The notes beneath the pieces were generated by a model that was given only the letters and a program-made list of their open reading frames with translations, was not told the origin of the DNA and made no database searches. From NCBI RefSeq assembly GCF_963921235.1, contig NC_086097.1, forward strand, positions 34,722,001 through 34,786,000: a DNA stretch of 64,000 bases, in the 5' to 3' direction. Each line of letters begins with the position of its first letter. Positions within the stretch are counted from its first letter, which is position 1. This document shows, one piece after another, positions 1-64,000 of the stretch. Source of the DNA: Mobula hypostoma. Lineage: Eukaryota. A program made the position numbers and the translations under genes.

Positions 1-370
1 TTCAGGAACCGCTTCTTCCCCTCTGCCATCAGTTCTGAATGGATGTTGAATCCATGAACACTACCTCACTACCTTTTTTTGCACTTCTTCATGTGCCTTG
101 CGTGTTAATGCTTGGGCGATCATGGCTTTCCACATCGAACGATCCCACGTAGCGTCAATGATATCTCACACACTTAGATCTGTTAGTTCTTTCACAGTAT
201 CCATATATTTTCTTCTTTGCCTTCCTCTGCTGCATTTTTGCACTACTGATTTAATTTGACTATTTAATATACTTAAATTCTGTTTTTATTACTACGTATT
301 ACAATGTACTACTGCTGCAACAACGCATTTTATGACGTATGTCGGTGATGACCTGATTCTGAGATAAAAT
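1..370 (+). mobile_element. 3' end of a Rex1/Babar-like LINE, interrupted at ~86..234 by a short RTE-like 3' fragment on the minus strand
   Basis: Opens with ttcaggaaccgcttcttcccctctgccatc, similar to the FRNSFFPSAI C-terminus at 44331..44696. The insert is flanked by the direct repeat tttttgcact. Confidence 0.55.
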
Positions 371-2044
371 CTGTCATTTTAGTATTTAAATACAGTATTT
401 TAATTTGTTAAACTACAGATTTAAAATGTGTTCCATTATTTATTTAAACAAGTCTTTTGAAGGAAGCTGAGCAGATATTAATATGTGAAGCCAAGCAGCA
501 GTGCAGTCATGTGTAATTTTTGTTTGAATAATACCATTAGGAAACTTATTAAGCCTTTTTGAAAAAGTTTTTGTAAGGCATTGTTATGAAACAATGATCC
601 TTCATGCTTACAAGACGTGCTTTCTAATGAAATAGTTTAAATTCATGTTGCAAACCTGGTGGTAATAACATTTGAAAATTGCAGACTTTCCCTGTTGGTT
701 TCTGACAAAATGATTTTCCTGTTGAATCTTGCATCTTCTACATGTGTTTCCTGAGAAGGAAGGAAGGAATGGTATGACATCACATGTCACGGTTACATTT
801 TCCAAATAATCATGGTACTTAACATCATGCCATTGCTTATAACAACTTTGTTCCTGTAATTATTTGCGATGTAAATAGTTTTGAAGGCATTGTAACAAGA
901 ATAGTATTTGTGCTGATTTGGGTAATTTAGATGTGTTTGAATTGAAGAGTAAGAAACAGCTAGATAAAAATTTAAAAACTTATGGCAGGGTCAGTCGTGC
1001 TATCTTCAATGGATAATGCATCAACAATTTTGTGATTATACATGTACTTTATTGTGTTGGTTTGGAACACTATCAACGTTTAAATGGTAGCTGGTTAAAG
1101 TGCACAATGACAAAATTTAACTCTTTCATCATTATGGATTTCCCTTATTGTGAGAATCCTGTCTCCAAAAAGGATCTTTTTAAGGAAGTTCCTCTCTCCT
1201 ACATGCACAAATATACATGATACTTTCTGTGATGCAGGACCACACCATGAGTTGCTCCGCTCTGCAGGCTGACTGCATCGGCACATGATGTGTATGGTCA
1301 TCTGATGGCTGGATGCATCACAACTGAGTTCATTTCCTTGTCTTCTATCCACTTAGACACAATGAATGGAAGCATTCTACGCACATTAAGATCATCTGTA
1401 ACCTTTTACTACGTCCATAAAGACCACATGATCATTTAAAAGTGAATTAAACGTTACCAACTATGTTGAACCAATTTCATAAATTGAAAGCAAGCTGAAT
1501 TGTCTCTTTGAGAAAATCTCATGAATGTTACGAAAGGAAGCTTCAAGAAGCCAGTTAGGGAGAGAGGCTTTGCACATTACCCTTTTACCTTTTGAGGTCT
1601 GAATCCAAGCCAGTTTGCTGAGTACAATAAGCCTCTGTCAGTGAAAATGGATTATTTTTAACTGAGGTTAATTGACTAATGAAATGATTGATTAAAAGGC
1701 AATCAATCAAACAGTGATAAATCACAGGATGATTGGATGAGAAGTGGAAAACCAAACTGCTATTCTATTACATGAAGTAGTGATGCAGATTTAGCAGAGT
1801 AAGGAATACTGGATGGTTAAGCATTGGAACAGGAATGAAATGTTGCACTCAAAGCAGTTTGTTGTGCTGTACTGAAGTCTGTCTGTAAGGAACACCAGTA
1901 AAACAATATTTTGACTCATACCTTCAGAAATTAGGAAATTCAGTTCTTTTAGGTAATAGTCATTGTTAACAGTACATTATTCATAATTACTCTACATAAC
2001 CTAAACCTCTGTGGAAATTTATAAATACAAAATACTTGTACGAC

Positions 2045-2290
2045 ACGGTGCAGGTGGCAGAGCAGGTACAACGTTTTACAGCACAGATGATCAGGGTTCA
2101 GTTCCTGCTGCTGCCGGTGAGTTCTCCCTGTCACCGAGTAGGAATTCTCTGGGTGCTTCGGTTTCCTCATGCTATCCAAAGCCATACCAGCTAACTGGTC
2201 ATTGGGCTAGGATTAAATTGGGGGTTGCTGGGTAGTGTGGCTCAAAGGACTGGAAGGGCCTATTCCTTCTTGTATCTCAATGAATAATAA
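2045..2290 (+). mobile_element. Degenerate tRNA-derived V-SINE-like element with CR1-type tail
   Basis: B-box-like gggttcagttcc, V-domain-like gggtgcttcggtttcctc and a CR1-like tail ggactggaagggcctattcc...tgtatctcaat. Confidence 0.5.
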
Positions 2291-3139
2291 TTACATTTTC
2301 AACTGTGTATAACTCTGTGGAGGTAATATGGAATATTAACATGCTGCTATACATAAGGTTCAGCTAATTAAAATAACTGATATCTGCTGCGGATTATTGG
2401 CAGCATCTTTCATCCAAGTCAAAGTTGAATTTGTCAGGTCTAGAAACTTAAGCACATAAATCCTCGGCTTTGCTTGTTTCGGCGGCCAGGGCGAGGTCAA
2501 TGGTGCTCGGGAGGTGGTATCGGAGGGGCTGGTCGGAGGCTCGAAGTTTTCAGATGGACGGACTCAGTGTCAGCTGTTCTCGAGTGCTTCCAATGCATCG
2601 GCAGTTGTCGGTGCCTAGAGGTTTATGGCAGGGAGTTTCTCCCTTTTGCTGCCTGCTTTCAGGGACTCGGGAGTCGATCGGGACTTGAGACTTTTTTTTT
2701 ACCGTGCCCGTAGTCTGCTCTTCATCAAATTATGGTATTGATTTGCACTGCTGTAACTATATGTTATAATTATGTGGCTCTGTCAGTGCTAGTCGTTGGT
2801 TTGTCCTGTTTTTCTGTGATATCATTCTGGAGGAATATTGTATCATTTCTTAATGCATGTATGCTTTTCTAAATGACAATAAATGAGGACTGAGTGTTCT
2901 CATAATCTTAAATAATTTTTTATTTTTAAGGCTGAGGATGTTCCATACTCTTGTTCTATGGATATGATGTTAAACCTAAAGCTCATTTCCCAATGAGGCA
3001 AATAAGAAGAACCCCAGAAGCAATCTAATAATTTACTTCATTGCTGTTTTTTGTGCCGTTGTTCTATTACAGCAATAATTATATTTCAAGAACTTCATGG
3101 AATGCAAATCCCTTTTAGACAACGAGACTATAAAGGGCA

Positions 3140-3258
3140 CTGAAGATGGGTCTCAGCCTAAATTGACTGGTTATTCATTTCCATAGATGCTGCCTGAACT
3201 CCTGAGTTCCTCCAGATTTTGTGTGGGTTGCTTTGGATTTCCAGTATCTGCAGACTTT
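3140..3258 (+). mobile_element. Old, degenerate PLE 3'/hammerhead-tail fragment; target of insertion A
   Basis: ctgaagatgggtctcagcctaaattgactg...catagatgctgcctg...tttccagtatctgcagacttt resembles the young PLE tail and resumes after 6922. Confidence 0.65.
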
Positions 3259-3281
3259 GCAGCATCTATAGGAAGAGGCGC

Positions 3282-3317
3282 AGTCGACGTTTCAGGCCGA
3301 GACCCTTCGTCAGGACT
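3282..3317 (-). ncRNA. Minimal type I hammerhead ribozyme (PLE A, minus arm)
   Basis: Reverse complement reads agtc CTGACGA agggtctcggcct GAAA C GTC gact. Confidence 0.85.
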
Positions 3318-3611
3318 AACTGAAGGAAGAGTGAGTAAGGGATTTGAAAGCTGGAGGGGGAGGGGGAGATGCAAAATGATAGGAGAAGACAGGAGGGGGA
3401 GGGATAGAGCCGAGAGCTGGACAGGTGATAGGCAAAAGGGGATACGAGAGGATCATGGGACAGGAGGTCCGGGAAGAAAGACGGGGGGGGGGGTGACCCA
3501 GAGGATGGGCAAGAGGTATATTCAGAGGGACAGAGGGAGAAAAAGGAGAGTGAGAGAAAGAATGTGTGCATAAAAATGAGTAACAGCTGGGGTACGAGGG
3601 GGAGGTGGGGC

Positions 3612-5011
3612 CTAGCGGAAGTTAGAGAAGTCAATGTTCATGCCATCAGGTTGGAGGCTACCCAGACGGAATATAAGGTGTTGTTCCTCCAACCTGAGTG
3701 TGGCTTCATCTTTACAGTAGAGGAGGCCGTGGATAGACATGTCAGAATGGGAATGGGATGTGGAATTAAAATGTGTGGCCACTGGGAGATCCTGCTTTCT
3801 CTGGCGGACAGAGCGTAGATGTTCAGCAAAGCGGTCTCCCAGTCTGCGTCGGGTCTCGCCAATATATAAAAGGCCACATCGGGAGCACCGGACGCAGTAT
3901 ATCACCCCAGTCGACTCACAGGTGAAGTGATGCCTCACCTGGAAGGACTGTTTGGGGCCCTGAATGGTGGTAAGGGAGGAAGTGTAAGGGCATGTGTAGC
4001 ACTTGTTCCGCTTACACGGATAAGTGCCAGGAGGGAGATCAGTGGGGAGGGATGGGGGGGACGAATGGACAAGGGAGTTGTGTAGGGAGCGATCCCTGCA
4101 GAATGCAGAGAGAGGGGGGGAGGGAAAGATGTGCTTAGTGGTGGGATCCCGTTGGAGGTGGCGGAAGTTACGGAGAATAATATGTTGGACCCGGAGGCTG
4201 GTGGGGTGGTAGGTGAGGACCAGGGGAACCCTATTCCTAGTGGGGTGGTGGGAGGATGGAGTGAGAGCAGATGTACGTGAAATGGAGGAGATGCGTTTAA
4301 GAGCAGAGTTGATAGTGGAGGAAGGGAAGCCCCTTTCTTTAAAAAATGAAGACATCTCCCTCGTCCTAGAATGAAAAGCCTCATCCTGAGAGCAGATGCG
4401 GCGGAGACGGAGGAATTGCGAGAAGGGGATGGCGTTTTTGCAAGAGACAGGGTGAGAAGAGGAATAGTCCAGATAGCTGTGAGAGTCAGTAGGCTTATAG
4501 TAGATATCAGTGGATAAGCTGTCTCCAGAGACAGAGACAGAAAGATCTAGAAAGGGGAGGGAGGTGTCGGAAATAGACCAGGTAAACTTGAGGGCAGGGT
4601 GAAAGTTGGAGGCAAAGTTAATAAAGTCAACGAGTTCTGCATGCGTGCAGGAAGCAGCGCCAATGCAGTCGTCGATATAGCGAAGGAAAAGTGGGGGACA
4701 GATACCAGAATAGGCACGGAACATAGATTGTTCCACAAACCCAGCAAAAAGGCAGGCATAGCTAGGACCCATACGGGTGCCCATAGCTACACCTTTAGTT
4801 TGGAGGAAATGGGAGGAGCAAAAGGAGAAATTATTAAGAGTAAGGACTAATTCCGCTAGACGGAGCAGAGTGGTGGTAGAGGGGAACTGATTAGGTCTGG
4901 AATCCAAAAAGAAGCGTAGAGCTTTGAGACCTTCCTGATGGGGGATGGAAGTATATAAGGACTGGACATCCATGGTGAAAATAAAGCGGTGTGGCCCAGG
5001 GAACTTAAAAT
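3612..5011 (-). CDS. 5'-truncated but uninterrupted PLE ORF: RT, Cys linker and GIY-YIG endonuclease (probably Neptune-type)
   Basis: RT motifs MDVQSLYTSI, GVAMGTRMGPSYA and RYIDD; linker CKRNKCYTC; endonuclease GVIYCVRCSRCGLLYIGET...RFAEH...VATHF; no stop over ~465 codons. Confidence 0.9.
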
Positions 5012-6487
5012 ACCTCGACACTGTTTTATCACCCCTTGTTCAATCCCTTCCGACCTATGTTCGTGACACTTCTCACGCTCTTAAACTTTTCGATGATTTT
5101 AAGTTCCCTGGCCCCCACCGCTTTATTTTCACCATGGATGTCCAGTCCTTATATACTTCCATCCCCCATCAGGAAGGTCTCAAAACTCTACGCTTCTTTT
5201 TGGATTCCAGACCTAATCAGTTCCCCTCTACCACCACTCTGCTCCGTCTAGCGGAATTAGTCCTTACTCCTAATAATTTCTCCTTTTGCTCCTCCCATTT
5301 CCTCCAAGCTAAAGGTGTAGCTATGGGCACCCGTATGGGTCCTAGCTATGCCTGCCTTTTTGTTGGGTTTGTGGAACAATCTATGTTCCGTGCCTATTCT
5401 GGTATCTGTCCCCCACTTTTCCTTCGCTATATCGACGACTGCATTGGCGCTGCTTCCTGCACGCATGCAGAACTCGTTGACTTTATTGCCTCCAACTTTC
5501 ACCCTGCCCTCAAGTTTACCTGGTCTATTTCTGACACCTCCCTCCCCTTTCTAGATCTTTCTGTCTCTGTCTCTGAAGACAGCTTATCCACTGATATCTA
5601 CTATAAGCCTACTGACTCTCACAGCTATCTGGACTATTCCTCTTCTCACCCTGTCTCTTGCAAAAACGCCATCCCCTTCTCGCAATTCCTCCGTCTCCGC
5701 CGCATCTGCTCTCAGGATGAGGCTTTTCATTCTAGGACGAGGGAGATGTCTTCATTTTTTTAAAGAAAGGGGCTTCCCTTCCTCCACTATCAACTCTGCT
5801 CTTAAACGCATCTCCTCCATTTCACGTACATCTGCTCTCACTCCATCCTCCCACCACCCCACTAGGAATAGGGTTCCCCTGGTCCTCACCTACCACCCCA
5901 CCAGCCTCCGGGTCCAACATATTATTCTCCGTAACTTCCGCCACCTCCAACGGGATCCCACCACTAAGCATATCTTTCCCTCCCCCCCCTCTGCATTCCG
6001 CAGGGATCGCTCCCTACACAACTCCCTTGTCCATTCGTCCCCCCCATCCCTCCCCACTGATCTCCCTCCTGGCACTTATCCGTGTAAGCGGAACAAGTGC
6101 TACACATGCCCTTACACTTCCTCCCTTACCACCATTCAGGGCCCCAAACAGTCCTTCCAGGTGAGGCATCACTTCACCTGTGAGTCGACTGGGGTGATAT
6201 ACTGCGTCCGGTGCTCCCGATGTGGCCTTTTATATATTGGCGAGACCCGACGCAGACTGGGAGACCGCTTTGCTGAACATCTACGCTCTGTCCGCCAGAG
6301 AAAGCAGGATCTCCCAGTGGCCACACATTTTAATTCCACATCCCATTTCCATTCTGACATGTCTATCCACAGCCTCCTCTACTGTAAAGATGAAGCCACA
6401 CTCAGGTTGGAGGAACAACACCTTATATTCCGTCTGGGTAGCCTCCAACCTGATGGCATGAACATTGACTTCTCTAACTTCCGCTAG
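5011..6487 (+). pseudogene. PLE RT/GIY-YIG ORF, 5'-truncated, frameshifted in the T run at ~5755-5761
   Basis: ORFs 4945..5763 and 5717..6487 together give the same protein as the minus arm, with a 6-bp in-frame deletion near 5487. Confidence 0.9.
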
Positions 6488-6779
6488 GCCCCACCTCCCC
6501 CTCGTACCCCAGCTGTTACTCATTTTTATGCACACATTCTTTCTCTCACTCTCCTTTTTCTCCCTCTGTCCCTCTGAATATACCTCTTGCCCATCCTCTG
6601 GGTCACCCCCCCCCGTCTTTCTTCCCAGACCTCCTGTCCCATGATCCTCTCGTATCCCCTTTTGCCTATCACCTGTCCAGCTCTCGGCTCTATCCCTCCC
6701 CCTCCTGTCTTCTCCTATCATTTTGCATCTCCCCCTCCCTCTCCAGCTTTCAAATCCCTTACTCACTCTTCCTTCAGTT

Positions 6780-6815
6780 AGTCCTGACGAAGGGTCTCGG
6801 CCTGAAACGTCGACT
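6780..6815 (+). ncRNA. Minimal type I hammerhead ribozyme (PLE A, plus arm); predicted cleavage after 6811
   Basis: CUGANGA core, helix II, GAAA, GUC triplet, helix I AGTC/GACT. Confidence 0.85.
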
Positions 6816-7149
6816 GCGCCTCTTCCTATAGATGCTGCTTGGCCTGCTGCGTTCACCGGCAACTTTGATGTGTGTTGCTTGAATTTCCAGCATCTGCAGA
6901 ATTCCTGTTATCTGCAGACTTTCTCGGGTTTATTCTTTTAAAGTGGGAAGCAAGGGTGCCCTCACCTGGTGATTAATAATATTACAGGAAGTATTCAGCG
7001 TAACCAAATTAATCACAGAAGAGAATGGCAAGACTATTTTAAATCGAGTGAAATATTGCTCTCTTCCTTCAGAATCACAGATGATTCTATTTCAACCCCA
7101 CATTCTCATAATGTATAAAATGGACACTTGGATTTGGAACAGTGACTAA

Positions 7150-7460
7150 TCAAAGAGTCAAATCTTGTTTAGCTTGCCCAAGTGAAATTTGTTGTTTTAT
7201 GGCAGCATTATAGTACAAAGACAAACCTGCTATAAATTACAAAATAAATAATAATGAGAAATTCATGGGTTCATGAACCAGTCAGAAATTTGCTGATGGA
7301 CGGGAAGAAGCTGTCCCTGAATTGTTGAATTGAGTCTTCAGACCCCTGTATCTCCTCCCTAATGGTAGTTTTGAGGGCATGACCCAGATGAGGATATCCT
7401 TACTGATGGACAGTCCCTCTATGGCACTGCCTCTTGAAGATCTTTGATGGGAGGGAGGGC
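7150..7460 (-). mobile_element. Old Rex1-like LINE 3' fragment
   Basis: Resembles 44140..44500 (gggaagaagctgtccctgaattg...gagggcatg). Confidence 0.5.
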
Positions 7461-8413
7461 TTTGATTTTATACAAACTATTATTTATACAATTTGTATAA
7501 TTGCTAAGTCCTCCTAAATGGTACGATAGAACAAAGCGGGGGAGAAGATCGGCTATGATTCTGTATACATACTGTATATGAATGCTACAGGCAGACACAG
7601 TGCCTCAGTCAGTAAGCCTACAAAATCACACTCTGTTAAACATCATAATGCACTTGCCATAAAAACAATTCATTTTTCTTTTCAGTGGAGTGAATTAAGG
7701 TGGAATAATTCCTTTGAAACCTGATCATTTCAAACAATTTCCATGTGTTGCTAAAACTTCTTCAGCATATCTATTTTGTGTACAAAGTGTTCTTGGCGCC
7801 ACATTGAACATATCTTGCTTTAAATGATCTGGCAGACTGAGACACATCACACGAGCAACAGCCTGATCTTGAGATTTTATTTTACAAGAAATTGAGAGGA
7901 AAAACCTGACATTCCACTTGAACCACATTTTATCCCAGGTCCACGCTAATCTATTTATTTATTTTTACTTACTCAAAGAGTGAAGGTATTTGATATAACC
8001 AGCATTTATTGTCCTGTTCGGTGCTGGTGAATCACCATTTTAAGGCAATTCAGTATAGGCATAATCCTCTGGGGTATGAAGCTTCAGGGTTTAGAATTGC
8101 GATTGATTTCAGGACTTCTAGCTGAGATTTCATCTGCTTCCGGGGTCACCTTGTTTTTGTGGCAACCAGAAGGCTTATCAGGTTGCTGATCCTACAGGAG
8201 AACTGAATGACCCTTTAAAACAAGAACCACTGCAGTCCCCTTTAACACATGGGAAGAGAATGTGAATGCCCACTTTAACGCATCGATATTGATCGTTGCG
8301 GGCCCTTTAACACATGGAGCTGCAGTTCCTTTGATAGAGTCATAGAGCTCTACAGCACAGAAACAGGCCATTTGGCCCATTGAGTCTGGGCCAAACTGTT
8401 ATTAAGCCTAGAC

Positions 8414-8463
8414 CAGGGGTTCCCAAATTTTTTATGGCATGGACCCCAGGTTGGGAATCCCTG
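8414..8463. mobile_element. 50-bp hAT-like mini-MITE
   Basis: TIRs caggggttcccaa / ttgggaatccctg; imperfect 8-bp TSD gcctagac / gctaagac. Confidence 0.55.
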
Positions 8464-8479
8464 GCTAAGACCCATCATT

Positions 8480-9925
8480 CCAGGGCGGGTACTCAGGATG
8501 TGCACGGCACAACTGGCAGGTGTGTTTACATAATTTTTAATCTTTCCCTCTCCCAGTGTAGAGTACCCTCCTGCTTCAAAACATCCACCATTGTTCCTGT
8601 GTCTAAAAAGACCAAGGTAACATGTCTGAACGACTGGCGTCCTGTCGCACTCACCTCAATAGTAAACAAATGCTTTGAGAGGCTGGTTAAGGATTGCAGC
8701 TGCGGCTCGCTACCACCCAAACTGGACCCACTACAGTTCACCTACTGACACAACCGATTGACAGATGATGCAATAGCCACAGCTCTACACACTGTCCTTA
8801 CACAACTGGAGAAGAGGGATGCTTATGTGAGAATGCTGTTCCTGGACTACAGTTCAGCATTCAACACCATAATTCCCTCCAGGCTCGACAAGAAGCTCAG
8901 AGACCTCCGCCTTCACCCTGCCTTGTGCAGCTGAATCCTGGACTTCCTGTCAGATCACTGGCAGGTGGTAAGAGTGGGCTCCCTCACCTCCACCCCTCTG
9001 ACACTCAATGCAGGTGCTCCTCAGGGCTGTGTCCTAAGCCTCCTCCTTTACTCTCTGTATACCCATGACTGTTTTGCCACCCACAGCTCCAATCTGCTAA
9101 TTAAATTTAGTAACAATACTACATTGATTGGCCTTATCTCAAATAATAACGAGGCAGCCTACAGAGAAGAAGTTATCACCCTGACACAGTGGTTCAAGAA
9201 AACAACCTCTCCCTCAATGTCGCAAAAACAAAGGAGCCAGTTGTGGATTACAGGAGGAATGGAAACAGGCTGACCCCTATTGACATCAATGGATTTGGGG
9301 TTGAGAGGGTGAACAGCTTTAAGTTCCTTGGCATACACTTCTCCGAGGATCTCACTTGGCTGTGTGGTGAAAAAAGACACAACAGTGCCTCTTTCATCTC
9401 AGATAGTTGAAGAAGTTTGGTGTGGGCCCCCAAATCCTAAGGACGTTCTACAGGGGCACATTTGAGAGCATCCTGACTGGATGCATCACTGCCTGGTATG
9501 GGAACTGTACCTCCCTCAATCACAGGACTCTGCAGAGAGTGGTGTGGACAGCCCAGTGCATTTGTTGTTGTGAACTTCCCATGGTTCAGAACATTTACAA
9601 AGACAGGTGTGTTAAAAGGGCCCAAAGAATCTTTGGGGACCCGAGTCACCCCAATCACGATCTATTCCAGCTGCTACCATCCGGGAAACGGTACCGCAGC
9701 ATAAAAGCCAGGATCAACAGACTCCGGGACAGCTTCTTCCACCAGGCCATCAGACTGATTAATTCATGTTGATACAATTGTACTTCTATGTTACATTGAC
9801 TGTGTGTTGTACATACTATTTATTACAAATTTACTATAAATTGCACATTTAGACGAAGATGTAACATAAAGATTTTTACTCATATACGTGAAGGATGTAA
9901 ATAATGAAGTCAATTCAGTTCAAAA
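8480..9925 (+). mobile_element. Rex1/Babar-like LINE, 5'-truncated, degenerate RT
   Basis: Peptides [64 protein letters not shown], with stops and frameshifts. Confidence 0.85.
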
Positions 9926-10292
9926 TCTTGACTATAGCCCTACATATCGAAACTTCTCTTAAAAACCTGGGAGCCTGTTAATATGTAATGTGTGATTGTT
10001 CCTGGGTACTTTAATACGAGGGGGAAGTTGTGGTCCTTTTAAATACACAGGTTGATTGGTTGGAGCATATTAATATCTGGGGGGGGAGTGGTTGGATGGG
10101 GTGGTGGAGTGTGTTTACTCCAAGTTCTTTTTAATCCAAGGAAGAGATTGCTTTTCTTTGAATTAATAGATCATTATTGTTTAGAGGCCTGGTAGATGTT
10201 TACTCCTGGCTTCTTTAATACAAGAGGAATAAAAGTTTGTGGTCTCTTTAACATGGGGAGAGGTGGTGAATTAATACTCCTGGCCCCTTTAA

Positions 10293-11720
10293 CAGACATC
10301 CCACCTCTCCCGGAAGTTCTGGGAGTCTCCCGCATATCGATAGTGGCTCCCTGATGCCCACAAATTATATACAATATCCCGGGAATAGGTTTTTTTGAGA
10401 GGGAGAGGGAGAGCGAGCATCCTGATTGGTCTCTCTTTGTGCTAAGAGTGGTCTCTAACCACCGGGCCGCAAGAAAACGATATAATTTAGTGACATGAAA
10501 CAATATGAGTCAGCTGCACCTTTCCTCTTTCCCTGTCACGCCCACTGTTGAACTTGAACGCACGTGAGGTCATCACCCACACGTCATCCATGTCAGCGCG
10601 GGAAAAAGATCAACTCTTCGAGCTTGCAAATGACGGCGGGTTGAAAGGTATGGTTGACGTAACATCTCTGCTGGCAATCTGGATCAAAGTCAAGGCTGAA
10701 TATCCTGAGATAGCCACGGAAGCACTGAAAATGATGCTTCCATTTCTAACATATCTCAGCAAAGCGGAGTTTTCTGCAATGAATGCAACGAAAACTAAAT
10801 TGCGGAATAGACTGGACGTAAGGAATCCCCTTCGAGTATCGCCGTCTCCCATCACCCCTCGATAGGACCGTCTTGTTGCAGGAAAACAAGCCCAGGGCTC
10901 CCACTGATTCAGTGATATTGGTGTGTTGCAATGATTTTATATGTTCATACGAGGAAAATATGTGCTGTGTGTTTAACAGCCAAACGTTGCTTAAAATGTT
11001 ATGATGCTATTGACTTATAATTGACTTGTCACTATATTCATGTGAGGAAAATATGCACTGAGTGTTTAATATTAAATTCGGTAGATAAACCCTTTTAGAA
11101 ACAAAATTGAGTGGATTAGCTACTTATAAGTGACCCACGGTTGACTTATCACCTATATTCCGGTTGTGACTAACACCCCCGCCCCCGGTCAGCCAGTCCG
11201 CAAGAATATTGTCAATACTAAACCAGTCCGCAGTGCAAAAAAGGTTGGCGACCCCTGCTTGATAGACCTATGTATGAGTTTTCTCTGTGGTCGGGCTTTC
11301 CAGTCGACCTCAAAAATAATGACAGTGTTGCTTGCTGCACTGTTTGCAACAGTGACTTTTCTATTGCCTATGGTGGGTTAAAATGTAAAAGACATGTTGA
11401 GGTGAGTCTAACAGGTGTCATTCGTTCATTTTTTTTTAAACTAGCTGGCTGGCTGCCAAGACGCTACGCTATTGATGCCCTACGTGATGAGGCCAAACTC
11501 CCTGTAGACTTGCTTAAAGTTGTAATAGAATAAACATGATAATATAAGTACATATTTTAGTGTCACATTTTCTGCATATACCCAACTTGGTTTACAGATT
11601 AGACAAAATCACTAAACAAAGTATTACATACACCCTTGGAGGTTGGGTGGGGGGAATATGGGGTTGCGGGGGCGGGGGTGCTACCTCCCTGAAATGAGTT
11701 TTTACAGGGTGGGATGTCTG
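10293..11720 (+). mobile_element. Non-autonomous TIR transposon (hAT-like, 6-bp TSD) with a nested Charlie-type hAT
   Basis: 13-bp TIR cagacatcccacc; TSD ctttaa at 10287..10292 and 11721..11726; internal CTVCNSDFSIAYGG...KRH zinc-finger-like peptide; second copy at 61958..62629. Confidence 0.85.
10446..11257 (+). mobile_element. Charlie/hAT deletion derivative with the transposase dimerisation domain
   Basis: WIKVKAEYPEIATEALKMMLPF...FSAMNATKTKLRNRLDV; ends agtggtctctaacc ... ggttggcgacccctg; absent from the copy at 61958..62629. Confidence 0.75.
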
Positions 11721-12029
11721 CTTTAAGACGAGCGAAGAGGATGCAGTCCTTTGAACACATGGGGAGTGAATGCATGTTTACGTAAGGTACTGTCCCTTTA
11801 CCATACAGATGATGATTGTCTGGGTCCTTTCATACCTGGTCGGTGTTCAGTCACGACCATTTTAATGTAAGTGAAAGGATTGCAGTCCGTTTAATATACG
11901 GAGAGTGAATGTCTGTGATCGTTTAAATACAAGTGGACTGAATGCTGCTAGCGCCTTTAGTAAAAGGTAAATTGCAGTCATGGAGAGCGAGAGCCTGTAA
12001 TACAAGGCCGGTTCATGGTCCGCCCCTTT

Positions 12030-12440
12030 AACACGTAGGTGTTTGCTCCGCCTTGTTACTACCAGGGAAGGAGGTAATGTTGGTGGCGGTGGTCTGGAGC
12101 CTCTTCGGCAGCTGGTAGGTGAGCGCTCGCAGGCCCCTGCAATACCGGGGGATGACGGTGAGGCAGCGGCCTCCCGATTAGGCGCCGCTTGCCCCGGAAA
12201 TGGAGCGATGGGCGGCCGGGCACATGGCGGGTGAGAGTGCCGGCCGTGCTGGGCCGCAGCCCGCTGCCTCATGCTCGGCTAGCGGCCCCGGTCCCCTCCG
12301 CCGACGGGGGCAGGCAGTGTGGAGAAAGGGCCTCGCTTCTTGCAGCGTTAAAGGCCGGGAAGTTATTGATGGCGGGGGGGGGGAGAGGGACTTCAGCCAG
12401 AGCTTGTCGCTGTTCTGCTGGGAGCCGCTGCCCTGCAAAC
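12030..12440 (+). promoter_or_regulatory. CpG island; probable promoter/non-coding first exon of WDR89
   Basis: The only long GC- and CpG-rich non-repeat segment, with GC boxes (ccgccc) and candidate donors such as ggcgg|gtgaga (~12230). The link to WDR89 is inferred. Confidence 0.6.
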
Positions 12441-12867
12441 AGGAGGAAATTAAAGTCCACACTGGGGTGAAGTGCCACTTGGTGAATATTGTTAGGAAAT
12501 TATCTGGAAAATTAGAGTTTCACACAAATGCCTGAGCAACTCAGTCGGTTAGGCAGCATCTACGGAGGGAAATGTATATGACAATCTCCTTATGATTGTT
12601 AGGGGTCAAGCTCATAGACTAAGAAGGTTTGGTAGAGTTAATCTTCTGAGCTTTAGTTCCAAACTGGAAATGATGAAAATTATCAGTATACTGTAAGTCT
12701 GAGCTTTGGAAACATTATGAAGGAAAATAAGGCCATTTGTGTTCAACTCACTTGTGTAATCTGCTTGGGGGGCATCTCTGAACAGTAGAGCCTGGAAGTC
12801 ATGTTTTAGTTGACATTGTTTTGGCTGAACAACAGAATTCACCTATCTGAAACTGAATTCCAGAATT

Positions 12868-15720
12868 ACAGTCATAGAAAAGCACAGCATGGAAACAGGC
12901 CCTTTGGCCCATCCAGTCTGTTCTGAGTCATTTAAACAGCTACTCCCATCGACCTGCAATTGGACCATAGCCCTGCATACCCCTACCATCCATGTACCTA
13001 TCCAAACTTCTCTTAAATGCTGAAATTAAGCTCGCATGCACCAATTGCGCTGGTAGCTTGTCCTATACTTTCGTGACCTTTTGAGTGAAGTTTCCCCTTA
13101 CATTTCCCTTAAAGTTTTACCTTTTACCCTTAGCCCACAAACCTCTAGAAGTCCCACCCAAACTCAGTGGAAAAACCCTGCTTGCATTTACCCTATCTAT
13201 AAGCCTTATAATTTTGTATACCTCTGTCAAATCTGCCTTTGGTCTTCTACCTTCCAAGGAATAAAGCCCTAACTTAATCTTTCCTTGTAACTTAGGTTCT
13301 CCAACCCTAATGTCCTTGTAAATGTTCAACTTTATTTACATCTTCCGTGTAGGTAGGTGACCAGAACTGGATACAATACTCCAAATTGGGTCTTTTACAA
13401 CTTCAACATAACATCCCATCTCCTGTGGTCAGTTCATTGATTTATGAAGGCAGATGTGCCAAAAGTTTTCTTTACAACCTTATCTACCTGTAACACCACT
13501 TTCAATGAATTATGGACATGTATTCCCAGATCTACAGCACTCAGTGCCTTGCCGTTCACTGTATAAGATCTACCCTGGTTTGTCCTAATGAAGTGCAACA
13601 CCCTGCACTTGTCTGCGTTAAATTCCGTCTTCCTATTTTTCCAGCTGGTCCAGATCCTGCTGCCAGCTCTAATAATTTTCCTCTTTGTCCACTACACCTC
13701 CAAATTTGGTGTTACTGCAAATTTGCTGATCCGTTTAATCACATTATTATCCAGATCATTGATACAGATGAGAAACAACAAGGGACCCAGCGTCGATCCC
13801 TGCAGCACTCCATTAGTCACAGGCCTTCAGTCAGAGAGGCAACCATCTACTACCACTCTCTGGCTTCTCCCACAAAGCCAATGTCTAGTCCAATTTGTGA
13901 ACCTTGACCAATCTCCCATGGGGGACCTTGTCAAATGCTTTGCTGAAGTCCATGTAGGCAACATTCACCATCTTGCCTTCATCAGCTTTCCTGGGCTAAC
14001 TTCCTCAGATAACTAACTATAAGATTGGTTATTCATGACCTACCATGCATAAAGCTATACTGACTATCTCTAATCACTCATATCTGCTCCCTTAGAACAC
14101 CTTCCAATAACTTTCCTGATGTCAGGCTCACCAGCCTATACTTTCCTGGTTTAACTTTAGAGCCTTCCTTAAACAGCAGAACAATATTAGCTATCCTCCG
14201 ATCCTCCAGTACCTAACCTGCTGCTAAGCATGATTTAAATATCTCTGGTAGAGCCCCTGCAATTTCTGCACTTGCCTCCCACAGGATCCAAAGGAACACT
14301 TTGTCAGGCCCTGGGGATTTATCCACGCTAATTTGCTTCAAGACAGCAAACGCTTCCTCCTCTGCAATCTGTATAGGGCTCATGAGGTTGTTGCTGCTTT
14401 GCCTCACTTTTATAGACTCTTTTGCATTTCCAGAGTAAATACAGATACAAAAACTACATTTAAGATCTTCCCCCATTTCTTTCTGACTCCACACATGGTT
14501 TACCATTCTGATCTTCCAGAGGACCAATTTTGTCCCTTGCAATCCTTTTGCTCTTAACATGTCTATAGAATTCCTTAGCTCCTTCACCTTGTCTGCTAGA
14601 GCAACCTTATGCCTTCTTTTAGCCTTCCTGATTTCTTTCTCAAGTATTCTCTTGCATTTCTTGCACTCTATGAGTACCTCATTTCTTCCTACCTCCCATA
14701 CTTGCTATGCACCACCTTCGTTTGCTCCTTAACCGAGGCCTCAATATCTCTTGTAAATCAAGGTTCCCTATGCTTGTTATCTTTACCTTTTATTGTGACA
14801 GGCACATATAAATTTTGTACTCTCAAAATTTCACTTACCAAGTATACTTCTGCCAGAAAACAGCCTGTCCCAATCCACACTTGCCAGAACCCTTTTGATA
14901 CCATTAAAATTAGACTTTCTCCAATTTAGAATTGCAACCCGTTGACCAGACCCTTTTTCCATATCTACTTTGAAACTAATGGCATTACATGCAAAGTATT
15001 CCCCTCCACAAACTTCTGTCACCTGCCCTGTCTCATTCCCTAAGAGCAAATCAGGTATTGCACATTCTCTCTTTGGGACTTCTACATAATAATTAAGGAA
15101 ACTTTCCTGAGCTCATTTGATAAACTATGCCATCTAATCCTTTCAGGTTTTTTTTGGCATGTGCCTGCGTGTATGCGAGTCTGTGCGTCCGTGCGTGCGT
15201 CTGTCCGTGATGATGGATTTTTCCTGGCGTTTTTCCAAGGCGCAGAGCGAGAGAGACTGTGTGGCGCACCACTCCCCACACAGACATTTTCGCAGCATTT
15301 TCCCTTTGTTTTACGAGGTTGAGTTGCGGTCTTGACACTCAACCCGGCATGGATGGAGAGCGTGTTTGGGGGCGGACCTGACTAGTTTCGAACCCGGGAA
15401 CCTCTGCTCCCGGGTCAGGCGCCGATGTCGTTGCGCCACCAGCCAGCCCCCATCTAATCCTTTTAGAATATGGGAGCTGTTAATCCTGCCCCTCCTGCAA
15501 CCAAGTCACACTGATGGCTTCAATGTCATAATTCTATATGTTGATTCATGCCCTGAGCTCATCTGCCTTTCCTATGATACTTCCTGCATCAAAACATATG
15601 TGGCTCCGGACATTAGTCGCATCATGGTCAGCCTTTTGATTTCTGGCTTTGAGGACTTCACAACATCTGTCTCTGCAACCTCTCCACTGTCTGTTCTGCC
15701 ATTTTGATTCCCATCCCCCT
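12868..15720 (-). mobile_element. Degenerate CR1 LINE (fragmented ORF2) containing a SINE
   Basis: Minus-strand peptides such as VDKSPGPDKVFLWILWEASAEIAGAL; CR1 3' tail near 12870..12920. Confidence 0.8.
15144..15449 (-). mobile_element. tRNA-derived SINE with A-rich tail
   Basis: Minus strand has A-box-like tggcgcaacga, B-box ggttcgaaact and an A8 tail; TSD ccatctaatccttt at 15130..15143 and 15450..15463; CpG-rich. Confidence 0.8.
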
Positions 15721-15794
15721 GCCTTCTTTACAACTACGTTGATATGGGATCAAGTTAGATCCTCAGAGATCTTGACACTCAGGAACTTGAAACT

Positions 15795-17351
15795 TCAACC
15801 AAATGTTTCTGGTAACTGTTGATCAGTCCTGCATATTGGCTTGGAGGAATTTTAGGCCATTCCTCCTAACAAAGCTATTTTAACTCTGGGATGCTGGTGG
15901 AGTTCATTGCTTGAACTGCTTGCTTCAGGTCCTTCCATAACGTTTCTACAGGATTAAGTTCAGGACCTTAACTCAGCCATTCCAGAATGTGAAATTTCTT
16001 CTGCTTTAACCATTCTTTGCTGGACTGACTTGTGTGTTTAGGGTCGTTGTCTTGCTGCATGACCCACTTTCTCTTGACCTTCAGTTCATGGATGGATACC
16101 CTGATATTTTTCTGTAGAATTTGCTGGTACAATTCAGAATTCATAGATCCATGAATGATGGCAAGCCATCCTGGTCCTGACGTAACAAAGCAGGCCCAAA
16201 CCATGACACTGCCACCACCATGTTTCACGGATGGGATGAGATTCTAGTGCTGGAATGTAATGCTTGCTTTTTGCCCAACATTATGCTTCTCATTTAAGCC
16301 AAAAAGTTCTGTTTTGAACTCATCCGTAAACAGAACATTTCTCCAATATCCTCTGGCTTATCCATGTGGTCTTTAGCAGACTTTAGATGGGCAGCAATAT
16401 TCTTCTTGGAGAGTAGTGGCTTTCTCCTTGCAATCTTGCCATGCACACCATTGTTCAGTGTTTGCCTGATGGTAAACTCATGAACACTGACATCAGCCAA
16501 TGTAAAAGAGCCTTAACAACAGGAATTCTGCAGATGCTGGAAACTCAAGCAACACACATCAAAGTTGCTGGTGAATCAGCAGGCCAGGCAGCATCTCTAG
16601 GAAGAGGTACAGTCAACGTTTCAGGCCGAGACCCTTCGTCAGGACTAACGAAGGGTCTCGGCCTGAAACGTTGACTGTACCTCTTCCTAGAGATGCTGCC
16701 TGGCCTGCTACATTCACCAGCAACTTTGATAAAAGAGCCTTAGATGTTATCCTGAGGTTCTTTGTGATCTCCTGGACTATTACACGCCTGGAATGAATTT
16801 TGTTGGCCCTGGCGAGAGTAACAACAGTGTTGAATTTCCTCCATTTGTACACAATCTGTCTGACTGTGGATTGGTGGAGCCCAAACTCTTTAGGAATGGT
16901 TTGTGTATCCTTTTCCAGCCTGGTGAGCATCAACTACTATTTTTCCAAGATCCTCAGAAATCTCCTTTGATCGAGGCATGGCACGCTTCCAAAAACCTGT
17001 GGTGAAGATCAGGCTATGATGGTGATAGACCCGGGTTTATGTTCTTCGAGTAGGGCAGGGCCTCCCACACTCTCACGTGATAGTCATCCCATTGATTGAA
17101 ACACCTGACTCTAATTTCCCCTTTAAATGAACTGATAATCCTAGAGGTTCACATACTTTTTCTGACAAATACATGTAATATTAGATCATTTATCTCAATA
17201 AGTAAATGAAGAAGTATAATTTTTGTTTGTTATTTAATTGGGTTCTCCTTATCTAGTTTTAGGACTTGCGTGAAGTTCTGATCGCACTTTAGGTCATTTA
17301 TTCAGAAATAGAGAAAATTCTAAAGGGTTCACATACTTTCTAGCACCACTG
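15795..17351 (-). mobile_element. Tc1-like DNA transposon, degenerate, interrupted by PLE insertion E
   Basis: KHGGGSVMVWACF, QQDNDPKHTS, IARRKPLLSKKN; terminus TA-cagtggtgctagaaagt on the minus strand. Confidence 0.85.
16516..16729. mobile_element. PLE insertion E: 214-bp inverted doublet of hammerhead plus tail only
   Basis: TSD taaaagagcctta at 16503..16515 and 16730..16742; junction microhomology 'ac' at 16648..16649; hammerhead at 16611..16646 (-), GUU triplet. Confidence 0.9.
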
Positions 17352-17439
17352 TATATTGGAGTGATGTTAAGAACTGTTGTAAACGTTGATTGAAGGGAAT
17401 AACTTCGCACAACTTCACTTGCCCCTTCATTGAAATGTT

Positions 17440-19045
17440 CTCACAACCTATGGACTCAGTTTCAAGGATTCTTCTATAGTAAGGTGACCAGAACTGTATG
17501 CAATACTCCAGTGTGGCCTAACTGGAGTTTTATAAAGTTGCAACATAACCTGCTGACGTTTGAGCTCAATGCCTCAACTAATAAAAGCAAGCATTCTATA
17601 AGCCGTCTTAACCACCTTATCCACATGTGAAGCACTTTAAAGGAGCTGTGAACTTGGATCCCAAGACTGTCTGCTCAGCAACACTGTCAATGATCTTGCC
17701 CTTAGCAGAGTACTGTCTCCTTGCATTTTCCCTACCAACGTGCAACACCTCACATTTATCTGGGTTAAACTCCGTCTGCCATGTCTCAGCCCATATCTGC
17801 AACTGATCTATATCATCCTGTATTCTTTGTCAGTGTTCTACACTATCCACAACTCCACTCATCTTGGTATCATCTGCAAGCTTACTAACCCGCCCGTCTA
17901 CATTTTCATCCAGGTCATTTATATACATCACAAACAGCAGAGATCCCTGTGGAACTCCACTAAATGCAGACTTCCAGCTCAAATAAGTTCCTTCAGCCAC
18001 TACCCTCTGTTTTCTATGCGCAAGCCAGTTTTGAATCCAAACAGCCAGTTTGTGTGGACCCCATGCATCTTAATCTTCTGGATTACTCTCCAATGAGAGA
18101 CTTTGACAAAAGCCTTACTAAGATCTATGTAGACAACATCCACTATCCTATCTTCATCGATCTCTCTCATCATCTTGTCAAAAATCTCAATCAAGCTGGT
18201 AAGGCACAAAGCCATGCTGGCTCTTCCCAGTTAGACCATGGGTTTCCAAATGCTCATGTACCCTGTCCCTAAGAATTTTCTCCAGCAGTTTCTCTACATG
18301 AGACTTGCCAGTCTATAGTTCCCAGGATTTTCCCTTGTTCCCTTCTTAAATAGAGGTACATCAGCCACTCATCTGTCCACCAGGACCTCACCTGTGGCTA
18401 GAGAGGACACGAAAATACTGGTCAAGGGCCCAGCAATCTCATCTCTTGCCTCCTTCAATAACTTGGGGACTTAACCACTTTAATGCTCATTAGGAGGCCC
18501 AAAACTTCCTCCTCCTTGACCTCTAAACATCCTAACATATTTATACACTCAGCACTGATCTCCTGGTCCTCCGTGTCCTTTTCCTTGGTAAATACTGAAG
18601 GAGAGTACTCATTAAGCACCTCACTCACATTCTCTGCATCCAATCAAATGTTCCCCCCTTTATCCTTGGGTGGTCTCACCCTCCCCCTAGTTATCCTCTT
18701 ACTCTTGATGTATGTATAGAATGCCTTGGGATTCACTTTAATCCTCCTTGCCAAGGACTTTTCATGACCTCTCCTGGCTTTCCCCATTTCCTTCTTTAGT
18801 TCTTTTCTGGCTTCTTTTATACACCTCATGTGCTCTGTTTGATCCTAACTTCTGAAGCTTTATATACGTTTCGTTTTTCTTCTTGACTAAATTCATCACC
18901 TCTCTGAACATCCAAGGTTCTCCTATCTTTCCATCCCCATCCTTCCTTCTTACAGGGTTTCCTGTACTCTGGGCAATTGATCTCTAAACACCCTCCACAT
19001 GCCTGATGTGGACTTGCCAGAGAAAAGGTAATCCCAATTAACACT
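17440..19045 (-). mobile_element. CR1 LINE fragment, split by the L1; continues at 30489..30860
   Basis: WQTEFNPDKCEVLHVG, VDVVYIDLSKAF, KVNPKAFYTYIKSKR. Confidence 0.85.
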
Positions 19046-22000
19046 TTTTTAATTAATTTTTTTATGAGTTTCTACATTAGAACAAAAAAAACAACGAAAA
19101 GGAAATTTAAACAGTGCAAAACCAACGTGTTCGATGTACAATTCATAACAGTAAAGAAAAAGCACCCAAAATAAAATCATATAAAGTTAGTTTCCACTCC
19201 ACCCTCCCATTACACACTCCAAGCCAACCATTATGATATAAAGAAAAGTTAATCAGAGCTTTTGTCACCACAAAGCTGTGAATATAAAAAACGTTTATTG
19301 CCTACTACCTAAACTATAGTATATTTCACATCATTAAAAAAACACCATAAAAGTTAACCAGAAAAGAAAGCTGGATGTAAGGGACTAAATCACTGAAAGA
19401 AAAAGGAAGATAAACCTTTATTCTAAAGAGGAGTTATGAAAATAATCAAGAAAAGGTCCCCACACCTTATGGAACTTTGTGTCCGAATTAAGAAGTGAAT
19501 AAATGAATCTTTTCCAGGCCTAAGCAGGACATAATGTCTCTAAGCTGTTCAGCATGAGTGGGTGGGGCAACATCTCTTCACCTTAGAAGAACTAAACGTC
19601 TAGCCAAAAGAGAGGCAAAGGACAATGTTCGCCGTTTAGTCGGACTCAAATGCATGTCAACTTCACTCAAAATGCCAAAAAGAGCAATGAAAGGGTTAGG
19701 TTCTAAGTGGCATTTAAGGATATGGGATAAAGTTAAAAAGACATCTCTCCAAAATTCTTCCAAACTGGGACAAGCCCAATACACGCGGACAAGAGAAGCC
19801 TTGCCCACTATACACTTGTCACAAAAGGGACTAATATCAGAGTAGAACCGCAATAATTTGGCTTTAGACATATGATCCTTATGTGCAACCTTGAACTGCA
19901 AAAGGCAGTGGCGAGCACATAAAGAGGTTGAGTTAACTGACTTAAGAATTGAATCCCAAACCTCATCGGACAGAGAAATATTTAAATCATGCTCCCAGGC
20001 AATTCTAATTTTACCAAAGGGGTCATATCTCAAGGTTGCTAACTTATCACGAATAGTAGATATTAAACTTTTACCCAATGGGTTTATAACAAAGAAACAA
20101 GTCCACAACATTTTTTCTGGGCATCTCAGGAAAATTTGGTATTAAAGGGTTAATAAAATGTCTAACTTAAAGATATCTAAAGAAATGAGTATTAGGTACG
20201 TTAAATTTTGCAGACAATTGTTCAAAAGTTGCAAAACTATTATCTATGAAAAGATCTTCAAAACGCTTGATGCTCTTTCTGTACCAATCATGAAGTGTTA
20301 AGTCTTGCATAGAAGGTCGGCAAAGATGATTATGAAAGATAGGACTAGAGAGGGAGAAACCATAAGGACCATAATGTTTTCTGAACTGAGCCCATATTCT
20401 CAGAGTATGTCTAATGAGAGGATTAACAATCAGTTTAGGCAAATGACAAGGAAGTGCGGAAATGGAGAAATCCTTAAGGGAGTTCAACTCCATTGCCACC
20501 CATTTTGGGCAGTCAGACTGATTATGAAAGAAAGACCAAAAAGAATATTGGCTGCCCAGTAATAAAAATGAAAATTGGGCAAGGCCATACCAACTTCCCT
20601 TTTAGGTTTTTGAAGGTGAGCTTAATATTAAGTTTGGAATGTTTGCCCTTCTATAGATAGGACAAAATAATAGAATCTAACGAATTAAAAAAAGCTTTAG
20701 AAATAAAAATTGGTAAGGATTGGAATAAGTATAAAAATTTAGGAAGGATATACATTTTAACAACATTAATTTGACCTACCAGAGATGTGGACAGAGGTGA
20801 CCAGTGTGCCAAATTCTGTTTTGTATGATTTAAAAGATTAGTAAAATTTTCTTGAAAGAGATGCTTGAAGTTCCTTGTTACAGTAATACTGAGGTAAGTG
20901 AATTGATTAAGTACTACTTTAAAAGGGAGGTTATGAAATTCTAATATTTGTGCTTCTCTATTAATTGGGAAGAGTTTGCTCTTGTGTAAATTAAGTTTGC
21001 ATCTGGAAAGCTGGCTAAATTTATTAAGTAGTGAAAACATTGGGGGTAAGGAGGTAGTCGGATTTGATATGAAAAGTAAAAGATCATCAGCATAAAGAGA
21101 AACTTTATGCTCAACACCCCCCCCAATCCCCATCAATTTAGCGCAGCTACGAAACGCAATCGCCAGTGGTTCTATGGCCAAATCAAACAGCAAGGGACTT
21201 AAAGGGCACCCTTGCCGGGTGCCACGTTTAAGGTTAAAAGGTTGGGATTGCTGAGAGTTGGTCGAATATAGCAATTTAATCCATGTAATAAAACTTTGTC
21301 CAAAGTCAAATTTTTCCCGCAAAAAGATAATTCCACTCCACACGATCAAACGCTTTTTCCGCATCAAGAGAGACAACACATTCAGAGTCCCAATTGAAGG
21401 TGAATAGAAAATATTAAATAGATGCTGTATATTAAAAAAGGGGAGGTGATTTTTAATAAAACCAGCTTGATCTTCAGAAATAATTGAGGGTACAATATTC
21501 TCCAATCTACGAGCCAAAATTTTAACATCAACATTTAACAAAGAAATCGGTCTATATGAGGAACACTCTGTTGGGTCTTTGCCTTTTTTCACTAAAAGAA
21601 TGATACTTGCCTTATTAAATGATGCTGGCAATTGACCATGTTTAAACGAATCGGATAAAACTAAGGTTAATTGAGGCAAAAGCAGTGAGGAAAATGATTT
21701 ATAGAATTCTGCAGAGAACCCATCTGGTCCAGGAGATTTACCAGACTGCAGTGCAGAAATGGCTAAAGATATTTCCTCTAATGATAATGGCTCATTGAGT
21801 TTTGCTTTGAAATCAGGAGAAAGCGAAGGAATATTTAAACTGTTTAAGAAATGCTCGACAGAAACGCTATCAATTAAAGATTCAGAGGAATAGAGTCGAG
21901 AATAATAATTCTTGAATGTATCATTGATTTCAGAATGATTCAAGGTAATGTTCCCATTTCCCATTCGAATTTTAGTAATTTGTTGTTTAACTTTAGAGCG

Positions 22001-23434
22001 TTTTAGTTGATTGACTAAAAATTTACCGGATTTATCACCATGAATATAAAACCAGCTCTTACTTTCGAGAAGTTGGTGTTCAATTGGATGAGTGGAAATA
22101 AGGTCAAACTTAGTTTAAAGTTCCACTCACTTCTTGTACAGTTCTGGATTTTTGGTCTGAGCATATAGTTGGTTGGTTGCTTTAATTTGGTTGACCAGAT
22201 CTAATCGCTCTGTAGAGGATTTTCTTTTCAAATTCACAGTATATGAAATTATTTGACCCCTTGGATATGCTTTCATGGCATCCCAGACAACCTGAGTTGA
22301 GGTTTCAGATGACATGTTAATATCTAAAAAAAAAGTGTTATTTGGTCCTTCATAAAATTTACAAAATCATTATCCGACAACAGGGTCGGATTAAAACGCC
22401 AGTGTTTATTCATTTGAGGGAGACCAGGAAGAAATATGGACAGGGTAACTGGGGCATGATCCGAAATCAATATACTCTCATAATCACAAGAGCGAACAGA
22501 TGGAATCAGCAGATTATGGATTTAAAAAAATAATCAATTCTAGTAAAAGTATGATGGACATGTGGAGAAAAAAAAGAGTAATCTCTCTCACTTGGATGAA
22601 GAGAACGCCAAACATCAGAGATCAGAGATACCATAATTAGAAAGGAAAGACTGAATTGATAAAGCAGATTTACTTGGTAGTCCAGGAACAGAGGATGATC
22701 GATCCATAGCTAGATCTAACCAACAGTTAAAGTCACCGCCCAATTTAAGAGAATATAAGCTCAGGTCAGGCAATAAAGAGAAAAAACGATCAAAAAACTC
22801 CACATCATCCAAATTGGGGTCATACAGGTTAGCCAAAACTACCCTAGTATTATATAATTTCCCAGAAACAATAATAAAACAACCATTTGTACCAGATATT
22901 TGGCTGTGAAGCTCAAAAGGAACATTTTGATTTATAAGAATAGAGACCCCCCCCCCCCCGGCTTTAGCCGGAAAAGTAGAATGGAAGTGCTGCCCCACCC
23001 ACCTTGACATGAGACGGGAATTATCAGAACTACCAAAGTGTGTTTCTTGCAAAAAAGCAATTGCAGCTTTGAGCTGCTTAAGATGTGAAAACAATTTCCT
23101 CCTTTTAACAGGATGGTTCAAACCCCTAGCATTCCAGCTTATAAAATTCAATGGACTCACCTTTGTCATTTAAAAAAACATGGAGAGTAGTAGGCATGAG
23201 CAAAATCAAACAAACAACAGCTCTGGGGCAAAAACATAAAACAGGAGAATCAGGACAGAAATATGTCCTGAATAACTAAAGATCCTATAAATGCTATTGG
23301 CAATAGAGATCCCTGCCCCCCCCCCCCCCCCCCAGATCCCACAACAAGAAAGCTATCTAAGATCAGCAGCAAGCTGTTGGGAAAAAAACCACCCCAAAAC
23401 CCAACTTCCAGGTTCTTAATATCAACATAAGCTC

Positions 23435-24081
23435 GTAAACACGAGGAATTCTGGAGATGCTGGAAATTCAAGCAACACACATCAAATTTGCTGGTGAATG
23501 CAGCAGACCAGGCAGCATCTCTAGGAAGAGGTACAGTGGACGTTTCGGGCTGAGACTCTTCGTCAGGACTAACTGAAGGAAGAGCTAGTAAGAGATTTGA
23601 AAGTGGGAGGGGGAGGGGGAAGATCCAAAATGATAGGAGAAGACAGGAGGGGGAGGGATGGAGCCAAGAGCTGGAGAGGTGATTGGCAAAGGGGATATGA
23701 GAGGATCATGGGACAGGAGGCCCAGGGAGAGGGAAAGGGGGGAAGGAGAAAAAAAACCCAGAGGATGGGCAAGGGGTATAGTCAGAGGGACAGAGAGAGA
23801 GAGAGAAAGAATGTGTGTATATAAATAAATAACAGATGGGGTACGAGGGGGAGGTGGGGCATTAGCGGAAGTTAGAGAAGTCAATGTTCATGCCATCAGG
23901 TTGGAGGCTACCCAGACGGAATATAAGGTGTTGTTCCTCCAACCTGAGTGTGGCTTCATCTTTACAGTAGAGGAGGCCGTGGATAGACATGTCAGAATGG
24001 GAATGGGATGTGGAATTAAAATGTGCGGCCACTGGGAGATCCTGCTACCCAATCTGTTATTTATTTATATACACTCATATA

Positions 24082-24149
<68 letters not shown>

Positions 24150-24682
24150 TTTCTCTCTCTCTCTTTTCTCTCTCTCTCTCTTTTCTCTCTCTCTCTCTCT
24201 TTTCTCTCTCTTTTCTCTCTCTCTCTCTCTTTTCTCTCTCTTCTCTTTCTCTCTCTCTCTCTCTCTTTTCTCTCTCTCTCTCTCTTTTCTCTCTCTCTCT
24301 TCTCTCTCTCTCTCTTTTCTCTCTCTCTCTCTCTCTCTTCTCTCTTCTCTCTCTTCTCTCCTCTCTCTCTTCTCTCCCCCCCTCTCTCTCTCACTATACC
24401 CCTTGCCCATCCTCTGGGTTCCCCCCACTTTTCCTTCTCCTTGGGCCTCCTGTCCCATGATCCTCTCGTATCCCTTTTGCCTATCGCCTGTCCAGCTCTT
24501 GGCTCTATCCCTCCCCCTCCTGTCTTCTCCTATCATTTTGGATCTCCCCCTCCCCCTCCAACTTTCAAATCTCTTACTCACACTTCCTTCCGTTAGTCCT
24601 GACGAAGGGTCTCAGCCCTAAACGTCGACTGCACCTCTTCCTAGAAATGCTGCCTGGCCTGCTGCGTTCACCAGCAACTTTG
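23435..24682. mobile_element. PLE insertion D: inverted doublet (minus arm 23435..~24046, plus arm ~24046..24682) in the L1 inter-ORF region
   Basis: TSD atcaacataagctc at 23421..23434 and 24683..24696; mutated hammerheads at 23535..23570 (-) and 24595..24630 (+). Confidence 0.9.
24083..24392 (+). repeat. Interrupted (CT)n microsatellite expansion, ~310 bp
   Basis: Directly visible; the other arm has only a short (GA)n run at ~23792..23806. Confidence 0.95.
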
Positions 24683-26809
24683 ATCAACATAAGCTCCATT
24701 TGTTAACAATTCAAAAACCAGAAAAATTACGCACTACAAATTAGAATTATACTTAGAGAAAAGAAAAACAATTCCACCAAAATGTATTAAGCTTAACTCA
24801 AAGTAATAGTCCAAAAGAAAAGATATGAACTAAGAAAGACTCAAACAAAGTTTACCCAGTAACCTACCCACGAGAAACTATGGATAAAAATTCACTGACT
24901 TGGAAAAAGAAAAAAAAGTACTTGTCCATCATTTTGACTAATCAAACCAAGTCTGAGGAAATGGAAGTAGCAGGGAGACTTTCGATAAATTTCTGAGCTT
25001 CTGTAACCAAGTTAAACCACGTTTTTTCTCCGGTAGCAAGAGTTATTCGGAGACGAGCTGGAAAACGCAGAGAGGGCCCGAGTCCACGATTGTAGAACTC
25101 TTTCATGACTCCTTTATATTCTGCTTGTAGACTCAGAACTTGGGGAGTATAATCCTCGACAATACAGATAGATTGACCCTTGTACAGGTTTCCCCCGCCA
25201 TCTGAAGGTAGAGCGTTCCTATGAAACGGTTCGTAAGCCAGAAGGTCGTAAAGCGCAGAAGCAATTACCATTTATTTATATGGGAAAAATTTGTGAGCAT
25301 TTGCAGACCCAAAAATAACCTACCAAATTGTGCCAAATATCACATAAAACCTAAAATAACAGTAACATATAGTAAAAGCAGGAATGATATGATAAGTACA
25401 CAGCCTATATAAAGTAGAAATACTTCTCTACAATCATTGCCTGCACTGTTCTCCGTAGCGAAAATCTCACCAAGCTCTCTCGGCAGAAACACTCTCTCCA
25501 GTAAACCTTTAAGCTATGAAGCTGCCAAATCATACCAAATAACACATAAAAATACACAGCCTATATAAAGTAGAAATAATGTGTGTACAGTGTAGTATCA
25601 CTTACCGGAATCGAGAAGTCAGCGCTGAGTGCAGTTGAGTCATCGCAGGCTGGGTGGTGCAGTGGCCCCCACCCTCCAGGCCGCCGACTGATACATTGCT
25701 GCAAAGCATGCAGGGGTACAGCGGTGGCCGGGACGCACCCAGCACATCTTTAAGAGAAAAGCCAAAATAAACAAGCTAATTAATTAGGTGCCGCCCGGCA
25801 CGTAAATGTCGGCCCAGATCAGAGGCGACGCAATCGGTAATTGCCTCTGATCTGGGCCGACATTTACATGCCGGGCGGCACCTAATTAATTAGCTTGTTT
25901 ATTTCAGCTTTTTTTCTTAAAGATGTGCTGGGTGCCTCCTGGCTATGGCTGCATTCTCCGCGAATCGGTATCTGTCCGCGGCCCAGGGGTTGGGGTGATG
26001 GGACACTGGGCTGTCATCTCATCGTCGTCTGTTTCCATTAGGGCAGGCAGGTCATCTTCTATGTCTGCCTGCCTCGATGTCGAAGGTCGAGGTTCGTCGT
26101 CTGCTGTGGCTGATGTGGAAGGCTTGCTTGACTGTTAGCCTTGCGATTTTTCTATCATACAGTTCTTCGTAAGTACTCAAACATCTTGCAAATATGCCCT
26201 ACACCGACGTACCCTTTCAAAATTAAAGTCGTACTTTTCTGCAATTATTGCAGTGAAAATCTCACGCAGTTGCTTCACGTTCAGTTCCTGGACGACTTCA
26301 CTTTCGGTCCACTCACTACTGCATTCGGTTTCGATTGCTATCCTTTCCTCTTCCAATTGCATCAGCTCTTCATCTATCAGTTCTTCGTTATGCAATGCCA
26401 AAACCTCTTCAACATCATCTTCGTTAACTTCCACAAGCCAAACTCACTTTGTCCTTACTTCGTTCACCACGATCAAAACGTTTAATTATGTCTAGTTTTA
26501 CGCTAAGTGTAGCACCCTTACAAGCTCTTTTAGGCTTTTCTGATACCTTAAACTCATCTTGCAAACGGACGCTCACAGGCACATGTTTAAGCAATGCCGG
26601 CTAGAATGCCGTTCCGAATCCGGGGGAGAGCAGCTGCTCGGGGCGCACGCTGCCTTTTTTCGTAACAGTGAAAACACCTTCTATTAGCGAAAACAGGGAA
26701 CTAATGTAGGTAAACAACAGGAATTCTGCAGATGCTGGAAATTCAAGCAACATACATCAAAGTTGCTGGTGAACGCAGCAGGCCAAGCAGCATCTATAGG
26801 AAGAGGCGC

Positions 26810-26845
26810 AGTCGACGTTTCAGGCCGAGACCCTTCGTCAGGACT
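26810..26845 (-). ncRNA. Minimal hammerhead ribozyme (PLE B, minus arm)
   Basis: Same motif as 6780..6815. Confidence 0.85.
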
Positions 26846-28018
26846 AACTGAAGGAAGAGTGAGTAAGGGATTTGAAAGCTGGAGGGGGAGGGGGAGATGC
26901 AAAATGATAGGAGAAGACAGGAGGGGGAGGGATAGAGCCGAGAGCTGGACAGGTGATAGGCAAAAGGGGATACGAGAGGATCATGGGACAGGAGGCCTAG
27001 GGAGAAAGACGGGGGGGGGTGACCCAGAGGATGGGCAAGAGGTATATTCAGAGGGACAGAGGGAGAAAAAGGAGAGTGAGAGAAAGAATGTGTGCATAAA
27101 AAGGAGTAACAGCTGGGGTACGAGGGGGAGGTGGGGCCTAGCGGAAGTTAGAGAAGTCAATGTTCATGCCATCAGGTTGGAGGCTACCCAGACGGAATAT
27201 AAGGTGTTGTTCCTCCAACCTGAGTGTGGCTTCATCTTTACAGTAGAGGAGGCCGTGGATAGACATGTCAGAATGGGAATGGGATGTGGAATTAAAATGT
27301 GTGGCCACTGGGAGATCCTGCTTTCTCTGGCGGACAGAGCGTAGACATGCCCTTACACTTCCTCCCTTACCACCATTCAGGGCCCCAAACAGTCCTTCCA
27401 GGTGAGGCATCACTTCACCTGTGAGTCGACTGGGGTGATATACTGCGTCCGGTGCTCCCGATGTGGCCTTTTATATATTGGTGAGACCCGACGCAGACTG
27501 GGAGACCGCTTTGCTGAACATCTACGCTCTGTCCGCCAGAGAAAGCAGGATCTCCCAGTGGCCACACATTTTAATTCCACATCCCATTCCCATTCTGACA
27601 TGTCTATCCACGGCCTCCTCTACTGTAAAGATGAAGCCACACTCAGGTTGGAGAAACAACACCTTATATTCCGTCTGGGTAGCCTCCAACCTGATGGCAT
27701 GAATATTGACTTCTCTAACTTCCGCTAGGCCCCACCTCCCCCTCGTACCCCAGCTGTTACTCCTTTTTATGCACACATTCTTTCTCTCACTCTCCTTTTT
27801 CTCCCTCTGTCCCTCTGAATATACCTCTTGCCCATCCTCTGGGTCACCCCCCCCCGGTCTTTCTCCCTAGGCCTCCTGTCCCATGATCCTCTCGTATCCT
27901 CTTTTGCCTATCACCTGTCCAGCTCTCGGCTCTATCCCTCCCCCTCCTGTCTTCTATCATTTTGCATCTCCCCCTCCCCCTCCAGCTTTCAAATCCCTTA
28001 CTCACTCTTCCTTCAGTT

Positions 28019-28054
28019 AGTCCTGACGAAGGGTCTCGGCCTGAAACGTCGACT
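28019..28054 (+). ncRNA. Minimal hammerhead ribozyme (PLE B, plus arm)
   Basis: agtcctgacgaagggtctcggcctgaaacgtcgact. Confidence 0.85.
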
Positions 28055-28641
28055 GCGCCTCTTCCTATAGATGCTGCTTGGCCTGCTGCGTTCACCAGCA
28101 ACTTTGAACTAATGTAGGTCTTTCATAACAGTGAGGTTTCGTAAAACGAACGTTCGAAAAGCGGGGAACACCTGAATTCCAACTTTCCTCTCTGACGTGC
28201 TTCCATAATCAAAAGGTTTTTCACCTTACAGCGATGAAAACAGAGAATTAATGGGTGTAGCCTATGGCCCAACTCCGGCTTAGGCGTAAAAGTACGGTGG
28301 ACTCGGAAGAATATCATTCCCAAAAATTTCACAAAGTAATGTAGAAAAAAATTCAACTGGGGATTCACTTTCGATAGCCTCTGGCAAGCCGAGGATTTGT
28401 AGATTTTGACGTCTGTTGCGACCTTCCAGATCCATAACTTTGGATATTAACTTGCTGTTATAATCCCTCAAGCTGGAGCAAGCGGTTCCCAAATCGTGAA
28501 AGCAGCGTTTTAAATCATCGGTAGCAGACTCAAGAAGAGAAAGACGTTTGGCATGAGCCTCCACTTTGGAATTAATTTGATCTAATTTGGATTCCAACGA
28601 ACCGAAAGAAGTCTTAAATTCAGACTTGAGTTCGAATACTA

Positions 28642-30232
28642 CAAACCCCATTTCCAGAAAAGTTGGGGTATTTTCCAAAATGCAATAAAAACAAAAATCT
28701 GTGATATATTAATTCACATGAACCTTTATTTAACTGACAGAAGTACAAAGAAAAGATTTTCAATAGTTTTACTGACCAACTTAATTGTATTTTGTAAATA
28801 TACACAAATTTAGAATTTGATGGCTGTAACGCACTCAACAAAAGTTGGGACAGAGTTAAAATAAGATTGAAAAGTGCACAGAATATTCAAGTAACACTGG
28901 TTTGGAAGACTCCACATTAAGCAGGCTAATTGGTAGCAGGTGAGGTATCATGACTTGGTATAAAAGTAGCGTCCGTCAAAGGCTTAGTCTTGGCAAGCAA
29001 GGATGGGTCGTGGCTCACCCCTTTGTGCCAAAATTCGTGAGAGAATTGTTAGTCAGTTCAATTTTTCAATGCAAGATTGCAGAGAATTTAGGTCTTTCAA
29101 CATCTACAGTACATAATATTGTGAAAAGATTCAGAGAATTCAGAGACACCTCAGTGCGTAAAGGGCAAGTTCGGAAACCACTGTTGAATGTGCGTGATCT
29201 TCGAGCCCTCAGGCGGCACTGCCTAAGAAACCATCATGCTACTGTGACAATTATAGCCACCTGGGCTCGGGAGTACTTCGGAAAACCATTGTCACTCAAC
29301 ACCGTCCGTCGCTGCATCCAGAAATGCAACTTGAAACTGTATTATGCAAGGAGGAAGTCATACATCAACTCTATGCAGAAACGCCGGCGAGTTCTCTGGG
29401 CCCGAGCTCATCTCAGATGGACCGAAAAACTGGAACGGTGTGCTGTGGTCAGATGAGTCCACATTTCAGCTAGTTTTCGGAAAAAACGGGTGTCAAGTTC
29501 TCCGTGCCAAAGATGAAAACGACCGTCCTGCTTGTTATCAGTGAAAGGTGCAAAAGCCAGCATCTGTGATGGTATGGGGGTGCATCAGTGCCCACGGCAT
29601 GGGTGAGTTGCATGTATGTGAAGGTACCATTAACTCTGAGGCGTATATTAGGATTTTAGAGAGACATATGTTGCCATCAAGGCGACGTCTCTTCCCGGGA
29701 CGTCCATGCTTATTTCAGCAGGACAATGCCAGACCACATTCTGCACGGGCTACAACAGAGTGGCTTTGTAGACACAGAGTGCGTGTGCTTGACTGGCCTG
29801 CTGCCAGTCCTGATCTATCTCCTATTGAAAATGTATGGCGCATCATGAAGAGGAGAATCAGACAACGGAGACCAAGGACTGTTGAGCAGCTGAAGTCTTA
29901 TATCAAGTAAGAATGGGCAAAATTTCCAATCGCAAATCTACTACAATGAGTATCCTCAGTTCCAAAACGATTATAAAGTGTTATTAAAGGAAAGGTGATG
30001 TAACACAATGGTAAACATGCCTCTGTCCCAACTTTTGTTGTGTATTGCAGCCATCAAATTCTAAATTTGTGTATGTTTACAAGATACAATTAAGTTGGTC
30101 AGTAAAACTATTGAAAATCTTTTCTTTGTACCTTTGTCAGTTAAATAAAGGTTCACCTGAATTAACATATCACAGATTTTTGTTTTTATTGCATTTTGGA
30201 AAATATCCCAACTTTTCTGGAAATGGGGTTCG
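28642..30232 (+). mobile_element. Tc1-like transposon with long (~200 bp) TIRs and a pseudogenised transposase
   Basis: TA-flanked TIRs caaaccccatttccagaaaagttgg...; HTH (IAENLGLSTSTVHNIVKRF), VLWSDES, FQQDNARPH, SPDLSPIENVW. Confidence 0.9.
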
Positions 30233-30889
30233 TATATCTTGTGGGTGCTGTTCCAAAATGGAAACTATCTGGGCAGAGGAACCAGCCGCAGGAATTTCTT
30301 TTTTCTCCAATTTGGTGGTCCTTAAAGCCATTGTAAGACACGCGTATTCGCAGACAGGAGGGGAAAAAAATTAATAATCTGGAGTTTAAAAAAAAAGGAA
30401 AGAAGAAGTACGGAGATAAGAAATAAAATGGAGTGACAGCTTTAAGTGACTAAACCATCGCCATCTTAACTGGAAGTCAATTAACACTGCTTAGTTCCTG
30501 CCTAATTTGGCCTACTCCAATTTAAAACTCTCCCACAAGGACTATACCTATCCTTATCTATAACTATCGGGAAAGTTAAGGAGTTGCAGTCACTGATTAC
30601 CCACTGAAAGGTTATTCACCTGGCCAGGCTCATTACCCAACACCAGGTCCAGTACGGCCCCTCCTCTCGTTGGATCATTCCACATATTGATTTAAGAAAC
30701 CTTCCTGGATACACTTAACAAATTCTGCCCCATCTGAACAACTTGCACTAAGAAGCTCCCAGTTTATATTAGAGATATTGAAACCCCCCATGACAACAAC
30801 CCTATTATTTTACACATTTCCTTAATCTGATTACATATCTGTTCCTCAATGTCCCAGGGACACTGTGCACAATTGTAGTTGTTGATTTC

Positions 30890-31430
30890 ATAAGAATGTT
30901 TACCAGGATGCTGCCTGCATTTGAGAGCATGTCTTATGAGGAAAGGTTGTGAGAACTTGCACTTTTCTCTTTGGAATAACAGGATGAGAGGTAACTTGAG
31001 AGAGGTAGATAAGATTATGAGAAGCATAGGGATAGTGGATAGTCAGGACATTTTTTCCCCCAGGGCAGCAATGACCAATACCAAAGGACATCTGTTTAAG
31101 GTGAAAAGTTTAGGGGAATTGTCAGGTAATTTTATTCTTACACAGAGTGGTGGATGCCATGGTTTGTGGTAGTGGCTGATACAATATAATGTATAAAAGA
31201 CCCTTTACATAGGCACGTGGATGTAAGAAAACTGGAAAGTTATGAACAGGAGAAAATCTGCAGATGCTGGAAATCTAAGCAACATAAAATGCTGGAGGAA
31301 CTCAATAGACCAGGCAGCATCTATGGAAAAGAGTAAGCAGTCGACATTTCGAGCTGAGACACTTCATCGAGACTGGGGTTATGAGCTGTATCGGGGGGGG
31401 GGTTAGATTAATTATTCTGTGTTCTAATGA
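30890..31430 (+). mobile_element. CR1 3' fragment with an older PLE hammerhead-tail fragment inserted at ~31245..31376 (-)
   Basis: CR1-like C-terminal peptide; insert ...gcagtcgacatttcgagctgagacacttcatcgagact flanked by gttatga repeats. Confidence 0.6.
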
Positions 31431-31635
31431 TGGATTTCAAATTAAATCTGTTGAGTTCCTTAGTCTTAACAATTCAGAGCTAGAAACTTGAACTGTTGGG
31501 TCAGCTACTGAATACATCAAATTTTGAGCTGGGGATTTGGAGAACAATTTTGCTGCATAAAAATAAGATGGAATTGTCTATTTTACTTCTGTGCTTATTT
31601 ATCTCATTTAAGATCGTGGAGGGATAAGCTCAGTC

Positions 31636-32802
31636 ATGGAGGACGTTGAACAGTGGTTTCATGACCTGCGCATTGCAAAGCGATCTACACAGAAAACTGA
31701 AGATTCAACCTACCTGCTGGATATTGACTGCATAAAGTCACCCACTGATCAGAATAGTCAATTAGTTGCTGTTTTGTGTTCCAACCACCGTATCCGTGTC
31801 TACAATAAACAGACTCTGGCTCTGCTTCAACAGTTCCAAGGCCACTCTGCTCCTATTAGTGGGATAAGATTCGCAACAACGAACAGCCATTTACTATTCT
31901 CTGCTTCTTGTGATGGGACGCTGAAGTGCTGGGATGTGCGTTTATCTAGCACGGAGGCAGTGCAGATTTATAAAGGCTATCCTAATAATGCATTTACCAG
32001 CTTTGATATTAGCTGTAATGATGTAGTTATCTGTGCTGGAACGGAAAAGATTGAGGAAGATACTTACATGGTTTTCTGGGATGCCCGAAGTGGAACCAAC
32101 ACTGATAGTACTGGAGGTCAAGAACCTCTTGGGGTTTATTCAGAGACCCACAACAATGATATCACGCAAATCCGTTTCCATCCCTCCAATCCCAACATGG
32201 TGGCTTCAGGCTCAACCGATGGATTGGTCAATGTTTTTGACATCAGCCAAGAAACTGAAGACGATGCTCTCCTTGCAACTTGCAACTCTGATTCTTCAGT
32301 CAGTTTTGTTGGTTGGTCTGGTAGTCAGTGGGAGCAGATATTTTGCTTGACCCATGACGAAGGTTTCTTTCTGTGGGATCTTGACCATCTCCATAACGAT
32401 GAGCCCATCACACTTGTTAAAATGCAGGATGCCAGAGAGAGCTTGAAATTGGACAGTGGCCACTTGGACTACCTGATTGGAGGGCTTTACCACAAGGAAG
32501 CTGATAGTTTGTTCGTATTAGGTGGCAGCCATAAGGGGAAACTTCACTTCCTAAAATGTGAAGCTGGTGCCCTTGCCCACATGAATTCACTACATGACGG
32601 ACACTCAGCAACAGTTCGTGCCTTTTACTGGGATGTTGAAGATAATTCTTTACTGACGTGTGGGGAAGACTCTCAGCTAGTTTTATGGAAACCAAATGCC
32701 ATAGAAACGACCACAGAAAAGAAGATAGCAATGAAGCTTCCATCAGATGTGCATCGAAAAATGAGAGTTCACAGTAAAATTACTTACAAAAGCAAGAAAT
32801 AA
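31636..32802 (+). CDS. WDR89: WD repeat-containing protein 89, 388 aa, single coding exon
   Basis: Intact WD40 ORF with WDR89-like motifs (YLLDID, SFDISCND...CAGTE, LGVYSETHNNDITQIRFHP, SGSTDGLVNVFD, CLTHDEG, GHSATVRAF). Polypyrimidine tract and acceptor AG at 31611..31612; AATAAA at 32871 and 33416. Confidence 0.93.
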   Translation: MEDVEQWFHDLRIAKRSTQKTEDSTYLLDIDCIKSPTDQNSQLVAVLCSNHRIRVYNKQTLALLQQFQGHSAPISGIRFATTNSHLLFSASCDGTLKCWDVRLSSTEAVQIYKGYPNNAFTSFDISCNDVVICAGTEKIEEDTYMVFWDARSGTNTDSTGGQEPLGVYSETHNNDITQIRFHPSNPNMVASGSTDGLVNVFDISQETEDDALLATCNSDSSVSFVGWSGSQWEQIFCLTHDEGFFLWDLDHLHNDEPITLVKMQDARESLKLDSGHLDYLIGGLYHKEADSLFVLGGSHKGKLHFLKCEAGALAHMNSLHDGHSATVRAFYWDVEDNSLLTCGEDSQLVLWKPNAIETTTEKKIAMKLPSDVHRKMRVHSKITYKSKK

Positions 32803-34506
32803 GAACAACAGGCAAATCTTTGTGTTTGCCATAGCTGACTTCCAGGAGATTAAATTCTGCTTTGCTGAGAAATAAACAATTCTTCATAAATATTGGGAGT
32901 TCAGCCATTCTATGGCTACTAATATGCAAATTTTATTTTGCATCCAAACAATGTGCTTTTAATTGGATAAACCTCATGCAAAGCAATAACATTCAAGAAG
33001 ATAGCAAGTATTGGAGTTTCATCTGCTTAAGTCTGGTTTTCTTATTTTAACATTAAAAGCATATCCTTATATCTTTTTTTTAGCACTGAATGGTAAAATT
33101 ATATTTTTACAAGCATTTTCTATTGGAATATACCTTGTGTTACTGGTGATTCAAAGTATTGATGGCACATCAGTGAAAAAATTCAAACAAATTGGTTGTA
33201 CAAGGCAATTGATTTTATTTATTTGTAACTCATTAAAAGTAAATTATTCATTTCTGTAGGGGACTGTCAGTCTTCTGTGTTCACCGTGATCTTGTGCACA
33301 TTTTCCATGGATAATTGTACATGTTAAATGTGGAGCAGAGCAATATTTTATCTTTTAAATGGACCATTCCCTCATTGCCAATGAAATTGTTCTGCTTGGG
33401 AGAAACTGACCTAGCAATAAACACTTCTAGTTGGAGTAGCATTCTCTGCTACCCATCACATTGATAAGATATTTCCTAATTCCCTTCGAAAATAATCTCT
33501 TTGTGGTTTTAAGATTATGGGCCCTTCTGTGTGATGCTTCAGAGGAAATAATTCCCAGTCTATCCTGTACAAAAGCTCTTGCCACTGAGATGGTTGAAGA
33601 ATATTCTAATAAAGGGACTAGTCTTTCAAATTGTCCTCGGTTTTTAAATCGTGGTTTGATTCCAGTGAAGACACACCTAATTTTCCTTAAGTGGAGTATT
33701 CCAATAGCAGTGCTTCAGATGAGAACTAATTTCGCTTCCATATAACTCGAGCCCTACCCATTGGCACAGTATTTTACTGCCCATTTCTTTACCTGTGTAC
33801 AATGTCAAGCTTTAAAACTGTATCAACTGAGCAAATGTTCCCATTTTTCTTTTTGTCATCCAAAGTGAATGACCTATTTTGATCTATGTCTGCTGTTACT
33901 TTAGCCAAGCATTTAATCAGTGGCCTGCCATAACTTTGCGCTCCCATCCACGCAATTTAACAATTCTCCACTCTGTGTCATTCACAGCTCTCACTTGAAG
34001 ATGTTTACAGCCCTTGGTTGAAAGATGAGCCTCCTGAGTACTAACAACATAAGTCATTTTTGGATCAAGCTAAGTGATACATATTTGAAACAGCTAGCCA
34101 CTAAAAGTGCACTCATGAATATTTTTTATAAAAAAACTTAAACTTCAGTACTGATGTCTTTTGCTGAGCTAGGAGTCAGAACATTCTGGAAAGCCAGTTG
34201 ACTTTTTTAAAAAGTGCATTTGGAATTGAGGCTATTTTTCATTTTTATTTAACGACTGGAAAAACTTTCTCTGAAATCATTTCAATTCTGAACTAATTCC
34301 AAAACCACAGAAGGATCTCACTACAATCTGTCCACCTGTTTTACATCCCCTTCCTTGTCTTACTGAGCGGCAAATGTCTGACCCACAAGCGGGGACCAGC
34401 CTTGGGGAGAGATGATCGGTGACTCAGATAGAATTGCTAACAATTTTTGGGTGATGACTAGTTTAATGTTCCGGTTAAATGCAAGCCACAACTATAGGGT
34501 TAAATA

Positions 34507-35930
34507 AGGTGGCATGCAAAAGTTTGGGTACCCCTGGTCAAAATTTCTGTTACTGTGAATAGCTAAGCGAGTAAAAGATGAACTGATTTCCAAAAGGTAT
34601 AAAGTTAAAGATGACACAGTTCTTTACTATTTTAAGCAAGAGAACTTTTTTATTTCCAGCCTTTACAGTTTCAAAATAACAAAAAAGGAAAAGAGCCCAA
34701 AGCAAAAGTTTGGGCACCCTGCATGGCAGTACTTAGTAACACCCCCTTTGGCAAGTATCACAGCTTGTAAACGCTTTTTGTAGCCAGCTAAGAGTCTTTC
34801 AATTCTTGTTTGGGGAATTTTCGCCCATTCTTCCTTGCAAAAGGCTTCTAGTCCTGTGAGATTCTTGGGCCGTCTTGCACTGCTCTTTTGAGGTCTATCC
34901 ACAGATTCTTGATGATGTTTAGATCAGGGGACTGTGAGGGCCATGGCCAAACCTTCAGCTTGTGCCTCTTGAGGTAGTCCATTGTGAATTTTGAGGTGTG
35001 TTTAGGATCATTATCCTGTTGTAGAAGCCATCTTCTTTTCATCTTCAGCTTTTTAACAGATGGTGTGATGTTTGCTTCCAGAATTTCCTGGTATTTAATT
35101 GAATTCATTCTTCCCTGTACCATTGAAATGTTCCCCGTGCCACTGGCTGCAACACAAGCCCAAAGCATGATCGATCCACCCCCGTGCTTAACAGTTGGAG
35201 AAGTGTTCTTTTCATGAAATTCTGCCTCCTTTTTTCTCCAAACATACCTTAGCTCATTGCGGCCAAAAAGTTTTATTTTTACTTCATCAGTCCACAAGAC
35301 TTGTTTCCAAAATGCATCGGGCTTGTTTAGATGTTCCTTTGAACCTTTTGAACAGAACTTTTTGGCCGTCTGTAAAAAAAAAAGCCGAAGATGAGAAGAG
35401 GATGGCTTCTACAACAGGATAATGATCCTAAACACACCTCAGAATCCACAATGGACTACCTCAAGAGGTGCAGGCTGAAGTTTTTGCCATGGCCTTCGCA
35501 GTCCCCTGACATAAACATCATCCAGAATCTGTGGATAGACCTCAAAAGAGCAGTATATGCAAGACGGCCCAAGAATCTCTCAGAACTAGAAGCCTTTTGC
35601 AAGGAAGAATGGGCAAAAATCCCCCAAACAAGAATTGAAAGACTCTTAGCTGGCTACAAGAAGTGTTTACAAGCTGTGATACTTGCCAAAGGGGGTGTTA
35701 CTAAGTACTGCTATGCAGGGTGCCCAAACTTTTGCTTTGAGCCCTTTTCCTTTCTTGTTATTTTGAAACTGTAAAAGATAGAAATAAAAAAGTTTTCTTG
35801 CTTAAAATATTAAAGAAATGTGTCATCTTTAACTTTATGCCTTTTGGAAATCAGGTCATCTTTAACTCGCTTAGCTATTCCCAGTAACAGAAATTTTGAC
35901 CAGGGATGCCCAAACTTTTGTATGCCACTG
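34507..35930. mobile_element. Tc1 derivative made of two inverted 3' halves
   Basis: QQDNDPKHT and SQSPD.NII.NLW are encoded on both strands; terminal TIR cagtggcat.caaaagtttggg on both sides. Confidence 0.85.
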
Positions 35931-37640
35931 TATATACGAAGAGATTACATGGAGCTAGAGCCAGAAAATATTTCCTCAGGCAAAGCACAATTGACACTAG
36001 GCATAATCTTCCAAGTAAGATGGTGGAGGCAGGAAGTCTGGAGCTACTCGGGAGGTAATGGTTTGCTGTAAGGGAAGTCCACAGATTTTCCAAGAATGGG
36101 TGAAAAATGTAGTCTCTCCTTTCATACTGATCTTTGCACGTCATCTAATGTAGGAACACAAGTGTGGTACCGGAAATGGCCTTTTAACAAGAACATTGTG
36201 AACATCCAATCAGTAGACATTTTGTCACTCATGAATGATGGGCACATTCCGTTCATTGCAAGTGCAGTGATTCACAGATAATATGAGAACGCTGGTGAAA
36301 GGTTAGAGAATATTATTTAGATCTCTAAGACAGCTGTGAAAGCTTAACAGATGAAATCAGGTGCAACATTGTCATTAGTGATGTGGGAAATGAGCTGATG
36401 TAAAACGGATACAGCTCACACCATCCCACTAGGCACTAGCCCTGACCTGACCTCTCAGAGATGCTGAATTTCTTCATACCTTGTTTGAAATTGTCATTGT
36501 AAACCACCTTTGGGCTTCCTTTGATTCACAGCAGACCTCATTCTGCTAAATGCTGTCCTCTGTAGCTGACTTGTTTTGAGGCGTGATCTCCATCAGTCTG
36601 AGCCTGGAACACCTGTAAGCATCCAGTGTTACCCACAAATACTGGGCACATTCTTTCAAGGATCGTGTTCCTCTATATTCTTTGGTCCCAAGTGACCAGT
36701 GATTTTATGCAGTGCATTTGGTGCTCATGATGTGATCTTCCAATTAAGGAGGAATCAAATGCAGATCAAGTGACACCTTGCAGAATTCCTCCATTCACTC
36801 CTTCAGGCTGATTCTGAACTTCCAGTTGAACGGCACTTTAATTTTCCATCCCACGCCCATTCAAACCTCCTCGTCTTTAAACCCTTGATATATGCCAAAC
36901 TAACTTAACAGAATACTATTTTCTTTTCCAGTTAGGCGTGTGATAGCCTTTAGCTCTTGGCATTAATTTCAGCATACTCAGATTACGAACCTTTCCAGTC
37001 TTGCATCTCCCATTCCAACATTGTTTAGTGTTTGTTTCTTCCTGCTTACATCCACTTCAGTCTCTCTTGCTCTCAACACTGTCCCACCACCATTGCTTTC
37101 TGTGTAACTTAAAACCTACTTATTCTAGCTTTTAACTTATAAATTGCTAACGTCTCCCTGGTCTGATGAAAGATAATCGGCCTGAAATGCTTCCCCTGTG
37201 GTCACCCCCCACATTTGCTGCACAAAATATAAACATCCCAGGCCATAAAAGTGCACACTCCTCATCAGTAAGTGCTTCCACTACAGTATCTTGAATAACT
37301 TTACATAAATGTAGGCATTTCTTACTTGTATTTCTTAATTATATTAGACTGCAGTTTCAAAGTGACATAATCACCTCAGAACTCACTCAGACTTCTTCCG
37401 TAATTTCTCAGTGAAAGTTCAACATTATGATTTAGGAAGCCAAGGAGTATGGGGAGAAGTGGGAAAGGTGCTGTCAAGACTAAATTTGGATCAGCCATAA
37501 ATTGTCAATAATCTTATTGAGGGGCCAATCAGCATACTGGTCATCCATTTCCACACCTTATCACGACAGTGTCATTGACCTATTGGCATCGCATACCTTT
37601 TGCACACAGGTCACCATAACAGGTAAGTGATAGTAGCTGT

Positions 37641-38254
37641 GTCCGCCAGAGAAAGCAGGATCTCCCAGTGGCCACACATTTTAATTCCACATCCCATTCC
37701 CATTCTGATATGTCTATCCATGGCCTCCTCTACTGTCAAGATGAAGCCACACTCAGGTTGGAGGAACAACACCTTATATTCCGTCTGGGTAGCCTCCAAC
37801 CTGATGGCATGAACATTGACCTCTCTAACTTCCGCTAATGCCCCACCTCCCCCTCGTACCCCATCCATTATTTATTTATATACACACATTCTTTCTCTCT
37901 CTGTCCCTCTGACTATACCCCTTGCCCATCCTCTGGGTTTCCCCCCCTCCCCCTTTTTCTTCTCCCTGGGCCTCCTGTCCCATAATCCTCTCATATCCCT
38001 TTTGCCAATCACCTGTCCAGCTCTTGGCTCCATCTCTCCCCCTCCTGTCTTCTCCTATCGTTTTGGATCTCCCCCTCCCCCTCCCACTGTCAAATCTCTT
38101 ACTAGCTCTTCTCTCAGTTAGTCCTGACGAAGGGTCTCGGCCCGAAACGTCGACTGTACCTCTTCCTAGAGATGCTGCCTGGCCTGCTGCGTTCACCAGC
38201 AACTTTTATGTGTGTGGCTTGAAATTCCAGCATCTGCAGAATTCCTCGTGTTTA
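37641..38254 (+). mobile_element. PLE insertion F: single-arm 5'-truncated copy (older subfamily) with hammerhead at 38120..38155
   Basis: TSD tgatagtagctgt at 37628..37640 and 38255..38267. Confidence 0.9.
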
Positions 38255-41003
38255 TGATAGTAGCTGTCTGGTGTCCAGGTATGAGTTCATTCTAAACTCT
38301 GTTGCTTGTGTTTCAACCCACAGCATGTCCTGTGAACCTATGACCTCTGTGCTTGCTGGCTCACACAGGCTCCCAGTTAAGTAACATCACCATTTTAAAA
38401 TTCTCATCTCTTAAATCCCTTCAATGTCTCAGCTTTCCCCTTCTCTATGACCCTATGAGATTTGAGTATTTCCATAGTTGAATTTAAATGCTTCAGCTAC
38501 GGCAGCTGAACTGAATAAGCTGATCTTCCTTTTAAAGCCTCTGTAACTGTCGACATTTTTACACCTTTGAGAAGTTCTTTTAGATCTACATTGTGCACAC
38601 ATTAGTGTTTTCTTCTCTTGGATCTTGTAGTACTTGAGACACTTATGTTAAAGGGGCTATAGAAGTGAAAGCTGGTGAATTTACTCTGTTTGGAATAAGT
38701 GAAGAAAAGCAAGGGAAGGAGAGGTATGTGGAAGAATTGATAAAACAAGATCAGAAAATGAGGGAAGGTAAGAAAATAGCAAAATATTGCTGGAAATGTG
38801 ACAGTAGATAATGTTGGAAATCTTTAGTAGGACAGGCAACATCTGTGGAAAGAGAAACCATAGTATTTTGAATGAATAAATTTTCAGCAGTTTTTTGTTC
38901 ATTAGATATAAATCCATGTTTAAATTATAAAGATGGGATTACCAAGAGAGATGCTGTTTTAAAGATGGATGTGAATATACTCTTTTTGGGTTCCAGCTGG
39001 GTACAGGTATCCCCGATGAAGATGGCAGAGTTTGTCATTGTTATATTCAATACTTGTACTTGGCGGGAAGCGCGAGAAGAGTTTATTCGTCATGTATGCC
39101 GGGAAAGCACTAGATCCTTTTTTTCAAAGATAGTCACATTAGCCTTTTCAGATGTGTGGCCTATAAATAACTTCCCTCAGGAATTTTGGGTTGTATACGG
39201 CATAGGGCATGAGTTGAAAAACAAAAGAAATGCAGGTGCTAGAAATCTGAAATGAAAACAGAAAAATGCAGTAAATCAAGCTGTATATATAGAGAACTAA
39301 AAGTTACCATTTCAAGTCATCACGTGACTGTAATTTTGATACATTGAACTATTTACACCTGGATTTATATGATAGCTTCTGAAAATCAATGCACATCAGT
39401 CAGTAGTTCACTGTCAATTAGCAATTTTATAGTTTTGTCATTCAGGCTAACACAATTAATTTGTACTTGGCCATGATCTACAAACAGAATAGGGTAATAT
39501 CCAGAACAGATCTATTTGTGAAGACAACCATTCCTTGAGAGAAAATGGGTTTTGGTGTAGGGATGAGTAATTGTATCAGGTCACAGCGGATGCCTGACTT
39601 TGTGATTTCTTCTTTTAATTAAGGGAATTGATTATCTTTGAATTCATCCCTTTCACTTCAGGCTTTAACATTTAAATTGGCACCCCTCACCACGGCAACA
39701 CTGTATAGCAGGAAGACAGAATATGTAGCACTGTTGTGTTACATACTATCTATCATTTATGGTTCATTTAGCAAACTACTGAACACTACACTGTTTATCA
39801 TTAGTAATTCCAAAAAAGAGTGGGAACCTCTCTCACCTCCATCTGTCAGACTGCCTGGGAAATTGGCCCACAATGTGTTTTATTGGAGAACTGATGAAAT
39901 GTCCATAACAAAGCATGTACAACAAACAGACATTTTATATTAGTTTTCCTTGGCTTTCCTTCACATCTGATATCAGAATAAAAGGAAGCCATATTGAAAA
40001 TAATTATTATCTATGAACACCTTTTTTCTGAGCCATTTTACAAAGTCAACATGATGATGTGAATTGGGAGAGTGCTAACAGTGACTCTGAGCTATGATTG
40101 CCATCCTGATGAAAAATACCAAATCCCTATTTTTGCCAGTACAAGTGAACTAAGAAAATGCAAGATATGACATCGATCAGATCTAAAAAAAAAATTGGTA
40201 TTTTGTTACAGAGTCCTCAGCCAGGAAGAATAAAATGGATTAATCCTGTTTCACCCCTAACAGATACTGTAATTCTGGCCAGTTGTCTCAATTTGGGTTT
40301 TGCCATATGGAAATAATGCCTGAAATTAAATGGAAAACAAAATATTAAAGTAATTGGAATAGAAAGCAATGGAAAGGCAGTATATCAATCAGCAATAAAT
40401 TCAGATGTGTGCCCACCATCAAAACAGATGACTGAAGTAAGAACGGACAAGTTAAGTTAGAAAAACTAAAGAGAAAGAGAACAAGGAATAGGATCAATAA
40501 TGTTGCCATATATAAGAAAAAATGGACATTTCTAGTTGCAACCAAATTTTGACTGAAGTCTACTGGTGGTTGACAATATCTCATTTATATATTGACTTGA
40601 ACATTGAAAAAAATAACCTCAGGCATTCCAAAGGAGAATTACCCAATGTTGTCACACAAGAAAAAGAGATATCTACTAGTGAATGGGATAAAGCAGTAAA
40701 AAAAGGTATCTTTACGGATGGGATTTTTGGCAGACTAGGGAACCATGTAAAATGTAAAAACAATATTGTAAACTAATGTTAAAGGTAGTGTAAATGCTTG
40801 TGCGCAGTAATGTTATTCTTATTTTTGACCACTAGATGGCGCATACAATTTTGGTTAGAACTAAGTTTGCCCAGCTTTAGATTCAGAATTAGATTTATTA
40901 TACGTAAACAACAGGAATTCTGCAGATGCTGGAAATTCAAGCAACATACATCAAAGTTGCTGGTGAACGCAGCAGGCCAAGCAGCATCTATAGGAAGAGG
41001 CGC

Positions 41004-41039
41004 AGTCGACGTTTCAGGCCGAGACCCTTCGTCAGGACT
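41004..41039 (-). ncRNA. Minimal hammerhead ribozyme (PLE C, minus arm)
   Basis: Same motif as 6780..6815. Confidence 0.85.
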
Positions 41040-42199
41040 AACTGAAGGAAGAGTGAGTAAGGGATTTGAAAGCTGGAGGGGGAGGGGGAGATGCAAAATG
41101 ATAGGAGAAGACAGGAGGGGGAGGGATAGAGCCGAGAGCTGGACAGGTGATAGGCAAAAGGGGATACGAGAGGATCATGGGACAGGAGGCCTAGGGAGAA
41201 AGACGGGGGGGGGTGACCCAGAGGATGGGCAAGAGGTATATTCAGAGGGACAGAGGGAGAAAAAGGAGAGTGAGAGAAAGAATGTGTGCATAAAAAGGAG
41301 TAACAGCTGGGGTACGAGGGGGAGGTGGGGCCTAGCGGAAGTTAGAGAAGTCAATGTTCATGCCATCAGGTTGGAGGCTACCCAGACGGAATATAAGGTG
41401 TTGTTCCTCCAACCTGAGTGTGGCTTCATCTTTACAGTAGAGGAGGCCGTGGATAGACATGTCAGAATGGGAATGGGATGTGGAATTAAAATGTGTGGCC
41501 ACTGGGAGATCCTGCTTTCTCTGGCGGACAGAGCGTAGATGTTCAGCAAAGCGGTCTCCCAGTCTGCGTCGGGTCTCACCAATATATAAAAGGCCACATC
41601 GGGAGCACCGGACGCAGTATATCACCCCAGTCGACTCACAGGTGAAGTGATGCCTCACCTGGAAGGACTGTTTGGGGCCCTGAATGGTGGTAAGGGAGGA
41701 AGTGTAAGGGCATGTGTAGCACTTGTTCCGCTTACACGGATAAGTGCCAGGAGGGAGATCAGTGGGGAGGGATGGGGGGGACGAATGGACAAGGGAGTTG
41801 TGTAGGGAGCGATCCCTGCGGAATGCAGAGAGAGGGGGGGAGGGAAAGATGTGCTCAGTGGTGGGATCCTGTTGGAGGTGGCGGAAGTTACGGAGAATAA
41901 TATGTTGGACCCGGAGGCTGGTGGGGTGGTAGGTGAGGACCAGGGGAACCCTATTCCTAGTGGGGTGGTGGGAGGATGGAGTGAGAGCAGATGTACGTGA
42001 AATGGAGGAGATGCGTTTAAGAGCAGAGTTGATAGTGGAGGAAGGGAAGCCCCTTTCTTTAAAAAAGGAAGACATCTCCCTCGTCCTAGAATGAAAAGCC
42101 TCATCCTGAGAGCAGATGCGGCGGAGACGGAGGAATTGCGAGAAGGGGATGGCGTTTTTGCAAGAGACAGGGTGAGAAGAGGAATAGTCCAGATAGCTG

Positions 42200-43732
42200 G
42201 CCGACCTATTGTCTCAGCTTGCTCCTGCCCCACCGAACTCGTTTCTGCATACCTCGACACTGTTTTATCACCCCTTGTTCAATCCCTTCCGACCTATGTT
42301 CGTGACACTTCTCACGCTCTTAAACTTTTCGATGATTTTAAGTTCCCTGGCCCCCACCGCTTTATTTTCACCATGGATGTCCAGTCCTTATATACTTCCA
42401 TCCCCCATCAGGAAGGTCTCAAAGCTCTACGCTTCTTTTTGGATTCCAGACCTAATCAGTTCCCCTCTACCACCACTCTGCTCCGTCTAGCGGAATTAGT
42501 CCTTACTCTTAATAATTTCTCCTTTTGCTCCTCCCATTTCCTCCAAACTAAAGGTGTAGCTATGGGCACCCGTATGGGTCCTAGCTATGCCTGCCTTTTT
42601 GTTGGGTTTGTGGAACAATCTATGTTCCGTGCCTATTCTGGTATCTGTCCCCCACTTTTCCTTCGCTATATCGACGACTGCATTGGCGCTGCTTCCTGCA
42701 CGCATGCAGAACTCGTTGACTTTATTAACTTTGCCTCCAACTTTCACCCTGCCCTCAAGTTTACCTGGTCTATTTCCGACACCTCCCTCCCCTTTCTAGA
42801 TCTTTCTGTCTCTGTCTCTGGAGACAGCTTATCCACTGATATCTACTATAAGCCTACTGACTCTCACAGCTATCTGGACTATTCCTCTTCTCACCCTGTC
42901 TCTTGCAAAAACGCCATCCCCTTCTCGCAATTCCTCCGTCTCCGCCGCATCTGCTCTCAGGATGAGGCTCTTCATTCTAGGACGAGGGAGATGTCTTCAT
43001 TTTTTAAAGAAAGGGGCTTCCCTTCCTCCACTATCAACTCTGCTCTTAAACGCATCTCCTCCATTTCACGTACATCTGCTCTCACTCCATCCTCCCACCA
43101 CCCCACTAGGAATAGGGTTCCCCTGGTCCTCACCTACCACCCCACCAGCCTCCGGGTCCAACATATTATTCTCCGTAACTTCCGCCACCTCCAACGGGAT
43201 CCCACCACTAAGCATATCTTTCCCTCCCCCCCCCTCTGCATTCCGCAGGGATCGCTCCCTACACAACTCCCTTGTCCATTCGTCCCCCCCATCCCTCCCC
43301 ACTGATCTCCCTCCTGGCACTTATCCGTGTAAGCGGAACAAGTGCTACACATGCCCTTACACTTCCTCCCTTACCACCATTCAGGGCCCCAAACAGTCCT
43401 TCCAGGTGAGGCATCACTTCACCTGTGAGTCGACTGGGGTGATATACTGCGTCCGGTGCTCCCGATGTGGCCTTTTATATATTGGTGAGACCCGACGCAG
43501 ACTGGGAGACCGCTTTGCTGAACATCTACGCTCTGTCCACCAGAGAAAGCAGGATCTCCCAGTGGCCACACATTTTAATTCCACATCCCATTCCCATTCT
43601 GACATGTCTATCCACGGCCTCCTCTACTGTAAAGATGAAGCCACACTCAGGTTGGAGGAACAACACCTTATATTCCGTCTGGGTAGCCTCCAACCTGATG
43701 GCATGAACATTGACTTCTCTAACTTCCGCTAG
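42200..43732 (+). pseudogene. PLE RT/GIY-YIG ORF from RPIVS onward, frameshifted in the C run at ~43226-43234
   Basis: ORFs 42091..43305 and 42962..43732. Confidence 0.9.
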
Positions 43733-44025
43733 GCCCCACCTCCCCCCGTACCCCAGCTGTTACTCCTTTTTATGCACACATTCTTTCTCTCACTCTCCTT
43801 TTTCTCCCTCTGTCCCTCTGAATATACCTCTTGCCCATCCTCTGGGTCACCCCCCCCCCCGTCTTTCTCCCTAGGCCTCCTGTCCCATGATCCTCTCGTA
43901 TCCCCTTTTGCCTATCACCTGTCCAGCTCTCGGCTCTATCCCTCCCCCTCCTGTCTTCTCCTATCATTTTGCATCTCCCCCTCCCCCTCCAGCTTTCAAA
44001 TCCCTTACTCACTCTTCCTTCAGTT

Positions 44026-44061
44026 AGTCCTGACGAAGGGTCTCGGCCTGAAACGTCGACT
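44026..44061 (+). ncRNA. Minimal hammerhead ribozyme (PLE C, plus arm)
   Basis: Same motif as 6780..6815. Confidence 0.85.
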
Positions 44062-44137
44062 GCGCCTCTTCCTATAGATGCTGCTTGGCCTGCTGCGTTC
44101 ACCAGCAACTTTGATGTATGTTGCTTAGATTTATTAT

Positions 44138-44812
44138 CTCTGGCATGTGACGTGAAATTTGTTAACTTAGCAGCCGCAGTTCAATGCAATACATAATCTA
44201 GCAAATAATATAAAATAAAAATATTAATAATAAACAAGTAAATCAATTACATATATTGAATAGATTTTTAAAACATGCAAAAACAGAAATACTGTATATT
44301 TTTTTAAAAAGTGAGTTTGTGTCCAAAGATTCAATGTCCATTTAGGAATTGGATGGCAGAGGGGAAGAAGCTGTTCCTGAATCGTTGAGTGTGTGCCTTC
44401 AGGCTTCTGTACCTCCTACCTGATGGTAACAGTGAGAAAAGGGCATGCCCTGGGTGCTGGAGGTCATTAATAATGGACGTTGCCTTTCTGAGACACCGGT
44501 CCAGAAAGATGTCCTGGGTACTTTGTAGGCTAGTGCCCAAGATGGAGCTGACTAGATTTACAACCTTCTGCAGCTTCTTTCGGTCCTGTGCAGTAGCCCC
44601 TCCATACCAGACAGTGATGCAACCTGTCAGAATGCTCTCCACGGGACAACTATAGAAGTTTTTCAGTGTATTTATTGACATGCCAAATCTCTTCAAACTC
44701 CTAATAAAGTATAGCCGCTATCTTGCCTTCTTTATAACTACATCGATATGTTGGAACCAGGTTAGATCCTCAGAGACCTTGACACCCAGGAACTTGAAGC
44801 TGCTCACTCTCT
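44138..44812 (-). mobile_element. Rex1/Babar-like LINE 3' end
   Basis: ESILTGCITVWYG, HPGHALFSLLPSGRRYRSL, RFRNSFFPSAI. Confidence 0.85.
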
Positions 44813-45669
44813 AGTAGTAGTCTGAAAGGGCTACTACTACTACAGGATGACAGTAACTTCCATTTATACTGTATATTGACTTAAATGTAGAGAAATATCC
44901 TTGGGTGTTCTATGGGAGAATTATCCAATGCCCATCGCTGGAACTGGGCATTCTGTTAGTTGAAGAATTCATAGTTATAGACGCTATGAATTATGCAATT
45001 CTTCGAATGCATTGTCTTTCATTCTCAATTGCAAAACCATTACCATTATGGACATTAGAATAATTTAGTGGCTTTTGACACAACTTTCTTGAGAGCAATG
45101 TTTATTATGTTACACGTAGCAGTTGTCTCTAGTCATTCACAGGCACCATAATTCGCTGATGAACACAGACACATCACTCCCATTTAACAAGGAGCTCACA
45201 ATGGAACAATCGCACCAACTGGTGTTAACATAAAACAGATTGTTACAATCAAAAAGTGTAATCGTCATTAGCAAATTTCTAAATATTTAATTATTGGTGC
45301 CTAGCTGGTAACAAATTTGCTGACATCAAAAATCAGACCTTTTTCCCATTTAGGCATTGTTACTCTGAGTTGGCTGCATTGTTCACGTGACAGACACCAG
45401 ACTGCCGAACAGATATTGTTCCCAGTTTTGTCATGGTGGGAGATTACCAGAAGAACAGAGAAAAAAAAGATTCAGGGATGTGCTTAAAGGTTAACTTGAA
45501 GAATGCAGCATCTGAATTTGGAAACACAAGGCCACACATCATAATAACACAGAAGCCCTATACTGTATAAGAATTAACTACCCCACACGTTACCTACCTG
45601 TCTGTCTCATCAGCCAACTCTTCTTTCCTTGGAAGAAAACATTGACCACATTTAGTCACTCAGAACTCA

Positions 45670-46440
45670 CAAAACTATCTCAAAGATGACACCATTGTTG
45701 GCAGAGTCTCGGAATGCAATGAGGAGTGTACAGAAGAGAGACAGTCCAGCTGCGTGAGTGGTGTCTCGATAACAAACCCATATTCAGCAATACCAAGCAA
45801 CTGATTGTGGACTTCAGCAAAGGGAAGTCGGGAGTACACGCGTCCAGGACTCAGTAGTGGAAAAGGTGAGCAGTTTCAATTTCTAGGTGTTAACATTCAG
45901 AGGGTCCATACTTCTCTTAAATGTCACAATTACCCTCACATCTATCTCTTCTGCTGGCAGGTCATTGTACACTTGCTGCACCCTCTGAAGGTCCCCCTTA
46001 AATATCTCACATTCGCCCAACACATTGATGTAATCACAAAAAAGGCACTCATTAGGAGTTGGAGGAGATTTGGCAAGTCATTTGTAAATTACTATAGATG
46101 AGGAGAGCATTCTGACTATTTGAATCTCAGCCTTGTCTGGAGGCTCCAATGCACAGGATGTCAAGAGACTGCAATAGATTGTACACTCATCCATCTCCAT
46201 TGTGGGCACAACTCTCTGCACTATTGAGACATCTTCAAGAGATAGTACCTCAAAAATAGTACCATCCATCACCAACGATATTCACCATCCAGGACATGTT
46301 CTCTTTACTATCACTGGGGAAGAGGTACAGGAGCCTGGCAACCCACACTTTTTAGGAACTGCTTCTTCTCCTCTACTAACAGATTTCAGAAACAGCCATG
46401 AACTCATGAACAGTACCTCGTCATTTCTTTTATTCTATAC
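45670..46440 (+). mobile_element. Old Rex1-like LINE fragment
   Basis: Degenerate gatgacaccattgttggc; FQFLGVNI; HHPGHVLF. Confidence 0.6.
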
Positions 46441-49012
46441 TTTATAAATTATAGTAGTATTTTTCCGTCTTAAGGGGCTGTCTTAGAAGGAGCTGCTTCA
46501 AATAGGTGAATATTTTCTGTATATTTTCCAGAAAATTATTAAAAACTGATCTTTTGATTATGTTGTCTGCGATACCAGAACTTTCTGATTCCGTACAAAT
46601 AATTAAAATCCTTCCGTAGTATTTTATCCTTAATTGGACACTGCTCACCTAAACCCTGAAGCGTCTTTTCATTGGATGTCAGTTCTGTTTGATTCAACGA
46701 CCCCAGATTTACTGGATGGCATAAGTAGATACATATTGTGACTTTTAGCATTTTCTGTGTAGACCTACTCATTTGGAACTTCAAATTTTCCTGTCATAGA
46801 TAGGCCTTAAAAATGAACACAGGACAATTAGAATAAAACCAATCCTTGTCCACTAATGAATCATGCTTATTTAATTGGTGAATTCCCCTCAAAACATAAA
46901 ACTGTGTCCTGCAAATTTTATAAATTTTAGTATTTATAATTAATTGTTTACAGTGGAAGTAGTGAATTATTTAATGGAGTAGGAAGAACCATCAATCTTT
47001 GCATAGTATAGAGATAGATGTGTGAAATTTAGTTAACTCTAGGTTTGGATTCTCAACTTTTCATTTGGATTATGTCATCAGGAATAAGAGAAATTGAAGC
47101 AAAAGAAAATCTGCAAGTGTCAAAATCCAAAACAAAAACAAGAGAATGTTGGGAGCATTTGACAAGTTAGACAGTATGAGTAGGAAGAGAAATAGAGTCA
47201 GCGTTTGAGTCGAGAACCCTTCTTCAGACTTAAAACAGTCATAGAGCACAACAGCACAGAAACAGACCCTTTGGCCTTTCTAGTCTGTGCCAGCCTAGTG
47301 TTCTGCCTGGTCCCATCAACATGAAGTTGGATTATAGCCTTCCATACTCTCTCATCCACATACCTAAATAAACTTCTTAAATGTCACAGTTGTGCTCACA
47401 TCTATCACTGGCAGATCATTCCACACTCGCTCCACCTTCTGAGTGAAGAAGGTCCCCCTAAAATTAGCCTTAAATATTTCACCTTTTGCCCATTGATGAA
47501 CAGTATTTCCTACAGGTAAGTGACCAGAACTACACACAATTCTCCAAATTTGGTCTCACCAACATCTTATACAACTTCAGCATAGCATCCCAACTCCTGA
47601 TATATGAAGGCCAATGTGCCAAAAGGTCTCTTTACAACCTTATCTACCCGTGTTACCAACCATCAACAGCCAAGTGTGCTTTTGGAGGGAGAGGTGAAAA
47701 GGACAGAGAAAATGCCTGTAATAGACTGCAGACCAAAGGCGGCAAGGTAAGTTTCATACTGGTATCTCAGATCAATTCCATAAAGCCAAACGTATATAAG
47801 CTGAATGGCCATAACACAGAAGTTACTGTAATCCAGCATGTTTGTGAATTTTATAGTGCTGGACTGGCTGATTTTCCAACCTATTGGATGCTATTCCAGT
47901 TTAAAATCCAAAATCCTTTTAATTCACATTTTAATACATACTCGGTTGGCTGTATTATTAGGTATCTGTTATGTTTTGTAACTTCAAAAACTAATTGAAG
48001 AAGAACTTTGTTTTGACTTTAGCAAGACACACACATATGGTTTAGTAGTGTAATGATGTATGCCATTCATGTAGTTTTACATATGTTGTAACCTGAATTG
48101 AATTATATAAATAACAATTCTTAATCAAAAATGTGAGACCTCTGTTGGTCAGGGTCCACTGTGGATGTATCGTGATACGCAGGCCTGGCCAGCACAATAT
48201 GAAAGCAAGCTGTTGACCCTCTCCATGCATCTGATAAATCCAAAGGAATGGCAGAGACTGATACAGTTTGGTACCAGCAGCATCGCAGGAGTTGCCAGTC
48301 AGCGTTTAACTCAAAGTAGGACTGCCTTAGGAACTCCAGCTGCAGATTTTTCCCTTTGGGCTTAACTCTGTAAGCCTTCCCCATGAGTGTGTATAGCCAC
48401 TAGACAGCGGAGGTTTGAGATCAGAGTTTTCCTCCTTCTAGATGAGCTGCCAACCATGGCTGACAAGCCACCTCTGCCCAAAGCAACTGGTTTTGAGATG
48501 CCAGTAACCTGCCATTTCCCCTTCTCCTGTTAGTAGAAACTTAGTAGCTAAGCCACACATAAAGACCAGCAGCTGGACTTGATTCTCAGAGGCTGTTTGA
48601 GGTGCACACCATTGGGAGCATTTAATAGGCAGTGGGAGCTTGTCCCCATTATCACCCCCGGTTATAACAACCTTATGGAACCATAATCAGACAATATATT
48701 TACAATATTACTCAAATATTACTGAAATACTAAATATACAACACTCCTCTGGTGTTGGCCCAAGGGGTTAACTCAACATTGGAAAGAATTCCTTCAACCT
48801 CCATGCGATCTATAGCTCACTGGTTACTCTATCATGTATAAGGAACCGGATAGGCTTTGTAAAACGTGGGTATGGCATTTTTGTTTAGCACTATCTTACC
48901 CTTGATATGTTTGAGTCTTCCAATGCCATCTTGAATACAGCTCTGGCATCATCCACTAGCTTTCTTCATTCACGTTCGGTTGACTTTGTTGCAGGCATGC
49001 AAATGGATAGGT

Positions 49013-49121
49013 AACACACATCAAAGTTGCTGGTGAACGCAGCAGGCCAAGCAACATCTGTAGCAAGAGGTGCAGTCGATGTTTCAGGCCGAGACCCTTC
49101 GTCAGGACTCCATGAATATGG
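49013..49121 (-). mobile_element. PLE insertion G: hammerhead plus tail only, with a short filler sequence
   Basis: Hammerhead variant at 49074..49109; imperfect TSD aaatggataggt (49001..49012) / aaatagataggt (49122..49133). Confidence 0.75.
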
Positions 49122-50664
49122 AAATAGATAGGTCTCCAGTTAAGTTGTAGTTGTCTCTGCTAACCATGCCCCACAATGCTGACCTTCTTGATTTTACCAC
49201 ATATTTGTTAGTTGTTGGATTTCATTGTTACAAATGTCATTCCCACAGGAGTTATCTTTTCTTTACTGTAAGTTCCTAGTTGGATATCTTTAGGCTTCAG
49301 TTTAGTATCTTTGAAATACTGTTCAAAATCATTTTGTGAAAAAACTAAAACATGTCCAATTCCACTTTGATTAATTTGTAGTTCACTTCTGGTGTAAGCC
49401 ATATTGCTTGTCTCATGTTAGTTTTCATTGTAAATCTCAAGGCTATTCAGACCTGTGTCACTCTCACCATTATCATGTTTTGTTATCAAGAGCAAGCAAC
49501 TTGACTTTTTATCTTTTTCTTTTCCCTGTGCAGTCCATTTATGTTTGTCTGCCCAAAATGCTCTTTGTATGTGTCCTACTTTGTTGCATTTTCTGCAAGT
49601 TTTGCTTTTAAATCTGCATTGGTCTGGTGTATGTGAGCCCCTGCCACAACAGTAACACAATTTGTTTAGCCAGGCAGGTTTCTGTTTAAATGTTGCAATT
49701 CTGTTCACACTCACATTCATTCCTGACTGTAACTCAATTGGGTGTCTGTCTGCAGTTTTGATTGATACAGTGATTTCAACTGCTCTTTTAAATGTGAGTT
49801 GTGTTTCAGTTAGGAGTAGTTTTTGAATGCTTTCTTGTAAGATTCCACAAACTAAATGATCTCTTAGTGCATTATTGATGCCATCACTGAACTGACAATG
49901 ATCAGACAACTTCTTCAATTCACCCACATTTGCTGAACTGGACTCCCCTTCCTTTTGATTTTGCTTTTGAAACATAAAACATTCAGCAATCAACAATGAT
50001 TTCAGTTCTAAATATTCCTGCATTGCTTTCATGGTATCCGCAAAGCTCATTTCAGCTGGTTTGGTTGGAGCAGTCTAACTTTTAAGCAAATTGTATGTTT
50101 TTCCACTTATTACACTCGGCAAAACTGGCACTAAATTCTCATTGGCTATTTCATTTGCTTCAAAATACTGCTCAATTTGTTCTGTACACAGCAGCCAGTT
50201 ATCTTCTGTGCAATCAAATGTGTCTACTTACCAATGTAGCCAGCCATTTCTGCTCTTTTTTTAAAAAAAAATTGTTATTACTATCACCTGGTACTCACTG
50301 TTTATGAACCCAAGAATTTGTCCATTTTCTGAGCTTTTTTAAATAAAAAAACTCAATCATCTCTGAACCTTCCTGAAGAAGCATGTGCTACACTTGTTTT
50401 TTTAACTTGAATGTCTTGCTGTGCTTCAACAAGTAGGTAGATAATCATTGTGGATTCATTTAAAGCTTCCTCATCGACACTGTTATGTTTTGTAACTTCA
50501 AAAACCGGTTGAAATAAGAACATGAGAGAGCCATGGACACTTCCGTTTTACTTCAGTAGCGTACACACCTCTGACATAGTGGCATAATGATGTATGCCAT
50601 TCACATAGTTATACATATAACCCATAATGAATTGTGTAAACACCAAAAAAATGGTTAATCAAAT

Positions 50665-51420
50665 TTCACGCCCTGGTTAAGATTTCTACTGCTATGCTGT
50701 GAGGTAGCAGTTTTTCTGTAAAAGCAGTGTGTCCTGCCGGTAAGAGTGTTCTGGCTTTGGCTAAAGATAAAGGAGCCATGTTGTCCAACTTAGGAATGTT
50801 GTGTCAGCCAATCAGGAATGTGGGATGTGAGTGAATGTTTTAGAGAGCTGGGCAGGAAGAGGTTGCTGAAAGACAGTAGACTGGTTTGGGGGTTTTTTTG
50901 CTGGGGAGGGGTTGTGGAGAGAAGAGCAGCAAGGAAGACACCTGGACGATCCCATTCGAAGGGGAAACCCTTTTGCAAGGAGTGCTTCGTGAGACAAAGG
51001 ATTGCAAGAAGGGAAGTTCTGCCTGTGGTTGATGAGAATTCAGCGCCATGAGTAAACTGATACACCCAGCTACTACAGAAATGAGCTCCAACTGTAATGG
51101 GCCCTTTTATCTTTCTTTTTCTTTCTCTGTTTACTGTTTGATAAAAGTTGAAAATTTAGAAAATATACTTATAATTTTATGCTGGTGTACAATCTGTCAT
51201 TTCGGGGTGACTGATTACTGTGTATGGGCAGTATTTACACAGCATTTGCTGAAATCGAGGTTCCTTCAGTTGGAGCATCCCAGATGTTCCTGTTTGGTTG
51301 AACCCTAAATCATACCAGCCTAGACACGTTTTGCTTAGGAAAGGCAGCCTTCTCACCAATGAGTCACATGAGTTAGCTGACAAGCCAGGTTGGTGTACGA
51401 GCCCTGCTCAGAGGGTTGCA
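50665..51420. mobile_element. Probable solo LTR nested in the Gypsy 5' LTR
   Basis: TSD caaat at 50660..50664 and 51421..51425; ends in ...tgca; no ORF. Confidence 0.55.
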
Positions 51421-51484
51421 CAAATAATATATTTACATTATTACTCTAATATTACTGAAATATTAAATACACAACAGTACCCCC

Positions 51485-51965
51485 ATACCTAATAAAGTGG
51501 CCACTAAGTGTACGTTCCTGGTCTTCTGCTGCAGTAGCCCATCCACTTCAAGGTTCGATGTGTTGTGCGTTCGGGGTTGCTCTTCTGCACACCACTGTTG
51601 TGACACGTTGTTATTTGAGTTCCGGCCAGCTTCAGCTAGGCTGGCCATTCTCCTCTGACCTTTCTCTTTAGCAAGGCATTTTCACCCACAGAACTGCTGT
51701 TCACTGGATGCTTTCTTTTGTTTTTCGCAATATTCCCTGTAAACGCTGGAGACTGTTGTACATAAAAATCCTAGGAGATCAGCAGATACTCAAACCTGTC
51801 TGGCACTAACAATCATTCCAAGGCTAAAGTCACCTAGATCACATTTCTTCCCCATTCTGATGTTTGGTCTGAACAACAACTGAACCTCTTGACCATGCTT
51901 TTCTGTGTTGCTGCCTCATCATTGGCTGATTAGATATTTGCATTAACGAGCAAATAACATGGCCA
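51485..51965. mobile_element. Tc1-derived non-autonomous fragment
   Basis: taataaagtggccact subterminal motif and degenerate Tc1-like sequence. Confidence 0.45.
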
Positions 51966-52799
51966 CAGATTATACTGTATATTATACAGTAACGGGGCAT
52001 AATAAATTTTCCAGTGTACCTAGTAAGTTTCTAGGGAGTACAGGGAACAGGACCAGGTGAGTATAAAGGGAGTACGATAATTCATTTGACAGGATATCTC
52101 ACAGTGAAGTTAAGAAGGAGACAGACAAATTTTCAATCATAAACTTAGTAAAACGAAGGAAATTCAATCCCTTTATAATGCTCAGGCAAAGTTTATAAAT
52201 ATTGGTCTGTGATCTCCTTTCTATATATATAGAAATAAATGAACCACATGAAAACAGTAACCAGACATGTATAAAGTTAAATTTCCAAATTTGGTTTATT
52301 TTCCTTTTAGTTGCTTTCTGATTATTCAGTATTTCCATTTTATTGGCACTGGAAGAAAACACCATACTTTATATATAGTATCATCGTCTATTGGTTTGTG
52401 AAGAATGCAGTGGATATGGGAAGCCTGTTTACAAAAGAGTTCCTTCTCCTGGTAAGTTGGCCTTTTCAACAGAGCACTGCAGTGGAAGTGAAAATGACAC
52501 AGGCCTGGAATCTTGTTGTACCCGCAAAGGTAGATTAAATGGAGAAAGGAGTACTGTACTTGAGAAGTAAATAATTTTAGAGGGACCTCATCATTTTGGG
52601 TTATTGGCATTATTCTGGGACAAGACAGGCAGAACCTCTTTAAGTTGCAGAGAAGCAAGCCTTACAGGGGGTGTAAAATACTGTTTCTGCTTGGGCAGGG
52701 GCCACTCAGGGTTTAATAAAATCTTTGAAGTGGCGTCCAGGCATGTACATAATCAGCAGAGTCCTTCATTTCTTACACTTCCAGCACCTGGGTGTTACA

Positions 52800-53550
52800 G
52801 AGACACACAGAAAGGAAACACACCGCTTTGGCCTAACTCATCGATGCTGACTATATTACCAGTAAGCCAAAACATTTGTCCATATTTGGCTTATGGTCCT
52901 CTAAACCTCTCCTATCCGTGTACTTCTCTAGGTGATTTTTAAATGTTGCCAATGTTCCCCCTCAACCACCATTTATGACAGCTCATTCAAAATACGCACC
53001 ACCCCTTGTGTGAAGAGGCTACCCATGATGTCCTTCTTAAATCTCTTGCTTCTGATCTTCAACTTATGCTCTCTTGCCTTTAGCATCTCCTTCCTAGGAA
53101 AAGACTGTGGTTTTGCTCCACCTGTGCCTCTTGTGTAGCTCCATCTGGTCACCTCTCTGTTCTTTACATTCCAGGAAATGCTAGTCTATGCAAACTCAGG
53201 CCTCCTTGTCCAGGCAACATCCTGGTAAATATTTTCTGCACTCTTTCTAGTTTAATGACTCCTTCCTATAATAGGGTGACCAAAACTGTACTCCAAGTGC
53301 AGGCTAACCAATGTCCTATATAACTGCATCATAACTTCCCAACTCCTTTGCTCAATGCCCTGACTGATGAAAGCCAGCATACCAGACACTACCTTCATCA
53401 CATTATCTACCTATAATGCCACTTCTGGTGAACTACACGTTTATACTCCTATGGCCCTGTGTTCCACAGCATTCCCCAAGGGCCCTACCATTCATTGTAG
53501 AAGTCCGACCCTGGTTTGTTCTCTCAAAATACAATGCTTCACATTCAGCT
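52800..53550 (-). mobile_element. Old CR1 LINE 3' fragment
   Basis: Resembles the other CR1 3' ends (gaccaaaactgtactccaagtg). Confidence 0.6.
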
Positions 53551-54068
53551 GGATTAATGGAGTTTGGAATGGAAGGCACAAACTTTTGTTGTTGTTCTCA
53601 TAAAGTCCCTGATTGTCACTAGTATATTACTTTACATAGAAATTGGATTGCACGGTGTTCAGAAAATGTTGGCTCTACTTTATACGGTTTCTATCCAGTT
53701 ACTAAAACTGTTAGTAAAAATGCAAAGGTATACCAGCTGTTGCAAATCTGAAATATGCAATAATCAGAATATGTCTATAGGGAAAAAGTTAAACTTGGCA
53801 TCTTTCCATATAGGTGCTTGCTGATTTGCTGAGATTTTGCCTAACCGTATACTTATATTTATTAGCAAATGTATGGCATTGCCTCTTTATACGGGAATAG
53901 TTATGAAGGTGCCAATTAGCTGCATGTAAAAAATGTATTTCTTTTCAGACACATGTAAATTTTGAAATAAGATAGTCAGTGATGAGTTGAATATTTTCAT
54001 GGCTTTGCAATCACAAATACATAAGTGATGCTTTTATAATTTAACAACCTATCTAATATCATGTACTT

Positions 54069-54150
54069 ACTGCCCATTATGCCTGCTGGAATGCCCATTA
54101 CTGCCCATTACGCCTGCTGGAATGCCCATTACTGCCCATTAAGCCTGCAG
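54069..54150 (+). repeat. 31-bp tandem repeat, ~2.6 units
   Basis: actgcccattatgcctgctggaatgcccatt repeated. Confidence 0.85.
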
Positions 54151-55688
54151 CAATGAAGGTCCTCCATATGTCTGTCCATGGCCACTCAAATGTAGAAGGA
54201 TTCTTCATTGCTGTTTCCGTAACAGCTTTGTTTTACCAGTTAGAATTGTTAGCCCTGAGCTGAACCCTTGCACCTGGAGGACCGGTAGACCACTCTTAGT
54301 CCAACCTTCACCCTTTGACGTGTTTGGCATGGGTAACCCTGCAAAGAGTGGAAGCATAAAGCCCTGACTCCAGCCGATATAGCTCTCCAGGTCACTGAGG
54401 CTGCAAGCCTCCAAACCATGACAAGGTTGTGGTCCTCTTGGAAGATCTAATTTTATCTGAGTCCACAAAACTGTACTCATCAAGTTTCAATAAATCATTT
54501 TACTCTTTAATGTGGATATGTCCATGTAAGATCCTAGGGTTGGAATATAAAGAAACTTGCTTTGCTTTTGGACAGGAATAGAAGTCTCTTAATCTTTCTG
54601 ACGCTTGAGACGAAACATATGCTTATTAGGCAATATAATTATTTGACAGGAAGTCAGTATTGCAAAGTATCAGCTGTTCACATCTGGGCTTGGGAGCATA
54701 TGATACAATGTCTATGCTACTGAGATCAGCGTGGATTCCACTGAGAATATATGTTTAACAAACAAATGATCGTGTTCTCATTACCTGTTTAATGAGCTAA
54801 ACGACTCTGGTCCAGAACATGCTACCTGCAGTCTGGTCCTCTTTCCTGGAACAGGCATAATAAAGTGGCAGATGGCAGAGACTTCCATTCCAGCTGAGAT
54901 TTGGAAACAGAGGCAGGGCAAGCTGGGTTAACGATGTATTAAATAAATCCTTTACCAAAGGTTGGTTAAAGTGAAGGCACATTTTATGAACGTAAACTGA
55001 AGCCGATTTAGGAAGTACCTCAAGTATTCTGTGTAGTTTACATTCATCTCAACCTTGCTTTTCCAGTAACAGATTAAGAGAAAGCTAAAATTAGATTTCA
55101 CAGAGCTTCACTTTCTTTGACAATATTAGGAATTGTCATATTTTTAAATACAAAACATAATAGTTCATACTGAAGAAAAATAGTTCAGCATATAGTGAAA
55201 ACTGTGCCTATATATTATATTCTGTGTGTTACCATGTGGAGACCATTACTCAATTTAAAAGTCTAACAGAGACAGACTGGAATTTTTGGCAGGCTTTCAA
55301 ATTTAATGCACAGTTAACCTGAGCAGTCACCATAACAAATGAATTTATACTCTTGGAAAGAATCATTAAGTTAATTTGATCACTACTTCTGATTCACTGA
55401 TCAGTCAGTCTTGAAGCCTGCACCCTCAAAACGTTTCAACATTTAATTATGTTCCTTTCTAACAGAGGGCGGTGGTACTGCAAAACTATTGGTGGTGATT
55501 CATGAAGTTTACAAGAACAGTTTGCATTTAGAGAAAATATATTCTGCGCCAAACTGCTTTAGCATACGTAACAAAAATATTAATCTCACTGTACATAGCT
55601 TTTATGTTTGAGAGTGTGAATAAAGTCTTTACGTAATAATGTGTAAAACATGCTCTAAGTTGATATTATGGGTTGACAAATTTTATCT

Positions 55689-55786
55689 ATTTATGGTATA
55701 ACTAATTATGGGAGCACTTGTGACAATCCTTTTGAAATATTTTCAATAGGCTAGTCACCAGCACCATAATTAGTTATACCATAAAT
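55689..55786. repeat. 98-bp hairpin with perfect 23-bp outer arms
   Basis: atttatggtataactaattatgg (55689..55711) / ccataattagttataccataaat (55764..55786), with further inner pairing. Confidence 0.85.
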
Positions 55787-58759
55787 TTACAGACTAGTCA
55801 GTATTCGTTCTGCATAAACCTACTCCCACTCCACTCCTTCTAACCTAAGTGTATAAGTTTTCCATGCTTTTCTCTCAGTTTAATTATCTAACCTTCCCAA
55901 TAATGTTTCTACATTATTTCCTTCTATTATTTCATGTGTAACAAGTTCTATTAGTAAATTGAATTATAATTTCAATGTACAGTGACCACTCAACTGTATA
56001 GTGCAATTACAATTGGATTTGATGTAGACAACTCACAGTTATGGCCCTTAATTTTTGATTCTTTGTCAATGTCATATAAAATCTCAATTTTGTAAGACCT
56101 CCATTCAGCCACTAATCAGCCTGCCCTCTTCTAAAAGATCCTGCCTGTTTAAATTTTTCTGATGGTTAAATATGATACAATAACATTTTTTGTGCAGAGA
56201 TAGATTTCTTTTCTTTTTTTTTGTCTTTGCCTTTTCTTCTCTGCCATACAGTGATGATGTATACGTGCCCCTGGCTCATGGCCATTTTGCATATTTAAGC
56301 CTTGCCGGAAAAGAAAGGATACTTAGGCTACTTAGAACAGACGACGCAGATCCAGATGAAGCATAACACAATCCTCATTCTGCTTTCATTTCCTCAGCAA
56401 GTATATTAATGAGGTCCATAAATAAAGGACAGAATGTAAGAATGAACTGGAGGAGCTTCGATAATCGTGCACAGACAATCTTCCACTCCCTGTTGGTGCT
56501 AGAAGCCTGCAGTAGCTGAAATTTTGTAGCTCAAAATGACATGGAGAATGAAGGCATTATCAATCGGGGAAACGAGACATTAAGAGTTAACATGAGGATT
56601 GTATTGTTTGATGGCTCTGGGCCTGTCCTTGCTGGAGCTCAAAATGAGAGAGGATCTTTGAAACCCATTGAGTATTGAAAGGCCCAGATACAGTGGACAC
56701 GGCCAGCATGTTTCCTATAGTGGACTAGAGGGCACAGCGTCCCAAAAGGAACCCAAAACTGCTTAATGTCTTATAAATCTCCAGACAATTTTATTAGCCC
56801 TCGATTAGGCCACTAATCAGCCTTCTCTCTTCTGAAAGATCCAGCCTGTTCAATCTTTTCTAATGGTTAAATATTTCCTTGTGCAAAGGTAGATGTACTT
56901 TCTTTTTTAGTTTGTTTCATCTTTGCTTTCTCTTGTCTGCCATATAGTGATGATATCCAAGGTATACATGCCTCTGCTGTAACCTCTGCTCACAATCTTG
57001 GTCATGGTAGTTATCTATAAATGTACAACCTTTAAAGAGTGTATCTATACCACAGCACATAAATATAACAATAACAAAAGCAAAGGCTCCCCATCAGATA
57101 TTCTAGCAGCACACACAAAATGCTGGTGAACACAGCAGGCCAGGCAGCATCTATAGGAAGAGGTACAGTCAGTATGGAAGGACTTCTGTTTAGAACCAGA
57201 GATGAGGAAGAATTTTTAAGCTAGAGGGTGGTGAATCTGTGAGATTCATTGGCTCATATGGTTGTGGAGGTCAAGTCATTGGGTGTATTTAAAGTGGAGG
57301 TTGATAGGTTCTTGATTAGCACAGGTGTCAAGGGTTACAGGAGAAAGCAGGAGAGTTAAAACGGTTGAGAGGGATAATAAATCAGTCATGTTAGAATGGT
57401 GGAGCAGACTCAATGGACAAATGGCTTAATTCTGCTCCTATATCTTATGGTCTTATGGCCTTATAATTCAGAAATCTTAAAAGTAACAATACGCTGAAAT
57501 AGAAATGCCTATGGCTGAGGAAAATTGAAGATAAACAGGCTATTCAGTTGACCAATCCCTGCTTCTCCACCATCATTAACATTCTCTCCTTGTTCCTCAC
57601 ACTTGGTAGCTTTCTGTGTGTTCTTCCTCAGTGTCACTATGCGGTTAAATTTAGCTGAGCTGGTATTTTCAGTAGGTGGTGTGAAGGAGGCTGTGTGCTG
57701 TCAAGTATAAGTTTACTAAGCTTTTCTAGGATAGAAAAGGAACAAAAAAAATAGGAGCAGGAATCAGTCTTAGTAGCCATTCAAGCCTGCTACAGCACCG
57801 CATGTAATCATGTCTAATCCTCTGTCTCAATACCTACTCCCTCTCCATACCCTTTGATAGATTTGTGTCAAAAAATCCATCCACCTCCTGCTTAACTACA
57901 TTCAATGACTGGCTTTCACAACCCTCAGTGATGTAGGCTTCTGCAGCTTCATCACTCCCTCAGTGAAGAAACTTCTCTCCATCTCAGCTCTCCATGCCTG
58001 ACCCTGAGATTGCTGGTTGTAGACTCCCAAGCTAGAGAGAACGTGCTGTCTCCACGAGGCTTGTCAAACCCTGTCATATCAATGGGATCATTCTTCTTAG
58101 CTGTAGTGGATACAGGCCTCATTAAGCCAATCTCTCCTCATATGAGAGTTCAACCATGCCAAACCTTTGTTCTGATTCCTTTTGAGCACGCTTACAGAAC
58201 AGAGGGAGAACATGCGCTAAGTAAGTGGGTCCATGACATCACTTCACATTGTGTCTATACAGCAATATGGAATCACGGGATTATACTGTACAGAAAGAGG
58301 TGGGTGGCCTTTTTAGGACTCAACCAGTCCTGTGCCTGCCCACTTACTGAAGAAACAGTAAATTAAATAAACCCTGGCATGAGACTGTGTTTATTCAACT
58401 CAAACAACTAATCGTATTGTAAAAACAAAGCCCGCTTCTTGAAAGGTAGTGATGACCTTTACACAGTGACACCTAAAACCATCAAATAGATCTTGATCCA
58501 TAGCTCTAATTTTAATAATTAGTACAAGGATGTACAGTTACCTCTGTTCCAAAAGGTCTCCCCCTCAATTTTGACGTTGTGCCCTCTAGTTCTGGATACC
58601 CCCACCATAGGAAACATCCTCTCCACATCCACCCTAGGTAGTCCTTTCAACATTCAGTAGGTTTCAATGAGGTCCCCCCTCCCCAACATTCTTCTAAATT
58701 CCAGTGAGTACAGGCCCAAAGCTGCCAAACGGTCCTTATGTAGGTGGGTGGGTGACCGA

Positions 58760-61700
58760 CCATCAGGAGAGGGAAGGGAGGGCATCAGGTAGTGGGGAGC
58801 ACCCCTGTGGCTGTCCCCCTTGACAATAAGTACTCCATTTTGAGTGCTGTTGGGGGGGGGGTGACCTACCTCGGGTACTGAGCCTGGCCCTCTGGCTCAG
58901 AAGGGTAAGAAAAGGAAGAGGAGGGCAGCAGTAATAGGGAACTCTATAGTTAGGGACACAGTAGGTGATTCTATGGATGTGTAAAAGAAACAAGGATGGT
59001 AGTTTGTCTCCCAGGTGCCAGGGTTCATGATGTTTCTGAGCGCATCCACAATGTCCTGAAATGGGAGGGTGAGCAGCCAGAGGTCGTGTATAGGAATAGA
59101 ATGAAGTGGAGGATAAATGCGTGGCTGAAGGTTTGGAGCAAGGAGGGGAGGGATTCAGATTTTTTGATCATTGGGAACTCTTCTGGGGCAGGTGCGACCT
59201 ATACAAAAAGGACGGGTTACACCTGTATCCGAGGGGGACCAATATCCTGGCAGGGAGGTTTGCTAATATTGGGGAGGTTTAAACTAGATTTACAGGAGGT
59301 GGGGAGGTTGGAGCACGAGTAGAGACAGTTTGTAGGGAGTTTGTGAGGAAGGATAGGCAGATGTTAGAGCAAGGATGCACTTAGCTTGATGGTTTGAGAT
59401 GTGTCTATTTTAATGTCAGGAGTATCGTAAACAAGGTGGATGAACTTACAGCGTGGAACTGTGACGTTGTGGCCATTACAGAGACTTGAAAGACTCAGGA
59501 GCAGGAATGACTGCTGTGTGTGCCAGGCTTTATGTGTTTCAAAAAGAACAGGGAGGGAGGCAAAGAGATGGGGGTGTGGCATTACCAATTAGGGATGGTG
59601 TCACGGCTGCAGAAGAGGAGGAAGTCATGGAAGGATAGTCTACTGAGTCAGTGTGGGTGGAAGTCAGAAACAGGAAAGGGGCAATAACCCTACTAGATTT
59701 TTTTTTACAGAATCCCCAATAGTAACAGGGATATTAAGGAGCAGATAGGGAGGCAGATTCTGGAACGGTGCAATGATAATAGGGTTGTTGTGATGGGAGA
59801 TTTTAACTTGCCTAATATAATTGGCATCCCCTTAGTGTAAGGGGTTTCGATGGGGTGGAGTGCGTTAGGTGTGTTTAGGAAGGCTTCCTGACAGAATATA
59901 TAGATAAGCCAACTAGAGTAGAACCGTACTTGATCTGGTATTGGGAAATAGAGTAGTGACCACAACTCTATCTGCTTCACCATAGTGCTGGAGAAGGATA
60001 GGAGCAGACAATTTGGGAAAACATTTAATTAGGGTGGGGAGGAAATATGATGCTATTAGGCAGGAACTTGGGAGCATAAATTGGGAGCAGATGTTCTCAG
60101 GGAAATGCACGGCAGAAATGTGGCAAATGTTCAGGAAACATTTGCATGGAGTTCTGCATAGGTGTGTTCCATTGAGGCAGGGAAAGGATGGTAGGGTTAA
60201 AGAACCATGGTGCACAAAGTATGTAGAAAATCTAGTTAAGAAGAAAAGTTTTTGAAAGGTTCAAGAAAATAGGTACTGTTAGAGCTCTAGAAAATTACAA
60301 GGTTGCTAGGAAGGAGCTTAAAAATGGAATTAGGAGAGCCAGAAGGGGCCATGAGAAGACCTTGGTGAGCAGCATTAAGGAAAACCCCAAGGCATTCTAC
60401 AAGTATGTGAAGTGCAAGAGGATGAGCGGAATGAGAATAGGACCAATCAGGTGAGATAGTGGAAACTTGTACATGGAGTCGGAGGAGGTAGTGGAGGTAA
60501 TTAATTAATAATTTGCTTCAGTATTCACCAGGGAAAAAGACCTCGGCAATTGTGGGGATGACATACAGCTGATTGAAACACTCGAGCATATAGACATTAA
60601 GAAAGAGGATGTGCTGGAGTTTTTGAAAAGCATTAAGTTAGATAAGTCACCAGGGCTGGATGATATGTACCCCAAGCTACTGTGGGAAGCAAGGGAGGAG
60701 ATTGCTGAGCCTCTGGTGATGATCTTTCCGTCATCAATAGGGACGGGAGAAGTACGGGAGGATTAGAGGGTTGCAAATGTAGTTCCCTTGTTCAAGAAAG
60801 GGAGAAGAGATAACCCAGGAAATTATAAACCAGTGAGTCTGACTTCAGTGGTGGGCAAGTTGTTGGAGAAGATCCTGAGAGGCAGGACTTAATGAGCATA
60901 AGGGGAGACATAATCTGACTATGGATAGTCAGCATGGCTTTGTCAAGGGCAGGTCATGCCTTACGAGCCTGACTGAATTCTTTGAGGATGTAACAAAACA
61001 CATGATGAAAGTAGAGCAGTGGATTTAGTGTACATGGATTTCTGTAAGGCATTTGATAAGGTTCCCCATGCAAGGCTCCTTCTGAAAGTAAGGAGGCATG
61101 GGATCCAAGGAGACTTTGTTTTATGGATCCAGAATTGGCTTGGCCACAGAAGACAAAGGGCGGTTGCAGATGTTCGTATTGTGCATGGAGGTCGGTGACC
61201 AGTGGTGTTCCGCAGGGATCTGTTCTGGGACCCCTCCTCTTTGTGAATTTTATAAACGACTTGGATGAAGTAGTAGAAGGGTGGGTTAGTAAGTTTGCTG
61301 ATGGGGATGTTGTGGATCGCCTGGAGGGTTATCAGAGTTTACAGCAGGACATTGATAGGATGCAGAATTGGGCTGGGATGTGGCAGATGGAGTTCAACCC
61401 AGATAAATGTGAAGTGGTTCATTTTGGAAGGTCCAATTTGAAGACAGAATATAATATAAATGGTAAGACTCTTGGCAGTGTGGAAGATCTGAGAGATCAT
61501 GGGGTTCGTGTCAATAGGACACTCAAAGCTGCAGCACAGGTTGACAGTGTTGTAAAGAAGGCACATGGCGTGTTGGCATTCATTAACCGTGGGATTGAGT
61601 TCAAGAGCCATGAGGTAATTTTACAGCTATATAAGACCTTGGTCAAACTCCACTTGGAGTACTGTGTTCAGTTCTGATCACCTCACTACAGGAAGGATGT

Positions 61701-62885
61701 GGATACTATAGAGAGAGTGCAGAGGAGATTTACAAGGATGTTGTCTAGATTTGAGTGTGTACCTTTTGAGAATAGGTTGAGTGTACTTGGCCTTTTCTCC
61801 TTGGAGCAATAGAGGATTTGAGATGACTGATAGAGGTGTATAAGATGATGAGGGGCATTGATTGTGTGGATAGCCAGAGGCTTTTTCCCCATGGCTGAAA
61901 TGGCTAACATAAGGGGGCATAGTTTTAAGGTGCTTGGAAATAGGTACTGAGGAGATGCAGACATCCCACCCTGCAAAAACTCATTTCAGGGAGATAGCAC
62001 CACCATTTCAGGGAGGTAGCGGCCCCGCCCCCCCCCCGCAACACCATATTCCCCCCCCCCCACCGCCGCCCCGTCGACCTCCAAGGGTGTATGTAATACT
62101 TTGTTTAGTGATTTTGTCTAATCTGTAAACCAAATTGGTTATATGCAGAAAATGTGACACTAAAATATGTACATATATTATATTATATTATCATGTTTAT
62201 TCTATTACAACTTTAAGCAAGTCTACAGGGAGTTTGGAGTCATCACGTAGGATATCAATAGAGTAGCTCCTTAGCAGCTAGCCAGCTAGTTTAAATAACA
62301 TTAGCTACGCTAATGGACGAATGACACCTGTTAAATTCACCTCAACATGTCTTTTACATTTTAACCCACCATGGGCAATAGAAAAGTCACTGTTGCAAAC
62401 AGTGCAGCGAGCAACACTGCCATTATTTTTGAGGTCGACTGTAAAGCCCGCCCACAAAGAAAACTGATAGGTCTACTTAGCACAAAGAGAGACCAATCAG
62501 GATGCTCGCTCTCGCTCTCCATCTCAAAAAAATTGATTTGCGGAATATTGTGGATAATTTCCGGGCATCAGGGAGTCACTATCAATATGCGGGAGACTCC
62601 CGGAACTTCCCGGAGAGGTGGGATGTCTGGAGATGTCAGGGGTAAGTTTTTCCACACAGAGAGTGGTGGATGCATGGAATGCACTGCTGGCGGTGGTGGT
62701 GGAAATAGATACAATAGGGTCTTGTAAGTGCCTCTTAGATAGGTAGATGGAGCTTAGAAAAGAAGAGGGCTATGCACTATGGAAATTCTAGGCAGTCTCT
62801 AGAGTAGATTGCATGGTCAGCACAACTTCGCATTTGCCAAAGGGCCTGTAATGTGCTGTAAATTGCTATGTTCTATGTTTATGTT
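58760..62885 (+). mobile_element. Long degenerate CR1 LINE (SGNH-esterase-like ORF1 remnant and ORF2), inserted in an older minus-strand CR1 (58540..58740 / 62886..63150)
   Basis: VVCLPGARVHDVSERI; SGVPQGSVLGPLLF; WQMEFNPDKCEVVHFG; (ttctatg)-type tail. Confidence 0.88.
61958..62629 (-). mobile_element. 672-bp non-autonomous TIR transposon, same family as 10293..11720
   Basis: TIR cagacatcccacc; 6-bp TSD gagatg at 61952..61957 and 62630..62635. Confidence 0.9.
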
Positions 62886-63254
62886 AACCTCTTCATTCCC
62901 GGAATCATCCTTGTGAACCTCCTCTGGACTCTCTCCAATGACAATACATTCTTTCTGAGTTACGAGGCCCAAAACTGTTAACAGTGCTCCAAGTGCGGCC
63001 TGACTAGAATCTCATAAAGGCTCAGCATTATCTCCTTGCTTTTATATTCTACTCCCCTTGAAATAAATGCCAACATTGCATTTGCCTTCTTTACCACAGA
63101 CTCAACCTGTAAATTAACCTTCTGGGAGTCTTGCACAAGGACTCCTAGGACATAAGTGCACTTTGATAATAAATTTACTTTGAATTTTGAATATTGCCAG
63201 TGTTTTATTAAGATTATTACATATTCATTTGATACAATCAAGATAACTTTACAT

Positions 63255-63490
63255 GACCAAGTCAGTGTGAACTATTTACAACATACAACTGGAAATTTAC
63301 TTACATCTTCTATCTTTAAATATGCACACAAAACTTTCTTCCAAGAAAGCCCAAAATAATCCTTTATTTTCTTGGCCAAATCAGAGTGATCTATTTACAA
63401 CATACAACAAGAACTTTACTTACATCTTCCATCTTTAAGTGTGCACACAGAGTGTTCTTCCATGAAAGCCTATAATAACCCATTATTCTT
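63255..63490. repeat. Diverged 120-bp tandem duplication
   Basis: atttacaacatacaac...tttacttacatcttc.atctttaa...gaaagcc.a.aataa.cc occurs at 63274 and 63394. Confidence 0.8.
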
Positions 63491-64000
63491 TTGTCCTAAT
63501 CTTGGAAGAATTTTTGGATCACTGATTCTTGAAACTGTAATATATTGCATTAGATATGCAGTACGGAAAGTGTCAAAAAAAAGGGCTGCAGAAACATATA
63601 ATGATGGTGTCTGATTATGCTCTACCATACAATTCATTTTAACTCCTCATACCTTTTAAGACCCCAGTGTAATCATCCTTAGCTGTCTTCTTGCAGTGAG
63701 GATGCTGGAAACATGTTACATCATGTTGCAACCTGTTGCTTTATGGAGGGGAGAGCAGAAAAAAGGTTTCAGATTAGAGAAGGCACCAAACTCCGGAATA
63801 GTGTCACGTTAATCGCTATGCTACCATGCCACCCAATGAGTTGAATGGCCTCTTTCTGTGCATAGGAAAGCATGAAATATGAGAAATAGAAACCTCAGAT
63901 TTTTAGAATAGTATCTAATAGAACAGAAACAAAATTAGCCAGACTAATTTTAGTGATGAGTAATAAACTGGACTGAATTATCAACTTGACTTTAATAGAA

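Follow-up and report, generated by a model that had tools for sequence, protein, structure and literature searches.

The window analysed here is a 64,000-nucleotide stretch of the Mobula hypostoma genome (GCF_963921235.1 NC_086097.1:34722001-34786000). Its repeats are copies of one 3.5-kb unit with a pseudo-LTR (pLTR) and a single ORF, in which an RT is followed by a C-terminal GIY-YIG. A full-length copy, L031:6334-9850, served as the coordinate reference (ref) for all arms. As the sequence-only reading had described, five insertions (A to E) consist of two 5'-truncated copies placed head to head, with one TSD each, and when aligned to ref all five have the minus arm first and the plus arm second. 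Doublet A lies in an older, diverged PLE tail (3140..3257, plus strand, ~72% to ref) and is flanked by a left TSD, ATCTGCAGACTTT, at 3246..3258, with the right copy at 6910-6922. Its short-tail arm (3259..5011, minus) matches ref 1686-3434 with 99% identity, and its long-tail arm (5010..6909, plus; ref 1600-3505) holds the C-terminal part of the RT, the GIY-YIG region, a min-hammerhead-like (min-HHR-like) motif and the full tail; the inverted repeat is 98-100% identical. Doublet E is made of a long-tail arm of an older subfamily (16515..~16647, minus; ref ~3371-3508; left TSD 16504-16514) and a short-tail arm (~16648..16730, plus; ref ~3389-3465; right TSD 16731-16741). In doublet D, the long-tail arm (23435..24046, minus; ref 2898-3511, ~89% identity; left TSD 23423-23434) and the short-tail arm (24354..24684, plus; ref 3132-3465; right TSD 24685-24696) flank a CT-rich microsatellite of 307 bp (24047..24353). 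Doublet B comprises a long-tail arm (26709..27345, minus; ref 2875-3512; left TSD 26698/26700-26710) and a short-tail arm (27342..28107, plus; ref 2696-3464; right TSD from 28106/28108). The long-tail arm of doublet C (40902..42199, minus; left TSD 40889-40901) covers ref 2218-3511 and 2 nt of the next unit, and its short-tail arm (42197..44124, plus; right TSD 44125-44137) runs from ref 1548 to ~3476-3482.

Doublet D departs from the joined arms that had been proposed, its two arms being separated by this microsatellite. Each doublet has one exact flanking repeat, of 13-14 bp in A, 13 in C, 11-14 in B, 12-14 in D and 11-12 in E, the ranges reflecting bases that can be assigned to either element or target. 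It was also confirmed that the same 3' sequence recurs in both arms of every window doublet. Two further insertions are single copies: an older-subfamily singlet with a long end (37636..38254, plus; ref 2880-3510) in a clean 13-bp TSD (37628-37640 and 38255-38267), and a short singlet with a short end (49013..49109, minus; ref 3376-3472), whose flanking repeat is imperfect and offset. With these two, the earlier count of five doublets among seven insertions is fair. The window is an ordinary, though rich, example of PLE doublets.

By its sequence, the family is a very young and very abundant Penelope-like element (PLE). This identity, already given in the sequence-only reading, is upheld by YIDD and GIY...YIG motifs, Pfam domains and protein-atlas neighbours. 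A 997-aa open frame matched RVT_1 at E=2.6e-4 (21.2 bits, under the curated cut-off of 29.6 bits) and GIY-YIG at E=8e-4 (20.1 bits, below the cut-off of 22.6); a second copy gave a GIY-YIG match at E=3.1e-4. The RT score is weak, and it is consistent with the YIDD in the translation and with the closest protein-atlas clusters (score 0.98), whose members bear HTH_animal, DUF8422, RVT_1 and GIY-YIG. A 'GVIY...LLYIGET' motif at residues ~900-974 places the GIY-YIG C-terminal to the RT. In a PDB sequence search nothing matched at E<=0.01. Partial tandem copies have produced pseudo-LTRs in L031 (a 134-bp direct terminal repeat, 100% identity), L033 (an upstream partial copy giving a direct pLTR of 530 bp) and L052, which is a tandem. 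A 43-mer probe has 52,843 matches in the genome with up to 2 mismatches. By eye, the min-hammerhead-like motif reads CUGACGA...GAAAC-GUC; its helix I has 4 bp (AGUC/GACU) and helix III is absent, which agrees with the min-HHR as described in PMC4209133. Rfam detected no hammerhead, either on L031 with E-values allowed up to 1 or on the tail stretch with a limit of 10, and the predicted fold of the motif is no better than that of shuffles (z = 0.46). The ATG of the ORF lies within the zone where short ends start, and a predicted hairpin surrounds it.

Doublets are common in the genome, yet they are not the majority of insertions. Among the first 100 exact matches of a 21-mer probe, 24 tail-out pairs and no tail-in pairs were found, so that doublets make up at least 24 of 76 events. 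The 43-mer probe yielded 17 tail-out versus 0 tail-in pairs (at least 17 of 83 events), all 17 confirmed by alignment. When three probes were merged, doublets accounted for at least about 22-28 of 96-102 events. They therefore represent about a quarter to a third (at least 25-32%) of detectable events, and the description of the family as inserting mostly as doublets, by this as its usual mode, was too strong. A total of 48 doublets with an inverted 5'-truncated neighbour copy were examined. A TSD of 12-17 bp (median 14) flanks 44 of the 44 tabulated, which supports the earlier view that each doublet is a single integration event inside one TSD; the exception is L067, one of 20 newly fetched doublets, which has no TSD. 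The smallest doublets span ~170-220 bp in total and mini-doublets ~170-300 bp, and old, decayed doublets (88-94% identity) follow the same rules as young ones. Copying of doublets as units from a master doublet was considered and rejected, because the junction positions differ in every case.

The doublet phenomenon itself is already known. In the excerpts of PMC8557442 and PMC3846280 consulted, a head-to-head inverted 5'-truncated copy with a tail of 30-40 nt at one end only is a hallmark of PLEs, and the doublets described here are this published insertion form. The novelty implied in the sequence-only reading therefore falls away, the structure being a textbook PLE feature. The canonical EN+ PLEs of these excerpts (Penelope/Poseidon, Neptune, Nematis; Pen2a_Av of Adineta vaga) share the single ORF with RT then GIY-YIG, pLTRs derived from partial tandem copies, strong truncation at the 5' end, a neighbouring inverted copy, also 5'-truncated, that creates head-to-head repeats in one TSD, the one-ended 'tail' and a candidate hammerhead-like motif in the pLTR. 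We see no difference in kind from them; what is added here is quantification (47/48 doublets with the tail at one end only, median TSD of 14 bp, at least 25-32% of events). The mode of PLE integration is called undefined in the consulted part of PMC8557442.

The outer ends of the doublets are 3' tails facing outwards on both sides, as previously stated, but they are not equivalent: one is long and the other short. In the five window doublets the long end falls at ref 3505-3512 and the short end 25-80 nt earlier, at ref 3434-3482. Across the 48 doublets, 47 are long/short, one is short/short and none is long/long. End positions are bimodal: one group covers 3464-3483, with three further ends at 3429-3434, the other covers 3505-3512, and the interval 3484-3504 is empty. 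The long ends are sharply placed, 40 of 47 within 4 nt (ref 3508-3511), whereas short ends scatter across 20 nt. Were start sites chosen independently, about 46-50% of doublets would be long/short (binomial p ~4e-15). The one-sided tail, an optional PLE trait of 30-40 nt, is therefore close to a rule in this family. L032 and L052 had appeared as exceptions to it and were rejected, since they are young copies nested in older PLE tails and not doublets. Microhomology with the target is likewise unequal, averaging 3.3 nt at short ends versus 1.1 nt at long ends (Wilcoxon p=9e-5), and reaching 4 nt or more at 15/44 short ends versus 2/44 long ends. Both asymmetries contradict the symmetric model of the sequence-only reading. 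When target sites were oriented by the long end (n=23), no asymmetry of the target-site motif was observed, only a weak, roughly strand-symmetric A-rich/T-rich bias. The short end also occurs in 9 of 25 non-doublet copies, which shows that a short start needs no partner arm.

The position of the inner end in one arm correlates with that in the other (Spearman 0.81, n=44; 0.60 in the non-mini subset, n=17, p=0.011), so the arm lengths are not independent as had been supposed. The inner ends lie within 30 nt of each other in 30/44 doublets, but most of these are mini-doublets, for which the way they were detected restricts the possible range. Examples of near-symmetric junctions are ref 2326/2342, 2973/2995, 2533/2503 and 3071/3065, and at the junction the arms either overlap by 0-14 nt or have 1-26 nt of filler between them. 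The arm reaching further 5' is the long-tail arm in 20 doublets and the short-tail arm in 18, with 9 ties. In these 18 of the 47 long/short doublets, the short-tail arm extends up to 950 nt further 5' than its partner (179 nt in B, 670 in C, 629 in L044, 950 in L069), while the long-tail arm keeps 25-45 nt of tail that have no counterpart in the short arm. Each arm thus has sequence that the other lacks, so neither was copied from the other, which requires two separate template-directed syntheses and agrees with the two separately made cDNAs of the sequence-only reading.

The templates were related. At 13 subfamily-marking sites no discordance between arms was found in 84 comparisons, and over all common polymorphic sites 10 of 154 were discordant, compared with 45% for random pairs among 38 copies; the arms share a subfamily haplotype and are not independent in this respect either. 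The 10 differences fall in 8 of 13 long doublets, on five family-polymorphic sites (2566, 3223, 3287, 3435, 3468) that were singled out after the discordances had been seen. If both arms were made from the same RNA, these differences would need recurrent hot-spot change; otherwise the templates would be sister RNAs. In a by-eye comparison, doublets with discordant alleles were no likelier to have asymmetric inner ends. Short internal inverted pieces are present at the 5' junction of 7 of 40 scored long copies. Six 'singlets' that lack a TSD were checked at the 5' junction for a hidden, very short inverted tail arm, and none was seen. One of the six carries a direct internal duplication and one, L020, a 15-nt internal inverted piece.

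From these finished insertions in one assembly, we consider asymmetric two-primer TPRT on one RNA lineage the probable mechanism. The element protein would cut both target strands about 10-14 nt apart, and the TSD would correspond to the stagger. One 3'-OH would be extended from the sharply defined internal long site (ref 3505-3512) with little target homology. The other would pair at the short site (ref 3464-3483), a zone of 20 nt lying 25-45 nt upstream, with the help of 0-12 nt of microhomology; its extension would likewise use RNA from the same lineage, perhaps one and the same molecule. Both cDNAs would stop, often near the same template position, and their 3' ends would be joined with the short overlaps or fillers seen; each would then template the complement of the other. 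Second priming that yields no arm would leave a singlet. The microhomology at short ends could alternatively mean that this junction forms as the final step, through end joining instead of priming. A stronger version, in which asymmetry is built into the PLE integration complex and the same single RNA is used for both arms, with one protomer acting at a protein-positioned site and the other strand annealing 25-45 nt upstream, is suggested by the long/short rule (47/48), the short-end microhomology, the correlated inner ends and the matching haplotypes; we put it forward tentatively, as a possibility that falls short of an even chance. If it is true, each doublet directly records a concerted TPRT on both strands, singlets are the abortive form, and the integration step of PLEs acquires a concrete, testable model.

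Snap-back synthesis, raised for palindromic PLE junctions in the excerpt of PMC3846280 consulted, would have one nick-primed cDNA fold and copy itself outwards, its far end then being joined to the other target end. Many junctions are near-symmetric, their 0-14 nt overlaps are necessarily palindromic, and one haplotype is common to both arms; where the long arm contains all of the short arm's sequence, as in about half of the cases, these junctions fit snap-back just as well. Late end joining would be compatible with the short-end microhomology, and the internal inverted pieces (7/40 long copies, and the 15-nt piece in L020) point the same way. The 18 doublets in which the short-tail arm reaches further 5' while the long-tail arm keeps extra tail argue against it, and nothing would make a fold-back copy end within a 20-nt zone shortly before its template runs out. 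Snap-back is therefore unlikely.

A single primer followed by a template switch is also improbable. Here the long-site cDNA would switch at its 3' end onto an antisense molecule (free cDNA or antisense transcript) and run outwards, and the short end would be closed by microhomology end joining. This would account for microhomology enriched only at short ends and for the spread of these ends over 20 nt against 40/47 long ends within 4 nt, and it permits short-arm 5' sequence that is absent from the long arm; antisense templates are discussed in the excerpt of PMC3846280. However, it requires an extra antisense template ending at the short zone, to which nothing in the present sequences points, and the matching arm haplotypes would demand that this second template come from the same source. 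Moreover, in the published in vitro system the enzyme uses RNA as template to extend both strands (PMC11167929).

The literal model of the sequence-only reading, symmetric two-sided TPRT from two equivalent, independent primers on any RNA as the usual mode, explains the two tail-out arms inside one TSD, and both strands are cut and extended in vitro from the same start sites (PMC11167929). We regard it as very improbable in view of the absence of long/long doublets, the near-total excess of long/short over the 46-50% expected, the unequal microhomology, the correlated inner ends, the 0/84 marker-site discordances and the share of doublets among events. Assemblies are known to go wrong at inverted repeats, but fold-back artefacts or two abutting insertions are scarcely credible, given doublets (~170-220 bp) shorter than any long read, 44 doublets each with its own TSD where two separate insertions would carry one each, decayed copies obeying the same rules and no tail-in pairs at short range.

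Asymmetric two-primer TPRT can be compared with in vitro work on the PLE of the anole (PAc, Poseidon of Anolis carolinensis), whose purified protein was shown in 2024 to cleave and extend both target strands and to use two adjacent internal RT start sites (PMC11167929). The in vitro test suggested in the sequence-only reading, cutting and extension of both strands, has in substance been published there. The spacing of the two PAc sites equals the genomic tail, and the two outer-end classes found here match these start sites and 'tail'. In PAc a stem-loop at the start of the ORF contains the sites or is close to them; here the ATG is in the short zone with a predicted hairpin around it. What is visible here are the footprints that both-strand TPRT would leave, namely the TSD, the two end classes and arms that are not mutual copies; the biochemistry is that of another species' element (PMC11167929). 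In vitro, both strands use both sites and initiation occurs without homology to the cut DNA (PMC11167929), which predicts neither the long/short rule nor short-end microhomology, whereas in the genomic doublets each site is used once and the short end shows microhomology. The term 'head-to-head' is not mentioned in the main text of PMC11167929.

The first biochemical PLE system dates only from 2024. A single family has left very young insertions in this genome by the tens of thousands, which makes the genome a natural record of integration outcomes. The long/short rule, the one-end microhomology, the same-lineage arms and the fact that the arms are not mutual copies constrain any model.

L1 twin priming, attributed to Ostertag and Kazazian in 2001, is said to involve a second target 3'-OH that primes reverse transcription, with the inverted segment joined by microhomology inside one TSD; the second primer reportedly starts internally on the same RNA, so that the inverted and direct parts do not overlap. 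The distinction drawn in the sequence-only reading holds: the arms here share 3' sequence over 48-1749 nt. On the proposed mechanism the second primer would start at a dedicated site adjoining the first, so that the 3' end is present in each arm; short internal inverted pieces resembling those of L1 are limited to a minority of copies.

In PLE-rich genomes, min-hammerhead motifs have been reported to occur in pairs, one on each strand and about 100-700 bp from each other, and were read as probable truncated PLEs (PMC4209133). The mini-doublets described here likewise carry two CUGANGA...GAAAC-GUC motifs on opposite strands. The ends were not analysed in that study; here, the mini-doublets are TSD-flanked single events that obey the long/short rule.

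One arm of doublet A, used as the query in a search of the window, matched the same family at every place listed by the sequence-only reading. The arms of region A, ~1.75 kb each, form an inverted repeat with 98-100% complementarity. As the coordinate reference (ref), we took a real genomic full-length copy, L031:6334-9850, with a unit of ~3.51 kb. Alignment to it placed a minus-strand arm ahead of a plus-strand arm in all five doublets of the window, namely A (3259-6909; minus arm ref 1686-3434, plus arm ref 1600-3505), B (26709-28107; minus arm ref 2875-3512, plus arm ref 2696-3464), C (40902-44124; minus arm ref 2218-3511, plus arm ref 1548-3482), D (23435-24684; minus arm ref 2898-3511, plus arm ref 3132-3465), and E (16515-16730; minus arm ref ~3371-3508, plus arm ref ~3389-3465). 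Each is surrounded by a single exact direct repeat of 11-14 bp. Two singlets are also present, a clean one with a 13-bp TSD and a short one. The earlier description of the window, five inverted doublets each in one exact TSD plus singlets, was essentially correct.

To judge from its sequence, the family is a Penelope-like element (PLE), both very young and very abundant. Copies are 97-99% identical, and a 43-mer of the 3' region had 52,843 genome matches at ≤2 mismatches (control, 0). One copy carries an open frame of 997 aa with matches to RVT_1 (E = 2.6e-4) and then GIY-YIG (E = 8e-4), both under the Pfam curated cut-offs; the translation shows YIDD and GIY...YIG motifs, and the closest protein-atlas clusters (0.98) are annotated HTH_animal, DUF8422, RVT_1, and GIY-YIG. 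The frame is split in two in the reference copy (L031 6290-7378 and 7379-9412) and single throughout in three other copies (L032, L018, and L025), which looks like a mutation rather than a programmed frameshift. In full copies, a partial upstream copy forms a direct pLTR, 134 bp or 530 bp long. The 3' region contains CUGACGA...GAAAC-GUC with a 4-bp helix I, consistent with the 'min-HHR' of PMC4209133; an Rfam search of the element found no hammerhead. Window 31245-31374 and 57097-57170 are tails from PLE families of greater divergence (75-84% identity to the reference); the genome thus harbours several PLE lineages whose 3' ends are similar.

We then assessed how common doublets are in the genome. 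Among the first 100 exact places listed for the 43-mer, there were 17 minus-plus pairs <2.2 kb apart, all 17 of which aligned as doublets; the opposite, plus-minus order was not seen at spacings up to 8 kb. With a 21-mer located closer to the 3' end, the first 100 places listed included 24 tail-out and 0 tail-in pairs, and doublets made up 24 of 76 events. Three probes merged over C1:0-3.3 Mb detected 124 arms, with 22 tail-out pairs spaced up to 1,351 nt and no tail-in pair closer than 1,958 nt; pairs spaced beyond 1,958 nt (6 tail-out versus 10 tail-in) were indistinguishable from chance neighbours. Of the events that can be detected, doublets therefore represent at least one quarter to one third. 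The fractions are lower bounds, since a probe must be kept in both arms for a doublet to be found and short or mutated second arms escape. They do not bear out the proposal that the family inserts mostly as doublets.

To define the ends, we assembled 48 doublets (5 from the window, 4 from a long-arm search, 37 probe pairs, and 2 incidental), leaving out a duplicate at locus L053 and three nested-insertion rows (L032 and two of L052). All inference draws on finished insertions of one assembly. The outer ends fall into two classes, short (ref 3464-3483, with three further ends at 3429-3434) and long (ref 3505-3512), with none of the 48 doublets ending at ref 3484-3504. One long and one short end were combined in 47 of 48 doublets; the remaining one was short/short (L040) and none was long/long. 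Non-doublet copies (n = 25) had 16 long and 9 short ends, and independent end choice would give ~46% mixed doublets (binomial p ~4e-15). The TSD was 12-17 bp (median 14) in 44 tabulated doublets and absent from one of 20 newly fetched doublets (L067); 10 of 16 singlets had a TSD of 10-15 bp. Microhomology between target and element averaged 3.3 nt at short ends versus 1.1 nt at long ends (Wilcoxon p = 9e-5, n = 44) and reached ≥4 nt at 15/44 versus 2/44 ends, respectively. In the stretch at window 6822-6915 (ref ~3420-3512), the first ATG of the ORF lies inside the short start zone, and the first codons are encoded by the tail. An 8-bp stem predicted there, AGAUGCUG / CAGCAUCU, encloses a hairpin that contains the short start zone in its loop and 3' side; the fold was not significant (z = -1.07).

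The inner ends of the two arms are correlated (Spearman 0.81, n = 44; 0.60, p = 0.011, for the 17 non-mini doublets), with differences spanning 0-974 nt. The long-tail arm reached further 5' in 20 doublets and the short-tail arm in 18, with 9 ties. Arms meet with an overlap of 0-14 nt or a filler of 1-26 nt, except in the old doublet D, where a 307-bp CT-rich microsatellite (window 24047-24353) lies between them, possibly an expansion of a CT-rich stretch in the element itself and possibly filler. At 18 haplotype sites (common polymorphisms), 10 of 154 arm-to-arm comparisons differed; random pairs drawn from 38 copies were 45% discordant. All 10 differences fell at sites 2566, 3223, 3287, 3435, and 3468, which vary within every subfamily, 3223 being a CpG in the major haplotype; the other 13 sites gave 0/84, the 5 versus 13 split being chosen post hoc. 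Sites 2566, 3287, 3435, and 3468 are non-CpG transition sites, variable inside every subfamily haplotype, and could reflect RT hot spots, RNA editing, or tandem source-unit differences. T at 2566 is present in the plus arm only in both window doublets A and C.

One TSD per doublet and a distinct junction in each show that every doublet arose from its own single event. Each arm holds sequence missing from the other in 18 doublets, which requires two template-directed syntheses and rules out snap-back of one cDNA as the general mechanism. The need for two syntheses is in line with published work in which a PLE protein extended both strands. The two primers of the earlier proposal were retained on this basis, but not its symmetric, independent, and usual mode: with 47/48 doublets long/short, none long/long, and microhomology only at the short end, doublet formation is asymmetric, and with correlated inner ends the arms are not independent. 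Within a doublet, the arms share a source lineage and often terminate at similar positions. Each start zone serves one of the two arms, and annealing to the target is seen at the short end only. We favour a two-primer TPRT that is asymmetric and templated by a single RNA, or by sister RNAs of one locus; in it, the long start would be positioned by the protein and the short start guided by annealing. Alternatively, the short end, where the microhomology lies, may be formed last, through end joining after a template switch. Snap-back may contribute to near-symmetric doublets.

PMC8557442 describes PLE insertions as 5'-truncated and frequently as partial tandems. PMC3846280 reports such inserts with 8-10 bp TSDs, head-to-head as the commonest arrangement, and palindromes at the junction, and proposes self-priming. 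In PMC11167929 (2024), the PLE protein, a predicted dimer, starts at two adjacent internal sites whose spacing equals the tail; the term 'head-to-head' was not found in its main text. Neither a two-primer model for inverted copies nor a strict long/short rule was found stated in the literature searched. The window is a well-described real example, and doublets are a known hallmark of a known element class. What the present analysis adds, a long/short rule and one-sided microhomology, is modest and directly testable.

Some copies show further rearrangements. In L049 (C1:17.43 Mb), the short-tail arm skips from ref 2054 to 2967, a 912-nt internal deletion, and the long-tail arm is unbroken there, indicating different synthesis histories of its two arms. 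A short inverted internal piece (37-345 nt) lies at the 5' junction, short of the tail, in 7 of 40 scored long copies (for example C1:256198762-256198856 and C21:114325901-114325966); in another copy, L020, it measures 15 nt. These pieces resemble L1 twin priming or partial snap-back.

Young copies were repeatedly found inserted within the tail region of older PLE copies (window 3140-3257; L032 ~1-60 and 3404-3461; L052 492-542 and 4297-4325). Doublet A lies between the short and long zones of the older tail at window 3140-3257, the L032 insertion in the short zone, and that of L052 near ref 3430. Such nesting is suggestive of a nuclease that targets its own element's tail in DNA, a behaviour reported for the Penelope EN. 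At L053 (C1:13.257-13.267 Mb), a mini-doublet with neighbouring fragments is present twice, 3,957 nt apart and identical in structure; we rejected two insertions in favour of a local segmental duplication. Two independent doublets, L039 (C1:7.03 Mb) and L050 (C1:17.46 Mb), share a target sequence, with the TSD TGGGTTAGTAGGTT preceded by agacata, which appears to be one site of a different repeat family. Both have the long-tail arm on one and the same side of that target, a hint that the choice of nick for the long start may depend on the target sequence.

What the first reader, a model, noticed from the sequence alone, without database searches (positions are those of the whole stretch)
6780..6815. 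Hammerhead ribozyme with no room for helix III: probable obligate dimer
Seen: agtc-CTGACGA-agggtctcggcct-GAAA-C-GTC^gact recurs about ten times (3282, 6780, 16611, 23535, 24595, 26810, 28019, 38120, 41004, 44026, 49074; some mutated). Only CG lies between A15.1 and U16.1, giving the palindrome ACGU (AACGUU in copy E). Established: PLEs carry minimal type I hammerheads, and such motifs can cleave as dimers through palindromic helix III. Inference: this one can fold only as a dimer, which would pair two element RNAs and could explain two-template doublets. Helix II has two possible registers, one with an extra A after A9.
Basis: partly seen in the sequence, partly recalled or inferred. Interest (0 to 1): 0.7.

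Follow-up and report, generated by a model that had tools for sequence, protein, structure and literature searches.

The report
Minimal hammerhead ribozyme in Penelope retrotransposon
This is a stripped-down hammerhead RNA motif at the ends of a very common Penelope-type jumping gene, of a design published in 2014 that likely cuts only when two copies pair, so it is an ordinary member of a known kind.

Summary
The motif is real: 12 copies in the window and 88,531 exact cores in the genome against 35 for the control. It lies at the end of a Penelope-like element (RT + GIY-YIG). Its anatomy matches the "min-HHR" of Cervera and de la Peña 2014: no helix III beyond a palindromic 15.2-16.2 pair, an extra base after A9, and activity seen only in dimer or trimer constructs. 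The dimer idea is therefore published. The extra-A register of helix II is the supported one. Head-to-head doublets are real (56, target duplication about 14 bp), and 5 of 29 informative ones join two distinct templates. But all 8 loci picked as full-length partial tandems carry two same-strand hammerheads, so a dimer can form within one transcript. Also, 92 of 97 copies run through the cleavage site, and related elements lacking hammerheads make the same inverted structures. The scan noted a similar motif in another genome (e1-10276032).

The parts
6779..6783 (+). Helix I, 5' strand (outer pair U·G in young copies, C-G in old copies)
6784..6790 (+). Hammerhead core C3-A9 (CUGACGA); N7 varies C/T/A
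6791..6791 (+). Extra unpaired A between A9 and G10.1
   Evidence: feature named in PMC4209133
6792..6803 (+). Helix II, 4 bp with a 4-nt loop; G10.1 pairs with U or C at 11.1
6804..6811 (+). G12-A15.1, C15.2, G16.2, U16.1, C17: palindromic ACGU with no loop III; predicted cleavage after 6811
6812..6816 (+). Helix I, 3' strand (GACUG)
6760..6781 (+). Branch-point-like word, polypyrimidine run and AG directly before helix I: possible 3' splice site, untested
   Evidence: sequence; analogy to the D. virilis intron end
5010..6909 (+). 5'-truncated Penelope-like element, long arm of the doublet: RT, CxxC linker, GIY-YIG (stop at 6487), 3' region, hammerhead, tail to about +98 from C17
3259..5011 (-). 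Inverted second arm of the same insertion, with a short 3' end (+27); hammerhead core at 3286-3313
3245..3258 (+). Left copy of the 14-bp target-site duplication (coordinates inferred from the arm end)
6909..6922 (+). Right copy of the 14-bp target-site duplication
16518..16730 (.). Very short head-to-head doublet; both hammerheads have C17U and the + copy also G5A
23444..24684 (.). Older doublet, two mutated hammerheads (cores 23539-23566 minus, about 24599-24626 plus)
26716..28107 (.). Young doublet, intact hammerheads (26814-26841 minus, 28023-28050 plus)
37636..38254 (+). Single truncated copy, core 38124-38151 with C at 11.1
40910..44132 (.). Young doublet, intact hammerheads (41008-41035 minus, 44030-44057 plus)
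49013..49109 (-). Short single copy, hammerhead with G16.2A

Best explanation
This is a minimal type I hammerhead motif in the terminal repeat of an endonuclease-bearing Penelope-like retrotransposon, and it likely cleaves only as a double hammerhead, probably with help from protein. Shown: the core, helices I and II, the loopless ACGU, and a second copy about 3.5 kb away on the same strand in full-length elements. Inferred: two copies swap their 3' halves, so ACGU pairs with ACGU as a shared 4-bp helix III and both helix I stems form between the copies. The partner is most simply the other terminal repeat of the same tandem transcript. Cleavage would trim unit-length RNA out of read-through transcripts. 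It is slow or late, because most genomic copies were made from RNA not cut at this site. The head-to-head doublets are likely made by the RT-endonuclease priming both strands of a target cut about 14 bp apart, not by the ribozyme dimer.
For: Conservation between 81 old and 221 young copies covers 6779-6816 while both flanks turn over. The common changes inside are N7, loop II, two pair-keeping swaps and CpG-type transitions. Relatives show loose ends before 6780 and behind 6816. All 8 loci picked as full-length partial tandems have two same-strand cores 3.5-3.7 kb apart, and one has an open 1,016-aa ORF. PMC4209133 defines this motif and found a single copy inactive and dimer or trimer constructs weakly active. 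The Anolis hammerhead cleaved only with element protein and was not needed for insertion; that protein cuts and extends both strands and is predicted to be a dimer. 92 of 97 copies run through the cleavage site.
Against: No cleavage was measured for this sequence. In ViennaRNA the double hammerhead (-11.5 kcal/mol) is far less stable than the best co-fold (-30.3) or two free monomers (-22.0), and helix III adds nothing in that model; the model ignores tertiary contacts. I found no two-sided compensatory change in the helices, only G-C/G·U swaps. Pairing in cis versus in trans cannot be told from DNA.
Confidence: 0.75

Rival explanations
1. The hammerhead dimer joins two separate element RNAs, much as a retroviral dimerisation signal does, and delivers both to one target site, giving head-to-head doublets.
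For: In 5 of 29 informative doublets the arms differ at 2 or more diagnostic non-CpG sites and both haplotypes recur elsewhere, so two templates were used. 55 of 56 doublets pair one long with one short 3' end. Arm 5' ends correlate (Spearman 0.76; 18 of 56 within 20 nt against 8.8 shuffled). 5' truncation peaks just 5' of the core: 1.3% per nt at -27 to -50, against 0.42 downstream and about 0.1 far upstream.
Against: Naiad elements lack canonical hammerheads yet show inverted copies and tails. Hammerhead mutants insert normally in vitro. A cis partner exists. The truncation peak overlaps a near-palindrome that forms a rival hairpin, and junctions there overlap by 6-21 nt, so DNA microhomology can explain the symmetric junctions. 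14 of 29 doublets show no diagnostic difference, and arms are much closer than random pairs (43 against 206 differences), which same-source templates also give. The doublet sample was partly chosen for close pairs.
Confidence: 0.15
2. The motif rarely or never cleaves. It is kept as a protein-binding, splicing or promoter-proximal signal, or as a passenger on the element.
For: There is no pile-up of copy ends at the cleavage site: 5 of 97 end between -5 and +6. The predicted active fold is unstable. A splice-acceptor-like tract abuts helix I. No RNA reads ended at the Anolis site. PMC8557442 raises the idea that hammerheads parasitise these elements.
Against: The catalytic core letters and helix pairings are what is conserved between old and young subfamilies. 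Related min-HHRs do cleave in vitro.
Confidence: 0.1

Closest known systems
min-HHR of metazoan Penelope-like elements (Cervera and de la Peña 2014, PMC4209133; main text parts 1-2 of 4 read, figures and supplements not seen)
   Same: Only conserved nucleotides at helix III, palindromic 15.2-16.2, an extra base between 9 and 10.1, a 4-5 bp helix I, position in the pLTR, most copies in truncated elements, and opposite-strand pairs 100-700 bp apart already noted.
   Different: Helix II is 4 bp here against 7-8 bp in the S. mansoni families. G10.1 pairs with U in most young copies. The exact cores number about 88,500 against 2,000-9,000 in the genomes that paper counted, and they are homogeneous.
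Small dimer-cleaving hammerheads of PLEs (Lünse, Weinberg, Breaker, RNA Biol 14:1499; only the title seen in a reference list, plus a review's passages; the paper was not held)
   Same: By title and review: short palindromic stem III, type I, cleavage as dimers.
   Different: I could not check whether this exact variant is among theirs.
Anolis Poseidon element PAc (PMC11167929; passages and second half of the main text read)
   Same: Hammerhead at the pLTR-ORF junction; two classes of 3' end that define a tail; unprocessed RNA used as template.
   Different: This element has a CxxC linker. Its ATG lies about 138 nt after the cleavage site and not inside the ribozyme. Its long end is precise and its short end variable.
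EN+ PLEs with inverted pLTR, tail and target duplication (PMC3846280, PMC8557442; passages read)
   Same: Partial tandems, an inverted 5'-truncated copy, a tail at one end only, and palindromes at the inverted junction.
   Different: The passages I saw give no counts of long/short pairing or of arms from two templates; PMC3846280 proposes self-priming instead.

Membership tests
min-HHR of Penelope-like elements | Hammerhead core CUGANGA, GAAA, UH in type I order | tested here: met
min-HHR of Penelope-like elements | No helix III or loop 3 beyond palindromic positions 15.2-16.2 | tested here: met
   CG in 109 of 123 descriptor hits and CA or TG in 13; 2,618 cores differ at both positions, and the listed ones are mostly TA in decayed copies
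min-HHR of Penelope-like elements | [quoted passage not shown] | tested here: met
   108 of 109 copies pair helix II only in this register; -7.0 against -2.7 kcal/mol
min-HHR of Penelope-like elements | G10.1-C11.1 closing pair | tested here: met
   G-C in 19,468 cores and 48 of 81 old copies; G·U wobble in 164 of 221 young copies, including the one at 6780
min-HHR of Penelope-like elements | Located in the terminal repeats of a PLE | tested here: met
min-HHR of Penelope-like elements | Helix sizes within the published descriptor | not testable with these tools
   The descriptor is in a figure that is not held; the text says the sizes were relaxed
min-HHR of Penelope-like elements | Inactive as monomer, cleaves as dimer | not testable with these tools
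   Needs a cleavage assay; the folding model does not favour the active dimer
EN+ Penelope-like element | Single ORF with RT and C-terminal GIY-YIG | tested here: met
   RVT_1 E 2e-4 and GIY-YIG E 3e-4 on one frame, both under Pfam's cut-offs; 1,016-aa ORF in L234
EN+ Penelope-like element | Partial tandem or inverted pLTR, tail at one end, target duplication | tested here: met
Neptune or Nematis clade | CX2-5CxxC linker between RT and endonuclease | tested here: met
   C-X4-C-X2-C before the GIY-YIG domain; definition
Neptune or Nematis clade | Placement in an RT phylogeny | not tested
   No tree was built and no homologue search was run
Non-LTR retrozyme | Non-coding tandem units each bearing a hammerhead | tested here: not met
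   The copy at 6780 follows an RT-endonuclease ORF inside an inverted doublet; definition

The most novel reading that the evidence does not exclude
The loopless hammerhead acts as an RNA dimerisation signal. It holds two uncleaved element RNAs in one particle, which then primes one RNA at a fixed long start and the other at a variable short start on opposite strands of a 14-bp staggered cut. This would be a retrovirus-like two-RNA mechanism in a retrotransposon outside the LTR class.
Probability: 0.12. Interest if true: 0.6.

Novelty: new member of a known kind. Interest (0 to 1): 0.2.

Why it matters
The motif and its need to dimerise are published, so the finding as posed adds one more host genome, with an unusually high copy number. 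The by-product is more useful. This young family gives numbers on the poorly understood Penelope insertion step: a target duplication of about 14 bp, one long and one short end in 55 of 56 doublets, and two distinct templates in at least 5 of 29. These favour priming on both strands over self-priming for at least some doublets, whatever the ribozyme does.

Tried and rejected
Rfam gave no hammerhead hit in the window; its 7 matches were weak and below the family cut-offs, with the best on the inverted repeat at 16.6 kb. A search for RNA runs listed no holder on record as RNA. The two layings used contigs only, so they cannot show RNA ends, strand or splicing. A DNA search with the RT 5' part returned nothing, which shows nothing. 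The A-U register of helix II was rejected. A separate family with another palindrome at 15.2-16.2 was not seen for the 13-nt spacer; other spacers were not searched genome-wide. A pile-up of copy ends at the cleavage site was not seen. Paper searches for twin priming or two templates in Penelope elements, for hammerhead + Penelope + cartilaginous and for recent mechanism papers found nothing beyond PMC11167929; the library lacks most subscription papers. A look-up of earlier findings by sequence was empty.

Full report
Observation. The motif is at 6780-6816 as described. The genome holds 88,531 exact cores against 35 for the reversed control. Rfam did not call it. In hammerhead numbering, GAAACGUC is G12 A13 A14 A15.1 C15.2 G16.2 U16.1 C17, so there is no loop III.

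Context. The motif lies about 300 nt after the stop of an ORF with RT, a CX4CX2C linker and GIY-YIG (both Pfam hits are under the curated cut-offs). This is an endonuclease-bearing Penelope-like element; the linker fits the Neptune or Nematis clades, but I built no tree. A word from the 5' part of the element, 110 nt past the cleavage site, occurs 924 times. By my reading of the 30 loci examined, 18 have a whole hammerhead just upstream, 4 a part and 8 none. I picked 8 loci that looked like full-length partial tandems; all 8 have two same-strand cores 3.5-3.7 kb apart, and one has an open 1,016-aa ORF. Two further full-length loci lack the upstream copy from this family. One transcript of a partial tandem thus carries two hammerheads.

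Structure. Comparing 81 old with 221 young copies, conservation covers 6779-6816 while both flanks turn over. The common changes inside are N7, loop II, C or U at 11.1, C or U at the outer pair of helix I, and CpG-type transitions. Four coded runs from other organisms show loose ends before 6780 and behind 6816. This points to selection on the fold, though I saw no two-sided compensation. Helix II uses the extra-A register in 108 of 109 copies, and 19,468 cores have C at 11.1, which cannot pair with that A. In ViennaRNA the double hammerhead scores -11.5 kcal/mol against -30.3 for the best co-fold and -22.0 for two monomers, and a rival hairpin hides the core when upstream bases are included. 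The active form would therefore need help or be rare.

What is known. PMC4209133 (parts 1-2 of 4 read) reasons that no helix III or loop 3 is needed, defines the min-HHR, and lists the palindromic 15.2-16.2, the extra base after position 9 and G10.1-C11.1. It reports a single copy inactive and dimers or trimers weakly active, and notes opposite-strand pairs. A review (passages) cites Lünse et al. for dimer cleavage; that paper was not held.

Doublets. Among the loci fetched by then (222 distinct arms) there are 56 head-to-head pairs with a shared flank word of 10 bp or more, mode 14 bp. The sample is partly chosen: 30 best hits, 20 regions picked for close pairs, 40 evenly picked stretches, and motif-anchored loci. 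55 of the 56 pair one long 3' end (+90 or more from C17) with one short end (+22 to +76); about half would be expected by chance. 29 doublets had 5 or more diagnostic sites. In 14 the arms were identical at these sites; in 5 they differed at 2 or more with both haplotypes seen at least twice elsewhere; the other 10 were in between. Two templates are thus used at least sometimes, although gene conversion is not excluded. Arms are much closer than random pairs (43 against 206 differences). Arm 5' ends correlate, but the sampling favours this.

Does the ribozyme cause them? Probably not. Among 109 copies anchored at +32, the 5' truncation rate is 0.42% per nt at +32 to +7, 0.23 at +6 to -2, 0.66 at -3 to -26, 1.30 at -27 to -50, 0.49 at -51 to -76 and about 0.1 beyond (the set is the places listed plus about 9 from other loci). 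Only 5 of the 97 copies that reach +6 end between +6 and -5, so templates were mostly uncut or religated. The peak overlaps a near-palindrome, and junctions there overlap by 6-21 nt, which microhomology explains; an RNA start site or a stall at the folded RNA would also fit. Naiad elements lack canonical hammerheads and still show inverted copies and tails (PMC8557442, passages). The Anolis element cuts and extends both strands, is predicted to be a protein dimer, and inserts normally with a dead hammerhead (PMC11167929). Inverted repeats, tails and junction palindromes are described in PMC3846280 (passages). My searches found no paper that counts two-template Penelope doublets, but coverage is limited and I saw no supplements.

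Verdict. This is a new member of a known kind. The most likely mechanism is a double hammerhead, slow or protein-assisted, most simply between the two terminal repeats of one transcript (0.75). A role in pairing two RNAs for doublet insertion is not excluded (0.12-0.15). Expression and cleavage were not testable: no run is on record as RNA and only contigs were available. Interest 0.2.

Noticed in passing
window 6760-6781; L033 1585-1606: A branch-point-like word, a polypyrimidine run and AG sit directly before helix I; old subfamilies keep the pyrimidine run and AG with a different sequence. It may be a 3' splice site, as in D. virilis Penelope. No spliced form was seen.
   Followed up: partly
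L222 and L223 (G000:C1 about 46,047,000-46,048,700): Tandem units of about 435 bp made of the hammerhead region plus the element's first 190 or so bases, with no RT: looks like a retrozyme-type derivative. Similar short units occur in L204, L205, L208, L215 and L219.
   Followed up: partly
window 3245-3258 and 3140-3257: The doublet inserted into the tail of an older copy of a related element; the target duplication is part of that tail.
   Followed up: partly
window 6184-6194: A second GTC-GACTG word lies inside the endonuclease coding region. It could pair with helix I, but position 6188 reads differently in most contigs of the laid runs, so it is likely chance.
   Followed up: partly
window 6795-6798 and 6829-6832: Loop II could form 3-4 bp with a conserved downstream word; no covariation in 223 copies.
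   Followed up: partly
window 31612-32802 (+): A 396-aa uninterrupted WD40 beta-propeller frame, a host gene; WDR89-like from recall, not tested.
   Followed up: no
window 19578-23169 (-): A decayed non-LTR retrotransposon with endonuclease and RT frames.
   Followed up: no
window 28944-29456 (+) and 34848-35408 (-): Fragments of DNA transposase; the second matches DDE_3. Tc1-like from recall.
   Followed up: no

What the first reader, a model, noticed from the sequence alone, without database searches (positions are those of the whole stretch)
23435..24682. The two arms of doublet D come from different PLE subfamilies
Seen: in element orientation the minus arm reads catatc, ccaatc, ctccat, tactagct and actgtacc, matching the older single copy F. 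The plus arm reads cgtatc, cctatc, ctctat, tactca and actgc, matching the young copies A, B and C. Five linked sites differ, yet both arms lie inside one 14-bp TSD. Inference: two different RNA templates were used in one integration event, which argues against fold-back copying of a single cDNA.
Basis: partly seen in the sequence, partly recalled or inferred. Interest (0 to 1): 0.8.

Follow-up and report, generated by a model that had tools for sequence, protein, structure and literature searches.

The report
Two-template Penelope head-to-head insertion
One insertion of a Penelope-like jumping gene holds two back-to-back halves that come from two different lineages of the element, which likely means that both cut ends of the target DNA were extended separately on two different RNA templates rather than one half being copied from the other.

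Summary
The main observation holds; one label does not. D (23435-24682) is a head-to-head pair of 5'-truncated Neptune-type Penelope-like element (PLE) ends inside an exact 14-bp TSD. The tail is on one arm only, and there is no second TSD. Over 307 aligned sites, 7 have minus arm = F and plus arm = young copies, and 0 show the reverse. One-template simulations never gave 6 or more (0 of 36,000). A tree test rejects sister arms (p=0.014; 0.056 in the harshest masking). But the plus arm is not the young A/B/C type. It sides with the minus arm and F at 17 interleaved sites, so it is a third, intermediate lineage of similar age. Fold-back copying alone is excluded. The best reading is two-ended target priming on two RNAs (0.55). 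Rivals are later gene conversion (0.2) and one RNA carrying two different tandem units (0.17). The layout is published, and two-RNA insertions are known for L1; my searches found no report of mixed-lineage PLE arms. This scan has noted similar mismatched arms at other loci of this genome and in a shark. No whole genome was held, so the genome-wide test is open.

The parts
23421..23434 (.). Left copy of the 14-bp target-site duplication
   Evidence: exact repeat
23435..24046 (-). Minus arm (D_L): last ~190 nt of the PLE ORF (GIY-YIG end), 3' UTR, hammerhead core and tail; same lineage as single copy F
   Evidence: D_L+F support 98/96
23435..23482 (-). 48-nt one-sided tail, absent from the plus arm
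23533..23698 (-). Span of the 7 lineage-informative sites in the minus arm
23540..23566 (-). Minimal hammerhead core (CTGACGA...GAAA), intact motif
   Evidence: motif scan; no Rfam hammerhead hit
24046..24047 (.). Inversion junction; 1-nt overlap, no palindrome, no duplication
24047..24682 (+). Plus arm (D_R): 5'-truncated 3' UTR, tail-less; third lineage between the F type and the young A/B/C type
24092..24392 (+). 301-bp pure pyrimidine tract at the position of the element's own short (CT)n; inferred later expansion
24468..24632 (+). Span of the 7 lineage-informative sites in the plus arm, interleaved with 6 old-type substitution sites and one old-type indel
24599..24625 (+). Minimal hammerhead core with GAAA changed to TAAA (change seen only in this arm)
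24683..24696 (.). Right copy of the 14-bp TSD; its first 2 nt also fit the element
20651..23169 (-). Decayed APE-endonuclease + RT LINE next to D; D sits in its multi-copy upstream sequence
37641..38254 (+). Comparator: single copy F, 13-bp TSD (37628-37640, 38255-38267)
3259..6908 (.). Comparator: young doublet A, 14-bp TSD; holds the RT + GIY-YIG frame
26712..28105 (.). Comparator: young doublet B, 14-bp TSD; arms mutually non-nested
40902..44124 (.). Comparator: young doublet C, 13-bp TSD; arms mutually non-nested
16516..16729 (.). Comparator: mini doublet E, 13-bp TSD

Best explanation
D is one integration of a Neptune-type Penelope-like element whose two arms come from two different lineages of the family, most likely because the element's enzyme cut both strands 14 bases apart and extended each free end separately on a different RNA. 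Shown: one TSD, opposite arms, a one-sided tail, arms of different ancestry and equal age. Inferred: (1) staggered nicks by the GIY-YIG domain; (2) one end primed at the distal start site (tailed arm), the other at a start site about 46-48 nt upstream (tail-less arm), each with 1-2 nt of target match; (3) the two templates were RNAs of two lineages active at the same time; (4) the two 5'-truncated cDNAs were joined at 24046/24047. Speculative: a protein dimer, or hammerhead-mediated RNA pairing, brings two RNAs to one site.
For: 7 of 307 sites have D_L=F and D_R=young, 0 the reverse, 1 (a CpG) D_L=D_R against both. 0 of 36,000 one-template simulations reached 6; 5 was reached in 0-4 of 4,000 per setting. 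D_L+F support 98/96, and sister arms are rejected at p-AU 0.014, or 0.029 without three CpG-type columns. Private changes are equal: D_L 7, D_R 8, F 9, and 4 against 4 inside the informative span, so the arms are equally old. No second TSD. The length of the poly-pyrimidine spacer also splits the arms: D_L 36, F 33; D_R and three young arms 27. A contig of run X3 over 24541-24601 (depth 676; low-copy flank contigs about 40) has only 3 differences from D_R, where young or F-type copies would have 5, which suggests a multi-copy D_R-like lineage (letters not shown, so inferred). In doublets B and C each arm holds sequence that the other lacks, so neither can be a copy of its partner. A purified Poseidon PLE cuts and extends both strands, starts reverse transcription at two sites that bound the tail, and is predicted to be a dimer (PMC11167929). 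L1 makes opposite-orientation insertions from two RNAs (PMC11702581; PMC13174262).
Against: One locus and one member of the third lineage; no genome-wide set. With CpG-type columns dropped and the adjacent pair counted once, the tree test slips to p=0.056. All 7 substitution sites lie within 165 of the plus arm's 636 bases, as a conversion tract would. In A, B and C partner arms share their 3' UTR subtype markers, so mixed pairs are not the rule here (1 of the 4 doublets long enough to type). The young arms show a four-gamete conflict, so copies in this family do exchange sequence. The in vitro work is on a Poseidon element, not on this clade.
Confidence: 0.55

Rival explanations
1. Both arms were first copied from one template; later, ectopic gene conversion from another genomic copy overwrote most of one arm and left the TSD intact.
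For: The family is extremely abundant (over 130,000 contig records laid in each of two relatives' runs). The informative sites span 165 bp (about 210 bp with the spacer length). Partial and full conversions are documented for Alu, at about 2% of elements (PMC554112). The four-gamete conflict among A and C arms points to exchange between copies.
Against: No rejuvenation: 4 private changes in each arm inside the span. Outside the span the arms share no derived base that would mark a common template; their only shared derived base is one CpG decay inside it. The donor cannot be a young-type copy, because old-type sites are interleaved.
Confidence: 0.2
2. One RNA molecule, read through a mixed tandem source locus with two different units, was primed from both target ends, one end in each unit.
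For: PLEs lie in tandem or partial-tandem arrays, and the proposed mRNA holds several copies (PMC11167929). PLE-into-PLE insertion occurs here: A sits inside the 3' end of an older PLE. This would also explain why partner arms in A, B and C share subtype.
Against: No head-to-tail PLE tandem of two lineages was seen among the hits in this 64-kb window. It needs a specific mixed source.
Confidence: 0.17
3. One template (fold-back or self-priming of one cDNA, or one RNA copied twice), with the shared states arising by parallel mutation.
For: D's arms are nested, as fold-back needs (and the junction). Two of the 7 sites are CpG-type. Self-priming was proposed for head-to-head PLEs (PMC3846280).
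Against: 0 of 36,000 simulations reach 6 sites. Tree tests reject sister arms. There is no palindrome at D's junction. B and C are geometrically incompatible with fold-back.
Confidence: 0.03
4. A second element inserted later at the 5' edge of a first single-arm insertion.
For: Single-arm insertions exist (F), and PLEs insert into PLEs (A).
Against: No second duplication: the longest repeat between the junction and either end is 6 nt, while A-F all have 13-14-bp TSDs. The arms are equally old. Among the contig pieces listed for four relatives' runs, only uninterrupted target was seen at the right junction (this does not prove absence).
Confidence: 0.03
5. Assembly or polishing chimera across the long pyrimidine tract.
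For: All informative plus-arm sites lie to the right of a 301-bp low-complexity tract, and no read was laid across it.
Against: The right part ends in the matching 14-bp TSD. The plus arm carries private changes at the rate of its neighbours. Its 5' piece left of the tract continues in register.
Confidence: 0.02

Closest known systems
Inverted-pLTR (head-to-head) insertions of EN+ Penelope-like elements, e.g. Pen2a_Av of Adineta vaga (PMC3846280, passages read) and the general layout in PMC8557442 (passages read)
   Same: Inverted 5'-truncated copy, one TSD around the unit, tail at one end only, RT + C-terminal GIY-YIG in longer relatives, minimal hammerhead core.
   Different: The tail here is 46-48 nt against the 30-40 bp described. 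The passages read propose self-priming or leave the mechanism undefined, and do not report arms from different lineages.
Poseidon of Anolis carolinensis in vitro (PMC11167929; parts 1-2 of 4 of the text read)
   Same: Both strands cut and extended; two RT start sites that bound the tail; dimer predicted.
   Different: Different clade (no linker Zn-finger motif in Penelope/Poseidon). The part read does not test whether one or two RNAs serve the two ends.
L1 twin priming with two RNAs (PMC11702581, section 7 and passages; PMC13174262, passages)
   Same: One TSD, two inserted pieces in opposite orientation, each read as primed from one target end on a different RNA.
   Different: APE endonuclease and poly(A) priming; the second RNA is usually a host RNA; the outcome is rare. 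In this PLE family head-to-head pairs are the common outcome (5 of 6 TSD-bounded insertions in the window) and both arms start near the element's 3' end.
Gene conversion between Alu subfamilies (PMC554112, passages)
   Same: Sequence of another subfamily inside an intact TSD.
   Different: There it is shown by orthologues or by short contiguous tracts; here no boundary or age difference was found.

Membership tests
EN+ Penelope-like element | RT followed by a C-terminal GIY-YIG endonuclease in one ORF | tested here: met
   Relative A (3615-5036): RVT_1 E=2e-4 and GIY-YIG E=3e-4, both just under Pfam cut-offs. D itself keeps only the ORF's end.
EN+ Penelope-like element | CCHH motif with cysteines between GIY and YIG | tested here: met
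   Cysteines lie between the two motifs and histidines follow, in the translation; read by eye against the definition in PMC8557442.
EN+ Penelope-like element | 5' truncation, inverted adjacent copy, TSD, one-sided tail | tested here: met
EN+ Penelope-like element | Minimal hammerhead motif in the terminal repeat | tested here: inconclusive
   Core motif found in 10 arms or copies and at 1 unrelated place; broken in D_R; no Rfam hammerhead match; monomer folds not informative.
Neptune clade of PLEs | CX2-5CxxC motif in the RT-EN linker (shared with Nematis) | tested here: met
   C-X4-C-X2-C in the translation; definition.
Neptune clade of PLEs | RT phylogeny with reference PLEs | not tested
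   No reference set on hand.
Young A/B/C subfamily (plus arm) | Carries the young diagnostic bases throughout | tested here: not met
   Young state at 7 of 24 sites that separate D_L+F from young copies; old state at 17.
F-type lineage (minus arm) | Groups with F | tested here: met
   Support 98/96; 95/90 in the harshest masking.
Two-RNA twin priming (as in L1) | Opposite-orientation pieces in one TSD | tested here: met
Two-RNA twin priming (as in L1) | Pieces come from different source sequences | tested here: met
Two-RNA twin priming (as in L1) | Two separate RNA molecules at the time of insertion | not testable with these tools
   Needs genome-wide pairs, orthologues or a mixed-template assay.
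Two-RNA twin priming (as in L1) | L1 ORF2p machinery, poly(A) end | tested here: not met
   GIY-YIG element, no poly(A) at either end. It works like it but is not a member.

The most novel reading that the evidence does not exclude
Every head-to-head PLE insertion is built by a dimeric complex that carries two RNAs, one for each nicked strand and each read from its own start site. Partner arms usually match only because one source dominates at a time, and D is a case where two co-active lineages were caught together.
Probability: 0.35. Interest if true: 0.7.

Novelty: new variant of a known kind. Interest (0 to 1): 0.42.

Why it matters
How PLEs make their typical inverted insertions is called undefined in PMC8557442, and PMC3846280 proposed self-priming. 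Mixed-lineage arms in one TSD are a natural experiment against fold-back and for separate priming of both target ends, and they fit the two-strand extension seen in vitro. The question can be settled by counting in this genome, where the family is abundant. As a single locus it is a clue, not proof.

Tried and rejected
No whole genome is held, so no genome-wide tree. Searches for more loci gave nothing: viral contigs 0, metagenome contigs 0 by pattern and 0 of 83 candidates by protein, prokaryote genome contigs 0. None of the 23 listed runs held half of the words of the left flank and arm (best 0.47), so they are probably relatives. Laying contigs of four runs was swamped by the family: one search showed 40 of 144 difference rows, many of them in the flank, and one search gave no difference rows inside the arm, so allele linkage could not be read. 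The two sides were laid separately, so no contig could bridge the whole insertion. In run X1 the only contig over 24704-24760 (140 nt, depth 44.8) aligns from the first TSD base with 39 unaligned letters before it. That length fits an empty site continuing a flank contig with no substitutions that ends at 23411, if contigs overlap by 30 letters (recalled). The letters were not shown and the contig is multi-copy, so orthologue and paralogues cannot be told apart, and absence of a filled or one-arm allele is not proven. My first label, Poseidon, was dropped after the linker motif check. A conversion tract from a young copy was rejected because old sites are interleaved. 'The arms are too different for their age' was rejected as an argument: 15 of the 22 differences are private and fit age. 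Single-strand folds of the hammerhead region were uninformative, and one of the three stretches was mis-placed. PMC9977147 held nothing on inverted PLE pairs in the passages found. Columns left out before counting: the pyrimidine tract, the poly-C/T spacer (25 alignment columns), TSD bases, and arm A_L (it ends early).

Full report
Setting. The window is vertebrate repeat-rich DNA with a WD40 gene, LINEs and many copies of a Penelope-like element. Earlier scan notes call the genome ray-like; I did not test that. No whole genome is held. [quoted passage not shown] It has cysteines between GIY and YIG and a C-X4-C-X2-C linker, which PMC8557442 gives for Neptune and Nematis. I call it Neptune-type by motif; no RT tree was made.

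Anatomy of D. An exact 14-bp TSD flanks 23435-24682. The minus arm is 23435-24046. The plus arm starts at 24047, not after the pyrimidine tract: its first 32 bases match the element, and the 301-bp tract at 24092-24392 lies where the element has a short (CT)n. The minus arm has a 48-nt tail that the plus arm lacks. The two outer ends share 1 and 2 nt with the TSD, and the centre has a 1-nt overlap and no palindrome. Five of the 6 TSD-bounded insertions in the window (A, B, C, D, E) are such pairs with a longer and a shorter 3' end; F is single. TSDs are 13-14 bp.

The observation. All five motif pairs are as written, and a seventh nucleotide follows the same pattern. I counted on 307 gap-free columns, leaving out the tract, the poly-C/T spacer and TSD bases. 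D_L=F and D_R=young at 7 sites; the reverse at 0; D_L=D_R against both at 1 (a CpG); young alone at 17; private to D_L 7, D_R 8, F 9. Those are interleaved with the 7, so the plus arm is neither a young copy nor a young tract; it is a third lineage. Distances agree: D_L-F 17, D_L-D_R 22, D_R-F 25, D_R-B_L 26 of 307.

Is it more than chance? I simulated two arms mutating from one template (9 settings, 4,000 runs each, CpG rate 6-20 times). The count never reached 6; it reached 5 in 0-4 and 4 in 12-27 of 4,000. Counting the adjacent pair once gives 6 events, of which 4 are not CpG-type. The tree joins D_L with F (98/96) and rejects sister arms at p-AU 0.014. Without three CpG-type columns p is 0.029; with one of the adjacent pair also dropped it is 0.056. 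The excluded spacer agrees by length: 36 and 33 in D_L and F, 27 in D_R and three young arms.

Relatives. Contigs of four runs show a very abundant family. One X3 contig over 24541-24601 has 3 differences from D_R where young or F-type copies would have 5, at depth 676 against about 40 for low-copy flank contigs. That suggests a multi-copy D_R-like lineage, but the letters were not shown. Loose-end consensus strings in runs X19 and X20, which hold fewer of the window's words, carry the D_L/F base at three of the sites. This hints that D_R shares derived states with the young copies and is an early step towards them; it rests on few contigs. At the right junction, contigs of X1 and X19 align from the first TSD base, as an uninterrupted target would. 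No filled or one-arm junction was among the listed pieces, which is not proof of absence.

Other doublets. In A both arms share A-type markers, and in B and C both arms share the other type, so partners usually match. In B and C the tailed arm is the shorter at its 5' end, so each arm has sequence the other lacks and neither can be a fold-back copy of its partner. D is nested, so for D only the variants exclude fold-back. One unexplained result: A_R and C_R share a substitution and a nearby small deletion that A_L and C_L lack, in conflict with the 3' UTR grouping. This fits either mixed templates in young doublets or exchange between copies, and it keeps the conversion rival alive.

Mechanism. 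I commit to two-ended target-primed reverse transcription on two RNAs (0.55). Support from print: a purified Poseidon protein cuts and extends both strands, starts at two sites that bound the tail and is predicted to be a dimer (PMC11167929, parts 1-2 of 4 read). PLE hammerheads may work as dimers (PMC4209133, passages), which is only a possible way to pair RNAs. Rivals: early conversion of one arm (0.2; Alu precedent in PMC554112, passages; against it, equal private loads and no tract edge); one RNA with two different tandem units (0.17); parallel mutation (0.03); second insertion (0.03; no second TSD); assembly chimera (0.02).

What is known. The layout is textbook for EN+ PLEs (PMC3846280 and PMC8557442, passages). 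Two-RNA opposite-orientation insertions are known for L1 (PMC11702581, passages and section 7; PMC13174262, passages). Searches for PLE arms of different subfamilies or PLE twin priming (listings and abstract starts) found no such report. The library lacks most subscription papers, including the 2005-2006 PLE structure papers cited there, and I read no supplements. This scan's own notes report mismatched arms at several loci of this genome and in a shark, and others favour one RNA. They are unchecked leads, not support.

Verdict. The feature is real and the arms have different ancestry, but the plus arm was mislabelled. The anatomy is known; the mixed ancestry is a useful, testable clue to an open mechanism. 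New variant of a known kind, interest 0.42.

Noticed in passing
window 6031-6051 region (A plus arm) and the matching stretch of the C plus arm near 43220-43240: The plus arms of A and C share a substitution and a nearby 2-3-nt deletion in the ORF that both minus arms lack, while 3' UTR markers group arms by doublet: a four-gamete conflict. Alignment columns 1017 and 1035-1037; the window coordinates are approximate.
   Followed up: partly
window 3170-3258 and 6909-6935: Doublet A is inserted inside the tail region of an older, diverged PLE 3' end; its tail-less arm stops about 25 nt earlier than those of B, D and E.
   Followed up: partly
window 26712-28105 and 40902-44124: In B and C the tailed arm is the shorter at the 5' end, so the arms are mutually non-nested. 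Private substitutions are uneven between partners (B plus arm 5, plus a 3-nt deletion; B minus arm 0).
   Followed up: partly
window 16516-16729: 214-bp mini doublet E with a 13-bp TSD, its inversion point at the hammerhead core.
   Followed up: partly
window 25746-25925: About 180-bp near-perfect hairpin (MITE-like); weak miRNA model hits far below their cut-offs.
   Followed up: no
window 24092-24392: 301-bp pure pyrimidine tract with internal higher-order repeats, grown inside the plus arm.
   Followed up: no
window 31612-32802: Intact single-exon WD40 ORF; it looks like WDR89 (recalled label, not tested).
   Followed up: no
window 34501-35936: Tc1/mariner-like transposase remnants in an inverted arrangement (379-nt arms, 93%).
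   Followed up: no
window 49010-49112 and 57105-57159: Short PLE 3'-end fragments; the first has the plus-arm bases at the last informative site but young-type bases next to it, so it may be a further intermediate.
   Followed up: no
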